This document shows positions 1 to 64,000 of a stretch of DNA of 64,000 nucleotides, one piece after another. This DNA comes from Candidatus Latescibacterota bacterium (GTDB lineage: Bacteria > Latescibacterota > UBA2968 > UBA8231). Where the stretch lies: contig OY730476.1 in assembly GCA_963422735.1 (NCBI GenBank), positions 352,001 to 416,000 of the forward strand, read 5' to 3'. Made by a program: the position numbers and the translations under genes. Below the pieces are notes generated by a model that was given only the letters and a program-made list of their open reading frames with translations, searched no databases and had not been told where the DNA came from. Position 1 is the first letter of the stretch. Every line of letters begins with the position of its first letter.

Positions 1-2
1 AA

Positions 3-1943
3 CGTACCCATCGAGAATGGGCTTATGGGGTGACATGTAGGGAACTGTACCTGCTCTGCGATATTCCAGCGGTTCATCCACTGGGACCGGAGACGCCTGC
101 CAACTACTTCTTCGTCGGGCCGCTACTCGAGGGGCTCGATGCGGAGGAGCAAGGTGCGGTGGAGCGGGAGGGGGTGTACTGGGATCTCAGAATGTTGGGA
201 GCCGATTGGCCCTCCATTCAAGAGGCCCGGCAAAAGCTGGCAATGAAAGGGATTCGGCAGTGGGTGATTCCACCTGTTGGGGCGCGTATCGACCCAATAG
301 AAAACTGCGAGATCGTCGATCCTAATTTTTTGCGGCAGGCCGCCTCCCAAGCGGCTGTCTTTGCCGGCGGCGGAGATCCCGGTTTCTTTTACCAAGCTCT
401 ATTCAAGGGCATACCGGTCATTGGGCTTCCCACGAATGATACGCAAGAGTACTTCATCAACCGCCTGCAAGCACTGGGGCTGGGTATCAAATTGAGCTAC
501 CGAGATTTCACCCGACCGGCGGCTCTCGTGCAAAGCGTTGAGGGGCTGTTAAATCACTATGCGATATTCGCTAGACGATGCTGTGCTCTCGCCGGTGATA
601 TACGGGAATGGCAGGACGCAAATCGCGTCGCGGATATAGTTGATGTGTACTGGATGAGTCGTACGGAGGAACGCCGAATAGATTCGCATTATCAGATGAG
701 CCAACGCGACTTTGCCCGGCAGTTGTCAGTGAGCACACTGCTCCGCGACGAGCAAATTGAAGAGATGCTTGAGAACGGGCGAAATCGCCAGATGCCGCAT
801 GAAGTGCGACAAGACGGTATCTGGTACGATCGCCTCGATTCGTGGAACTGGCTGTACGACCACGACGCTCGCTTTTTTGCGTGTGATTACGAGGCGCGTG
901 AGGAGATGCGTTCGTTCTTCATTCACAAAGAAAAGGGTGCACTCCATTCAGCCATGGAAAGCCAGCGCTTGCTGCTGACGTACACCTTCACCTTGTCTGC
1001 GGCCGAGGATACAACACACGATGCGCGGATATTTCTGCCCTACCCAATAACCACCGACTTTCAGAAGGATATAAAGCTGCTATCTTGCCATCCTACGGGG
1101 ATGCAAGAACACTTTTTGCCACACTCGGGTTTTTTCTATGGCTACCCTACCGGTTGTGATTTTAGCTCCGGTAAGGCATATACGTTTTCTTACGAGTGTG
1201 AATTGACGGTTTATTCGAGAGTGATGGGTGCTACCGGGACAATGGAGACGATCACGTCCGAACAGTTCGAGCTCTACACCATCGTTGATAAATCCTTGGC
1301 CGAACATCCACTCGTCCGCCGTTGTTGGGAGGATGTGGGCATAGACGAAGGGTTGAGCGACGTAGAAAAAGCCCGTCTATTATATGGTTACTTGGCCAGA
1401 AATAAGCACTTCAAGAAAACCAAAGATAGCTGCCAATGCTATCCGTGTAGCACCCTAAAAGCACTGGCGGACGACGGGGGACATTGTATTACGTTATCCC
1501 GTGCCTTTATTGCTCTTTGCCGTCTGCAAAACATACCCGCCCGCGAGCAGGCCGGAGCCATAGCAGTCAACCCGCTAGGGTCGAGCCGGTACGAGAACCG
1601 GACGTATAACGAAGTGGTGTTTGGGCACACGTGGGCTGAAATTTTTATCTCGGGTCTCGGATGGATCCCTGTGGAATTTCACGGTATCAGTATTGGTACT
1701 CCAGCACTCACGGAGATCAATGTGCAAAGTGAGGCATTGCGCCATAAGGTCTGGGAGAATAGCGAGCCGTATTTTGACTTTTACTTTGGCCATTTGGACT
1801 GCTTCCACATCGTATGCTCAAACGCTGTCGCCAAGGAAATACCACAAGTCCTTATATGTGAAGATACAGATAATGGCTTCCCCCGCGTTCATCAACTGGA
1901 TTCTCTGAGGGAGGAATGCCGCTTAGTCTTTGAATGTATATAA
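3..1943 (+). CDS. Glycosyltransferase (GT1/GT28-like C-lobe) + transglutaminase-like fusion protein, 5' end outside the window
   Basis: Frame is open from base 3. It has a GT-B C-lobe-like segment (YQALFKGIPVIGLP..QEY), SWNWLYDHD, CQCxxC, and transglutaminase-like motifs GHCITL..ALCRLQNIPARE..GHTW..GWIPVEFHG. Paralog of 42080-44590 and 58785-61307. Confidence 0.8.
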   Translation, partial: RTHREWAYGVTCRELYLLCDIPAVHPLGPETPANYFFVGPLLEGLDAEEQGAVEREGVYWDLRMLGADWPSIQEARQKLAMKGIRQWVIPPVGARIDPIENCEIVDPNFLRQAASQAAVFAGGGDPGFFYQALFKGIPVIGLPTNDTQEYFINRLQALGLGIKLSYRDFTRPAALVQSVEGLLNHYAIFARRCCALAGDIREWQDANRVADIVDVYWMSRTEERRIDSHYQMSQRDFARQLSVSTLLRDEQIEEMLENGRNRQMPHEVRQDGIWYDRLDSWNWLYDHDARFFACDYEAREEMRSFFIHKEKGALHSAMESQRLLLTYTFTLSAAEDTTHDARIFLPYPITTDFQKDIKLLSCHPTGMQEHFLPHSGFFYGYPTGCDFSSGKAYTFSYECELTVYSRVMGATGTMETITSEQFELYTIVDKSLAEHPLVRRCWEDVGIDEGLSDVEKARLLYGYLARNKHFKKTKDSCQCYPCSTLKALADDGGHCITLSRAFIALCRLQNIPAREQAGAIAVNPLGSSRYENRTYNEVVFGHTWAEIFISGLGWIPVEFHGISIGTPALTEINVQSEALRHKVWENSEPYFDFYFGHLDCFHIVCSNAVAKEIPQVLICEDTDNGFPRVHQLDSLREECRLVFECI

Positions 1944-1948
1944 GGGAG

Positions 1949-2179
1949 CTGACGTTACGCAGTGCTTTGTCGCGGACGAACCAGTCCATCAGGTGGTCCC
2001 CCGCCGGTGGCCCCCGCTGGATGTCACGCCTAAAGGCGCGGTGAAGCCTGCTTCCGCAGGAAGGATCCTCGCCCGGACCGAGGTTCGAGCCCAAGGCTCG
2101 TCATTCCCTCGAAAGTGGGGAGGCAGCGGGGGGAGGCAGGGCGAAACCACGCCTTGGGCGGTAAACTGCGTAACGCCAG
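1949..2179. mobile_element. MITE-like non-autonomous insertion (231 bp)
   Basis: 15-bp terminal inverted repeats CTGACGTTACGCAGT (1949-1963) and ACTGCGTAACGCCAG (2165-2179, one mismatch), flanked by the 8-bp direct repeat TAAGGGAG (1941-1948, 2180-2187). No transposase. Confidence 0.8.
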
Positions 2180-2195
2180 TAAGGGAGCGAGCTCA

Positions 2196-3239
2196 ATGGA
2201 TATTTCTGTCGTCATCGCTACACACAATCAGCGCGATCGGTTGCGGCTTGTGTTAAGCGGCTTGGCCGTTCAAACATTCTCCGAGGGTCCGTTTGAGGTT
2301 ATAGTGGTGGACGATGGCAGCACGGACGGAACGGGGGAGTTTCTGCGTACATATAAGCAACTTCCCATAAAAGCTATTCCCTTGCATACCAATGTAGGAC
2401 GCGGTCGAGCGCGAAATATCGGTATAGCGGAAGCGCGGGGAGACGTAGTCGCCTTTTTAGATGGAGACGCGCTACCGGATCCCGATTGGTTGGCTCAACA
2501 TTGGCGACTATTTCAGCGCTACAACGGTGTAACAAGCGGGTTCCAGTATTGCTTGCCTTGCTTGGAGTACGTTGAGGATCCGCAAAGTGGTCTTCCTTGG
2601 GAGGACGTTCCGGCCTCGGTTACTCAGAGCATGCGTACGTATCCAGACGAATTTCGGGTGACCGAAGCCATGGTACAGTCCGATTTCGGCGCGATTGATC
2701 GACTGGCTCAAGAGGGTGGGTATCCCTTCCCGGAGTTAAAATTAATGCAAGATCAAGTACAACTGCTCTTTGACAACGTGCCCGATTCGCCGATTGGTTG
2801 GATCAGTTTTTATCCACACAATGCTTCGGCCCCGCGCGTCGCCCTTGAGGAGGTCGGTGGATTTGACGAAGAGCTGCTCCATTCTGAAGGATGGGATTTA
2901 GCCTATCGCCTCATGCGGAATGGCTACAACATGCGCTTTGCAACCAAGGCGCAGAGCTATCACCTGTATCACCACCACGACTTTTTTAGTCCACAGAATG
3001 CGTTCGCAGAATCGCAAAAACGGCGTAGGGCGATAGCCCATATAGTGAAGAAAAACGAGGATTCTCGGCTGTATCTAATCGAATTTTGGCTCGCTTCTCT
3101 ATGGCCGGACTGCCTAATTCCAGAGGAGATGCGCCTCAACAACCTGATGGAATTTCACGAAACGCATCAGACTATCTCGTGCGGTGAAATGGCAGAGCGT
3201 ACATTAATGCTCGATCTTCATCCCTTGAGAGGGGCATAA
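2196..3239 (+). CDS. Glycosyltransferase family 2
   Basis: ISVVIATHN..EVIVVDDGSTD..ARNIG..FLDGD, GGFDE. Start placed at ATG 2196 after RBS AAGGGAG, matching paralog 40872-41927. Confidence 0.9.
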   Translation: MDISVVIATHNQRDRLRLVLSGLAVQTFSEGPFEVIVVDDGSTDGTGEFLRTYKQLPIKAIPLHTNVGRGRARNIGIAEARGDVVAFLDGDALPDPDWLAQHWRLFQRYNGVTSGFQYCLPCLEYVEDPQSGLPWEDVPASVTQSMRTYPDEFRVTEAMVQSDFGAIDRLAQEGGYPFPELKLMQDQVQLLFDNVPDSPIGWISFYPHNASAPRVALEEVGGFDEELLHSEGWDLAYRLMRNGYNMRFATKAQSYHLYHHHDFFSPQNAFAESQKRRRAIAHIVKKNEDSRLYLIEFWLASLWPDCLIPEEMRLNNLMEFHETHQTISCGEMAERTLMLDLHPLRGA

Positions 3240-4583
3240 GGCATGAGACGGCCATGGAAGGTTCCGCTGCAAAAAGATAGAAGACTGCAAAGTTGCTTGG
3301 CGCTGTCGCTGGCCTTGCATCTGCTGGCGATGTTTGGCGTCGCGCACCGCGAGCGGGTTACTCAATTCCCTGTCCTCCCGCCGATCATGGTGAAGTTTAC
3401 CAAACGGCCACCGCCGCAGCGCACCCTCACCCGTCGCCAACGGCCCCACCAACGGCCCTTGGTGCGCCGCCCGGCCCTGCAAGCGGCCCCGGTCGAGGCC
3501 GTGCGGCCGGCTCCCTCGGCGGTGCGCCCGCTGCCGGTGTTCCAGACCTCGGCTCCCCGGCTGTCGACGGCTTCGCTGCCGGATCGGGTGGTGTTGCCCG
3601 TGCCGGATTTTCCGGCTCGGCACATTGGCCCGCACCTGCGGGTTGGGGCGTTGGAAGGGACGCGGCAGGGCGCGGACGAGATTGACTTGGGCTTGGAGAT
3701 GATGGATGTGCAGGCGCTGGACACGGGGCGGCACCGGGCGATGGTCGTGGTCGATCCCAAAGATCGGCGCAACCTCAAGGGGTTCCTCTATATGTCCGGC
3801 CTCTACAGCCCTTCCATCGAACGGGCTGAATACAGTGAGCAGGCCGAAAATATACAAGTGCGCTGGTATCACCAGATGCCGCGCCAAATGGTGGAACGGC
3901 GGATGCTGCAAGGGTTAGCCGATAAGATGACTGCCAGTACGCAGGTCCACGTCGAAGTGCGCGACGCGATTCGACTCGACGATCCGCAGCTTTTGCAAGT
4001 CCCCTTCGTGCTGCTAACTGTCAATACCCCCTTTGAGTTTACGGACAGCGAGGCGGCCAATCTAGGGGCGTATTTGACCGGCGGCGGCTTCCTGTTTGTG
4101 GATATTGTCCGCATGTTGTGGAACAATTATAGAGACGACGAATTAGACATTCCCTCGGTGCGTTCCCTCATTCGCGCCGGCTTCCAAGCAGTGGGCTATC
4201 AAGAATGGAAGGATTGGCAGTTTAGCCGCCTAGAGCTAACCCATCCGCTCTATCATTGCTTCTACGATGTAAACAGCCTGCCGCGCGGGATGCGCGATAT
4301 GCACTTTATGGTTGATGACTATCCGCCACGCACGCCGGACTATTTGGAGGGGATCATGGTCGGGGAGCAGTTGGTGGGGGTGTATTCGATGCGGAACTAC
4401 GCGGATTTCTGGGCGGGCATCGGTCGGGAGTTGGTGGATTGGTCTTTGGCGAATAACGTAGTCAACCACTCGGCTCTGGTCAGTGCCGAAGAGCCGTTGG
4501 TCTATGATTTGGGGGTGAATATCGTGGTGTACGCGTTGACGCGGGAGGGATCATTGGCGCGGCAATTAGTCGATGCAGACTGA
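3153..4583 (+). repeat. Duplicated segment, copy 1 (copy 2 at 11500-12933)
   Basis: Sequence starting tttcacgaaacgcatcag recurs at an 8347-bp offset. It includes the last ~87 bp of the GT2 gene plus the DUF4159 gene. Confidence 0.9.
3243..4583 (+). CDS. DUF4159-domain protein with N-terminal TM anchor and Pro/Arg-rich linker
   Basis: LALSLALHLL anchor; EAANLGAYLTGGGFLFVD, HPLYHCFY and LGVNIVVYALT motifs typical of DUF4159. Confidence 0.75.
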   Translation: MRRPWKVPLQKDRRLQSCLALSLALHLLAMFGVAHRERVTQFPVLPPIMVKFTKRPPPQRTLTRRQRPHQRPLVRRPALQAAPVEAVRPAPSAVRPLPVFQTSAPRLSTASLPDRVVLPVPDFPARHIGPHLRVGALEGTRQGADEIDLGLEMMDVQALDTGRHRAMVVVDPKDRRNLKGFLYMSGLYSPSIERAEYSEQAENIQVRWYHQMPRQMVERRMLQGLADKMTASTQVHVEVRDAIRLDDPQLLQVPFVLLTVNTPFEFTDSEAANLGAYLTGGGFLFVDIVRMLWNNYRDDELDIPSVRSLIRAGFQAVGYQEWKDWQFSRLELTHPLYHCFYDVNSLPRGMRDMHFMVDDYPPRTPDYLEGIMVGEQLVGVYSMRNYADFWAGIGRELVDWSLANNVVNHSALVSAEEPLVYDLGVNIVVYALTREGSLARQLVDAD

Positions 4584-4750
4584 GATTGGAGGACATATCA
4601 CCCTCGGGAAACGCTTGATTTTGGGGTCTTTCGACGCCCCGTGAGGCCGGCGCGGATTTTAAGACAGCTTCTAACGTTGAAGGGGGTACTCATCGCACCT
4701 TATTCCGGTTTCACCACAAATTTCAAGTTAATGTACAGAAGGGTGCTGTC

Positions 4751-5264
4751 ATGTTGCCCATTTCCATTTGTGTATGGATGGTGCTGTTGAGTGGCCCTGC
4801 GGCGGCGATCAGGTGGGGTTTTGACGATGGGACGATGCAGGGATGGGGAGCCAAGAAACCTATTAGTGCCGGGGGGATCATCCGTTGTCTGGGGCGGTCG
4901 AAGCGGCGTGTGGCGGATCAATGCCTTTCGCACCGGCGGCCTCAGTGGATCCGGGATCGAATTGATTTCTCCTACGATAGGCTATGATTCGCACCTTTTC
5001 GACCGGGTGCGGGTGCGGTTCCGCACGGTCCATCACAGTCCTACAACAGGAGACGTACTCCTCCGCTGGACCAATGAGCACAACCTCATGTACCCGGGTA
5101 GTGACCCCCTACCGGGAAGGGGTCGGTTTTCTCTTCCCGCAAACGGCACCTACGGCGAGTTGGTATATACGACCGAATGGCAAGAGTTCGAGTTTTCGTT
5201 GGTTGACATGGAGGAGAATTTCTTCTGTGTGATAAGACCCAAGCTGCTGCGGGGAGGGGCCTAA
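4751..5264 (+). pseudogene. Frameshifted, truncated paralog of the N-terminus of 9202-11343
   Basis: AIRWGFDDGTMQGWGAK in one frame and ELISPTIGYDSHLFDRVRVRFRTVH..YTTEWQE in another match 9202-11343. The FG-GAP and FlgD-Ig parts are absent. Confidence 0.75.
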
Positions 5265-5291
5265 AATCTTCCAAGCACCGAAAGGACGAGT

Positions 5292-8200
5292 ATGAGCGCC
5301 ATATCCTTTGAGCATATGTTGAGCCGCCAGTACACGGTCTTCGATGGGCTGGGTGGGATGCACGTGGAAGACATCTACCAAGACCGCCAAGGCTTTCTCT
5401 GGATCGCCACGGCCGACGGTGGCGTCAGCCGGTTCGACAGTGTGCGCTTCGATACCTTTAACACCAAAGATGGCCTGCCCAATCTGACGGTGATGGCCAT
5501 TGCCGAGGAAGCCGACGGGCGGCTGCTGTTGGGCACGTTTGGCGGGGGGATCGCCGCCTACGACGGGCGCGGCTTTCAGGTGTACACCACCGAGCACGGC
5601 CTGCCTTCCAATGAGATCGTGAGCCTGCAACCGCAGCCGGATGGCTCGATGCTGGTGCTGACCAACGAGGGGGTAGCGTGGTTTGCCGAGGGGGGCTGTA
5701 CAAGGAGCATAACCGATGTTGGCGGCCAACCGTTGGGGCGGGTGTACGATATGGCCACTGACGCGGGCGGCACCACTTGGCTGGCCACGTGGGAGCGAGG
5801 TGTTCTCAGCTTGGATGGGCGGTGCATGGATACCGGCGACCGGGCGGTGCGATGGCCTTGGAAATTCGCCGAAGGTCCCTCTGGCCACCTGTGGATTGCC
5901 TTCCTGTACATGAACCCCGAAACCTTTATCGGCCGCTACGATGCGCGAGACGAGCAGTTCGCATTCATCCATGTGGATTGCGAAGCCGAGAGGGCTGCGC
6001 AGAATGGGGTGCGGCATGTGCGGGTTGACGATAGGGGCTGGCTCTGGCTGGCGCGCCGAGGGGTGGTGGTACACACAGGTCAAGAGTGGCAGCAGGTTTC
6101 CGCCTCCCTGCCCGATATTGACTTTTCGGGTACGCGCCTGACGTACGAGGACCGCGAGGGCAATATATGGATCGGGCTTTGGGGCGGCGGGCTAATTTTT
6201 TGCGATCCGGCCAGCGTCCGGCTCTACACCGAAGCCAACGGCCTGCCGGACCGCGAGGTTCGCCACTTAGGCGAAGATTCTAAGGGGCGGATGTGGATCG
6301 GCACGATGGGGGGCATGGCCTGCATGGAAGAGGGGCAAATCCGTCCGCTCGATCAGTTTGAAACCGTTTCGGCGATGATGGTGGATAGCGCGGGGCAGGT
6401 CTGGAGCGGCGGGGACACCGGCCGGGTGTACAAGTGGGAAGGCCAGACGCCGCGAGCGATCGCCGTGGATGAAGAAATCCACTCCGAAAAAATCACCGGG
6501 CTGTGCCAAGACGGGCAAGGGCGTATATGGATTGGCACGTTCCGCGGCCACTTCGGCTGGGTAGAAGCCCATCGCTTCACCCTCCTCGACGAGTGGGAAG
6601 GCGATGAATGCCGCGCCCTGCTGCGAAACCAAAACGGGGTATTCTGGATTGGTTTCTTCGGCAGAGTCCCGGCACTTTACTGGTACGAGGACGGTCATTT
6701 TCGCCCGGTGAAGATGGACGAGTTGGAGACGATCGTCTATGTCAATGTCTTGTGGGAGCACCAAAATGTCTTGTGGATCGGCACGGCTAAGGGGCTTTTC
6801 GCGCTCGACCACTCGTCGGGGCAGGTGCGCCACTTTACGACCGATCAGTTTGAGCGGTCGGCCAATGGCGTCTTGGCACTGGCGGCCGACCGCCAGGGCC
6901 ATATTTGGATTGGGACCAGTGGTGGGGGTGTGCTGCGCTACGACGGCGAGACCTTCCAAAGCATCCGCTTAGGGCCGTCTGCTCTCGTAAACATAGTCGA
7001 GGCTATTCTATGCGACCGCGATGGCCGGCTGTGGTTTGGGACGCGGGCCGGCTTGGTCGCCTACCAGCCCGGCGACACGCCGCCGCGCTTGGTGATCCGC
7101 GAGGTGATGGCCGGCACCCTCTTAGATGCGCCTGAAGCCGTCTCCTGCTCAGAGAGCATTCCCGAAATCCGCATCCACTTCCAAGGCATCAGCTTCCGCA
7201 CCGGCGTACAGCAGATGCGCTATCGCCACCGCTTGGTAGGCTACGGCCCGGCCGAACCGTGGAGCGCGTTCACCGCCGTCGATGCGGTGGTGTACACCGC
7301 CTTGCCGGTGGGCGACTACCGCTTTGAGGTGCAGACCATAGACCAAGATGGCCTGAAGTCCGAGGTGATCGGCTTGGACGTCCACATCCTCCCCGGCATC
7401 CAAACTGAACGCTTCCGCGCTTTCGGAAAGGCCCTGCGGGCGATCGAGTCTGTTGTGCCGAGCCGCAGTCGGGCCATGCAACAGGTGATGAAAAAAGTCT
7501 CGCAGGTCGCCGGGACCGATATGACCGTGCTGGTGCTGGGCGAGACCGGCACGGGCAAGGGGGTGCTCGCGCAGACCCTCCACGACACAAGCCGCCGCCA
7601 CGGGCATCCCTTTATCCAAGTCAATTGCGGGGCACTGCCCCCCGGGTTGGTCGAGAGCGAGTTGTTCGGCCACGAGAAAGGGGCCTTTACCGGCGCAAAC
7701 ACCCGCCAGATCGGGCGCTTTGAACTGGCCGATGGCGGCACACTCTTTCTGGACGAAATCGGCGATTTGCCGTTGGAATCTCAGCGGGTGCTGCTGCATA
7801 TCTTAGAGGAGAATACCCTGACCCGCGTCGGTGGCGAGCAGTCTGTGCGGGTGGATGTGCGGGTGATTGCGGCGACCAACCTCGACCTACAGCAGGCTAT
7901 CGAGGAGGGCACGTTCCGCAAAGACCTGTTTTATCGTCTGGAGGTCTTCGCGCTTGAGCTTCCGTCGCTGCGGCAGCGGTGCGAGGATATACCGGCTTTA
8001 GCCGCGCATTTTGTGGAGTGGTATGCCCAAGACCTCAAGCGGCCGGTGCCGACGATAGACGACGGGGTGGTCGCGCATTTGCAGGCGTACTCTTGGCCGG
8101 GGAATGTGCGCGAACTGGAGCACGTGATCCACCGGGCGGTCTTGCTGTGCGAGGGTGGTGTGATAGGGGTGGAGGAGGTGGCGTTGCCGGCTGAAGACGA

Positions 8201-8438
8201 GGAGGGGGACGAAAGCCAGTCGCCCCCGCCGGCTGAACGACAAACCGGGGATGCGGCCGAAGAGACGCCGCTTGTCGAAGGCATGGACGAAAAGCAGCAG
8301 ATTGTGGAGGCCCTGCAAGCGACCAATTGGATGATCTACGGCGAGCGCGGCGCGGCCAAACTGTTGGATATGAACCCGGAGAAACTGCGTTCCCGCATGC
8401 GCGTGTACGGGTTGCGGCGACCGAAAAAGTCGTCTTAA
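5292..8438 (+). CDS. Sigma-54 enhancer-binding protein with N-terminal Reg_prop beta-propeller and Y_Y_Y domains
   Basis: Repeated DxxGxLWIGT/GLPxNxV propeller motifs; Y_Y_Y-like YTALPVGDYRFEV; Walker A GETGTGKG, GAFTGA, LFLDEIG, WPGNVREL; C-terminal Fis-type HTH. Confidence 0.9.
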   Translation: MSAISFEHMLSRQYTVFDGLGGMHVEDIYQDRQGFLWIATADGGVSRFDSVRFDTFNTKDGLPNLTVMAIAEEADGRLLLGTFGGGIAAYDGRGFQVYTTEHGLPSNEIVSLQPQPDGSMLVLTNEGVAWFAEGGCTRSITDVGGQPLGRVYDMATDAGGTTWLATWERGVLSLDGRCMDTGDRAVRWPWKFAEGPSGHLWIAFLYMNPETFIGRYDARDEQFAFIHVDCEAERAAQNGVRHVRVDDRGWLWLARRGVVVHTGQEWQQVSASLPDIDFSGTRLTYEDREGNIWIGLWGGGLIFCDPASVRLYTEANGLPDREVRHLGEDSKGRMWIGTMGGMACMEEGQIRPLDQFETVSAMMVDSAGQVWSGGDTGRVYKWEGQTPRAIAVDEEIHSEKITGLCQDGQGRIWIGTFRGHFGWVEAHRFTLLDEWEGDECRALLRNQNGVFWIGFFGRVPALYWYEDGHFRPVKMDELETIVYVNVLWEHQNVLWIGTAKGLFALDHSSGQVRHFTTDQFERSANGVLALAADRQGHIWIGTSGGGVLRYDGETFQSIRLGPSALVNIVEAILCDRDGRLWFGTRAGLVAYQPGDTPPRLVIREVMAGTLLDAPEAVSCSESIPEIRIHFQGISFRTGVQQMRYRHRLVGYGPAEPWSAFTAVDAVVYTALPVGDYRFEVQTIDQDGLKSEVIGLDVHILPGIQTERFRAFGKALRAIESVVPSRSRAMQQVMKKVSQVAGTDMTVLVLGETGTGKGVLAQTLHDTSRRHGHPFIQVNCGALPPGLVESELFGHEKGAFTGANTRQIGRFELADGGTLFLDEIGDLPLESQRVLLHILEENTLTRVGGEQSVRVDVRVIAATNLDLQQAIEEGTFRKDLFYRLEVFALELPSLRQRCEDIPALAAHFVEWYAQDLKRPVPTIDDGVVAHLQAYSWPGNVRELEHVIHRAVLLCEGGVIGVEEVALPAEDEEGDESQSPPPAERQTGDAAEETPLVEGMDEKQQIVEALQATNWMIYGERGAAKLLDMNPEKLRSRMRVYGLRRPKKSS

Positions 8439-8474
8439 AGAGGATTGCGGCTAACCGAAGAGGCTGCGCTCTTG

Positions 8475-8511
8475 ATACGGAAAGTCGTATAAATCATACG
8501 GAAAGTCGTAT
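8475..8511. promoter_or_regulatory. Putative bEBP enhancer: two ATACG-N6-CGTAT palindromes at 21-bp spacing
   Basis: ATACGGAAAGTCGTAT occurs at 8475-8490 and 8496-8511, about 110-145 bp upstream of a sigma-54 motif. Confidence 0.7.
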
Positions 8512-8619
8512 GCGGCCTTGCGCCGGTGCCTCATAGGAAGAGCCGTCTCATAATTCTAAGTATCATTTTCTTCAACGCTTTAGGGTCTCCTAAAGCATTT
8601 TTTTGCTCTTCCCTCGTTT

Positions 8620-8635
8620 TGGGCACGGAATGTGC
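8620..8635 (+). promoter_or_regulatory. Sigma-54 (-24/-12) promoter
   Basis: TGGGCACGGAATGTGC fits GG-N10-GC with the GGCACG core; upstream of the 8787 peptide gene. Confidence 0.75.
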
Positions 8636-8786
8636 ATATACAAAAGCAAGGCCTAGGCGGAAGTGCCGAAGCAGAAAGAAGGTGAGCGAACCACATCCTG
8701 GGCTTTACTTCACATCTCATTCCCTCGTCCCGTAGCCTCGCAGCACTTGGTCGCGGGCCTACGGGCGTATTGAGGAGGTAGAAGTT

Positions 8787-9059
8787 ATGAACACGTTGCG
8801 GGAGTTTTTCACGTCGTCGAGCGGGTTGGTGCCGGCTCGGCAGGGGCTGTCGCTGGGGTGGGTCATCAGTGCCCTCGTAGGGGTCGCCATTCTGGTCGGG
8901 GCAGAGGAAGCTGAAGCCCAAGATTGTCCGTCTACTTCGTTTGATTGCGAATACATGTATCCCACACACTGCACGAAATATTTTCCGACCCGGTGCTGCG
9001 TGATTAAGCTGGACCATAATTGCAGGAGCACTCTAGAATATTGTTTCTGCACCCCCTAA
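8787..9059 (+). CDS. Secreted 8-Cys peptide precursor
   Basis: RBS GAGGAGG; hydrophobic segment ending EEAEA, then core QDCPSTSFDCEYMYPTHCTKYFPTRCCVIKLDHNCRSTLEYCFCTP. Confidence 0.8.
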   Translation: MNTLREFFTSSSGLVPARQGLSLGWVISALVGVAILVGAEEAEAQDCPSTSFDCEYMYPTHCTKYFPTRCCVIKLDHNCRSTLEYCFCTP

Positions 9060-9110
9060 GAGCCATAGCTACTGACATAGCTATGAGGCTATTTCTCCGG
9101 CTAAGGTGCT

Positions 9111-9151
9111 AAGAGGGCTAGCTTAATCGTAGCGATCGAGCTAGCCCTCTT
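9111..9151 (+). terminator. Stem-loop after the peptide gene
   Basis: AAGAGGGCTAGCT..AGCTAGCCCTCTT, perfect 13-bp stem. Confidence 0.6.
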
Positions 9152-9201
9152 CTCAACTACCTAGAGAGGGTATCAGTCGGAATTTCGGAAAGGAGTGGAC
9201 T

Positions 9202-11343
9202 ATGATGTTGCTATTGACCGTTGTTGCAGGCGTCGTGCTATTGGGCAGTTCCGCCGTGGCGATCAAGTGGGATTTCGACGACGGGACAACGCAAGGGTGG
9301 TCCGCCAAGGAAGCTCTTACATGGGGGGGTACGCGTGAATTGTATCTGTTGCCGGGGGTGGTCGAAGACGGTGTGTGGAGAATCACGGTCGATCCCTATG
9401 TCACCAAAAGCCATTATAGTTCGGCGAGTATTTTCGTGAGTTCTTCTGCCGAATTGATTTCTCCTACTATAGGGTACGATTCGGATCTGTTCGACCATGT
9501 CCGCATCCGGTTCCGCACCGTCCATGACCTCCCTACGGTCGGTAGTTTTTCGATCTCTTGGACCAACGAGCACAACGCTAGGTTGGATATAGAAGATTTT
9601 TCTGAGGACCAGTTTGTCCTCCCCCTCCAATCCATAGTCTATACCACCGAGTGGCAGGAAGTGGTGATCGCCTTGGGGCATCAAGACGAGACGATATGGG
9701 AAGGTCTGTTAAAAGATATTCAGCTAAGTTTTGTACTGGATAGAGCGGACGCCCCTCTGTTGGGCGAGCTAGTCAAGTGGTTTGAGATCGACTGGATCGA
9801 GTTGACCGGTGTGGAAGAGCAATTACAGGGGGAATTAGCCCCTCCTTACGTGGACTATTTTCGCTGGGATGAGGCTGGCGTTTTTGCCCCGCCGGTGTTC
9901 TATCCGATTGCGTCGGGCATAGGAAAAGGTCAACTAGGACAGGCCGGCAGCGTGTTGACGGACTTGGATGGCGATGGCGACACAGACCTGTTGGCTGTCT
10001 GGCGGTACCATCAGAGGAGGTCTCCTACGACGGGCTGGCTGATGGCTGTCAATGACGGGCAAGGGGCCTTGGAACTGAGGCGCATAGAGGAGGTAGTTTC
10101 CACAGGGCAGCCTAGTACCGATGCAGCATCTGGCATCACAACCATCTCATTGGTGAGCGCAGAGGTGCTAGGTGCTGATTTGACGGGCGATGGGCAAGAC
10201 GAAATCGCGATATCTATAAGCAATAATAATAGTCTCGTAACAGAGGTTTGGTCTATCGATCCGGAACTCCAAGTCGAGGTGCTGGTGCAGATTAAAGATA
10301 GATGGCTCAGGAATGTGGCGGATTGGGATGGTGATGGCCGGGTCGAATTATTTGTAGGGAAGACTACGTTTGAGGGAAGCATTTTAGAGGTCTGGGATGT
10401 AGCACAGGGCGTGTGGACCGCCGAGGAGGTAGGTGTGGCCGAAAGGCATTCGCCCGACACCATCGGCGACTTTACCGGCGATGGCGCACTCGACGTGTTG
10501 TGGCTCCCGATCGCTGATCTGGTGAACACGTGGATTATGAGTCCCTTGGGCGAGGATCTGCAAAGAGGCGAGGTATTTGAATTCGATGAGTGGAAGCAGT
10601 TATTGGGGGTGGGCGATTTTGATGGCAATGGTCAGGTGGATTTTCTCACGGAGTTCTTCTTTGATGGAATGGAAGGCAGCAAGGGGCTGGCCTTGCAGCA
10701 AAAGAGCACCGGGGATCGCGTAGAAGCGGCGGTGCTGTATGATGAGCGACTGTTTCGCGGTTCGCCAGTGGAGATACGCGACCTCAACGCCGATGGGGTA
10801 GAAGACTGGGTGTTTATCGGTGGAGACCGCGCCTCGGGCTTTGGGGTGTTTGTCGAATGGGGCGGCAGTGTCCGTCCTACCCAAGCCGGGGAGCGGCATC
10901 GGCTGGAGGGCAGGGCGACCACCGTGCTGTCGGGGGATATGGATGGGGACGGCGATGTGGACTTGGTGGTGTTGGATCCGATCTTGGGTGGGGTGCATGT
11001 GCTCAAGAGTTCGTTGGGCGAGCAGGCGACCGCGGTACTGACGACCGCAGCCGTGCGGCCGGCGCAGTATCGGCTGGGCGACAGCTATCCGAATCCATTC
11101 AATCCCCAAGTGGTGATTCCCCTCGATTTGGCGACAGACGCGGCGGGGGTGTCGCTGCGGGTGTACGATGTGTTGGGTCAGCAGGTGCGGCAGTTATGGG
11201 ACGGGCCGCTGGCGGCGGGTAGCCATCGGTTTGTGTGGAATGGCCGCGACGAGGAGGGTAAGGAAGTGGCCGCTGGCGTGTATATCTATAAGGTTGAGAT
11301 GGATGGACAGATACAAGCGAGGAAGACGACGAGACTGCCGTGA
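9202..11343 (+). CDS. Secreted FG-GAP/VCBS-repeat protein with C-terminal FlgD-Ig (T9SS-like) tail
   Basis: Signal peptide; multiple DLDGDGDxD-type motifs; C-terminal YPNPFNP..VYDVLGQ..WNGRDEEG..GVYIY. Confidence 0.85.
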   Translation: MMLLLTVVAGVVLLGSSAVAIKWDFDDGTTQGWSAKEALTWGGTRELYLLPGVVEDGVWRITVDPYVTKSHYSSASIFVSSSAELISPTIGYDSDLFDHVRIRFRTVHDLPTVGSFSISWTNEHNARLDIEDFSEDQFVLPLQSIVYTTEWQEVVIALGHQDETIWEGLLKDIQLSFVLDRADAPLLGELVKWFEIDWIELTGVEEQLQGELAPPYVDYFRWDEAGVFAPPVFYPIASGIGKGQLGQAGSVLTDLDGDGDTDLLAVWRYHQRRSPTTGWLMAVNDGQGALELRRIEEVVSTGQPSTDAASGITTISLVSAEVLGADLTGDGQDEIAISISNNNSLVTEVWSIDPELQVEVLVQIKDRWLRNVADWDGDGRVELFVGKTTFEGSILEVWDVAQGVWTAEEVGVAERHSPDTIGDFTGDGALDVLWLPIADLVNTWIMSPLGEDLQRGEVFEFDEWKQLLGVGDFDGNGQVDFLTEFFFDGMEGSKGLALQQKSTGDRVEAAVLYDERLFRGSPVEIRDLNADGVEDWVFIGGDRASGFGVFVEWGGSVRPTQAGERHRLEGRATTVLSGDMDGDGDVDLVVLDPILGGVHVLKSSLGEQATAVLTTAAVRPAQYRLGDSYPNPFNPQVVIPLDLATDAAGVSLRVYDVLGQQVRQLWDGPLAAGSHRFVWNGRDEEGKEVAAGVYIYKVEMDGQIQARKTTRLP

Positions 11344-11499
11344 GTTCAGCGAGTGCGGTTGCCCAAGCTTATCAGATCGGGGGCGTGCCGCAGTTTTACG
11401 TGGTGAGCGAGGAGGGGACCATCGCTTCTTTTGCGCGAGGGATGCCTCCGGTGTGGGAAGCCGTGCAAAAGCTATAACCGGGGAGGACCTACTATTGCC

Positions 11500-12933
11500 T
11501 TTCACGAAACGCATCAGGCTATCTCGAGCGGCGAAATGGCAGAGCGTACATTAATGCTCGATCTTCATCCCTTGAGAGGGGCATAAGGCATGAGACGGCC
11601 ATGGAAGGTTCCGCTGCAAAAAGATAGAAGACTGCAAAGTTGCTTGGCGCTGTCGCTGGCCTTGCATCTGCTGGCGATGTTTGGCGTCGCGCACCGCGAG
11701 CGGGTTACTCAATTCCCTGTCCTCCCGCCGATCATGGTGAAGTTTACCAAACGGCCACCGCCGCAGCGCACCCTCACCCGTCGCCAACGGCCCCACCAAC
11801 GGCCCTTGGTGCGCCGCCCGGCCCTGCAAGCGGCCCCGGTCGAGGCCGTGCGGCCGGCTCCCTCGGCGGTGCGCCCGCTGCCGGTGTTCCAGACCTCGGC
11901 TCCCCGGCTGTCGACGGCTTCGCTGCCGGATCGGGTGGTGTTGCCCGTGCCGGATTTTCCGGCTCGGCACATTGGCCCGCACCTGCGGGTTGGGGCGTTG
12001 GAAGGGACGCGGCAGGGCGCGGACGAGATTGACTTGGGCTTGGAGATGATGGATGTGCAGGCGCTGGACACGGGGCGGCACCGGGCGATGGTCGTGGTCG
12101 ATCCCAAAGATCGGCGCAACCTCAAGGGGTTCCTCTATATGTCCGGCCTCTACAGCCCTTCTATTGAACGGGCTGAAGAGAGTGAACAGGCCGAAAACAA
12201 GCAAGTGCGCTGGTATCACCAGATGCCGCGCCAAATGGTGGAACGGCGGATGCTGCAAGGATTGGCCGATAAGATGACTGCCAGTACGCAGGTCCACGTC
12301 GGAGTGCGCGACGCAGTCGCCCTTGACGACCCGCAGCTTTTGCAGGTCCCCTTCGTGCTGCTAACTGTCAATACCCCCTTTGAGTTTACGGACAGCGAGG
12401 CGGCCAATCTAGGGGCGTATTTGACCGGCGGCGGCTTCCTGTTTGTGGATATTGTCCGCATGTTGTGGAACAATTATAGAGACGACGAATTAGACATTCC
12501 CTCGGTGCGTTCCCTCATTCGCGCCAGCTTCCAAGCGGCAGGCTATCAAGAATGGAAGGATTGGCAGTTTAGCCGCCTAGAGCTAACCCATCCGCTCTAT
12601 CATTGCTTCTACGATGTAAACAGCCTGCCGCGCGGGATGCGCGATATGCACTTTATAGTGGGCAAACAAGATACGCCACTAACCCCGGACTACTTGGAGG
12701 GCATAATGGTAGGGGAGCATTTGGCCGGGGCGTATTCGATGCGTGGGTACGCTGATTTCTGGGCGGGTATCGGTTGGGAGAACCTCGATTGGGCTTTGAT
12801 GAATGGCGTAAGCAACAGCGCGTTTCTCGCCAGTGCCGAAGAGCCGTTGGTGTATAGTTTGGGCATCAATATCGTGGTGTACGCGTTGACGCGCGAGGGA
12901 TCACTGGCACGGCAATTGGTCACCGCGGACTAA
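11500..12933 (+). repeat. Duplicated segment, copy 2 (of 3153-4583)
   Basis: Near-identical 5' part including an orphan GT2 3' fragment; the 3' part has diverged. Confidence 0.9.
11590..12933 (+). CDS. DUF4159-domain protein (paralog of 3243-4583)
   Basis: Identical N-terminal ~195 aa and the same DUF4159 motifs. Confidence 0.75.
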   Translation: MRRPWKVPLQKDRRLQSCLALSLALHLLAMFGVAHRERVTQFPVLPPIMVKFTKRPPPQRTLTRRQRPHQRPLVRRPALQAAPVEAVRPAPSAVRPLPVFQTSAPRLSTASLPDRVVLPVPDFPARHIGPHLRVGALEGTRQGADEIDLGLEMMDVQALDTGRHRAMVVVDPKDRRNLKGFLYMSGLYSPSIERAEESEQAENKQVRWYHQMPRQMVERRMLQGLADKMTASTQVHVGVRDAVALDDPQLLQVPFVLLTVNTPFEFTDSEAANLGAYLTGGGFLFVDIVRMLWNNYRDDELDIPSVRSLIRASFQAAGYQEWKDWQFSRLELTHPLYHCFYDVNSLPRGMRDMHFIVGKQDTPLTPDYLEGIMVGEHLAGAYSMRGYADFWAGIGWENLDWALMNGVSNSAFLASAEEPLVYSLGINIVVYALTREGSLARQLVTAD

Positions 12934-12958
12934 TGAATGTTTAAATAAGGATATCATC

Positions 12959-13252
12959 ATGATACGCATTAACACATTGAACTGCTGCGGCCGGACCTTA
13001 ACCATCGAACTAATGGGGTATATCAATAAGACGGAGTTCGACATCCTGCATGATTTCCTAAAATCGCATGTCGAGGAAGGGATAACGGAGGTCTGCATCG
13101 TGGCGAATGAAGTGCGGAGCCTCAATCCATTGCTCGAGCGAGAGGCGATCCGTTTGGGGCAATTGGGCCTGACGTTGCGCTTCCAGCAACTCGCTCGTAC
13201 CATGAAGGGCGTATTAGAAAGCTGGGATTTGGAGGAGTGGATAGATGATTAG
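12959..13252 (+). CDS. Small STAS-like hypothetical protein
   Basis: 97 aa, RBS AAGGA; beta-alpha pattern (LTIELMGYIN..VKGVLE-like end) reminiscent of anti-anti-sigma STAS domains. Confidence 0.4.
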   Translation: MIRINTLNCCGRTLTIELMGYINKTEFDILHDFLKSHVEEGITEVCIVANEVRSLNPLLEREAIRLGQLGLTLRFQQLARTMKGVLESWDLEEWIDD

Positions 13253-14900
13253 AGCGATGGGTCATTGGCTCGGCTTGGCCGTGCTCTGCTGCACTCCGGC
13301 GCTGGCTGGCGAGTGGGTGCAAGAGGGAGCCGACAGTTTCTCGGCCGGCACTTTTTCCGGCACGGAGATCGATCGCTTGGGACAAGTGTCGCTGGCCTCC
13401 TTTCGCGGGGTCAACCTCGCCTTGGATGCGGTGGCGTCCTCTGGGCCAAACACCTTGAGCGGCCGGCGCAGCGTCACCGACGGCGATACCGACACCGAGT
13501 GGCGCTTTGACAATGAGGTCGAAGTGTTGGGCAAGTGGATTCGGATCGATTTGGGCGGCGACCGCGGCGTGCGCCAAGTGCGTCTCTTGCCGGGCAAGAC
13601 GGTGGCCCAACGGCCGCTGTTTTTCGTCAAAGGCTACCGCCTCGAAGTGGCGCAGGAGACCACGCCCGACGATTGGGTGTTGGTGGCGCAACAGGCGGAA
13701 AACACCCGTCCGACGGTCGATACGTCGGTGGATTCAACGTGGATCGAGACCAGCGCGGACGGGGGGCCGCTGCCGGTGTTGGGCCGGTTTGTGCGCCTGC
13801 GCCTGACGCGCGAGGACCCACCCAACTGGGTCTCCATCGGCGAGGTGGAAGTGTTCGGCGAGGGCTTCCGCGCCGAGGGGACGTTTGCGTCGGCTGTGTT
13901 CGACGCCGGGCAGCCGGTCAACGTGGGGCGGGTGTGGTTTGCTGGCCAAACGCCGCCGGGCACGGTCTTGCGGGTGCAGTTTCGCACCTCGGTTGATGGG
14001 CAGGCGTGGCCCGAGTGGCACCGGGTGCCGGCGTGGGACTTGGCAGCAGTCGGCGAGGGCGTGGCCCTGACCGAGCCGGAGCCGGCGCGGTTTGTGCAGT
14101 ATCGGGCGGTCATGGAAACGCGCGATCCACTGCGTGCACCGAGGCTGGCACAGGTGGCGGTCGCCTTTGGGGAACAGCTTTTTGCGCGGGCGGTGGCCGG
14201 GGCCGTTGCGCCGGCGCGGCCGGTGTTGGGCGAGGAGACCGCGTTCACTTATACCCTCGATGTGGAAATCGGCCCGGACGATCTCGGCTTTGACCGAGTG
14301 CATATCGGCCTGCCGGGCGTGGTGCGGCAGGTGCGGTTCGGTGGGGTGGTGCTGCCGGAGGATGCGTATGAGGCCGGGTGGGGCGATGAGGGTATTCGGT
14401 TGGTGTTGGGGGCCGAATACGGTGTGGCCCGGTCGGGGCGGCTCGAAGTGGAATTTGCGTCGGTGCTGTTGCAGCCGACGCTGGCGGTGCGGGCGGCCGT
14501 TGCCTTGGGCGATAGAGCGGATTGGCAGTATGTGCGGCCGGTGGCGGAAGATGCTTGGACTTTGGTGGGCGAGGGGGTGGTCGGCCGCGCCCTGCCGCGC
14601 GCTGGCGTGTCGGTGCGGCCCAATCCCTTCAACGCGGCCTCGGGTGCGGCCCAAATTCAGATCGACTTGGCCAAGGTGCAGCACCCGCAGGCGTTGACAG
14701 TGGCCCTGTACGACTTGGCGGGACGGCGGGTGCGAGTACTGTGGGACGGGTGGGCCGCTGCGGCCGGGCGCAAGCGCTTGGCGTGGGATGGCCGCGACGC
14801 GAGCGGGGGGCTGGTCGCGCTCGGGCATTATCTGCTGCGCGTCGAAATTGATGCCGACCGCGCTGATGTGTGGACGGGGCTGGTCGGGGTGGTGTACTGA
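13245..14900 (+). CDS. Secreted discoidin/F5-8-like protein with C-terminal FlgD-Ig tail
   Basis: Signal peptide; DGDxDTxW..WIRIDLG..GRFVRL..IGEVEVFG; C-terminal PNPFN..LYDLAGRRVR..WDGRD. Confidence 0.7.
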   Translation: MIRAMGHWLGLAVLCCTPALAGEWVQEGADSFSAGTFSGTEIDRLGQVSLASFRGVNLALDAVASSGPNTLSGRRSVTDGDTDTEWRFDNEVEVLGKWIRIDLGGDRGVRQVRLLPGKTVAQRPLFFVKGYRLEVAQETTPDDWVLVAQQAENTRPTVDTSVDSTWIETSADGGPLPVLGRFVRLRLTREDPPNWVSIGEVEVFGEGFRAEGTFASAVFDAGQPVNVGRVWFAGQTPPGTVLRVQFRTSVDGQAWPEWHRVPAWDLAAVGEGVALTEPEPARFVQYRAVMETRDPLRAPRLAQVAVAFGEQLFARAVAGAVAPARPVLGEETAFTYTLDVEIGPDDLGFDRVHIGLPGVVRQVRFGGVVLPEDAYEAGWGDEGIRLVLGAEYGVARSGRLEVEFASVLLQPTLAVRAAVALGDRADWQYVRPVAEDAWTLVGEGVVGRALPRAGVSVRPNPFNAASGAAQIQIDLAKVQHPQALTVALYDLAGRRVRVLWDGWAAAAGRKRLAWDGRDASGGLVALGHYLLRVEIDADRADVWTGLVGVVY

Positions 14901-14961
14901 GTACGGAGGACCTACCCCCTAGCCTCTCAGGGGTAGGTCCTAGCTCCCAAGGAGAAACGAG

Positions 14962-16539
14962 ATGCGTTTTTTCAACACGGCTGGCCCCATCCGGCCCGAC
15001 GACCACTACCACATCCCGCCGTTGGAGCGCTTGGATTTGGACGGGATGTTGACCCTCATCGGGCAAAAAAAGTACTTCGTGCTACACGCGCCACGGCAGA
15101 CGGGCAAGACGTCGGCACTGCTGGTGCTGCGCGACTTGCTCAATGCCCGAGGCGATTACCGCTGCGCGTACGTCAATGTGGAAGGTGGGCAAGCTGGGCG
15201 CGAGAATGTAGAACAGGTGATACGCACCATTTTGGGAGCGCTGGCGTCTCGGGCACGCTTGACACTGGGCGACGAATTTTTGGGCAAGGTCTGGCCGGGC
15301 CTCCTCGCCGAGGTCGGGCCGGGTGTTGCGCTACAGGAGGCGTTGACGCGCTGATCGGAGGCTGATCCTAGGCCCTTGGTCCTGCTGATTGACGAGATTG
15401 ACGCCCTCATCGGCGATTCGCTGCTGTCGGTGCTGCGTCAGTTGCGGGCCGGCTACGACCTGCGGCCGGAGGGCTTTCCGCAGAGCGTGGTGTTGTGCGG
15501 GGTGCGCGATGTGCGCGACTACCGGATTCAATCGACCGCGGAAAACGCGATCATCGCCGGCGGCAGTGCGTTCAACATCAAAGCGCGGTCGCTGCGATTA
15601 AGTGACTTTTCGCGGCAGGAGGTTCTATCGTTGCTGAGGCAGCACACGGAAGAAACAGGCCAAGCGTTTACGGCCGAGGCGCAGGACGCGGTCTGGACGC
15701 AGACGCAAGGGCAGCCGTGGCTGGTCAATGCCTTGGCCTACGAAACCTGCTTTGAGCACGAGGTGGGGTCTGCCCGTTCCCGTCCTATTGACATCGCCGC
15801 CCTCCGCACCGCGCGCGAACAGCTCATTGTGCGGCGCGAGACGCACTTGGATCAGTTGACCAACAAGCTCAAGGAGGAGCGCGTGCGCCGGGTGGTCGAG
15901 CCGCTGTTGAGCGGGGCCAAACAGAGCGCGTTTTCGGCGCGGGATCTGGAATATGTCCGCGATTTGGGCTTGATCCCCCCGGATGATCCGCTGCGCATGG
16001 CCAATCCGATCTACGCGGAAGTGGTGCCGCGCGAACTGACTTATGCGATCCAAGCAGGCCTTGCCGAGGACGCGGCGTGGTATGTGGATGCGGCCGGCGG
16101 GTTGGATGTGGGCAAGCTGCTGGCGTCGTTTCAGCAATTTTTTCGCGAGCACTCGGAGCACTGGGTGGAGCGGTTCCAGTACAAGGAAGCGGGTCCGCAA
16201 CTGCTACTGCAGGCGTTTTTGCAGCGGATTGTCAACAGCGGCGGTCGGATCGAGCGCGAATACGGCTTGGGTCGGATGCGGACGGACTTGCTGCTCGTGT
16301 GGCCGCAGGGCGAGCAGATGCTCAAAGTTGTGATCGAATGCAAAATTCTGCATAAGAGTTTGGAGCAGACGGTTGCCGAGGGGTTGGAACAGACGGCTGA
16401 GTACATGGATCGGTGCGCGGCCGAGGGAGGGCATCTGGTGATATTCGACCGGCGTGAAAACAGGCGTTGGGACGACAAGGTGTTTCACTGTCGCCGGGCG
16501 TCCGACCGGGGCGTCGAGATCGACGTGTGGGGGATATGA
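14962..16539 (+). pseudogene. AAA-like ATPase + PD-(D/E)xK nuclease, interrupted by an in-frame TGA
   Basis: FFNTAGP, Walker A APRQTGKT, Walker B LLIDEID, C-terminal REY..RTDL..IECK. Both ORFs are in one frame, with a single stop at 15352-15354 (likely TGG to TGA). Confidence 0.75.
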
Positions 16540-16666
16540 GACCTAACCCCCGAACCCCTTCCGCATCAGCTAGGGTTTTATCACAATTTTCCCCTCGCAA
16601 AGAGGGCCGGGGGGATGAGTCTTGTGCCGACACGGAAACGACCGGCGGCCGCTGGAGGCGGTGATA

Positions 16667-19297
16667 ATGATTATGCGCACATTCTTCCGAGTCTTCCTCT
16701 GGATCGCCTTGCTGTTGTCGGGGCGTCCGCTAGCGGCCGATCTGCCCGACGCCGCCCCTCCGCGCCACTTTTTGCGCCGCCCGCCCCTGAGCGAATACAC
16801 CAATTACGGCGAGGACCTCTACCGGCCCTATCGCCGCGAGATCCGCTTGGCCCCGCGCTACGACTTCCTCGGCGGCTTCCTCGCCGAGGGCTTCCTCGTC
16901 TATGAGTTAGACGAGCAGCGGCCCGGCGGCAGCCGCATCCGCAAGGACCGGCTCTACCGCTCGCTCAACAACCTGATCATCGCCCACGACAGCTACGGCC
17001 CGTGGCGTTGGTCCTTGACCGTGGGCGACGAGGTGCGCACCGAGTTTACGCCGTTGACGTTGCGGCAGGCCGGCTTTAATGGCTTGCGCTGGGATGTGGT
17101 CTTTCCGGCCAACAAAATTACCTTGCTGACCACGCGCGGCTTTGACTCGTCGCTTTTTCCCACGCTCCACAGCTTTTCCGACCCGGTAGCCCAAGGGCGG
17201 GGAACGCTCGTTGACTATTTGGAGCGAACCGAGGAAAACCCGGTGTACAATATCGCCGGCCACTGGCAGACCCGGGTGGGCGATGTGCTGCGCTTTGGCG
17301 CGACCTTTGTCAACCAACACCAAGCCAATACGGCCCGAGGCAGTGCCGGTGGCTTTTTGCGCGGTAGCATTCCCTATCCGGCCATGCAGCCACCGAGCGA
17401 GATTACCGTGCGCGTGCGCGACGACTCGCCGCAAAGCGACGAGGCCGGGGCCATCGCGTACGACATTGTCCTCGAGTTGGAAGGGGAAGGGCCGGAAGGA
17501 GAGGCCACGATCAGCAGCGACCCGGCCGACGACCGCTTTGCGCCGGTGCTGCAACCGCAAGTGTTGGGTGGGCGGCGAGGCGATGGTTTCCGCGAGGTGC
17601 GCGGCGAGGAGGCGGTGGAATACCTATTTGTCGTACCAGAGGATTTCGCGCCGCACCGGGCGCGGGTGCGGGCGGTGGTGGCCAACGACTACCGCATTGA
17701 GGTGGCGCAACAGCACCCCTTTTTCGACGCGCTGCGCAATCAGTTCACCCCGCGCAATACATCCTTTGAGACGCGGGCGCGGGCGACGGGAGAGGTGCGG
17801 GATTTTTCCAACCGCCGGGCCGTGGAGTTTGAACACGGCTTTTCCACTGGGCAGACGATTTTTGGCTTTGACGTGGAGGCCACGTTGGTCGGCCTGAAGG
17901 TGCGCGCCGAATACCAGCGCAACCTGCTCTACCGCAGTTTCCCGGTGCTGCGCGGCCGGCACGGCAGCCAAAAGGCGGCGGGGTGGTACGTCAACGCGCT
18001 CAAGGACGTCGGGCGCTGGGAGGTGGGCGGCGAACTCTTCCATATAGGGCCGCGCTACGGCGGCGGGTACGATAGCCGGCGCGGCGGGGTGCGGCTCTAC
18101 ACGGACTTGGGTGGGGAAAGCCAAGATCGGCAGGTATTGTCCGAGTTTCCCCTGGTTGATGACAACGACGACAACGACCGCTACGCGGACGACAATTTGC
18201 GCGATTATCCCAACGGCCCGGAGACCGAATCCGGCGTCTTCCCCGGGCTAGACGAGGACAACGACAACATTCCGGACGACGACAAAAACGCCAATGGAGT
18301 GCCCGACTTTGAGGAGCCGTTTTTGCTGTACTACTCCGATCCACAGGAGTTTGTCTATGGCATTGACCTGAACAACAACGGCGTTATTGACGAGCGCGAA
18401 AACGACAACAAGCCAGACTATCCCTACGACCGCGACCGGCGGGGCCTGCACGGCTTTGTCGCCCTGCCGCGCTGGCGCGGCCTGTCGGCCGGGGTGGGTT
18501 ACTATCGCCAGGACGAGATCGCCGGGCCGGGCCGGGCGGTGTCGCGCTACGGGCGGGTGTCCTATCGCTTTGACGTGCCGCGGTGGGGGCAAGTCCAGCT
18601 CGACCACGACAGCAAGCGGGTCGAGGACACGGTGCCGGACTCGGTCTATGTCTTCCGCGCCGGCGAGAACAACAATCCGGACCAGCCGCCCACGCCCGAT
18701 GCCTTGCTGATGGCCGACTCGTGGGTGCATACCTCGTTTGTCGGCACCCGGTTTGCGCGGCTGGACCAGCTCCACATTGAAAACAACGCGCAGTGGATCC
18801 TGAACCGGCAGTTGGCGGCTTCGGCCCGCGTGCAGACCTTCACGGTGGTCAACAAGGCCGACTACACCTACGAGTTGGCCCGCCTGCGCGTCCAAGCTAT
18901 GCTCAAGCATCTGTACAAGCACGTCACCGCGAGTGACCGGCGGCGGGCGGTGGAGTCGTGGAATCAGGTTGCGCCCATCCTGCGCGTGGATTGGCGGCTG
19001 ACCGAGAATACGTTGGTGCAATTTGGCCAGCAGGGGATGGGGGTGCCGTTCACGCGCACGTTGTTGCCCGTGCTCGCCTTCCGCTTTATCGACCGAGTGG
19101 ATCGAGAGCGCGAGCTGCGCTCGGCGAGTTCGGTGCTGATGTTCACGGTGCGGGGCACGTACATCGGCTATACAATGGTCTCCAACACCGGAATCGAGCT
19201 GCGCCACGAGGAATTTGCCGACCCGGCCGTGTCGCGGACGCGCGATGGCGGCGTGTCGCGGTTTTTCATCTCGGTTATCGCAGGGTACGATCGCTAA
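16667..19297 (+). CDS. Large secreted, probably outer-membrane, protein with Asp/Asn-rich Ca-binding repeats
   Basis: Signal peptide MIMRTFFRVFLWIALL after GGAGG; DDNDDND/DEDNDNIPDDDKNANG/DLNNNG repeats; amphipathic beta strands. Confidence 0.6.
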   Translation: MIMRTFFRVFLWIALLLSGRPLAADLPDAAPPRHFLRRPPLSEYTNYGEDLYRPYRREIRLAPRYDFLGGFLAEGFLVYELDEQRPGGSRIRKDRLYRSLNNLIIAHDSYGPWRWSLTVGDEVRTEFTPLTLRQAGFNGLRWDVVFPANKITLLTTRGFDSSLFPTLHSFSDPVAQGRGTLVDYLERTEENPVYNIAGHWQTRVGDVLRFGATFVNQHQANTARGSAGGFLRGSIPYPAMQPPSEITVRVRDDSPQSDEAGAIAYDIVLELEGEGPEGEATISSDPADDRFAPVLQPQVLGGRRGDGFREVRGEEAVEYLFVVPEDFAPHRARVRAVVANDYRIEVAQQHPFFDALRNQFTPRNTSFETRARATGEVRDFSNRRAVEFEHGFSTGQTIFGFDVEATLVGLKVRAEYQRNLLYRSFPVLRGRHGSQKAAGWYVNALKDVGRWEVGGELFHIGPRYGGGYDSRRGGVRLYTDLGGESQDRQVLSEFPLVDDNDDNDRYADDNLRDYPNGPETESGVFPGLDEDNDNIPDDDKNANGVPDFEEPFLLYYSDPQEFVYGIDLNNNGVIDERENDNKPDYPYDRDRRGLHGFVALPRWRGLSAGVGYYRQDEIAGPGRAVSRYGRVSYRFDVPRWGQVQLDHDSKRVEDTVPDSVYVFRAGENNNPDQPPTPDALLMADSWVHTSFVGTRFARLDQLHIENNAQWILNRQLAASARVQTFTVVNKADYTYELARLRVQAMLKHLYKHVTASDRRRAVESWNQVAPILRVDWRLTENTLVQFGQQGMGVPFTRTLLPVLAFRFIDRVDRERELRSASSVLMFTVRGTYIGYTMVSNTGIELRHEEFADPAVSRTRDGGVSRFFISVIAGYDR

Positions 19298-22200
19298 TGG
19301 CTATTTGGCTTCCCTTGGTGCTGGCCGGCTTAGTGGCCGGCAGCCAGTTCGTGACCAATCCAGAGGATTTGGGCAAGCACTTTGTGCGGGCGCAAAAGCT
19401 GTTGGCCACCGGCGATTTTGCCGGAGCGCAGCGAATATACGAGGGCGTGTTGGCCGTGTCGGACGGGGTGCTGATGCGCGCCTCGCACGTGCGCGTGGTC
19501 GTGGATGAGCACGCAGTGGGCGTCCAAGCAGCGGCGCGCTACCAGTTGGCCAACATGGCTCGCAAGCAGGCACAGTTGTGGGAGGAGGAAGCGGCGTTGG
19601 CCGATTCGGCCGGGGCCGATTCGCTGGCCGCGCTGGCCACGGCGTCCTTGCGGGCGGCGGCGGACCGCTTTGCTGTGCTGCGCGATGAGGAGGGGTTTGA
19701 ACTGCGCGAGACTGCGGCGTACCTCGTGGTGGAGTGCTTTTTTGACGCCAAGGAGTATGCGGCAGCAGCCGGGGCTGGGGAAGTGTTGTTGCGCCTGTTC
19801 CCCAAGGGGCGTTATGCCGAGCGGACGCGCTATACCTTGGGATGGGCGTGGTTTTACCAGCAGGAGTACGCGCAGGCGGCGGTGGCCTTTGGGGCATATT
19901 TGCAGGACGCGCCCGCGGGGATGCGGGCGTATCGGGCGCGGTTGCAGATGGGGTTGGCGCTGGAAGCATTGGGGCGGTATGAGGACGCGCTGGCGGCGTT
20001 TGGGGAGTTAGCCGATACCTATGACCCGGCGGATATGGACGATGCGGAAAAGCGGGCGGTGGCCTTGGCCGGATTGCGCCAAGGGCAGTCGCGGCGTACG
20101 CTGGCGGCTAAAGCCTGGATCAAGCGCGGGGATATGCTAAAGGCGTTGGGCCGCTATGGCGAGGCACTGGCCGCGTACAAGAAGGTCAGCCGGGACTTTC
20201 CGCAGGAGCCGCAGCTCGCCGAGCAGGCTTGGGTGCGGCAGGCGCTTTTGGCCCAGACCACACACGGGGTGGAGGCCAGCTTGGAGGTGTATCGCTATGC
20301 TGCGGAGCAGGCCGAGCGGCCGGCTTTTCGGGCGCGGATGCAGGCCGGGCTGATGAGCCTGCTGTTTGACGAGGGCCGCTACGAGGAGGCGCTGGCGGCG
20401 CATCGGCTCTACCTGACAGCTTATGGGGCGTTTGCGGACGCGGCTGGGGTGTCTGTTGACGAGGCTGTGTTCCGCCAGGCCGAGTGCCTGCGGCTGATGG
20501 GGGAAGAGCGTGCGGTCGCCGACAGTGCCCAAGTGTGGTTCGCCGAGGCGCTGGCCCTGTACGGCAAGGTGGGGACGTACTTGGCACCGGAAGCTCTGTT
20601 TTGGCAGGGGACGATCCATCAGACCCTCGGCGACTCAGCCGCGGCCTTAGCGCAGTTTGAACAGGTGATGGCCGGGGAGGCTGCTCCCGAGCTGGCTTGC
20701 CGCGCCCTGTTGCAGATCGCCCGCCTGCGCCACGAGCAGAGCGACGCGCTCTACGAACAGATCTTGACCCAATGTACCGACGAGGAGGTGCGCGGGTTGG
20801 CCGCGCTGGTGCTGGGTCGCCGCTGGCGGCAGGCCGGGCGCAGATCGGAAGCACGCCAGGTGCTGGAGTCCATCGCCCCGAGCCAGCCCCAGTACGCGTA
20901 CGCGCAATTGGAACGGGCGCAACTGTACGTCGAGGAGGGGGCAGCTGATGAGGCCATAGCCCTGATTGCGCGGCAGGTCGCGCAGACGCCGAATGCCGAG
21001 CTTACCGCGCAGTTGGGGCTGTTGTACCAGGGGCGTGGCGAGCACGAGCAGGCCCTGCCGTTGTTGCGCGAGGCTCTGCCGCAATTGGAGGGGGCTACGG
21101 CGGCGGCCGCGCAGGTGGGTTGGGTTGGAGCTTGTACAAGACTGAGCGCTACGAGGCCGCGTGGAAGGAGTGGGAGGCGGCTTGGCAGGCGGGTGTGTTG
21201 GCGGGCGACCAGCGGCGCGCCCTGTTGCAGGCTATGAGCGCGTGTGCCCAGACTTTGGGGGATAGCGGGCGCATGGAAGCGGTCTATCGGGCCATGGTTG
21301 ACAACGAGGCCACCCGCGTCGAGGGCTTGTTGGGGCTGGGGCAGTGGTATTTGGATCAGGATGAGGCCGCGCAGGCTGCAGCCCAAGTTCGTCCCTTGCT
21401 AGCGCAGGAGGATCGCGCATGGCTCCTGCTGGGCCGGGCACTGATGGCCGAGGACAGCTTGGCCGCAGCGCGGGCGGTCTTGGAAGAAGGGCTGGCGCAG
21501 ACATTGACCCCAGAGAAGGCGGCCGAATTCCATTTTGAATTGGGTAGCGTGGCCTTGGGCGAGCGCGATTACGAGGCCGCAGCGCGGGCGTTTGGCGCGG
21601 TCTTGGAGGGAGGGCCGCGCCGGGCGATGCGGGCCGCCGCCCTTTTCTACTTGGGGCACAGCCTCCAGGCGCGGGGCGAACGGGCGGCGGCGCAGGCGGC
21701 CTTTGCGGAGTTGGCCGCGGCCTATCCTGATCAGCCGCAGGTGTCTGAGGCCGAGCTGCTGGTAGGGGAACTGTACTACGAGGAAGAGGAATACGAGCGG
21801 GCGCTGGCGTCCTACGAGCGGGTCTTTGACACCTACCCGCACAGCAAGGACGCGCCCGAGGCTCTGTATGGGGCGGCTTGGTGCCAGTTGGAGCTTGAAC
21901 GCATCGAGCCGATGCGCGACCTGTTTTTGCGCTTGGTGCTCGAGCATCCCCAGCACGAACGCGCCCATCAGGGGCTTATGCACATCGGAGACTACTACTA
22001 CAACGGCCACCAATTCCTCAAGGCGTCGCGGCTCTACGAGCAGGTGGTGGAGCGCTTCCCGGAGACGGCGGAGGCATTGCAAGCGCGCCAGTTGTTGGCC
22101 TATCTGGCAGACGCGAAAGCCGACTCGCTCTACACAGAGGGCATGGCACTCTATGACCAAGGCGAGTTTGTGCGGGCCATCGCGGTGTTGGAGGAGGTCA

Positions 22201-22418
22201 TTGAGCGCTATCCCAACACCCCCAGCGAGGCGGCGGCGTGGTGCAATATCGGGGTTTCTTATTATCAGATGGACAACTGGCGCCTAGCCGCCCTAGCCTA
22301 TGAGGAGGCGATCTCGGCCTTGGAGGGAAGAGAGGAAGAATGGCGCGCCTTGGAGTTTGCCCGCAGCAATCGGGAGATGATCGGCCGCATGTACTTGGGC
22401 GAGGTGGCAGCGGAATGA
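19297..22418 (+). pseudogene. Long TPR (BamD/YbgF-like repeats) protein with one frameshift near 21120
   Basis: ATG at 19297 overlaps the upstream TAA. TPR repeats continue across frames (QVG|LGWSLY is restored by one added T). Confidence 0.7.
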
Positions 22419-23161
22419 AGACTTGGGGATGGGGGATACTTGCGCTGCTCGTGGCGGCTGGCTGCATTCGGTTTCCGCCGGATTTGCGCTACGCGCTGCG
22501 CGTTATGCCGCAGGAGGCCCTGCTGGAGGATGGGCGCTATTACTTCGACCCGGAGGATAGTACCGCGGTCTTTGAGCAGCAAGGCTTTCGCCTCAAGCTG
22601 CGCTACCTAAGCGATCAGGCCCTGAATCGGGAATACGCCCGTTTTACCTTTCGCGAGCCGAATCTGAATCCCTTTACATACGGACGGGATCGCGACTTGG
22701 ATCGGGGCTATGCGCCGCCGCGCTTTACCGTCTTTGAGATGACGGTGGTCAACCAGAGCTATCCCAAGGTGATGGTCGATCCGGCGAAGATGGTATTGCA
22801 CACCGACCGAGGTGGCGAGTACCGATACTGGGGTGTGCTCAAGCGCGACGCGGACAACAGTTTTGAGCACTACTACATGGAGCGGCGCGGCAAGGGCGGC
22901 AATGAAGACTACTACTATCAGGAGCGCATGGGCTTGGTGCGGGAGGCGTTGTTCAGGCGGCACACCTTTGTATTTAAGGGGGACACCTATACCGGCAAGG
23001 TGGTCTTTGCGCCGCTGCACGCCAAGGTGCGGGCGATCACCGTCGAGATGGAGGATATGGTCTTGCGAGTAGATGCCTTCGACCGCCCCAAGGAAGTGAC
23101 GAGCGCCTCGTTTGCGTTTTCGGTGACGCATGAAATCGCCCCAGTGCCGCCAGCGGAGTAG
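22415..23161 (+). CDS. Hypothetical lipoprotein
   Basis: MKTWGWGILALLVAAGC lipobox; ATGA overlap with the upstream stop. Confidence 0.7.
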   Translation: MKTWGWGILALLVAAGCIRFPPDLRYALRVMPQEALLEDGRYYFDPEDSTAVFEQQGFRLKLRYLSDQALNREYARFTFREPNLNPFTYGRDRDLDRGYAPPRFTVFEMTVVNQSYPKVMVDPAKMVLHTDRGGEYRYWGVLKRDADNSFEHYYMERRGKGGNEDYYYQERMGLVREALFRRHTFVFKGDTYTGKVVFAPLHAKVRAITVEMEDMVLRVDAFDRPKEVTSASFAFSVTHEIAPVPPAE

Positions 23162-23391
23162 GGACAAACCATGGTTTGTCCCACAAGTACTTTGGGCGCG
23201 GGTGCGATCGAGTGCGTATCTTTCTGTTTCCTAAGAAGCTGTCTGTTTCACCGCGCCACCCGTTTTCACGGGCGCAGGCAACCCCTCGCGGCCTGTCGCG
23301 CCTGCTTCACCCGCCTAAAGTCGGCGTATATGCGCTCGGGGCGCACCCGGAATTCTCACACAGCTTCTAAAGCAAGAAAAGCACTCCAGCC

Positions 23392-24273
23392 GTGATCCTC
23401 GCTCTGCCAACAGACAAGCTGACGCCGCGCACGGCCGACGAACTCCTCGTAGGGTTCCTCGACTACGCGCACGGGGCCGTGCCCGGGCAGCCCTTGGAGG
23501 TCGATTTGCGCGCCTTGCACTTTATTGATCCCTATGGCTTGGTGGCCTTGTGCTTGATGGCGCGCTACGGGGACTCGCTCTCGTCGCGGGTCGTCTTTCA
23601 CCTGCCCCGCGCTTTTGCCCTGCGCACCTATCTAGGACGGGTGCGGTTCGCCGCGGCCGTGGATGGGGTTGAACTCTCCGGGCCGACGCTTATCGTAGAT
23701 CAGGAGCGGGAAAAGGAAGAGAGCGAGGCCCTGTTGGAAATCACGCGGATTGAGGAGCGAGCGGATATCGAGACCGCGTTGGGCAAAATCGGCCAGCGCG
23801 TAGAGGCGATTCTGGCCGAGGAATTGCGCTACACCGAGGTGGAGATCAATCAGTTCAAAAACGTCGTCGCCGAGCTGTGCCACAACATTCTCGATCACAG
23901 CGAGAATTGGGGCTACCTGACGGCCCAGCGCTACTTGGATTCGCGGGTGGGAAAAAAATACGTGGTCATCGGGGTGGGGGACCTCGGGATCGGGATCAAG
24001 AAGAGCCTGTCGGTGCGCTACGACGCGGCGGATTGGTCGCATGGCACGGCCATACTCAACTCGTTGCAGAAGCACTTTTCCCGCGACGCGACCCGCGGCC
24101 TCGGGCTGTATATCGTCAATCAGATTTGCAACCGCTACAATGGCTCATTGCACATCCGCTCGGGGGATACTCGGGTCTATATTCGCAGTCGGCGGCACTG
24201 GGAACACGCTTCGGTCCACTTTCCCGGCACCCAGATTGCTATCGCGCTCTATCAGCGGGAAGGCGGGCCTTAG
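23392..24273 (+). CDS. STAS-like + HATPase_c (anti-sigma/kinase-like) protein
   Basis: VDLRALHFIDP; ELCHNILDHS (N box), DLGIGI (G1), GLGL (G2), GTQI. Confidence 0.75.
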   Translation: MILALPTDKLTPRTADELLVGFLDYAHGAVPGQPLEVDLRALHFIDPYGLVALCLMARYGDSLSSRVVFHLPRAFALRTYLGRVRFAAAVDGVELSGPTLIVDQEREKEESEALLEITRIEERADIETALGKIGQRVEAILAEELRYTEVEINQFKNVVAELCHNILDHSENWGYLTAQRYLDSRVGKKYVVIGVGDLGIGIKKSLSVRYDAADWSHGTAILNSLQKHFSRDATRGLGLYIVNQICNRYNGSLHIRSGDTRVYIRSRRHWEHASVHFPGTQIAIALYQREGGP

Positions 24274-24276
24274 CCG

Positions 24277-24411
24277 ATGTTTGGCGAGCGGCACACCCCG
24301 CCGAAGTCCCCGCGCTACGAGCCGTGGCTGCTGTTGGCCCTAGCGGTGGTCATCGCCGGCCTCGCCGTGGCCGTCTACGTGGCGGTGAGCATTCTATTTC
24401 CTACCGCCTAG
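24277..24411 (+). CDS. 44-aa single-pass membrane protein (not in ORF track)
   Basis: MFGERHTPPKSPRYEPWLLLALAVVIAGLAVAVYVAVSILFPTA; starts 4 nt after the upstream stop, with GC-rich third codon positions. Confidence 0.55.
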   Translation: MFGERHTPPKSPRYEPWLLLALAVVIAGLAVAVYVAVSILFPTA

Positions 24412-24468
24412 CCCCATCATATTGGTATCCGTTGAATTCCGCATCGCTCATTTTGTGGTAGAATTTGC

Positions 24469-24497
24469 TTGACAGCCAGAAAATCTCCGCGTAAGTT
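24469..24497 (+). promoter_or_regulatory. Sigma-70-type promoter
   Basis: TTGACA-N17-TAAGTT in an AT-rich gap upstream of 24555. Confidence 0.55.
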
Positions 24498-24554
24498 TGC
24501 TTAATTGAATACAGTTAAGTTTTTGTTTATTCAATTACAGGAAAGGCGCGGTTC

Positions 24555-25145
24555 ATGGATCCAGCCGTTGAAGAGCGCGTACAACAGCAGGCCATACACC
24601 AAGCCCCCGCGTACCTGTTTGCGGGCGAACAGGGCATCTTCAGCGGGCGGCCTCGCGGGGCCCAGCTACTTGAAGAATTGATGCAGCACCTGCTCAGCGG
24701 CCCGGCCGACGCGGCCACGCCGCTGGACTTTTCCCGGGTTTCGTTCATGGATGTCTCGTGCGCCGACGAGATGCTCAACAAGCTGCTCTTGCGCTTGGCC
24801 AGCGGCGAGATAGGGCACCGCTACGTCTATATCACCGAGGCCAATATCTCGGTGCGCGAGACTATCGCGGCCGTGTTGCAGCTCCGCGAGTTGGCCGCGC
24901 TGTACAAAGATGGCGAGTACGCCGGGGTGCTCGGGGTGCTCAAGACGCCGATGCGCGAGGTGCTCGACGTGCTGCTAGCGCATAAGTGCGCGACCTCGGC
25001 CGCGATCTCCGACGCGCTCGGCAAAAACATCAACATCGTCTGCAACCGCCTCAACGCCTTGCAACGCCTCGGGTTGGTGTGCCGCCTGCGCGATGGGTCG
25101 GTCGCCGGCGGCGGGCGGCAATTCTACTATGTCTCGATTGTCTAA
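24555..25145 (+). CDS. STAS-like (DUF4325-type) + winged-HTH protein
   Basis: SGRPRG..LDFSRVSFMDVSCADEM; C-terminal TSAAISDALGKNINIVCNRLNALQRLGLV helix-turn-helix. Confidence 0.7.
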   Translation: MDPAVEERVQQQAIHQAPAYLFAGEQGIFSGRPRGAQLLEELMQHLLSGPADAATPLDFSRVSFMDVSCADEMLNKLLLRLASGEIGHRYVYITEANISVRETIAAVLQLRELAALYKDGEYAGVLGVLKTPMREVLDVLLAHKCATSAAISDALGKNINIVCNRLNALQRLGLVCRLRDGSVAGGGRQFYYVSIV

Positions 25146-25803
25146 GTGCTTCCTGGGAGCGGCCTTAACCGCTGCCTTGGCCTTGGGAGCCGCGGCGGCC
25201 AAGCTGCGCAGCGACCACACCTTCGTGGTCGAGGCTAGCGTGGAAAATTTTCGCGACGCGCCCAACGGCACCAAGCTGGGCACGTTGCTGGCCGGCACGG
25301 AGATTGAGCAAATCGGCGAGGAGGGCCGCTGGGTGCGCTTCCGCGTCGAAGGCTGGGTTTGGGGACCTTCCTTGGAAGGCTATGTCTCCGAGGAGGAGGG
25401 TCGCGACGCGCCGGAGGAAGAGCCGATCCCGCCGCTGCAAGACCAACGCCCCCGGCTTAAAGAGCTGGTTAACGACCGCTATGGGGTGTTCTACGGGGTT
25501 GGGCTAGACGAGGATGTCGGCCGGCTGTGGCTGCGATTTCGCGTCCGCGACATCGAGCGCGAGGCTTGGGAGCGGCGCGCATTTGCCGTGCAGCGCGGCG
25601 CGGCCGAGTTGTTGCAGGGCCACGTCGAGTTCAGCGCAATCCGCATTGAGACCAACCGGCCTGATGGCAGCGGCGAAGTCGGCCAGTACATCGCTGCGAC
25701 CGCTGCTGCTGACTTGGCCCGCGCCGGCGACGACTGGGCCGCTTGGCGGCAGCACACGCGCTTTTCGATTGATGGGGGCGAAACGTGGGAAGAGGCCGAA
25801 TAA
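25129..25803 (+). CDS. Secreted protein with bacterial SH3-like domain
   Basis: Signal peptide MSRLSKCFLGAALTAALALG; ENFRDAPNG..L..GT..GRWVRF..GWV. Confidence 0.6.
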   Translation: MSRLSKCFLGAALTAALALGAAAAKLRSDHTFVVEASVENFRDAPNGTKLGTLLAGTEIEQIGEEGRWVRFRVEGWVWGPSLEGYVSEEEGRDAPEEEPIPPLQDQRPRLKELVNDRYGVFYGVGLDEDVGRLWLRFRVRDIEREAWERRAFAVQRGAAELLQGHVEFSAIRIETNRPDGSGEVGQYIAATAAADLARAGDDWAAWRQHTRFSIDGGETWEEAE

Positions 25804-27090
25804 ATGCGCGCATCTCGACGGGGCCGCTCTAGGGCTGCTCGCAAGGCTAATGCCATGTTGGATCTGTATTCGGTAAAGACCCAAATAGACGGCATGGTGG
25901 CCGACGAGCGCCGCGTCCAAGAGGACTTTCGCGCCAAGCTCGAATTGGCATTGGCCCAATACCGGCGCTGGCTGCCTGAATGGGAGCGCTTGGCCCGCAA
26001 GATCGACGAGAGCCGCACTTCTTGGCTGTTACCCGGCTTGGGCGAGGGCCTAGGCGGCGGGATCAACCCGCCCGCCCGCCCGAGTACCATCAGCATCGCC
26101 GCCACGGACGGCTCGCAAATTTTTCCCGACCGACACGAGATCTCGGCCTGTTTTCTGATCAATATCGGTTACATTCTGCTGCACTACGGCACTGGCGAGA
26201 AGCCACTGATGAGCAGCAAGCCGCGGCTCTACTACCGAGAGGAGGATATTTACGAGGAATGGGGTGGGGCGCGGGTTTTCGCCAATCGCGAACTCGTCGG
26301 CTTCAAGCGCGGCCTCATGGAGTTCACCGAGTTAGCTGATTTGGCGTTGGCAGCCCGCGCCGAGGGGCATCAGACGCTCGCGCTTTCCGACGGCACGCTG
26401 ATTTTGTGGAACTTGGAGGGCAAGCCGCAAGACTTCCGCGCCGCGCACCTAGAGGCCACCCTAGCGGCGATGGACGAGTTGCGCGAGGCGCGGGTGCCGG
26501 TGGCAGGTTACATCAGCCAGCCGGGGAGCCAAGAATTGATCAACGCGCTCAAGCTGGGCCTGTGTCCGCTTGCAGCGGCCGACTGCGACCGCTGCCCCTA
26601 TCAGGAAGAAAACCAGCTCCACTTTAGCCGCGAAGAAATCGACGCCCTGCAAGCGGACTTGTGGCAGGGCCGCGGCTTGCCTTGCAGCCCCATTGAGGGA
26701 CTGAACGACGCGGTCTTGGTGCGGCAGGTGCTCCGCCTTGGGCAGCGTACGCCGCTCTACCGCAGTGCGTCCAAGATTCTCGCCGAGTACGGGCCGCATC
26801 ACATCTACTACTTCTACCTGCACGTAGGGGCCGAGATCGGTCGGGTCGAAATCCCGGAATGGGTGGCGGCCGACCGCGAGCTGCTCGACTTGGTCCACGC
26901 CTGTCTGTGCGACCAAGCCGAAAAGGGCCAAGGCTATCCGGTCGCCTTGGCCGAGGCACACGAGCGCGCCGTGGTACGCAGCGCGGACCGCGAGACATTC
27001 TATCGCTTTTTGCGCGACACCTTTGTCAAAAACGACCTGCAAACCCGCTTGTCAACAAAGAGTTTCAAGAAGCGCTACACCGGCATTTAG
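25804..27090 (+). CDS. nurA: NurA 5'-3' nuclease
   Basis: IAATDGSQ, LSDGTL, AGYISQP, RVEIP, GYPVALAEAHERAVV. True start may be 25855. Confidence 0.85.
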   Translation: MRASRRGRSRAARKANAMLDLYSVKTQIDGMVADERRVQEDFRAKLELALAQYRRWLPEWERLARKIDESRTSWLLPGLGEGLGGGINPPARPSTISIAATDGSQIFPDRHEISACFLINIGYILLHYGTGEKPLMSSKPRLYYREEDIYEEWGGARVFANRELVGFKRGLMEFTELADLALAARAEGHQTLALSDGTLILWNLEGKPQDFRAAHLEATLAAMDELREARVPVAGYISQPGSQELINALKLGLCPLAAADCDRCPYQEENQLHFSREEIDALQADLWQGRGLPCSPIEGLNDAVLVRQVLRLGQRTPLYRSASKILAEYGPHHIYYFYLHVGAEIGRVEIPEWVAADRELLDLVHACLCDQAEKGQGYPVALAEAHERAVVRSADRETFYRFLRDTFVKNDLQTRLSTKSFKKRYTGI

Positions 27091-27102
27091 GGGAGGCCCA
27101 CC

Positions 27103-27759
27103 GTGGAGACCATCAAAGAGCGCGAGCGAGGCCCGCTGAGCCGCTTCCTGCCCGAGTTCCTGCCGCTGTCTGGCGACTCCGGGGACGAGCGAACCTACGT
27201 GGGCGAAGTAGTAGAGAGCAGCACCACTGAGTTGATCGCCCAAGCGCGCGAGCTGCACGGCGCACCTTCCTTTGGTCAGTTCGTGCGCGTGGAGGCCGCG
27301 ATGCCGGTAGTCGGCATTGTGTTCAACGTCTTCACGCACTCCATCGAGCCGAACCGCCGGCCCACGGCCTACGGCAAGACCGAAGAGGAGCTACGCCTAG
27401 AGCAGCCGCAAATTTTCGAGTTGTTGCGCACCGAGTTCCAAGGCCTAGTCATTGGCTATTTGGACGGCGATGAGTCCGTGCAAATCCTGCCGCCGCAGCC
27501 GGCGCGCATCCACAGCTTTGTGCACTTGTGCTCAGACGAGCAAGTGCGGGCCTTCACCCGCACCGACGACTATCTGCGCAGCATTCTCAACACATCCAAA
27601 ATACCCACTGACGAGCTGGTAATCGCGGTGTTGCGCCACACCGTGCGCGCCCACGCCCACGCGCCGTCCTATCTGGTGCAGATGGGCAAGGAGTTGTCGC
27701 GGCTGCTCAGCGACGACTACGACCGGCTCAGCTCGATTATCCGCCGGGTGGTCAACTGA
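27103..27759 (+). CDS. HAS-barrel domain protein
   Basis: GEVVESSTT..PSFGQFV..PPQPARIH; sits between nurA and herA. Confidence 0.7.
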   Translation: METIKERERGPLSRFLPEFLPLSGDSGDERTYVGEVVESSTTELIAQARELHGAPSFGQFVRVEAAMPVVGIVFNVFTHSIEPNRRPTAYGKTEEELRLEQPQIFELLRTEFQGLVIGYLDGDESVQILPPQPARIHSFVHLCSDEQVRAFTRTDDYLRSILNTSKIPTDELVIAVLRHTVRAHAHAPSYLVQMGKELSRLLSDDYDRLSSIIRRVVN

Positions 27760-27761
27760 CA

Positions 27762-29444
27762 ATGGCAAAATACGCGCACAACGGAGTGCCAGCCGCGGCC
27801 GGTCGCGGGCAGCAGATCGGGGTGATTACCAAAGGCTCGCTGGTCGAGGGGCTGGAGATGAAGCTGGACCCCGAGCAGAACGTCGAGGACATGAAGGCCG
27901 GCAAATTCGTGGTCATCGAGGGCGACAAAAACGACTTCTTCTCCATGGTCACCGACATGCGCCTCGACGCGAATAACCAAGAGATTCTCCTGCATCCCCC
28001 GAGCCAAGAAGACGCGCTCTTGCGCCAAGTGCTCGCCGGCACCAGCACGTACAACATCGTCTCGCTGCGGCCCATGCTGATGATGCTCAAGAATGCAGCG
28101 GCCGAAGAAGGCCCGCGTCCGGTTAAGGCCATTCCGAGTCACTTCTCCGAGGTGCAAGAGGCCATGGCCGACGATGTGGCCAAGATATTCGGCTGCGAGG
28201 GCGACGCCGAGGGCCGCTACTTCAGCATCGGCCACCCGCTCGACATGGACACCCAAGTTTGCCTCGACATGATCCGCTTTGCCGAGCGCTCCAACGGCAT
28301 CTTCGGCAAGACCGGCACGGGCAAGTCCTTCCTGACGCGGCTGGTGCTGTGCGGGCTGATTCACTTCGACAAGGCCGTCAACCTGATCTTCGACATGCAC
28401 AACGAGTACGGGTTCAAGGCCATGAAGGAAAACGGCTCCACCACGACCTTCGTCAAGGGCCTCAAGCAGCTTTTCGGCGAGCGGGTGGCGATTTTTTCCT
28501 TAGACCCCCAATCGACCCGCGCCCGCGGCGTGCAGCCGGATCACGAGGTCTATATCTCCTACGACCAGATCACCGTCGAAGACATTGCCCCGCTGCAAGA
28601 CGAGCTCAAGCTCAACCCCACGGCCGTGGAGTCGGCCTACTTGGTGTACGCGATTTACAAGGAGCGCTGGCTGAGCACGCTCTTGAAATTGGAAGGCCCG
28701 GATGTGGAGGATTTTGCCCGCGAGATCGGCGCGAATGCCGGGTCTTTAGTGGCCCTGCATCGCAAGCTCAAACGGCTCGAAAACTTTCCCTTTATGGTCT
28801 CCAAACTCCGGGGCGGCGACGTGGTGGACCGCATCATGGAATACCTCGACAAAGGCATCAACGTGGTGCTGGAGTTCGGGCAGCAGACGAGTATGCTGTG
28901 CTATTTGCTAGTGGCCAACATCATCGCGCGGCGCATCCACGAGATGTACGTCAAAAAGAGCGAGCGCTTCTACGCCACCCAGTGCCCTGAAGACCAGCCG
29001 CGGCAGCTAATGATCACCATTGAGGAAGCGCACAAATTCCTCAACCCCATAGCGGCTAAGCAGACCATCTTCGGCACTATTGCCCGCGAGATGCGTAAGT
29101 ACTATGTCTCGCTGTTGGTAGTAGATCAGCGGCCGTCGAGCATTGACGACGAGGTGTTGTCCCAGATCGGTACGCGCATCACGGCCCTACTCAACGACGA
29201 AAAGGATATTCAAGCGGTACTCACTGGTGTCAGCGGCACTGAAGGGCTGCGTAGTGTGCTGGCCAGCCTAGACTCCAAGCAGCAGGCCCTGATCCTCGGC
29301 CATGCCGTCCCCATGCCGGTAGTGATCAAGACCCGCGACTACGATACCCAATTCTACAGCGCGATGGGCTGCATGGACGATCTGCCTGCCGAGGAGCGGC
29401 GGGAGAAGGTGGAGCGGGATGTGGCGGCGTTGTTTGGGGAGTAG
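27762..29444 (+). CDS. herA: HerA-family helicase/ATPase (DUF87)
   Basis: N-terminal HAS barrel, GKTGTGKS, IFDMHNEY, IEEAHKF, IAREMRKY, DQRPS. Confidence 0.9.
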   Translation: MAKYAHNGVPAAAGRGQQIGVITKGSLVEGLEMKLDPEQNVEDMKAGKFVVIEGDKNDFFSMVTDMRLDANNQEILLHPPSQEDALLRQVLAGTSTYNIVSLRPMLMMLKNAAAEEGPRPVKAIPSHFSEVQEAMADDVAKIFGCEGDAEGRYFSIGHPLDMDTQVCLDMIRFAERSNGIFGKTGTGKSFLTRLVLCGLIHFDKAVNLIFDMHNEYGFKAMKENGSTTTFVKGLKQLFGERVAIFSLDPQSTRARGVQPDHEVYISYDQITVEDIAPLQDELKLNPTAVESAYLVYAIYKERWLSTLLKLEGPDVEDFAREIGANAGSLVALHRKLKRLENFPFMVSKLRGGDVVDRIMEYLDKGINVVLEFGQQTSMLCYLLVANIIARRIHEMYVKKSERFYATQCPEDQPRQLMITIEEAHKFLNPIAAKQTIFGTIAREMRKYYVSLLVVDQRPSSIDDEVLSQIGTRITALLNDEKDIQAVLTGVSGTEGLRSVLASLDSKQQALILGHAVPMPVVIKTRDYDTQFYSAMGCMDDLPAEERREKVERDVAALFGE

Positions 29445-29455
29445 GGAGGTGTGCG

Positions 29456-30124
29456 ATGGAGACGTATTCGAACGGACAAGACATCATCTACCACGGCGAT
29501 GCGGTCTGTGTTCTGTGTTCTGGAGTCAGAGCGGATTCCCGAGGACAGCATTGACCTGATATTCGCCGATCCGCCGTACAATATTGGCAAGAACTTCAAC
29601 GGGCGACGCGACAAATGGCCCGAAAAGGCGTACTGCGCGTGGGTATCATAAGCTCAAGCCGACCGGTAGCCTGTACTTAATGTGTGCCACGCAGTGTTTT
29701 GCGCCGTTTGATTTGCTCTTGCGCCAACGCCTGACTATTCTCTCGCGGATTGTCTGGCACTACGACAGCTCCGGTGTGCAAGCCAAGCGATACTTTGGTT
29801 CCCTTTGGGAGCCGATATTTCACTGTGTGAGAGATCCCAAGCACTATACCTTCAATGCAGACGACATCCTCGTCGAAGCCAAAACTGGGGCGCAGCGCAA
29901 ACTAATCGACTATCGCAAACCGGTGCCTACCCAATACAATTAGTTCAAACCCTGGAGACATCGTCCTCGATCCGTTCGCCGGAACATTTACTGCAGCTCG
30001 CGCTGCCGCCAATCTCAACCGTAGAAGCACGAGTATTGAGATTGACGAGGATTACCTGAAAATTGGACTTAGACGACTTGAACTGGCTGCCGAGTACAAG
30101 GGAGAGGTTTACACCGGCCGCTGA
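29456..30124 (+). pseudogene. YhdJ-like N6-adenine DNA methyltransferase, frameshifted and internally deleted
   Basis: DLIFADPPYNIGK; IVWHYDSSGVQAK..TFNADDILVEAKTG..LIDYRK; SSNPGDIVLDPFAG. These motifs are spread over several frames. Confidence 0.8.
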
Positions 30125-30149
30125 AGTCCTACGAAGACGGGTATTCCAG

Positions 30150-31256
30150 CGAATTACCTCCAAAATCATTGAGGAAGTAGAGCGCGAATTTAACGGGCTT
30201 GGAAGGGCTATCTTTGAATTAAGTCCACTTCTTCAGTATATCAAGAAAAAGACGAAATTTGCTAACAGAGGTTCAAAAGCACGGAGCAGTTTTTTACGCC
30301 CTTTATGTCCTGATCAAAGACTACGTGACCAAGGAATATCTCGAAAAGGGCGACTATGCAGAGTATGAAGGAGTCGATTTTACCCCACTATTGCGCCGGA
30401 TGCGCGAACTTCCCTTCGGGTCGAGCTCAATAATCGTGCAAATGACGAATTCCACAAGTATTTTCCCGAAGAAGATCGACGCCCAATACTCAGAGACGTT
30501 TCGAATCGAAAGTATTGGATCAATGAGGCATTATTAACGGCCTTAATGGGAGAGCACAAATACAGCCTTGCTCAGGTAATACTTCGAATCATTGACCTTT
30601 ACATTGAAACTAAGCGCGAATCGTTTTCTCAGTTTATTGAAGACTGCGAACGACTGCAGGAAGCAAACGAGAAAGGGAATGATGAAGCAGCAGAATTTAT
30701 CAGATCGCTGTTGTCTCCGGAGAGAGACGCCAGACTTTTTGAAATAGTGAGCTATGCTGTCCTCAAAGCTCACTTTTCGACAGAAATCATCTTTATCGAA
30801 AAAACTCGCTATAGTATCGAAGAAGAAGCCCTGAGTTTGTTTAAGACAGGACGGACTAATGCTAATGATGGTGGCATTGATTTCGTGATGAAGCCGCTAG
30901 GCAGGTTTTTTCAAGTTACGGAAGCTCTCGACGTAAAAAAATATTTCTTGGATATCGACAAGGTCGAGAGGTATCCAATTTCGTTTGTTATTTAAGACTA
31001 CGCTTGAGATCGATGAAATTCGGTTGCGCTTAGAAGATGGTGCTAAAGAGCAATACGGAGTGCGTGAGATTGTGCGGCGATACATGGCTGCTATAGAAGA
31101 GATTTTTAATATTCCCAAAGTGGTCGGGATCTTTAATATCTTAGCGGATCAAGGTCGAGTCTTTGAGGTGCTAGACGAAATAATCCGCTGGAGCAAAAAG
31201 GCAACCTTGCTTCTTCTGAAAGTGTCGCTGACGAAGACGAGGATACCGACGATTGA
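30150..31256 (+). pseudogene. Fragmented type II-like restriction endonuclease (boundaries approximate)
   Basis: Low-GC fragments downstream of the MTase: ARLFEIVSYAVLK, GRTNANDGGIDF, FFQVTE, YFLDIDK. Confidence 0.55.
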
Positions 31257-31575
31257 AAGGCTAAGGTTGTTGGGGAACAGGGGAGGATTTTCAGGCCGCT
31301 TACTTGAGTAACAGCGTCCCGATGGTGGAAATCCAACTGGCCAAGACGACGCCGAGCGTCCAGTGAAATTTGGTGTTCATTTCCTTGGCGTAGTTGGTTG
31401 GTCTGAGAGTCGGTCTTTGGGTCCAAGGTGTCGAATCGGGAGTCGGTACATGCAATGGCATCCGGGTGCTCCGAGTCGGCCGCCGGGTACTTGATGGCCG
31501 AGAGGCCGAGAGGTTGCCTTCGATGATTCGTACAAAGTGGAGGGGGCGTAGCTCAATCCACGCCCCCTCCTCCCC

Positions 31576-32298
31576 CTAGGCTGCTGGCAGGACGGGCCGT
31601 TCGACGTATTCGACGTAGAGTTGCTCCAAGTCGGCTTCTTGGAACTCGTCGCGGGTGAGCGTCTTGACCAGATGGCCCTCGACCATGATGCCGAGCCGGT
31701 CGGCGATCACGCGTGCGCGGAACACGTCGTGGGTGGTCATCCAAATGGCCTTGCCTTCGTGGCGCAGCTCATCCAATAGCTCCAAAAACTCGGCCCCAGA
31801 CTTGGGATCGAGACCCGAGGTCGGCTCGTCGAGCAGCACGATGCGGGCGTCTTTGGCGATGGCAATGGCAATGCCTAGCTTCTGGCGCATCCCCTTGGAA
31901 AACTCCTTGACCCGTCGGTCAAACGCCTCCTCTTGCAAGCCCACGCGTGCCATGATCGAGTCGTAGTGCGCGGCGTCTTGGGACGGCTGGCCGCTCAAGC
32001 GGGTGAAGAAATCCAAGTTCTGCCGGGCACTAAAGTTGCCGTAGAGCATGACGTTTTCCGAGACATAGGCCACGTGCTTTTTGGCCTCTAAGGGCTGCTC
32101 GGTGATGTCGATGCCGCACAGCTTGACCGTGCCTTTTGTGGGTTCGGTAAAGCCCAACGCGACCATCAAGGTGGTGGTCTTGCCCGCGCCGTTGGCGCCG
32201 AGCATGGTGAAGACCTCGCCTTCGTGAATGGTCAGGTTGAGGTCGGTGACGGCTTTGACGTCCCCGTAGTGCTTGGAAAGTCCGATGATCTCCAACAT
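31576..32298 (-). CDS. ABC transporter ATP-binding protein
   Basis: GANGAGKTT, FSKGMRQK, LLDEPTSGLD, TTH. Confidence 0.95.
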   Translation of the reverse strand: MLEIIGLSKHYGDVKAVTDLNLTIHEGEVFTMLGANGAGKTTTLMVALGFTEPTKGTVKLCGIDITEQPLEAKKHVAYVSENVMLYGNFSARQNLDFFTRLSGQPSQDAAHYDSIMARVGLQEEAFDRRVKEFSKGMRQKLGIAIAIAKDARIVLLDEPTSGLDPKSGAEFLELLDELRHEGKAIWMTTHDVFRARVIADRLGIMVEGHLVKTLTRDEFQEADLEQLYVEYVERPVLPAA

Positions 32299-32322
32299 GA
32301 GGCGATCCTTTCGTGTGAGTGG

Positions 32323-33717
32323 TTAGGGGTTCGTGGTTTTGTACCATTCGCTTTGGAGTGCGCGGCCGAGTATGCGCCGCAGCTCTTCGGCTGCGAGGAT
32401 GTAGGCTAGGCGCTCGGCAAAATAGCTTTGCTCGGCGAGGTTGACGGCCACCCGCTGGCGGCGGAGGTCATCGAAGTTGAGGTTGCCCATCGCGTTTTCA
32501 AATAGCTCTTCGACCGTGTCCAACCGCTGGCGGGCGACATCGGCGCGCCGGCGCAAAAGCTGGGTGTTTTCCCGCCGGCTTTGCAACTCGTAGAAGGCTT
32601 CGACCACTTCGAGTTCAATCAAGTGGCGGGTCTCGTCGCGGTCTTGGCGCAGTTCGGTAAGCCGCGCCCGTTCCTCGGCCGACTGCGCCAACCGCCGACC
32701 GCCTTGGAACAGCGGCAGCGACAGGTTGGCCATCACCCGCCAGCCCTCGCCCCTGGCCAGCGCGGGGTCTAAGCCCTGGCTGGCCAGCGACCGGCGACCG
32801 GAACCCACTACCGTCCACGTTTGGCCGTTGCCACTCCAGTGCAAGCCGAGGTCGGTGTCTTGGACCTTCTTGGTCAGTTGCAGGCCGACGTGGGGTAGCC
32901 ACTGCCAGAACACCCGGCGCGCCTGCCGCCGCTGTTGGTCTATTTGCCAGCCGAGTTCGGCCAGATGCGGCCGGTTGGCACAGGCTTCCTCAATGAGGGC
33001 GGGCAAATCCGCTTCGCTGGGATCGAGGAGCTGGAGTTTTTCGTAGGGCGGACCGACGATCTCGATGGCGCGGAGCGAGCGTTTGCCCACCAGGCCGATC
33101 TGGGTGAATAGCTGCAGATGCAGGGTGCGCAGGGTGCGCTGGAGGTGGTTGATGCGCGTCTGCTCCTCCAACACCTCTAGCTCGGCCTCGTGCCGTTCCA
33201 CCGGCCGCGCCAAGCCCGCGTCGAGGCGCGTCTGCACCCGCTCCATTTTGGCGCGGAAGTAGGCGAGCAACTCGTCGCGGCTGGCGATTTCGTCGCGGGT
33301 CAGCAGCAGGCGGTAATAGGCTTGGCGCACCTGGCTATCCACGGCGAGGATCGCCTCGCGGTAGCGCGCCTGGGCCGCCTGCTCCCGATGCTGGGCGGCC
33401 CAGCGCGATGAGGTGATGGCGCCGTAGCGCACCAACTCTTGCTGGGCTTGTAAGAACAGCTCGCGTTGCTCCGGTTCCGGCTCCGGCGCATCGGCGAATT
33501 CGCGGCGTTCGTACTCGGCGTTCAGGCCGAGGGTCGGAAGCTGGTCGGCGTAGTCGAGGCGGGTGCGGGCCGACATTTGGTTCCAGCGGGCACGCGCCGC
33601 GCCGAGTACCGGGCTGTGCTGGCCTGCGGCGCGCTGACACGTCGTTAAATCCCATTCCTCGGCATGGGCAACCACCGCGACGCCGAGGACGGCCCAGACC
33701 CATCGATAGGCAGTCAT
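32323..33717 (-). CDS. TolC-family outer membrane efflux protein
   Basis: Signal peptide MTAYRWVWAVLGVAVVAHA (ATGA overlap with upstream stop); two helical/beta repeats, LSLPLFQGG, EVVEAF. Confidence 0.8.
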   Translation of the reverse strand: MTAYRWVWAVLGVAVVAHAEEWDLTTCQRAAGQHSPVLGAARARWNQMSARTRLDYADQLPTLGLNAEYERREFADAPEPEPEQRELFLQAQQELVRYGAITSSRWAAQHREQAAQARYREAILAVDSQVRQAYYRLLLTRDEIASRDELLAYFRAKMERVQTRLDAGLARPVERHEAELEVLEEQTRINHLQRTLRTLHLQLFTQIGLVGKRSLRAIEIVGPPYEKLQLLDPSEADLPALIEEACANRPHLAELGWQIDQQRRQARRVFWQWLPHVGLQLTKKVQDTDLGLHWSGNGQTWTVVGSGRRSLASQGLDPALARGEGWRVMANLSLPLFQGGRRLAQSAEERARLTELRQDRDETRHLIELEVVEAFYELQSRRENTQLLRRRADVARQRLDTVEELFENAMGNLNFDDLRRQRVAVNLAEQSYFAERLAYILAAEELRRILGRALQSEWYKTTNP

Positions 33718-35225
33718 CGCTTGCTCCATTGCACGGTGAAGATGGCGATGCCCAGCACGATGCTCACCAGCAAGAGCACCAACCCGGTGATGCCCCAAAA
33801 CGACCCCTCGCTCTTGATGTTGAGGGTGACGGTGCGCTCGACCGACTCGACCCACTGCCCCTTGTGCTGGGTACTCGCACGGGTCTTGACTTCGTAGCGT
33901 CCTATCTCGGCGCTGTTGACCGGCCGCACGGTCAGTGTGGCCTCTATCTCCTCGCGCGGCGGCAACCGGGCGAGGGCCTGCGGCTCAAAGACGACCTCCC
34001 AGCCCGGCGGCGCCAGGGCTTGCAGGCGGATGTCGAGCAATTCAACCGTGCCGAGGTTGCGTAGCTGCCAAACGGACTTCGACTCGCCCTCGCCCTGGAC
34101 CGACAGGTCCAGGTTGAGGGTGGTCAACTCCAATTCGGCGCGGCCGGTGGGCACCAGCTGCAGTTGCTCGTAGCCAATGCCGAGGGCTTGCAAGCGCACC
34201 GGATCGGCGGTGGCCAACACTGCGGCGTCCACCGCCTGGGGCTCGTAGGCCAGCACCGAGAACAGCAGCGGCTGATCGACGGTGAAGTGCTCGGCCTGTT
34301 CGGGGACGTACACGGTGAGGAGGAGCGAGTCGCTGGAGTGGTCGCGGGAAAAGCGCAGCCGCGACAGCTGGCGGCCCCCGCTCTCGAACGCCCAGCGGAA
34401 GTCGGCCGGCAGCCCGTGCGCCATCAGTTGGAAAATCTTTTCGTCTTCGGCCAGCCGCTCTAACTGCAGCTCGTAGGCGACCGAGTGGCCCAACGAACCT
34501 TCTTGAGAAAACTGGGTGGCATACACGCGCACGACGTCGCGGGCGGAAGCCTTCTCGAGGTGAATGACGTGCTCGTCGGTGCGGTTGAGGTATTCAAGTT
34601 GCACGGTGATTTCCTCGACTTCGGGACGCTGCAAGCCGACCTCGATTTCGACTTCTTCGCCCAGGACCAGCACCGGGATGTGGACTTGGTAGGGCTGGCC
34701 GACCATGACGCGGTCGGCGAGGAGGGTGACGAAGAGGTTGTTGACCTGCAACAGGGAGGCGGCGTCTTGGTCGAGGCCGTTGATGTGGTAGCGGCGGCGA
34801 GCGCGATCGACCATTTGCGCCAAGGGGAGGTCGGAGTCGTTGCGCAAGGTGAGCCGCACGCGGACCTTGTCGCCTTCAACGCCGTATTTTTGTCCGTTGA
34901 CGACCGTCAGGTGGGTGGCGTCGGCCAGCGAGTGGAGGAAGGCGCGCTGGAGGTTCAATTCGGCTCGTTGCCGCGCTTGGCGGGCACGCTCGTAGCGCTC
35001 GCGGGCTAGGCGTAGCTCTTGGCCGGTGACCACGCCGCGCGCCTTGAGGCCGATCATCTGCTCGTGCTCGATGGTGATCTCGGCCTCGCGCGCGTTGGCC
35101 TGCTCCAGCGTCAAGTGAGCCTCTTCGAGGTCGAGCAGGATGCGCTGTTGTTCCTTAGTCAAGGTCTCGGCCGAGGCCGCGAAAGCCCACAGCAGCCAGC
35201 CGAAAACGTAGAAGATAGAGCACAT
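33714..35225 (-). CDS. Membrane-anchored protein with N-terminal coiled coil and NEW3/NPCBM-associated Ig-like domain
   Basis: Signal peptide, coiled coil, LRNLGTVEL..APPGWEV..GRYEV, C-terminal TM helix. Confidence 0.65.
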   Translation of the reverse strand: MCSIFYVFGWLLWAFAASAETLTKEQQRILLDLEEAHLTLEQANAREAEITIEHEQMIGLKARGVVTGQELRLARERYERARQARQRAELNLQRAFLHSLADATHLTVVNGQKYGVEGDKVRVRLTLRNDSDLPLAQMVDRARRRYHINGLDQDAASLLQVNNLFVTLLADRVMVGQPYQVHIPVLVLGEEVEIEVGLQRPEVEEITVQLEYLNRTDEHVIHLEKASARDVVRVYATQFSQEGSLGHSVAYELQLERLAEDEKIFQLMAHGLPADFRWAFESGGRQLSRLRFSRDHSSDSLLLTVYVPEQAEHFTVDQPLLFSVLAYEPQAVDAAVLATADPVRLQALGIGYEQLQLVPTGRAELELTTLNLDLSVQGEGESKSVWQLRNLGTVELLDIRLQALAPPGWEVVFEPQALARLPPREEIEATLTVRPVNSAEIGRYEVKTRASTQHKGQWVESVERTVTLNIKSEGSFWGITGLVLLLVSIVLGIAIFTVQWSKR

Positions 35226-35238
35226 GACGAACTCCTTT

Positions 35239-36678
35239 CTATACGATGCTGGCTCGCAGCCACGAGCGGTAGGCTAGTATATAGGTGAGCATGGCAAAGA
35301 AGAATAGGCCGATTACATCGACGACAGCGTACCGTAGCAAGGTCTCCGCTGACAGGTTCTCGGTAAAGACCGGCAGGGTATCGGGGTCGATCTTCTGCCG
35401 CGACAGCCCTTGGGCGACGAGGATATGCAGGCTTTTGGGATCGTCGTGGTCGAGGTTTAGCATGGTCTGCTCGAACTGCTGGACAAAGGTGCGCGCCTGC
35501 TCGACAAAGCTTTTGTGGCGCGCCAGCCCGGTGCCGGCGAGCGCTTCCATGCCGTACTGAAAGCAGCCCGTCGGCGACAGGCGCACGATGTGGCGGGCTT
35601 TTTCGACCTCGCCGAGGCTGTAGGCCAGAAATTGGTTTTCCCGGTCTTGGGTAACCCGACGAAAGGCGCGTTCGGCCTCGGCATGCTGGCGCAATATTTT
35701 GGGGTTTCTCATATCGCGCTTCCGTGCATTGCTCCTAAGAGTATTAATTTTCGCTTTTTCTGGAGGTTCGAACTCCCACTCCATTACAACCGCCTCTCCG
35801 AATTCGCGGATCACCACGCGGGAGGCTAGGGCGCCGCCGGCCGCCGGCCAGAGCAGCACCCCGCAAGTCCACAGCAACAGCACCCCGACCAAACTGGAGC
35901 GCGTCGTGCTGCTCCGTATCGATACCCACAGACCCAACGCGACAAAACAGGCCAGATACAAAAGCGATAGGACGACCATGCCGACCAAGCGTCCGACCTC
36001 GACGAGACCCAAGTTCACCTTTGACAGCGCGAGGACGATGAGCAAGTTGACGATGAGGGCGAGGCTCAGCACGATAGAGAGAGCTAGCATCGCACCGAGG
36101 AACTTGCCCAACAGCAGGGTGTGCCGCGGCAGGCTCTGAGCCATAACCAGTTTGAGAGTGCCGCGCTCTTTTTCGCCGATGAAGGCGTCAAAGGTGAACA
36201 ACAGAGCCATGAGGCTGAGCAGACCGCCGATGATAAAGACCCAGTCAATGGCTCGAGTCTTCATTAGTTGGCTGGCCTTGGGTGCCCAGATGCCTACGAT
36301 GTCCCAATAGATGAGTAAAAAGGGATCGTAGAACCAGATGCCGTTGTACTGAAATTTCCAGCTCGGCGTCCAGAGGCGCTCGGGCAGGGCGTCGTTGGCA
36401 CCAACGGCGCAGAACATGAGGGGGCTGGGTTTTTTATAGATATAGTCCTGCCCCCCATGGACTATCAGCTTCCACAAGCCCATTTGGGCGTTGCTGCGGC
36501 CGATTTCTTGCTCGGCTTGGACCTGTTCGAGATAGTGGTCGCGCCGGAACTCGTAGGAGCCGCCGACAAAGCCGAGGGCGTTGAGCACCATCAGCCCTAC
36601 GACTAGCACGAGGGCCAAGCCGAAACGGAGGCTGATGAGGTGATCGAGCAGTTCGCGTTTTATAATGGCTGCTAGCAT
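35239..36678 (-). CDS. ABC-2 type permease (type B, copy 1)
   Basis: IIKRELLDHL..FDAFIGEKERGTLKLV..LLLGKFLG; multiple TM helices. Confidence 0.85.
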   Translation of the reverse strand: MLAAIIKRELLDHLISLRFGLALVLVVGLMVLNALGFVGGSYEFRRDHYLEQVQAEQEIGRSNAQMGLWKLIVHGGQDYIYKKPSPLMFCAVGANDALPERLWTPSWKFQYNGIWFYDPFLLIYWDIVGIWAPKASQLMKTRAIDWVFIIGGLLSLMALLFTFDAFIGEKERGTLKLVMAQSLPRHTLLLGKFLGAMLALSIVLSLALIVNLLIVLALSKVNLGLVEVGRLVGMVVLSLLYLACFVALGLWVSIRSSTTRSSLVGVLLLWTCGVLLWPAAGGALASRVVIREFGEAVVMEWEFEPPEKAKINTLRSNARKRDMRNPKILRQHAEAERAFRRVTQDRENQFLAYSLGEVEKARHIVRLSPTGCFQYGMEALAGTGLARHKSFVEQARTFVQQFEQTMLNLDHDDPKSLHILVAQGLSRQKIDPDTLPVFTENLSAETLLRYAVVDVIGLFFFAMLTYILAYRSWLRASIV

Positions 36679-36717
36679 GGGGAGGCCTTCTTCTTTAGAG
36701 TCAGCGAAAAAGGTGGA

Positions 36718-37559
36718 TTATAGGAGGTTGAACAGAAAGTTCTGCGGTACGCCGCCGCTAAAATAGGCCTCTACATGGCACCACATAGCCCGCTGTGGAT
36801 CCCAGACCAGCCGAAAGAAGGACGGGGTGCGCCCCTGCCATGGCCAAGGGGAGATCCCGGCCGGCTCTTCGACGATGAACATGATATCGGCGAAAATCAA
36901 CGACTCGCCTGCCTGTAGAGCGTCCTCCACCTCATCGCGTAGTTTGGGGTGAAAATTCAAGGTAGCTTTGGGGACCATGCCGTGCGTCTGGAGATAGAGC
37001 GCATAGCTATCGTACGCCTCCTGCATCTCGAATACCTTGAATGCGCTGTCGAAAAAGGACACATTCTCAAAAAAATAATCGCGCTTCGTCATGCCGAGTA
37101 TTGCTCTGTGCCCGAGGGTGTATCGCCGATGGGGGCGTATCGGCTAGCGAGAAACTCTTGCAGGAACTCTAACCCGTCGGGGTTATTCGCGCCCTCGCGG
37201 AGGTAAAACGCGGCAGCGAGGCTGTCGCTGCCCGAAGCCGAAAAGACGACCAGAAAGTCGTAGAGCCAATCGCGCCATGCGGCTTCTTGCGCTAGGTCAA
37301 TGGGAGCGCCCAGATCGACGGGGATCGACTCGACCGCCTGCCGCAATTCGGCCCCGGCCGCGACCTTCATCATCTCCTGACCGTGGATGTAGTCGTAGAA
37401 GATTTGCAGGCTGTCGGGGTGGGATGAAAAGCCGCCGTAGTGGGACTTAGCAGGCGCGGCCGTAAGGCTGGAGACGCCTTCCTGTTCTACGCACGCTGAC
37501 TGGGCGAACCAAGCAGCGCTCAGGGCGAAATATAGGACGCGAATAGATAAAGTTTTCAT
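36718..37559 (-). pseudogene. Member of the ~290-aa secreted family, frameshifted near 37112
   Basis: N-half (37089-37559) and C-half (36718-37092) together match 54884-55720. A short deletion lies between DTP and GHRAILG. Confidence 0.75.
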
Positions 37560-37598
37560 CGTGGACTCCTTTTCTTTTTTAGCTCCGTTGGGATTGTC

Positions 37599-38417
37599 CT
37601 AGATGGAACTGAACAGAAAATACGGCGTCCCGATGCCGTAAACGATCTCTACATGGCGCCACATCGCCTTGTCCTGATCCCAAGCCATGCGGAAGAAGAA
37701 CGGGGTGCGTACCGCTCCCTCAAAGGCGGCGAACTCCTCAGGCTCTTCGACGATGAACATGACCTCGACAAAGGTCTGTGGTTTGCCCGCTTGGAGGTGC
37801 TCTTGGACCTCGCGCTCCATTTTGGAGGGGTTACCTGATGCGGCCCCGGGTGGAATCATGCCGCTGTCTATGAGGTAAGCGAAATAAGGGCTGTACCCAG
37901 CCTGCTTCTCGGACACCTCAAACGCGCTGTCGAAAAAGGATACCTTTCCGAAGTAGTAATCGCATTCATTCCTGTCGAGGAGTTGCCGGTGCCCCGCTTT
38001 GAGGATATCAAAAGGCGTTTCGCCTTTTAGGAGGCCCTTGCTTGCAAGCTTGCTTTTTAACTCCTCTATCCTTTCGGGATTATTGACGCCCTCGCGGAGA
38101 TAAAACGCGGCGGCGAGGCTGTCGCTACTCGAAACCGAAAAGGCGACTAAGAGATCGTAGAGCCAGGTGCGCAGGTCGGCCTCTTGCGCGGGAGTGATAG
38201 GGGTGTCCCCCTCGACGGGGATGGCCGCAATGGCCTGCTGCAATTCGTCACCGGCCTCGACGTTTATCATCTCCAAGCTGTTGACATAGTCGAAAAAGGC
38301 TTGTTGAACGATTAGGATGCTATCGGGGTGATTGATGGAGTAGCCGCCGTACTGGGCTTTCGGCTCGGCAGAGACGCTGGAGGCGGCGAACCAAGCGGCG
38401 ATTAAGGCGAAATACAA
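37599..38417 (-). CDS. Uncharacterised ~290-aa secreted family member
   Basis: YGG..WLYDLLVAFS..DSLAAAFYLREG..SFFDS..MFIVEEP..FFRMAWD..WRHVE. Start uncertain (TTG). Confidence 0.7.
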   Translation of the reverse strand: MYFALIAAWFAASSVSAEPKAQYGGYSINHPDSILIVQQAFFDYVNSLEMINVEAGDELQQAIAAIPVEGDTPITPAQEADLRTWLYDLLVAFSVSSSDSLAAAFYLREGVNNPERIEELKSKLASKGLLKGETPFDILKAGHRQLLDRNECDYYFGKVSFFDSAFEVSEKQAGYSPYFAYLIDSGMIPPGAASGNPSKMEREVQEHLQAGKPQTFVEVMFIVEEPEEFAAFEGAVRTPFFFRMAWDQDKAMWRHVEIVYGIGTPYFLFSSI

Positions 38418-38463
38418 AGTTTCTAGATACCTCTTCTGGTTTTGGGTTGGGTTGGGTTGGGTG

Positions 38464-38501
38464 GCCCCGGAATAGCGGCGATTAAGCCACTATCCCGGGG
38501 C
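38464..38501 (-). terminator. Stem-loop downstream of the peptide gene
   Basis: GCCCCGGAATAGCGGC / GCCACTATCCCGGGGC, imperfect 16-bp stem. Confidence 0.55.
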
Positions 38502-38556
38502 GCATTGGGTGGAGGGAGAGGGCGAGTGGCCTAGACTAGTCGCCCCTGAAGGCTGA

Positions 38557-38736
38557 TTAGGAAGTGCATACCGCAGTCCCGCTCTCGCACGTGCAACTGG
38601 TCTTCCAACCGATTGCCTTGCACTTACTCCCATCAGGGCAAGTGATACTGCAATAAATAGCCTCGGCCTTCTGCGGCAGGAAGCTGGCGATCAAGCTCGT
38701 GAGGCCAATGGCCAGCCGGATGATGCGCTTTTTCAT
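38557..38736 (-). CDS. 6-Cys secreted peptide precursor P1 (59 aa, not in ORF track)
   Basis: MKKRIIRLAIGLTSLIASFLPQKAEA|IYCSITCPDGSKCKAIGWKTSCTCESGTAVCTS; RBS AAGGGAG. Confidence 0.9.
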   Translation of the reverse strand: MKKRIIRLAIGLTSLIASFLPQKAEAIYCSITCPDGSKCKAIGWKTSCTCESGTAVCTS

Positions 38737-38895
38737 GATGATCTCCCTTGATCTGGTTTGCTGCGTTGTCTCGGAGGCGATCTCCGAGGTGAAGCACTGG
38801 CGGCTAGCGGCCAGTTTAGACGATGTGTTTTATAAGCGTTACTTCCTTTCTGTTGCTGTGGAAGAGTGTGGGTTGTTGCTTCAGTAAGACCTATC

Positions 38896-38911
38896 GCAAT
38901 CTTCGTGCCAA
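38896..38911 (-). promoter_or_regulatory. Sigma-54 promoter
   Basis: TTGGCACGAAGATTGC, consensus match. Confidence 0.85.
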
Positions 38912-39055
38912 TGCGTGACCAGTGGTCGTCAATCGCGCCGAATCCTCTGATTATATGAATCATAACTTATTGTTAAGTAATGGTTTATAAAAAATAAACT
39001 AAATTTTATCGCCGTCTCTCAGGCCCTTTGTGCGACCCTTTTAACGGCCTAAAAG

Positions 39056-39093
39056 TGCGATAATATATCGCACAAATGCGTCTAAACATCGCA
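39056..39093. promoter_or_regulatory. Putative bEBP enhancer, 2 x TGCG-N9-CGCA at 21-bp period
   Basis: TGCGATAATATATCGCA and TGCGTCTAAACATCGCA. Confidence 0.75.
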
Positions 39094-39182
39094 CGGACGC
39101 GCCTGTCGGTTGTACTAAGCCGCCCTTGCTCTGAAGGGGTCGGCTGGGTCGGCTTCTCAGGGAGGGTGTGGGCAGACGCACC

Positions 39183-39214
39183 AGCGGGCAGCCCGGTCCT
39201 ATGGGCTGCCCGCT
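39183..39214. terminator. Stem-loop after the permease gene
   Basis: AGCGGGCAGCCC-N8-GGGCTGCCCGCT. Confidence 0.6.
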
Positions 39215-39236
39215 TTATTCGTTGTGGAATTTCAGA

Positions 39237-40808
39237 TTACTTGGCGTCGTAGCGCGCAAAGAGCCAGTTGGCGAGGACAAAGAGCCCGGCCGCATACAGC
39301 AACAGGGCGGTTAGATCCGGCAAGGCGTGGCTCAGACTCCTGGCGGCCGTCCAGCCGCGCTCGTGAAACCTCGGCAAGTCGCGCAGGTCGGCGCGCCAGC
39401 CGGGGTCGTCGTTGAACCACTCGCGGGCCCCGAAGGCATCGCGCTCTTCGAGAAAGGTGACGAGTTGCCCGCGATAGGCGCGGACTTGGTTGATGAAGTC
39501 GTAGTATTCGCGTCGGCTGGTGCCGGCGAAAACACTGGCGGCTTGGGCATAGGTCCCGGCGGGCAGAAGGCGCTGGAGATAGGTGTTCCAGCGTTGGATG
39601 CGGCGGGGGAAGTTTTCGAGCAGGGGAGCTTTGGCGTGCCAAGCGCGCTGGACGTACTTCAGGCGCAACCGCTCGCCGGTGCGGATGATGTTTTGGAACT
39701 CGGCGAGTGCGGGCGAATCGACTACATTCGACATATAGAGAACAGGTTTCTGCTCATCGTCATAGTAAGCGCCAGTTCCCCCCCAATGTGTTTTAGTCCC
39801 GCGTCCCGGTTGTGGAGGGAGTTGCTCAACCATCTCTACGGGTTGGTACTGGGTCTGGCCGTGCGCCCGAGCGAGGTTAGTGACCTCCTGATCGAACTCC
39901 TTCCACACTTGCGCGGCCCTGTGATGGGCTTGCTTGTGCTTTTCGCCCATGTTGGCTTGCTCGTTGAGCCAGGCCGTGATACTGTCGGGCAGCACAATCG
40001 CCAGCAGTGCCCACATAAACAGCGCGTAAATCAAGCTGGTCGCCGAGCGGTGCGTGGCGCACGAGATCGCCAGTCCAATTAGATAGAACACGAGCAGATA
40101 CAGCAGCGACAGTGCGAACAGCAGCCCCAACCGCGCCCACTCGCCGGTCCCGATCTCGATATGCTCGGTGCCCAATAGCAAGATCATCAGCAGGATAAAG
40201 CCGAGGGCGGTCGGAATGGCCAGCGTGGTCAGGCCAGCGAGGACTTTGCCGGCGAGGACTTGGGCGCGGCTGACGTTGGTCGTCAGCATCAGCCGCAGGG
40301 TGCCGTCCTCCTTTTCGCCGGAGATGGCTTCGCTGGCGATGAGAATGGCCAGCAGGCCGAGCACGAGTTGGAAGATGTACACTATGTCGAAGGAGGCAAA
40401 GATGGCGAGGTAGGGATTGCCCGACTGGAAGGGAGCAATCGCCTCGGTTTGGTAGGGCACCTCAAAGAGCAGGACCTTGACGGCTTGCCCCACCTCTTGT
40501 TCGACGCCTTGGGCGAACACCTCCAAAGGGCGTGGGGGCCGTAGAGCACGCGGAGCCGCCTCGGCATCGAATACACCGACGACCGGACCGAAGTGGTCGC
40601 TGCCTAGGGCCGAATAATAGGTGATTTCGTAGAATTTGTTGTCTTCAACGGCGCGTTGGGCGAGGTAGCTGGACTTTTTCTGGACATAAGTCTGGCTGAT
40701 GAGCATCCCGTTGGCGATGATGAGCACTACCGCGAGGGCGGTGCAAGCGGCGAAGCGCTGGCTGAGCAGGTGGCTGAGCATCTCTTTTTTGAACACAATG
40801 CCGATCAT
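39237..40808 (-). CDS. ABC-2 type permease (type A, copy 1)
   Basis: VFKKEMLSHL..EAISGEKEDGTLRL..VLAGK; C-terminal DLPRF..FARYD. Confidence 0.85.
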   Translation of the reverse strand: MIGIVFKKEMLSHLLSQRFAACTALAVVLIIANGMLISQTYVQKKSSYLAQRAVEDNKFYEITYYSALGSDHFGPVVGVFDAEAAPRALRPPRPLEVFAQGVEQEVGQAVKVLLFEVPYQTEAIAPFQSGNPYLAIFASFDIVYIFQLVLGLLAILIASEAISGEKEDGTLRLMLTTNVSRAQVLAGKVLAGLTTLAIPTALGFILLMILLLGTEHIEIGTGEWARLGLLFALSLLYLLVFYLIGLAISCATHRSATSLIYALFMWALLAIVLPDSITAWLNEQANMGEKHKQAHHRAAQVWKEFDQEVTNLARAHGQTQYQPVEMVEQLPPQPGRGTKTHWGGTGAYYDDEQKPVLYMSNVVDSPALAEFQNIIRTGERLRLKYVQRAWHAKAPLLENFPRRIQRWNTYLQRLLPAGTYAQAASVFAGTSRREYYDFINQVRAYRGQLVTFLEERDAFGAREWFNDDPGWRADLRDLPRFHERGWTAARSLSHALPDLTALLLYAAGLFVLANWLFARYDAK

Positions 40809-40871
40809 GGTGCGGCTCCTATCGGTGGGAGGTGAGTGGCTACGGCGCAGGCTTGGGTCTGCCCCTGATTT

Positions 40872-41927
40872 TCAGGCCGCCCGAGCCGGATGCCGCCGCA
40901 GCAAGGCTTCTATCTCGGCCAGCTCGTCGGGCGATACCTCTCCGTACCGCTCGTGCAGATGCAACAGGTCGCGCAAGACTAATTCGGCGGGCATGAGCGG
41001 ATCGGGCCAAATGCCCGCCCGCCACAGTTCGATCAACCACAGCTTGGGGTCGCCGTTTTCCCGTACCATATAGTCGATGGCTTGTTCCCGGGTGCGCTGC
41101 TCGGCGGCGAGTCTGCACGGATCGGAAAACTCGTGATAGTGGTACAAGTGATACGTCAGGGCGTGGCGGGCAAAGCCCGGACCGACGCCGACGCGCTGCA
41201 ACCGATAGGCCAAATCCCATCCCTCGGAAAATGGAATGTCCGCCGCAAAGCCGCCCACCGCGCCGAAGGCTTGGCGTGGCACCGCGCTGTTGTGCGGATA
41301 GAAACCGAGAAAGCCCAGTGGCGAATCCGGATGCGCCGCGAACAGTGCCGCGACCTGATCTTGCATGGTCTTCAGTTCGTCAAAGGGATAGCCGCCTTCT
41401 TGAGCACGGGCGTGGATGCCGGCAAAGTCGTGGCGGATTTGGTCTTCGGTGATCAGCACCTGCTCTCGATGGAGCCGCAGGAAGTCGGCTAAGACGCTCG
41501 GGGTGCGCTCGGGGTCAAAGATGGCCTGCTGCGGGTCGGGCAGATACTCGAGGAGGGGCAGGCTATACAGGAAGCCGCACACATAGCGCTGGCGTCCTCC
41601 GCGCTCCCATTCCGCCCAAAGGTGCTCCAACCAACCGGGATGCGGCAAGGCGTCGCCGTCGAGAAAGGCCACCAACTGGCCTCGCGCCTGTTCGACGCCG
41701 GCATTGCGTGCTAAGCAGCGACCCACGTTGGGACGCATCGGCACCACGTGTACGTCTGGATATTCAGCGGCTAGCATGGCGTCCGTACCATCGGTGCAGC
41801 CATCGTCAACGACGATGATCTCAAAACGCTCCTTGGGAAAATGCTGGCCGGCCAAGCCACACAACACCAAGCGCAGGCGCGCCCGCTGGTTGTGGGTGGC
41901 AATGACGACGGAAGTATCGAGGCTCAT
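40872..41927 (-). CDS. Glycosyltransferase family 2
   Basis: SVVIATHN, VVDDGCTD, ARNAG, FLDGD; paralog of 2196-3239. Confidence 0.9.
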   Translation of the reverse strand: MSLDTSVVIATHNQRARLRLVLCGLAGQHFPKERFEIIVVDDGCTDGTDAMLAAEYPDVHVVPMRPNVGRCLARNAGVEQARGQLVAFLDGDALPHPGWLEHLWAEWERGGRQRYVCGFLYSLPLLEYLPDPQQAIFDPERTPSVLADFLRLHREQVLITEDQIRHDFAGIHARAQEGGYPFDELKTMQDQVAALFAAHPDSPLGFLGFYPHNSAVPRQAFGAVGGFAADIPFSEGWDLAYRLQRVGVGPGFARHALTYHLYHYHEFSDPCRLAAEQRTREQAIDYMVRENGDPKLWLIELWRAGIWPDPLMPAELVLRDLLHLHERYGEVSPDELAEIEALLRRHPARAA

Positions 41928-41942
41928 GAGATTCTCCTTTGA

Positions 41943-42077
41943 TTAGTGGTTAGTGGTTAGTGGCCGGTGGTCAGGGGTCAGGGGTTAGTCCCCCGCAACC
42001 CCACCTGGAGTGTGGGGTCTGATCACCGGCCACTGATCACCGGCCACTGATCACCGGCCACTGATCACCGGCCACTG
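41943..42077. repeat. Heptamer-based tandem/inverted repeat tract
   Basis: (TTAGTGG)n at 41943-41963 and (CTGATCACCGGCCA)x4 at 42019-42074. The two arms are partly reverse-complementary. Confidence 0.8.
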
Positions 42078-42079
42078 CC

Positions 42080-44590
42080 TCACTGGCATTCAAGGGTCAA
42101 ATGGCATTCGTAGTGCAATCCTTCGGGTATGGTTAGCTGCCGGTTGGGTTCGGTCGCGGCGTTGGGGTTGGGCACCATGAGCTGGGGAATGTCCACGACT
42201 GACTTGGAGCACATTACCCGGTGGCAGTCTATGTGGCCAAAGTAGTAATCGATAAACGCCTCGCTGTGTCTCTCAATGCGCTGGCGCAGCAGGGGGTCGG
42301 TGACGTTGTCCGCGGTCATGGCCTGACGGCTCAGGGCGATGCCGTGAAATTCCACTGGAAACCAACCGGTCGCGCTCGTATATAGCTCCACCCAAGTGTG
42401 GCCGAAGATAGGGGTGTCATACGTGCTAATGCCATAGCGATCCGGTCCTTGCGGTGCTACGACCAAGCCGCCGTTCACCTCGCGGGCGGGAATGTCCAGC
42501 AGGCGGCACAGTGCCATATAGGTGCGGCTCAAGGTAATGCAGTGGCCGCTGTCTTCGCGGAGCGTCATGGACGTACTACAGGCTAGGCACTGGCACTTTT
42601 CGTTGGTTTTCTGGAAACGCTTGCTGCGCGAAAGGCCCTCGTACAGGCGGCGGGCCTTATCGACCTCGCTTAGGCCCGGTTCGTCGAGCTGCAAATCGGC
42701 GAGGAAGTCGCGCACCAGACGCGACCGGCTCAGGGAGTCTTCTATTTGGGTGTAGTGGCGGTGTTCGCTAGGCGTCAGCGGCGCAGGAACGCGCCCGGCC
42801 ATGGGTAGGTTATGCACCTCGACTTCGCAGGAATACGAGAATTCTAGCGTCCTATCGGCTGGCTCAATAGAGCAGGGATAGGCGTAGAAAAAGCCGGCGT
42901 GGGGTGCCAGATAGGGACGCAATTGGCTCGGATTGCAGGCGATCAGCTCGACGACTGGCTGCTGGGAAAGGTGCAGTGGATAGGGCAAAAATAGCCGCGC
43001 CGACCCGCTGCTCGCGCAAGAGGTTACATGCGCCTTGTAGGTATAGGTCACTCGGTAGCGCTGGCTAGATTGGCGCACCTTTAGCCTGCCGTTGCAAAGC
43101 GCGAGAAAAGGCGCTCGCATCTGTTCCCGCATTTGGTAATCCAGCTCGAAGAAGCGCGGCTCGTGATCGTAGAGCCAGTTCCACGAACTCCGCTTGTTGT
43201 ACCACACCAACCGCCCCTGACGCACGTGAGGTATGCCCCGCTGGCGCGCCTCGGCGAGCAGGGCGCGGAGGGTCGGCAGGGGAGCGGGGCCGGTCAGGGG
43301 GTAGAGATGGCGGATAAATTCGTCCTCTAACACCATGTTGTCTTGCTCAATCGGGTCGTTGTGATAGAGCATCTTATCGATTACATCCGCGGCGATGTCC
43401 CCGCCTTTATAGGCGGATAGGTGCTTGACAAAGGCGGCACAGCGGGTGCTGAATTCTTCGTAGTGGTCGAACAGGTAGCGCACTTGCTCGGCTAGGTCTT
43501 CGGCTTGGGCCAGGCACTGGCGCGGCAGTTTCAGGCCCAGCCCCAAGTCGCGCACTCGGTTGAGGTGGTACTCTTGATCGAGATGTTCGGGTGCCCCTAG
43601 GATCGGTACTCCCTCGGCTAGCGCGTGGTAGATAGAGCCAATGCCGCCAACGCCGATAAAGAGCGCAGCGTGGCGCATGGCCAAGCGGGCAGGCAGATAT
43701 TCGACGATCCGCACGTTGGCCGACGGGGCTTCCGCTGCATAACGGCCGGCCGTGGTTACTAGCAAGCGAAAAGGCAAATGGGCAAATGTTTGGAGGATGG
43801 CTGGCAAAAAGTGGTCGTCAACGCCGGTGCTGCCGCAGTTGAAGTACACTAAGGGCAGCGAGGTATCCCAGCCCTCGTCGGCCAGTGCCGTAGGTGGTTC
43901 GTCGGCTGTTGGCTCGTCTTCGATGAGCGGGCCGATGTAGTAATAGGAAGGAGGCACTGGCCCGGCGGACGGATGGAATTGGGGTACATCGGCCAGCAGG
44001 AATGCGCTGCGGTGAGGCCGCTGCTGGGCGAAGTGTTCGGCTAGGTATTCGTCCAAGCAGCCGGCTTGCATCGGGAAGTAATCGGGCAGGCGAATGGGGC
44101 TGGAATAGGCGGGCAGGTTGTACGCCGCGTCTATAAAGGCAATGTCGATGCCTTCCAAAGCGGCTGTTAGCCGCAACGTGGGGCGCAAATCGGCGATGAG
44201 CAAGGAGGGCTGCACTTGGCGCACGAGTGCTTGCTCCGCCTCGATGCAGCGCCGGATCCATTCGTCGTTGTAATATTCGTACTCGCCCCGCGCTAGGTGC
44301 TCGTCCATGCGCTGTTGCGGCATAGTTTCGACGTCGTAGAGCGGGAAGCCTTCGGCTGCAATGCGCTGGGCGTGCGGCCCTCGTCCGGCGAAGAGGACCT
44401 CGTATCCGCGCTGGCGCAGCGCACGCGCCACTACGAGCGGGCGGATGGTGTGGGCCAAGCTATAGCCGTGAAAGAAGACGAGGAGGCGATGCTGGTCGCG
44501 CTGGAGGGTGGCCTCTTGCTCCATTTTGGCCAGAAAGGCGTTCCAAACGGTGAACCAAGCCCCAAACTTTTTGTTGAGTTGTGCTAACAT
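42080..44590 (-). CDS. GT1-like glycosyltransferase + transglutaminase-like fusion
   Basis: N-terminal GYSLAHTIR..GYEV.FAG, LIADLR, YLP..GGIGS..ALAEGVP..HLDQE; C-terminal CQCLAC, GHCITL, IPAREV, GHTW, GWFPVEFHG. Confidence 0.85.
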   Translation of the reverse strand: MLAQLNKKFGAWFTVWNAFLAKMEQEATLQRDQHRLLVFFHGYSLAHTIRPLVVARALRQRGYEVLFAGRGPHAQRIAAEGFPLYDVETMPQQRMDEHLARGEYEYYNDEWIRRCIEAEQALVRQVQPSLLIADLRPTLRLTAALEGIDIAFIDAAYNLPAYSSPIRLPDYFPMQAGCLDEYLAEHFAQQRPHRSAFLLADVPQFHPSAGPVPPSYYYIGPLIEDEPTADEPPTALADEGWDTSLPLVYFNCGSTGVDDHFLPAILQTFAHLPFRLLVTTAGRYAAEAPSANVRIVEYLPARLAMRHAALFIGVGGIGSIYHALAEGVPILGAPEHLDQEYHLNRVRDLGLGLKLPRQCLAQAEDLAEQVRYLFDHYEEFSTRCAAFVKHLSAYKGGDIAADVIDKMLYHNDPIEQDNMVLEDEFIRHLYPLTGPAPLPTLRALLAEARQRGIPHVRQGRLVWYNKRSSWNWLYDHEPRFFELDYQMREQMRAPFLALCNGRLKVRQSSQRYRVTYTYKAHVTSCASSGSARLFLPYPLHLSQQPVVELIACNPSQLRPYLAPHAGFFYAYPCSIEPADRTLEFSYSCEVEVHNLPMAGRVPAPLTPSEHRHYTQIEDSLSRSRLVRDFLADLQLDEPGLSEVDKARRLYEGLSRSKRFQKTNEKCQCLACSTSMTLREDSGHCITLSRTYMALCRLLDIPAREVNGGLVVAPQGPDRYGISTYDTPIFGHTWVELYTSATGWFPVEFHGIALSRQAMTADNVTDPLLRQRIERHSEAFIDYYFGHIDCHRVMCSKSVVDIPQLMVPNPNAATEPNRQLTIPEGLHYECHLTLECQ

Positions 44591-44659
44591 GGCTCTCTAC
44601 TTTCGCAAAGTTTTGAACACAGCGGCGATCATGACGGACTCTTGGGGCATAAAGGCTTC

Positions 44660-45457
44660 TTACATGCCCAACAGAAACATGTGTGTTTGCGGTACGCCAG
44701 TACTGAAAAAGGCTTCTACGTGTCGCCACACGGCCCGCTCTTTGTCCCACACGAGCCGAAAGAAGGACGGAGTTCGTCCTGGCGTCTCAAATGTGGCGAA
44801 CTCCTCTGGCTCTTCGACGATGAACATGATGTCGGCGAAGACCATCTGCTCGCCTCCCGCTAGGCGCGTTTCAATTTCTTCGCGCAATGGGGGCGTTATA
44901 GTGGTGCAGCCCTTGGGAAGCATACCGTGGGTTTGGGCGTAGGACTGATAGCTATCGTACTGTTTCTGCATGTAGAATACCCTGAACTCGCTATCGAAAA
45001 AAAATGCGTTTGCAAAAAAGTAGTCGCAGTCTAGATCCGCGAGTGTTTTTTGATATTCGGCTTTGACCTTTTCAAATAATTCTGGAATGCCACGCTTTAT
45101 CTTTAAGTCCGGGTTTTTAATCCTTTCACGTAGATAGAAGGTGGCAGCTAGACTATCGTTGCCCGAAGCTGAAAAGGCGACCAGCAAGTCGTAGAGCCAG
45201 TCGCGTAGCCCCGCTTCTTGTTCGAGATCAATAGCCGTCCCCAGATCAATGGGCACGGCTTCTACGGCTTGCCGCAATTGGGGGCCATCTTCAACCGTCA
45301 TCATCTCTTGGCCGTGAATGTAGTCGTAGAAGACTTGAATACTGTCGGGGGAAAAGCCGCCGTATTGGCTTTTCGTCTCGGCGGCGACCCTGCCGGGGCA
45401 GTACAGCCAAGCTGCGGCAAAGGCCAAGCACAGGGTGCGAACTGCGAGCGTTTTCAT
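44660..45457 (-). CDS. Uncharacterised ~290-aa secreted family member
   Basis: Start MKTLAVRTL after AAGGAG; same family motifs as 37599-38417. Confidence 0.75.
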   Translation of the reverse strand: MKTLAVRTLCLAFAAAWLYCPGRVAAETKSQYGGFSPDSIQVFYDYIHGQEMMTVEDGPQLRQAVEAVPIDLGTAIDLEQEAGLRDWLYDLLVAFSASGNDSLAATFYLRERIKNPDLKIKRGIPELFEKVKAEYQKTLADLDCDYFFANAFFFDSEFRVFYMQKQYDSYQSYAQTHGMLPKGCTTITPPLREEIETRLAGGEQMVFADIMFIVEEPEEFATFETPGRTPSFFRLVWDKERAVWRHVEAFFSTGVPQTHMFLLGM

Positions 45458-45537
45458 CTGCATTCTCCTTGTGATAGACGGCAGGGGCCGTCGGGTGTCT
45501 GCTTCGTTTGCAGCGGGTTGTCTTTGGAGATAGATAT

Positions 45538-45553
45538 GCAATAAGCGTACCAA
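45538..45553 (-). promoter_or_regulatory. Sigma-54 promoter
   Basis: TTGGTACGCTTATTGC. Confidence 0.75.
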
Positions 45554-45664
45554 CAGGATGCTAATTGCTCGTTGATATTGTTTAAGTATTTATTAAACAA
45601 TATCTTAGGGGAAAAAACAGCAGGTGCTCGGCTGCGTAGTAGATGCGGTTTTGCAACCTATCGG

Positions 45665-45702
45665 TGCGCTAAGATATCGCAGTCCTGCGATATCTTAGCG
45701 CA
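45665..45702. promoter_or_regulatory. Putative bEBP enhancer, two mutually inverted TGCG-N9-CGCA sites
   Basis: TGCGCTAAGATATCGCA-gtcc-TGCGATATCTTAGCGCA (21-bp period). Confidence 0.75.
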
Positions 45703-45817
45703 CTTGGGGCTATACGGATCGGCTGGGATGTGAGCGGTTCGTAAAAAGGAGAAGATGACGGAGGCGATGACAGTAAGGCGACCGGCTGATCGCCTCTGCG
45801 ATAGATTTGGTTGCCTC

Positions 45818-47278
45818 TTAGATCACGCTGCTGCGCAGCCACGCCCTATAGGCGATCATGTACGTGACGACGGCAAAAAAATACAGGCCGATGACATCGA
45901 CGCGGGCTTGGCCGATAAGGGTGGCCATCGACAGGTCTTCGCGGAAGACGGGGAGGCTCTCGACAGAGACTTTGCGCTTGGACATGGCTTGAGGGACCGG
46001 AAACAAGTGCATGCTTTTGGGGTCTTCGCGGTCGAGGGTGATGATGGTTTGTTCGTAGAGCTGGGCGTAGGTGCGTACCTGTTCGATAAAACTCTTGTGG
46101 CGCGCTAGTCCAGTGCCGGCGAGGGCTTCGATGCTGTGCTGGAAGCAGCCCATTGGCGACAAGCGCACGAGGTTGCGGGCGAATTCAGCTTGGTTGAGTT
46201 GATCGGCCAGTATGCCGTCCTCAGCTTGCTGTACAGCGCGGCGGTCGGCGCGGATGGCCTCGGCAAGTGGCTGCACCTTTTCGGGATTTTTCAGATTGCG
46301 TCTGTTCAACTCGGCCGCGAGATGGTGCATTTTAATCGAGGTCGGCGATTCCATCACTATATTGTCCTTTTTATAAATCACTGGCGTCGCACTCTGACTT
46401 TTGTTTTGCAACAGACGGGCTGCCAAAGTGCCGCCGGTTTGCGGCCAGATTAGGGTAGTGCAAGTCCACAGCAAGAGGACGCTCACCAAACTGGCGCGGG
46501 CACTGCTGCTGCGGGCGGATATCCACAGCCCCAGCGACACAAAGATGCTCAAATAGAGCAGGGCTAGTCCCACCATTCCGATCAACTTCACGGTCTCGCC
46601 TGCGCCCAAATTTGCCTCGGAAAGCGATAGTACGATCAGCAAGTTGACGACCACGCCGAGGACCATCACCAAGGTCAGAACGAGCATGGCCCCCAAGAAC
46701 TTGCCCAGCAGCAAGGTGTGGCGCGGCAGGCTTTGGGCCATGACCAGTTTGAGGGTGCCGCGCTCTTTTTCGCCGACGATGGCTTCAAAGGTAAATAACA
46801 GGGCCACCCAGCTGAGGACGACGCCGATTATGAAAACCCAGTCAATGGCTTGGACCGACAAGAGCTGCTGAGCGGTGCGCCTCAGCGAATCTTGGAAGGA
46901 GTGAGAAACCAAGAAGGAGAGAACCCACATACCATAGATCTCAATTTTGTATGTGGCCTTTACCGGGTTGTACGCCCCGACGCGGTTGGGCAAGGCGTGG
47001 TCGGCCTCGGCCGCGCAAAACATCAGTTGGCTAGGCTTTTTGTGCAGATCGCCCGGCCCCCTGACAGCGAGTTGCCACAGCCTATCGGCGTCGGCGCGTA
47101 GGGTCTCTTGTCTCGCTTGCACCCTTTCGAGGTAGCGGTCGCGCTTGTACGGATAAGTGCCACCAGCAAAGCCGAGGGCGTTGAGCACCATCAGTATCAC
47201 CACCAGCACTAAGGCGAAGCCGAAGCGCAAGCTAAAGAGATGATCGAGGCACTCCCGTTTTACAATGGCGGTCAACAC
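45818..47278 (-). CDS. ABC-2 type permease (type B, copy 2)
   Basis: IVKRECLDHL..GEKERGTLKLV. Confidence 0.85.
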   Translation of the reverse strand: MLTAIVKRECLDHLFSLRFGFALVLVVILMVLNALGFAGGTYPYKRDRYLERVQARQETLRADADRLWQLAVRGPGDLHKKPSQLMFCAAEADHALPNRVGAYNPVKATYKIEIYGMWVLSFLVSHSFQDSLRRTAQQLLSVQAIDWVFIIGVVLSWVALLFTFEAIVGEKERGTLKLVMAQSLPRHTLLLGKFLGAMLVLTLVMVLGVVVNLLIVLSLSEANLGAGETVKLIGMVGLALLYLSIFVSLGLWISARSSSARASLVSVLLLWTCTTLIWPQTGGTLAARLLQNKSQSATPVIYKKDNIVMESPTSIKMHHLAAELNRRNLKNPEKVQPLAEAIRADRRAVQQAEDGILADQLNQAEFARNLVRLSPMGCFQHSIEALAGTGLARHKSFIEQVRTYAQLYEQTIITLDREDPKSMHLFPVPQAMSKRKVSVESLPVFREDLSMATLIGQARVDVIGLYFFAVVTYMIAYRAWLRSSVI

Positions 47279-47290
47279 GGCGTTTTCTCC

Positions 47291-48853
47291 TTATGCGACG
47301 TTGTAACGGGCAAACAGGCGATTGGCAAGGACAAACAGACCGGCGGCATACAACAGTAGGGCGACGAGGGCTGGCAAGCTCTGGTGCAAACGCTGGTAGG
47401 AGGTGGCCTGTCGCTCTTGGAAGAGGGGCATGTCGCTGAGGTCGGCTTCCCATCCCAAGTCGTCGTTGAAGTACGTGCGGCTGCCAAAGGCGTCAAGGTC
47501 TTGGAGATATTCGAGGATCTGGCGGCGATAGTCGCGCACCTGCTCGATGAAGCCGTAGAATTCCTCTTGGCTGGTGCCGGCGATGGCACTGGCGGCTTGG
47601 GCGTAGGCCCCGGCAGGGAAGAGGCGTTGGAGTTGGGTGTTTTGGCGTTCTAAGCGTTGCGGGAAGGTTTCGACAAGGGAGACTTGGGCGTTCCACGCAC
47701 GTTGAGCGTATTGCAGGCGCAGTTGCTCGCCGGTGCGGAAGATGTCTTGGAAAATAGCTAATCCGGGCGTGTCGGCGATGCTGTTTATATATAATTCGGG
47801 CTTTGATCCTCTATCTAAGAACATGACCAGTCCAGAATTGGGATCGTCCGGCCGGACTCGCTCGATCAGGTCGAAGGGTGGGTATCTCCGCTGGCCGTGG
47901 GCGCGCACCAGATCTCGCAGGACTTGGTCTAACTCGTCCCACACTTGGGCCGCTCGAGCGTCGGCTTGGTCGTTTTTCTCGTTCATGTTGGCTCGCTCGT
48001 TGAGCAGAGCGGCGATAGTGTTGGGCAGCACGATGACCAGCAAGGCCCACAAAAAGAGCGCGCACACCAAACTGGTCGCCGAGCGGTCAGTGGCACACGA
48101 GACGACCAGCCCGATCAGATAGAGCACCGTCAGATACAAAAGCGAGAGCAGGAACAGGACGCCCATGCCCCACCATTCGGCGATGTCTACGTCTGCACCG
48201 TCCGTGCCCAAGAGGATGATCATGAGGATGATAAAGCCCAAGGCCGTGGAAATGGCCAGCATCGTCATTCCACCCAAGAGCTTGCCGGCGAGGAGTTGGG
48301 CGCGGCTGATATGAGTCGTCAGGGTCAGCCGTAGGGTGCCGTCTTCCTTTTCTCGGGAGATGGTCTCGCTGGCCATGAGGATGGCCAACAGCCCTAACAC
48401 GAGCTGAAAGACATAGACCATGTCGTAGGTACTAAAGAGTGATAGAAAGCGGTTGTCCGAGTTGAAGGGATCGACTTGCTCGACGATGTGGGGCACTTCA
48501 AAGAGCAACACCGGCACGGCTTGCCCTAGGCGGGCTTCGTCGCCCTGGGCAAACAGCTCTAAGGGGCGGGGTGCCCGCAAGGCGCGGGGAGCGACTAGCT
48601 TCTTGTATCTTAGCTGATTGTCCCGACCCGACCGGTCTGTGTCGGCGGCCAACGCACCATAATAAGTGATGTCGCGTGGCTTTTGGGCTTCGATGGCCTT
48701 TTTGGTTTGGTAACTGGCCTCCTTTAAAGACCAGCTTTGGCTAGTGACCAAGCCGTTGGTGCTCATCAGCAGCACGGCCAAGGTGGTGCAGATGGCAAAT
48801 TGCCGACTGAGCAGGTGCGAGAGCAGTTCTTTCTTGAACACGACGGCGATCAC
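47291..48853 (-). CDS. ABC-2 type permease (type A, copy 2)
   Basis: GTG start at 48853 after AAAGGAG; VFKKELLSHL..EKEDGTLRL. Confidence 0.85.
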   Translation of the reverse strand: MIAVVFKKELLSHLLSRQFAICTTLAVLLMSTNGLVTSQSWSLKEASYQTKKAIEAQKPRDITYYGALAADTDRSGRDNQLRYKKLVAPRALRAPRPLELFAQGDEARLGQAVPVLLFEVPHIVEQVDPFNSDNRFLSLFSTYDMVYVFQLVLGLLAILMASETISREKEDGTLRLTLTTHISRAQLLAGKLLGGMTMLAISTALGFIILMIILLGTDGADVDIAEWWGMGVLFLLSLLYLTVLYLIGLVVSCATDRSATSLVCALFLWALLVIVLPNTIAALLNERANMNEKNDQADARAAQVWDELDQVLRDLVRAHGQRRYPPFDLIERVRPDDPNSGLVMFLDRGSKPELYINSIADTPGLAIFQDIFRTGEQLRLQYAQRAWNAQVSLVETFPQRLERQNTQLQRLFPAGAYAQAASAIAGTSQEEFYGFIEQVRDYRRQILEYLQDLDAFGSRTYFNDDLGWEADLSDMPLFQERQATSYQRLHQSLPALVALLLYAAGLFVLANRLFARYNVA

Positions 48854-48925
48854 GACGGACTCCTTTGGGATTTGTAGCGCGTTGCCTTTAGTGTGCCTGT
48901 TGCTGGGCAATAGGGCGAATGGGCT

Positions 48926-48967
48926 TTGAGAGGGGCGAGCGTCGGCTATACCACCCGCCCCTCTCAA
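48926..48967 (-). terminator. Stem-loop downstream of the peptide gene
   Basis: TTGAGAGGGGCG..CGCCCCTCTCAA, perfect 12-bp stem. Confidence 0.6.
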
Positions 48968-49006
48968 CCGGCAGATTAACCACCGTTAAAACGCACCAAC
49001 TCGACT

Positions 49007-49225
49007 CTATGCCGTGCAGGTAGCGACCCCATCAACGCACCCAGCACGGCACACGGGAGCCTCTATCTCGCAAGAGGTGACGACAGTTATCTGACTTCCG
49101 TCCGGCCGAGTAATTATCTTTGTGCACGTTCCAGAGGTGCAGATTGCCGCTTGCGCCTTCTGCGGCAGGAAACTGGCGACCAAGGCGGTGAGGCCAATGG
49201 CCATTCGGATGATGCGCGTCTTCAC
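49007..49225 (-). CDS. 6-Cys secreted peptide precursor P2 (72 aa)
   Basis: MKTRIIRMAIGLTALVASFLPQKAQA|AICTSGTCTKIITRPDGSQITVVTSCEIEAPVCRAGCVDGVATCTA; RBS AAGGAG. Confidence 0.9.
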   Translation of the reverse strand: MKTRIIRMAIGLTALVASFLPQKAQAAICTSGTCTKIITRPDGSQITVVTSCEIEAPVCRAGCVDGVATCTA

Positions 49226-49335
49226 GACGAGCTCCTTTTGTAAGATTGGCTGCGTGTTCTAGGAGGCGATCTCCGAGGTGGAGCACTGGCCGCTAGGCTG
49301 TTAAGGCCCAAGCCAGTTGAGACGATGTGCTTCAT
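49222..49335 (-). CDS. 37-aa upstream ORF resembling a degenerate leader copy (not in ORF track)
   Basis: RBS AAAGGAGGT; MKHIVSTGLGLNSLAASAPPRRSPPRTRSQSYKRSSS; its TGA overlaps the GTG of P2 (GTGA). Confidence 0.5.
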   Translation of the reverse strand: MKHIVSTGLGLNSLAASAPPRRSPPRTRSQSYKRSSS

Positions 49336-49398
49336 AAGCGTTACCTCCTTTCTGTTGCTGTGGATGAGTACAGGTTGTTGCTTCGGTAAGCATTAATA

Positions 49399-49414
49399 GC
49401 AATTACCGTGCCAA
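49399..49414 (-). promoter_or_regulatory. Sigma-54 promoter
   Basis: TTGGCACGGTAATTGC. Confidence 0.85.
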
Positions 49415-49557
49415 GGCGTAGCCAGCGGGCGATAATCGCGCCTATTTCTTTGATATATTGTTTATAAACATCTGTTATAAAACAATTTATAAAAAGTAAG
49501 CTGATTTTCTTGTCCGTCTCTCAGACTCTTTGCAAGACGCTCGCGATGCGCTAAAAA

Positions 49558-49595
49558 TGCGCTAATACATCGCACCCGTGAGTCGAATTATCGCA
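49558..49595. promoter_or_regulatory. Putative bEBP enhancer, 2 sites at 21-bp period
   Basis: TGCGCTAATACATCGCA and TGAGTCGAATTATCGCA. Confidence 0.7.
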
Positions 49596-49659
49596 CGTGG
49601 TTGAGGCGGAACGGACGGAATCGCAGCAGAGAATGTCTGCGCCGTGTTTTGGATGCGAT

Positions 49660-49791
49660 TCAGCAGCGCCGCGGCGTTTTGTGAGCCTCTTCGATGTCGA
49701 GCCGGATGCGCTGCTGTTCTTTAGTCAGAGTTTCGGCCGAGGCCGCGAAAGCCCACAGCAGCAGGCCTAAACCATAGAAGATGGAGCACAT
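49660..49791 (-). pseudogene. Truncated 5' remnant of the 33714-35225 gene
   Basis: MCSIFYGLGLLLWAFAASAETLTKEQQRIRLDIEEAH matches the first 37 aa of 33714-35225, then similarity stops. Confidence 0.85.
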
Positions 49792-49804
49792 GACGAACTC
49801 CTTT

Positions 49805-58784: not shown

Positions 58785-61307
58785 TTACAGGCACTCAAAG
58801 GTCAGATGACATTCGTAGTGCAGCCCTTCGGGGCTGATCAGTTGCCGGTGGGGTTCGGTCTTGGCGTTGGGATTTTGTACCACTAGTTGCGGTATCTCCT
58901 TGGCCGAGTTTGAACACACTATCCTGTGGCAGTCTATATGGCCGAAGTAGTAGCCGAAGAATGCTTCGCTGCGTGCTTTGATGCGCTGGCGCAGTGCCGC
59001 GTCGGCGACATTGTCCTCGGTCATAGCGATGTCGCCGAGGTAGATGCCGTGGAACTCCACCGGCAACCAGCCAGTCTGGGGCGTGTATAGCTCCATCCAA
59101 GTATGGCAGAAGATGGGGCCATCGTACGTGGTGATCCCATAGCGGCCCGGTCCTTGGGGCGCAACAGCCAAACCCCCAGTCACTTCGCGAGCCGGGATAT
59201 CGAGTAAGCGGCATAGCGCGATAAAGGCTCGCGTTAGGGTCAGACAATGGCCGTCCTCGTTGCGGAGCGTCCTTTCCGTGCTACAAACTAAGCACTGGCA
59301 TTTCTCAGTGGTCTTTTTGAATCGCTTGCTATGCACTAGATACTGGTATATGTGCCGAGCCTTCTCCATGTCGTCAAGAGCCGGTTCGTCTAAGCGCAGA
59401 GTATCCAAGAAATCGCGAACCAGATGCGACTCGCTCAGTTTGTCTTCTACTTGCGTATAGTGGCGATGCTCTCCGGCGGTCAGCGACGCGGGCGTCTGCC
59501 CGGCGAGTGGCAGGTTATATACTTCAACCTCGCAGGAATACGAGAAGGTGAGCGTCTCATCAGCCGGGTTGATGTGGCAGGGATAGGCGTAGAAGAAACC
59601 AGCGCGTGGAGCCAGATAGGGGTGCAACTCACTTGGGTTGCAGTCAATTAACTCGACGACCGGCTGCTGGGGCAAGCGCAGGGGATAGGGTAAAAAAAGC
59701 TGCGCTGGTCCTTCGCTTGTGCAGGACTTTGTATGTGCCTTGTAGGTATAGGCCAACCGGTAGCGTTGGCTGGGGATGCGGGCTTTTAACTTGCCGCCGT
59801 GATGAGTGAGAAAAGGTGCCCGCATTTGTTCCCGTGCTCGGTAGTCTGGCTCAAAGAAGCGAGGCTCGTGATCGTAGAGCCAATTCCACGAGTTGTCGGT
59901 ATCGTACCATACCAGTCGTCCGCGGCGCAGATGCGGCATGCCCCGCTGACGCGCATCGCTCAGCATGGCGCGGATGGCCGAGCGAGGAAAGTCGTCGGTG
60001 ATAACTGGATAGAGGTGGCGGATGAATTCCTCCTCGACCGCCATATTTTTTGGATCGAGCTGTGCGCTCTGGTGGTGCGTGAATAGCAGGCCATCTATCA
60101 CATCGGCGGCCGCCTCGCCGCCTTTCCAAGCGGAGACATGGGACGCAAAGGCGGCACAGCGGGTGCTGAATTCCTCATAGTGGTCGAATAGGTAGCGCAC
60201 TTGCTCGGCCAAGTCTTCGGCTTGGGCAAAGTGCTGGCGCGACAGTTTCAGGCCGAGGCCGAGGTCGCGCACTCGGTTGAGGTGGTATTCTTGATCGAGG
60301 TGTTCGGGTGCCCCTAGGATCGGCACGCCCTCGGCCAGCGCGTGGTAGATGGAGCCAATGCCGCCAATGCCGATAAAGAGCGCAGCGTGGCGCATGGCCA
60401 AGCGGGCGGGCAGGTACTCGACGATCCGCACGTTGGCCGAGGGTGCTTCCACCGCATAGCGGCCGGCCGTAGTAACTAGCAGGCGATAGGGCAAGGGGGC
60501 CAAGGCCCGCAGGACGGCAGGCAAAAAGCGGTCCTCTACGCCGGTGCTGCCGGCATTGAAGTAGATGAGGGGCAGCGAGGGGTTCCAGCCAGCGTCGGCT
60601 AGGGCCGCGGGTGGTTCATCGGCTATGGGCTCGTCTTCGATGAGCGGCCCGACGTAGTGATGGGAGGGGGGCACCGGTCCGGCGGACGGATGGAACTGAG
60701 GCACATCGGCCAGCAGGAACGCGCTGCGGTAGGGCCGCGTCCGGGCGAAGTGCTGAGTTAGGTATTCGTCAAAACGACCGGCCCGCACCGGGAAGTAGTC
60801 AGGCAAGCGAATGGGGCTAGAGTAGGAGGGCAGGTTGTACGCCGCGTCTATAAAGGCGATGTCGATACCTTCCAAGGCGGCCGTTAGCCGCAGTGTGGGT
60901 CGAAAGTCGGCGATGAGCAAGGAGGGCTGTACTTGGCGCACGAGTGCTTGCTCGGCCTCGATGCAGCGCCGGATCCACTCGTCGTCGTAATATTCGTACA
61001 CGCCCCGGGCTAGGTACTCGTCCATGCGTTGCTGCGGCATGGTTTCGACATCGTAGAGTGTGAATCCCTCGGCCGCAATGCGCTGGGCGTGCGGTCCCCG
61101 TCCGGCGAAGATGATTTCGTACCCACGTTGACGCAGCGAACGCGCCACCACGAGCGGGCGAATCACATGGGCCAAACTGTAGCCGTGAAAGAAGACTAAG
61201 AGGCGATGCTGGTCGCGCTGGAGGAACGCCTCTTGCTCCATTTTGGCCAGCAAGGCGTTCCAAACGGCCAACCAATCCCACAGCTTTTTGTTGAGTTGTG
61301 CTAACAT
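58785..61307 (-). CDS. GT1-like glycosyltransferase + transglutaminase-like fusion
   Basis: Close paralog of 42080-44590; CQCLVC, GHCLTL, CHTW, GWLPVEFHG. Confidence 0.85.
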   Translation of the reverse strand: MLAQLNKKLWDWLAVWNALLAKMEQEAFLQRDQHRLLVFFHGYSLAHVIRPLVVARSLRQRGYEIIFAGRGPHAQRIAAEGFTLYDVETMPQQRMDEYLARGVYEYYDDEWIRRCIEAEQALVRQVQPSLLIADFRPTLRLTAALEGIDIAFIDAAYNLPSYSSPIRLPDYFPVRAGRFDEYLTQHFARTRPYRSAFLLADVPQFHPSAGPVPPSHHYVGPLIEDEPIADEPPAALADAGWNPSLPLIYFNAGSTGVEDRFLPAVLRALAPLPYRLLVTTAGRYAVEAPSANVRIVEYLPARLAMRHAALFIGIGGIGSIYHALAEGVPILGAPEHLDQEYHLNRVRDLGLGLKLSRQHFAQAEDLAEQVRYLFDHYEEFSTRCAAFASHVSAWKGGEAAADVIDGLLFTHHQSAQLDPKNMAVEEEFIRHLYPVITDDFPRSAIRAMLSDARQRGMPHLRRGRLVWYDTDNSWNWLYDHEPRFFEPDYRAREQMRAPFLTHHGGKLKARIPSQRYRLAYTYKAHTKSCTSEGPAQLFLPYPLRLPQQPVVELIDCNPSELHPYLAPRAGFFYAYPCHINPADETLTFSYSCEVEVYNLPLAGQTPASLTAGEHRHYTQVEDKLSESHLVRDFLDTLRLDEPALDDMEKARHIYQYLVHSKRFKKTTEKCQCLVCSTERTLRNEDGHCLTLTRAFIALCRLLDIPAREVTGGLAVAPQGPGRYGITTYDGPIFCHTWMELYTPQTGWLPVEFHGIYLGDIAMTEDNVADAALRQRIKARSEAFFGYYFGHIDCHRIVCSNSAKEIPQLVVQNPNAKTEPHRQLISPEGLHYECHLTFECL

Positions 61308-61360
61308 GGCGTGCTGCTTTCACCGAAAGGTGTAGGGTATTGCTTCTGCTAGCATTACTT

Positions 61361-61376
61361 GCAGTTATCGCGCCCG
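61361..61376 (-). promoter_or_regulatory. Degenerate sigma-54 promoter
   Basis: CGGGCGCGATAACTGC keeps GG-N10-GC and has the same enhancer context as the other promoters. Confidence 0.5.
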
Positions 61377-61500
61377 TTGTGAGCCAGCGGCTGGCAAATG
61401 GGCTAACGAAATTGAGCTAACTACCTGTTAGATAAGGAATTATAAAAGTAACGATAATTTTTGTCGAGCCTTTTGCCGCAATCGCTTGACCCTATGAAAA

Positions 61501-61559
61501 TGCGACAATATATCGCATAAGTGCGTCTAATCATCGCGTTAATGCGATTCATCATCGCA
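61501..61559. promoter_or_regulatory. Putative bEBP enhancer, 3 sites at 21-bp period
   Basis: TGCGACAATATATCGCA, TGCGTCTAATCATCGCG, TGCGATTCATCATCGCA. Confidence 0.75.
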
Positions 61560-61784
61560 CCGGTGCGGCGGTTGGTTGTGGTGTAGGTCCTGCTCAGTGG
61601 AACGGTTCTGCCGCCTGCCGAGGCAGCGGAACGACGGCGGAACGGGCGGCGAGTGTTTACTAGCAATGCGGCCGGGGCCGGGAAGTGGGCCGCCCGGCCT
61701 ATGAACTACCCGCTTTGGTCTGGTAGCCTGTGTGTTTAGGTGCTCCGGTTGTCTCGGCGTTGCGGCGATTAAGGACGCCTCCTT

Positions 61785-63239
61785 TTAGACAATGCTGGCA
61801 CGCAGCCACGACCGATAGGCGAGCATGTAGGTGAGCACGGCAAAAAAAGAGAGACCGATTACATTGACGACGGCGTGTTGCAGCAAGGTTGTCGCCGACA
61901 GGTCTTCGGTGAAAACCGGCAGGGTGTCGGGGTCGATTTTCTGCCGCGACAGCCCTTGGGCGACGAGGTGGATGTGCAGGCTGTTGGGGTCGTCTCGGTC
62001 TCGGTTGAGCAGGGTCTGCTCAAACTGCTGGACAAAGGTGCGCGCCTGCTCGACAAAGCTTTTGTGGCGCGCCAGCCCGGTGCCGGCGAGCGCCTCCATG
62101 CCATACTGAAAACAGCCCATGGGCGACAGGCGCACGATGTGGCGGGCGTTTTCGATCTCGCCGAGACTGTGAGCCAAAAAGCGGTCTTCGCGGTCTTGGT
62201 GAAATTGGCGCACAGCGCGTTGGGCGTCGGCCAACTGACGAATCTTCTCGGGGTTTTTCAGATCGCGGTGCTGTAAACGGAAAGCGAGGTCATGAAGTTT
62301 ATCGTGGGCTGGCGTGTTATTATTTGCAAAGCCCCATCCCAGCACTAGCTCCTCCTCGAATTCGCTGACCAACACGCGGGCGGCCAGGGCGCCGCCGGTG
62401 GCCGGCCAGAGCAACACCCCGCAGGTCCACATCAACAGAACGCCTACTAAACTTGAGCGTGTCGTGCTGCTCCATATCGACACCCACAGCCCCAACGCGA
62501 TAAAGCAGGCCAGATACAAAAGCGATAAGCCGACCATACCGATGATGCGCCCGGCCTCGACGAGATCCAAGTTCACCTTAGACAGCGCGAGGACGATGAG
62601 CAAGTTGACGACGACGGCGAGGCTCAGCACGAGGGCGAGAGTCAGCATCGCGCTGAGGAATTTGCCCAACAGCAGGGTGTGGCGCGGCAGGCTCTGCGCC
62701 ATGACCAGCTTGAGGGTGCCGCGCTCTTTTTCGCCGATGAAGGCGTCAAAGGTAAATAATAAGGCCATGAGGCTGAGCAGGCCGCCGATGATAAAGACCC
62801 AGTCGATGGCTTGGGTCTTCAGCAGTTGGCTGGCCTTCGGTGCCCAGATGTTGATGATGTCCCAATAGATGAGTACAAAGGGATGATAGACTTTGATGCC
62901 GTTGGAAGTGTGTTGGTACCCGCCCGTTGTCCTAAGGCGCTCGGGCAGGGCGTCGTCGGCACCAGTGGCACAAAACATGAGGGGGCTGGGTTTTTTATAG
63001 ATATAGTGCTGCCCCGACTGAAGGATCAGCTTCCACAGGCCCTGTTGGGCGTTGCGGTGCCCCACTTCTTGCTCAGTTTGGACTTGCTCGAGATAGTGGT
63101 TGCGTCTGAACTCGTAGGATCCGCCGACAAAGCTGAGGGCGTTGAGCACCATCAGCCCGACCGTCAGCACGAGGGCCAAGCCAAAGCGCAGGCTGAGGAG
63201 GTGGTCTATCAGTTCGCGTTTTACAATAGCGGCTAACAT
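61785..63239 (-). CDS. ABC-2 type permease (type B, copy 4)
   Basis: Start MLAAIVKREL at 63239; very close to 49805-51256. Confidence 0.85.
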   Translation of the reverse strand: MLAAIVKRELIDHLLSLRFGLALVLTVGLMVLNALSFVGGSYEFRRNHYLEQVQTEQEVGHRNAQQGLWKLILQSGQHYIYKKPSPLMFCATGADDALPERLRTTGGYQHTSNGIKVYHPFVLIYWDIINIWAPKASQLLKTQAIDWVFIIGGLLSLMALLFTFDAFIGEKERGTLKLVMAQSLPRHTLLLGKFLSAMLTLALVLSLAVVVNLLIVLALSKVNLDLVEAGRIIGMVGLSLLYLACFIALGLWVSIWSSTTRSSLVGVLLMWTCGVLLWPATGGALAARVLVSEFEEELVLGWGFANNNTPAHDKLHDLAFRLQHRDLKNPEKIRQLADAQRAVRQFHQDREDRFLAHSLGEIENARHIVRLSPMGCFQYGMEALAGTGLARHKSFVEQARTFVQQFEQTLLNRDRDDPNSLHIHLVAQGLSRQKIDPDTLPVFTEDLSATTLLQHAVVNVIGLSFFAVLTYMLAYRSWLRASIV

Positions 63240-63270
63240 GAGAAGGCATCTTTCTCCGAAAGGGGTTTCC

Positions 63271-64000
63271 TCACATGGCGTCGTAGCGCGCAAAGAGCCG
63301 GTTGGCGAGGACAAAGAGAATAGCTGCATAGAGCAATAGGGCCGTTAGAGCTGGCAAGGCGTAGCCCAAGCTCTCGGCGACGGTCCAGCCGCGCTCGTGA
63401 AACCGCGGTAGGTCGCGCAGGTCGGCACGCCAGCCGGGATCGTCGTTGAACCACTCGCGGGAGCCAAAGGCATCGCGGTCTTCCAAAAAGGCGATGATCT
63501 GCCCGCGATAGGCGCGCACTTGGTCGATGAAGTCGTCGTATTCGCGTCGGCTGGTGCCGGCGAGGATGCTGGCGGCTTGGGCGTAAGCCCCGGCGGGCAG
63601 GAGGCGTTGGAGTTGGTCGTTGAGGCGTCGGATGCGGTGGGGGAATCCTTCGAGCAGTGGGGCCTTCTCGTTCCAAGCGCGCTGAGCGTATCTCAGGCGC
63701 AACCGCTCACCAGCGCGGACGATGTCTTGGAACTTAGCCAGCGCGGGCGAAGCGACGACATTAGACAAATAGAGGAGAGGCGTCTGTCCGTCTCTTTTAG
63801 AGTAGGTTCCAGTTCCGTCATTGTGGACTCCAGTCCCTCGATTGGGCTGTGGTTCCCCCAGCTTGACCATATCTGTGGGGTAATACATAGTCTGGCCGTG
63901 CGCCCGCGCGAGGTTAGTGACCTCTTGATCGAACTCCTGCCACACCTGCGCGGCCTTGTGGTGGGCTTGGGCGTGCTTTTCGCCCATGTTGGCCTGCTCA
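63271..64000 (-). CDS. ABC-2 type permease (type A, copy 4), 5' end outside the window
   Basis: C-terminal half matches 39237-40808 and 51279-52853. Confidence 0.85.
   Translation of the reverse strand, partial: EQANMGEKHAQAHHKAAQVWQEFDQEVTNLARAHGQTMYYPTDMVKLGEPQPNRGTGVHNDGTGTYSKRDGQTPLLYLSNVVASPALAKFQDIVRAGERLRLRYAQRAWNEKAPLLEGFPHRIRRLNDQLQRLLPAGAYAQAASILAGTSRREYDDFIDQVRAYRGQIIAFLEDRDAFGSREWFNDDPGWRADLRDLPRFHERGWTVAESLGYALPALTALLLYAAILFVLANRLFARYDAM

Follow-up and report, generated by a model that had tools for sequence, protein, structure and literature searches.

Which product is made by a long array of small cysteine-rich peptide genes, glycosyltransferase and transglutaminase-like genes and ABC/TolC export genes, and how do its parts work together? 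The array lies in a window of 64,000 nucleotides, which is the whole stretch analysed here (positions 352,001-416,000 of contig OY730476.1), in the 4.95-Mb genome of Candidatus Latescibacterota bacterium (GCA_963422735.1). The uncultured Latescibacterota are noted for their biosynthetic potential.

The array and its boundaries

An earlier note had described the stretch 31576..64000 as a co-directional array built from re-used parts, and all of these parts were found at their positions on the minus strand. They include three six-cysteine peptide ORFs (38557-38736, 49007-49225 and 56745-56921), two GT1-transglutaminase fusions, each followed by a GT2, five copies of a secreted protein of then unknown kind, DUF1573 and TPR genes and one NEW3/TolC/ATPase set. 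The four A-type and four B-type permease genes form three adjacent pairs and a fourth whose members have a peptide cassette between them. Position 64000 is not the end of the array; it runs about 8.5 kb beyond the window to a sensor kinase and a sigma-54 activator, and this part (G000 415,271-424,501) adds one more peptide gene (the fourth), another binding-protein gene (the sixth), an intact TPR gene and the kinase/sigma-54 regulator pair. The fusion, GT2 and 8-Cys peptide seen at 1-9059 do exist, but they form part of another type of locus, whose enzyme clade, precursor family and partner are not those of the array. The features are as follows (coordinates, strand, feature).

31576..32298, minus: ABC ATPase, the sole one in the array (Pfam ABC_tran, 1.5e-30)
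32323..33717, minus: TolC-like outer-membrane channel (Pfam OEP, 2.4e-35; start inferred from translation)
33714..35225, minus: NEW3-domain protein, putative periplasmic adaptor between ABC transporter and TolC (Pfam NPCBM_assoc, 6.6e-13; hydropathy)
35239..36678, minus: ABC-2 permease type B (Pfam ABC2_membrane_2, weak DUF3526)
36718..37559, minus: binding protein, broken by a 16-nt deletion
37599..38417, minus: secreted NTF2-like binding protein, predicted partner of peptide 1 (TTG start; fold from paralog 54884-55720)
38465..38500, minus: conserved RNA hairpin between peptide and binding-protein genes (paired changes)
38557..38736, minus: peptide 1, 26-residue signal/leader and 33-residue 6-Cys core
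38896..39093, minus: sigma-54 site (38896-38910) and two enhancer-like repeats (39056, 39077)
39237..40808, minus: ABC-2 permease type A
40872..41927, minus: GT2 glycosyltransferase, intact, no membrane segment (Pfam, 1.3e-26)
42080..44590, minus: GT1-transglutaminase fusion 1 (His47/Asp134; Cys684-His731-Glu747)
44660..45463, minus: binding-protein paralog
45538..45702, minus: sigma-54 site, one mismatch, and two enhancer-like repeats
45818..47278, minus: ABC-2 permease type B, divergent (about 55% to others)
47291..48853, minus: ABC-2 permease type A, divergent (about 58% to others)
49007..49225, minus: peptide 2, 6-Cys core, GTG start; the next gene encodes a permease rather than a binding protein
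49399..49595, minus: sigma-54 site and enhancer-like repeats
49660..49791, minus: NEW3 gene remnant (5' end)
49805..51256, minus: ABC-2 permease type B
51279..52853, minus: ABC-2 permease type A
52893..53893, minus: TPR protein, frameshifted; intact paralog just beyond the window
53906..54844, minus: secreted DUF1573 protein, CGC motif; candidate disulfide catalyst
54884..55720, minus: binding-protein paralog, used for the fold model
55766..56677, minus: binding-protein paralog immediately after peptide 3
56745..56921, minus: peptide 3, 6-Cys core
57073..57292, minus: sigma-54 site and three enhancer-like repeats
57550..58064, minus: GT4 glycosyltransferase remnant; intact 416-aa copy in locus L021
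58081..58767, minus: GT2, internal deletion
58785..61307, minus: GT1-transglutaminase fusion 2 (77% to fusion 1)
61361..61559, minus: degenerate sigma-54 site and three enhancer-like repeats
61785..63239, minus: ABC-2 permease type B
63271..64000, minus: A-type permease, 3' part; gene start beyond the window
1..3239, plus: separate locus type, clade C1 fusion (starts before the window) and GT2
5292..11343, plus: separate locus type, beta-propeller sigma-54 activator, 8-Cys precursor (8787-9059), FG-GAP/FlgD-Ig neighbour

Several parts are broken: the binding protein at 36718-37559 (16-nt deletion), the TPR gene (4-nt deletion), the second GT2 (about 380 nt missing) and the GT4 remnant (about 760 nt missing), to which the NEW3 remnant is added. 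An assembly artefact was rejected: the stretch is also represented in contigs of other runs, of which three fill 30 of 30 bins. In a run from a separate study, the sequence continues across the TPR break with no interruption, and the break is therefore not specific to the present assembly; a longer allele, possibly derived from the paralog, is seen there in two runs. A further run, guessed to be RNA and not counted as evidence, gave short scattered contigs, some of them over peptides 1 and 2.

Promoters and regulation

Five sigma-54 promoters had been proposed. Three of them are strict -24/-12 sites, of which 0.25 would be expected; the fourth (45552) carries one mismatch, and the fifth (61361-61375) is degenerate and retains GG-N10-GC only. 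The common enhancer motif was confirmed and consists of 17-bp palindromic repeats with 21-bp spacing, located upstream of all five promoters. Using a matrix trained on the array repeats, 10 repeat pairs were detected in the 4.95-Mb genome, seven of them in the window; the other three mark two further peptide promoters that were not part of the training set, and each of five shuffled genomes yielded none. The genome contains an RpoN gene, and sigma-70 sites did not exceed chance. The homologous kinase has dCache, HAMP, PAS and kinase domains, and the matrix scan found no enhancer pair upstream of the kinase gene.

Peptides and their predicted binding partner

Among 12 peptides, the leader is under purifying selection (dN/dS 0.33), whereas the core reaches 0.94, or 1.13 when the cysteines are left out. 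All six cysteines are invariant, so that a free cysteine is not obvious, and the cores are otherwise hypervariable, with an even number of cysteines and no common acceptor residue. The leaders end in Pro-Gln-Lys-Ala-x-Ala and, by inspection, show Sec-type features (a basic N-region, a hydrophobic stretch, Pro at -6 and Ala-x-Ala); the leader thus looks like a Sec signal peptide. No significant match was obtained in Pfam or PDB families, and the ORFs very probably encode real, exported peptides. In 32 of 35 non-duplicate peptide cases, the first labelled gene in the upstream or downstream direction encodes a binding protein, and natural peptide-partner fusions occur.

The secreted family that had been listed as an unknown partner is predicted to be a peptide-binding protein. 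The best fold match of paralog 54884-55720 is NTF2-like, but weak (Z 6.5, rmsd 3.7, 113 aligned); its top 50 matches are mostly NTF2-like, none with Z >= 8, and Foldseek returned nothing at E 0.001. A search for sequence matches to known immunity families was negative, and a faint similarity in features to Imm-NTF2 and DUF3828 (score 0.79-0.80) serves as a lead only. The copy at 37599-38417 has a TTG start in place of the ATG of its relatives. For the one pair modelled, the complex of peptide and partner scored 0.78 and the best of three controls 0.02; among reference pairs, 116 of 157 solved and 2 of 215 mismatched ones reach the score mark. Proteins closely related to a true partner pass it too, so that the score does not demonstrate cognate specificity. 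The runs share at least 91% of contacts, with a partner pLDDT of at least 85. The contacted strand (190-197) is the most variable of 248 eight-residue windows in 72 sequences, and dN/dS is 1.07 in the interface compared to 0.34. Interface identity is 44% in 10 peptide-linked copies and 77% in 16 copies from peptide-free loci, whereas identity outside the interface is 83% in both groups alike, which suggests that the contacted strand diversifies only in peptide-linked copies. Based on the model, the peptide probably binds its partner.

The GT1-transglutaminase fusion and its companions

The GT1-transglutaminase fusion is restricted to one bacterial family, and its clades were taken from a quick tree. 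All 44 well-covered fusion loci contain a GT2, 37 of 44 a TPR gene and 37 of 44 a small precursor, which bears out the earlier view that the enzymes accompany precursors in a diversifying peptide system under common regulation; an intact precursor is missing in seven of 44 within the DNA covered. Three clade C1 loci (L061, L062 and L154) have the enzyme trio with no nearby precursor. The precursors fall into seven families, one of them of the double-glycine/C39 bacteriocin type, although families D, E and F were defined by their position beside the enzyme and the profiles used were trained on these same loci. Each enzyme clade has a separate precursor family, and the families have no core motif in common. 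Taken together, gene neighbourhoods make it fairly likely that the enzymes act on the precursors.

The Pfam domain Transglut_core was found in 44 of 44 fusions scanned, and Cys684, His731 and Glu747 are invariant in 81 aligned fusions; the catalytic His of the GT1 half is absent from 12 of 81. The GT1 half is nearest to small-molecule or detoxifying transferases (YjiC, CalG and OleI/OleD) and takes up the matches in a fold search with the full fusion. A profile search gave weak matches to two transglutaminase-like structures, and residues 420-476 may form a winged helix, judged by secondary structure. For the transglutaminase half, a word search retrieved 13 stand-alone relatives, several from short contigs; none of the 13 carries the name of another lineage, and plasmids gave no match. 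In the Atlas, transglutaminase clusters of 418-456 aa (score 0.96) are commonest in Pseudomonadota.

The other clades extend this picture. Four clade E loci contain the same enzyme set beside a double-glycine precursor, together with a stand-alone C39 peptidase, a CAAX/Rce1-like protein and a Yip1/YknW-like protein; their GT2 is fused to the TPR, which suggests a polypeptide substrate. Since these loci have their own leader peptidase and keep the triad intact, leader removal by the transglutaminase domain is unlikely. Clade D precursors are acidic and Cys-free, and their loci consist of regulators, one small precursor and the enzyme trio only, traits that fit a signal better than a weapon. In five clade C loci, 8 ORFs carry a C-terminal FlgD-Ig domain behind the same leader and a Cys-rich core or tandem cores; redoxins are present in clade C loci. 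The clade C leaders bear some resemblance to those of Flp pilins and an A24 peptidase is adjacent, but this reading was rejected, as no pilin family matched.

Putative export and accessory genes

The NEW3 protein has an N-terminal signal, a heptad-like helical stretch and a C-terminal membrane anchor and is inferred to be an adaptor linking the ABC transporter and TolC. The permeases reach 22 bits with the MutG model, for which the cut-off is 117, and weakly match PmtD and GldF; the two-permease layout fits LanFEG. In DUF1573, the motif GCGCT is kept in 16 of 16 sequences, and the array ORFs scanned contain no member of the thioredoxin family. No C39 domain was found among the 25 large ORFs of the array, and a type IX secretion marker did not exceed its cut-off.

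Distribution across the genus

A check of genomic co-occurrence, as the earlier note had proposed, showed that the 15 of 31 genus genomes with the peptides are also those with the corresponding fusion of clade A or B, a pattern that partly reflects plain physical linkage among related genomes. Clade A/B enzymes were not found in peptide-free genomes of this set; the binding protein is present in 25 of 31, 10 of which lack a detected peptide of this kind. Loci L084 and L087 keep the regulator, binding proteins and transporter and have neither peptide nor enzymes, which, together with the spread of the binding protein, is the pattern of immune non-producers. Permeases with NEW3/TolC/ATPase occur at such loci with no peptide or enzyme. 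Occurrence of the parts apart from peptides, which would speak against a joint system, was thus seen in part: for the binding protein and the permeases, but not for clade A/B enzymes.

Comparison with described systems

Within the libraries and searches used, the array matches no described class, in agreement with the earlier note, and PADLOC gave no match for its core genes. Glycocins such as sublancin (SunA/SunS/SunT) likewise combine a small Cys-rich precursor, a GT2 and an exporter, and SunS has a TPR domain; the likeness extends to the clade C redoxins and the clade E GT2-TPR fusion. However, the array has a Sec-type leader, an even number of cysteines and no peptidase-ABC transporter in place of the double-glycine leader and C39 peptidase-ABC transporter of glycocins, and adds the GT1-transglutaminase fusion, a predicted periplasmic binding partner and TolC. 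Glycocins also bear a sugar on Cys, Ser or Thr of the mature peptide, and their clusters include a thiol-disulfide oxidoreductase. No SunS-type model appeared among 20 NCBIfam or 32 PDB matches, from libraries that presumably contain SunS. The glycocin analogy is not supported in the form first given, nor is that with lasso peptides. Lasso precursors lie beside a transglutaminase-like Cys protease domain of the C96 family (PMC10885120), and the array has a Pfam transglutaminase domain with a predicted catalytic triad, but this domain is fused to a GT1 and the leader ends in Ala-x-Ala. Neither an asparagine-synthetase-like cyclase nor an RRE was found among the 49 window ORFs scanned, and loci with a C39 peptidase keep the triad intact. 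The array is not a glycocin or lasso cluster.

Among Sec-exported RiPPs, bufferins have Cys-rich precursors with a Sec signal, including 6-Cys forms, and the signal is dispensable for modification (PMC11626156). The array likewise has Cys-rich precursors with a Sec-type signal, as judged by inspection; however, its hypervariable cores stand in arrays with a dedicated ABC/TolC set, and the MNIO (DUF692) enzyme and its partner were not among the window ORFs scanned. A Sec signal makes cytoplasmic modification a race with export, and the bufferin precedent allows such modification. LanFEG-type immunity and PSM/Gld-type ABC-2 transporters also use two different permeases with one ATPase, but the array matches lie far below cut-off, its permeases have large extracytoplasmic loops, four pairs have one ATPase in common, and a NEW3 adaptor and TolC are added. 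Polymorphic toxin-immunity arrays with NTF2-fold immunity proteins resemble it in placing a variable effector beside a variable binder and in their orphan binders and shuffled cassettes; here, the effector is a 30-45 residue disulfide peptide with tailoring enzymes.

Proposed function and alternatives

The reading that we tentatively prefer, at just under an even chance, is a polymorphic, tailored antibacterial peptide with a cognate immunity protein and ABC/TolC export; the antibacterial role with immunity is, taken alone, likewise held with nearly balanced doubt. The sensor kinase and the putative sigma-54 activator beyond the window would turn the cassettes on, and each precursor would be made with a Sec-type signal peptide for export. 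Before export, a cytoplasmic GT2, for which the TPR protein would hold the precursor, may tailor it together with the GT1-transglutaminase fusion; gene linkage points to one or two sugars and an amide/acyl transfer or trimming by the Cys-His-Glu triad. In the periplasm, the signal would be cut after Ala-x-Ala and three disulfides would form, perhaps via DUF1573. The secreted NTF2-like protein, according to the model, would bind the core through its edge strand and most likely be the cognate immunity protein, and heterodimeric ABC-2 permeases with one ATPase, adaptor and TolC would pump the peptide out. Cassette recombination would expand, shuffle and break the array.

A co-diversifying ligand and binder would fit peptide signalling equally well, with the tailored core as a strain-specific pheromone that the NTF2-like protein presents or buffers and that a dCache kinase and the sigma-54 activator read, resulting in autoinduction or kin recognition. 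The dCache, HAMP and PAS domains of the homologous kinase and the sparse clade D loci speak for this; however, the kinase gene has no upstream enhancer pair, four very different peptides would act under one kinase, the clade E neighbourhood is of bacteriocin type, and immunity accounts better for binding proteins without peptides and for transport loci without a producer, so that signalling appears unlikely. Quite improbable are host-directed miniproteins, whose disulfide-rich cores would hit a eukaryotic host or grazers with the partner as a carrier or chaperone co-exported via TolC: fusion of clade C cores to an FlgD-Ig domain suggests surface display, and Latescibacterota have been described from sponges (PMC12993501), but a chaperone would not be expected to persist without peptides, and the peptides have no significant Pfam or PDB match.

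It was also considered that the enzymes leave the precursors alone and make or detoxify a small-molecule glycoside, or protect the cell in the cytoplasm, being co-regulated with unmodified miniproteins in a sigma-54 regulon. The relatives of the GT1 half, the lack of a common core motif among precursor families and the trio at precursor-free clade C1 loci agree with this, but the enzyme clades are each paired with a precursor family of their own, partner and transporter persist in non-producers, where no clade A/B enzyme was found, and the clade E GT2-TPR fusion suggests a polypeptide substrate; this explanation has a small chance of being correct. Returning to tailored peptides with immunity, a wider proposal is possible, if somewhat doubtful: fusion, GT2 and TPR would be a portable module for an undescribed modification of Sec-exported precursors, in which glycosylation is coupled to amide or acyl transfer. 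Within one bacterial family it would have been adopted for seven or more unrelated precursor families and for several routes of export, here feeding a polymorphic disulfide miniprotein array with co-evolving NTF2-like immunity proteins, i.e., a new RiPP class and a new peptide-immunity pair. If true, the enzymology of this class would be absent from the searched libraries, and the system would offer dozens of predicted natural pairs of disulfide miniprotein and binder with a diversifying interface, as well as a tripartite exporter in which several permease pairs work on one ATPase, an adaptor and TolC. Profile-based miners are likely to miss the system, because no peptide or partner matches a curated family.

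The RNA hairpin at 38465..38500 has no match in Rfam, and 8 of its 18 predicted pairs, over two stems, show two-sided change.

Distribution and organisation of the array

The window corresponds to positions 352001-416000 of the single 4.95-Mb contig that makes up the genome (G000:C1). The array starts at 31576 and reaches about 8.5 kb past the window, where its last genes encode a sensor kinase together with a sigma-54 response regulator. It is a real, lineage-restricted system that is absent from the libraries and papers searched; the literature search, which covered listings, the starts of abstracts and few subscription papers, yielded no description of it. By record title, the 60 genome loci with relatives of the GT1-transglutaminase fusion belong to Latescibacterota (51), Gemmatimonadota (6), Planctomycetota (2) and an unclassified source (1). 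Among 68 other genomes of the family to which the window belongs by genome taxonomy, 31 have the C-terminal half of the fusion; none of 84 genomes drawn from 13 further families in the phylum does. The habitat of the window's genus is presumably sponges.

All parts of the peptide, enzyme and transport array that the earlier note had listed were found in the window. Of its five sigma-54 promoters, three are strict sites (0.25 expected), while the other two are weaker. Single matches to the matrix of the upstream 17-bp repeat mean little (50 in the genome versus 28-40 in shuffles); pairs at 21-bp spacing, however, occur ten times versus none in five shuffles, and three of these ten belong to two promoters of peptide genes that lie beyond the window. 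The array contains five broken genes or remnants, and its NEW3/TolC/ATPase block has a second copy of 3,829 bp elsewhere in the genome.

Further copies in the same genome (G000)
1,919,659-1,947,176: second array, type B, with ECF sigma; three peptides, split fusion, peptide-partner fusion gene and the 99.8% identical NEW3/TolC/ATPase copy
946,740-948,956: lone cassette of enhancers, promoter, peptide, partner and permease fragment
38,143-39,950: decayed mini-copy of the array

In relatives, the content of the equivalent slot ranges from a single binding-protein gene (locus L077) to shuffled cassettes that cover tens of kb. The flank at 23392-31311 of the window encodes a STAS/HATPase protein, NurA, a HAS-barrel protein, HerA and a DNA methylase fragment, and the HerA-NurA block marks the same chromosomal slot in relatives.

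The peptides and their partner protein

Features of the modelled peptide-partner pair (window positions)
38557-38736 (-): peptide 1
38465-38500: conserved hairpin with two-sided changes, between the peptide and partner genes
37599-38417 (-): downstream partner, a secreted protein

The hairpin could act in transcript stabilisation or attenuation.

Nine matches to the peptide profile were found in the genome, every one at a peptide locus of the kinds described, and 15 of the 31 genus genomes contain such matches. No family of Pfam, NCBIfam or PDB fits the peptides consistently. By inspection, the leader resembles a signal peptidase I substrate. Across 14 peptides of type A, identity is 73% in the leader, 40% in the core and 28% in the core without Cys; the partner runs the opposite way (signal 47%, mature part 61%). 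Pooled pairwise dN/dS for 12 peptides of the commonest subtype, calculated from pairs that are not independent, comes to 0.33 in the leader and to 0.94 in the core.

The searches found 320 relatives of the partner. Its profile gave 60 matches among 1.84 billion representatives, which include some repeat-protein noise and one distant full-length protein (E 4e-4). The predicted structure (pLDDT 82) shows weak likeness to NTF2-like domains (Z 6.5, rmsd 3.7, 113 aligned). Removal of duplicates from 41 rows left 35 peptide cases, and in 32 of them the labelled gene next to the peptide is the partner; both G000 and the further record P0253 carry a peptide-partner fusion gene. A complex model of residues 27-59 of peptide 1 with residues 17-272 of the downstream partner scored 0.78 (best control 0.02), with contact agreement of at least 91% between runs and a partner pLDDT of at least 85; the score mark, reached by 116 of 157 solved versus 2 of 215 mismatched pairs, is a rough guide only, since the alignments used here were self-made. 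The model supports binding of peptide 1 to its downstream partner.

The variability of the contact residues is independent of this score. The 23 contact residues have an entropy of 2.56, versus 1.25 for the rest and 1.44 for other polar columns, and strand 190-197 is the most variable of 248 windows. In ten close copies, dN/dS is 1.07 at the interface versus 0.34 elsewhere. Interface identity is 44% in 10 peptide-linked copies, and it is 77% in the 16 copies taken from loci without peptides. Identity elsewhere is 83% in both groups; the copies without peptides lack about seven residues ahead of strand 190-197. The partner occurs in 25 of the 31 genus genomes, ten of which have no peptide match. 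At L073:1482-9490 and at L082, L083 and L088, an orphan partner gene comes after the genes for a beta-propeller sigma-54 activator and for two secreted proteins that carry redoxin domains at the C terminus.

Enzymes and their precursors

The GT-B half of the fusion is nearest to natural-product and sterol transferases (Z 34.3, rmsd 2.9, 363 aligned), and the other half is a transglutaminase. Cys684, His731 and Glu747 do not vary among 81 sequences and are kept in nine more, once with Asp; the GT1 His is retained in 69 of the 81. Neither the fusion nor the GT2 has membrane segments.

A precursor is present at 54 of 71 non-identical full-length fusion loci. Where at least 5 kb is available on both sides (44 loci), GT2 is found at 44, a precursor at 37 and TPR at 37; this linkage is not a blind test, because seven of the precursors were added manually and the profiles were trained on these same loci. 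Of the seven precursor-less loci, three are relocated C1 sets and one has a broken peptide. The 15 genus genomes with type A or B peptides, and no others in the genus, have a fusion of clade A or B, either whole or broken; seven further genomes have fusions from other clades only, and nine have none; broken copies were assigned by identity and context, and the genomes are kin, many of them incomplete or contamination-flagged.

A quick tree of 53 rows resolved five clades, four of them with a support of 100 and one with 93, and every clade has a precursor family of its own.

Enzyme clades and related loci
Clade A: this array
Clade B: ECF-sigma loci
Clades C1 and C2: long leaders, FG-GAP neighbours, A24 peptidase, redoxins
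Clade D: Cys-free acidic precursor directly upstream, regulators on the flanks
Clade C1 locus, window 1-14900 and G000 341577-351454: repeated pairs of 8-Cys precursor and FG-GAP/FlgD-Ig protein
L045:3892-4884, L045:4841-5797, L046:3759-4580, L060, L065, L029: precursor leader and tandem Cys-rich cores, fused to a FlgD-Ig C-terminal domain
L145:2340-9974, L146, L147, L149: compact six-gene cluster of divergent fusion, GT2-TPR, membrane-anchored C39 peptidase, precursor, Rce1-like and Yip1/YknW-like proteins

At clade C loci, leader and Cys-rich cores are also joined to a C-terminal FlgD-Ig domain. The clade C1 locus further holds an A24 peptidase, two redoxins, TPR and DUF4159 paralogs, and the GT1 catalytic His is missing in this clade. 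A sigma-54 activator at 5292-8438 of the window is joined to a Reg_prop/YYY beta-propeller; it is apparently a cytoplasmic sensor, because it has no signal or membrane segment.

More divergent fusions, outside the tree, have two further precursor families. One (four loci) combines a GT2-TPR fusion, a C39 peptidase, a double-glycine precursor and Rce1-like and Yip1 proteins; the other (one locus) has a 10-Cys precursor and a DsbA-like protein. The precursor of the six-gene cluster has a signal, a double-glycine site and a hydrophobic core, and this cluster probably offers the easiest setting in which to test the enzymes.

Proposed function and known systems

Genes, motifs, conservation and linkage were observed, and the peptide-partner contact was modelled. 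The array would function like a cluster for a bacteriocin or RiPP that includes immunity: the peptide would be exported by Sec, the precursor tailored by the enzymes, disulfides formed and the product pumped through TolC, and it may act against bacteria while the producer is immune to it. The weightiest argument is that partner and transporter persist without peptides at loci L084 and L087, whereas the enzyme clade of this array was not found without them, which is the pattern expected of immunity versus biosynthesis genes. The peptides may instead have a signalling or a host-directed role, and the enzymes may act on a small molecule. Clade D loci look like a peptide signalling circuit; L040:9699-9941 and others encode one Cys-free acidic precursor with a Pro-rich tail at its end, placed between two beta-propeller sigma-54 activators, the enzyme trio, a kinase and a response regulator of the AraC type.

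The earlier note had compared the transglutaminase-like domain to the leader peptidases of lasso pathways. Leader cleavage is less likely, because each locus type has another route of leader removal; transfer or trimming chemistry is the more likely activity. The glycocin and lasso analogies drawn there are not supported as stated, and tested features that define glycocins, lasso peptides and bufferins are missing from the array. A new RiPP class with new chemistry is a tentative reading, to which we give slightly less than an even chance. SunS domain structure, LanFEG and orphan-immunity patterns form the background to these comparisons.

The main text of PMC12993501 mentions neither transglutaminase nor bacteriocin; PMC9426513, PMC10885120 and PMC11626156 were also used for comparison. 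PMC9312934 lists DUF1573 among selenoprotein families, with UGC as its motif. The cluster tables of two sponge papers could include the loci described here.
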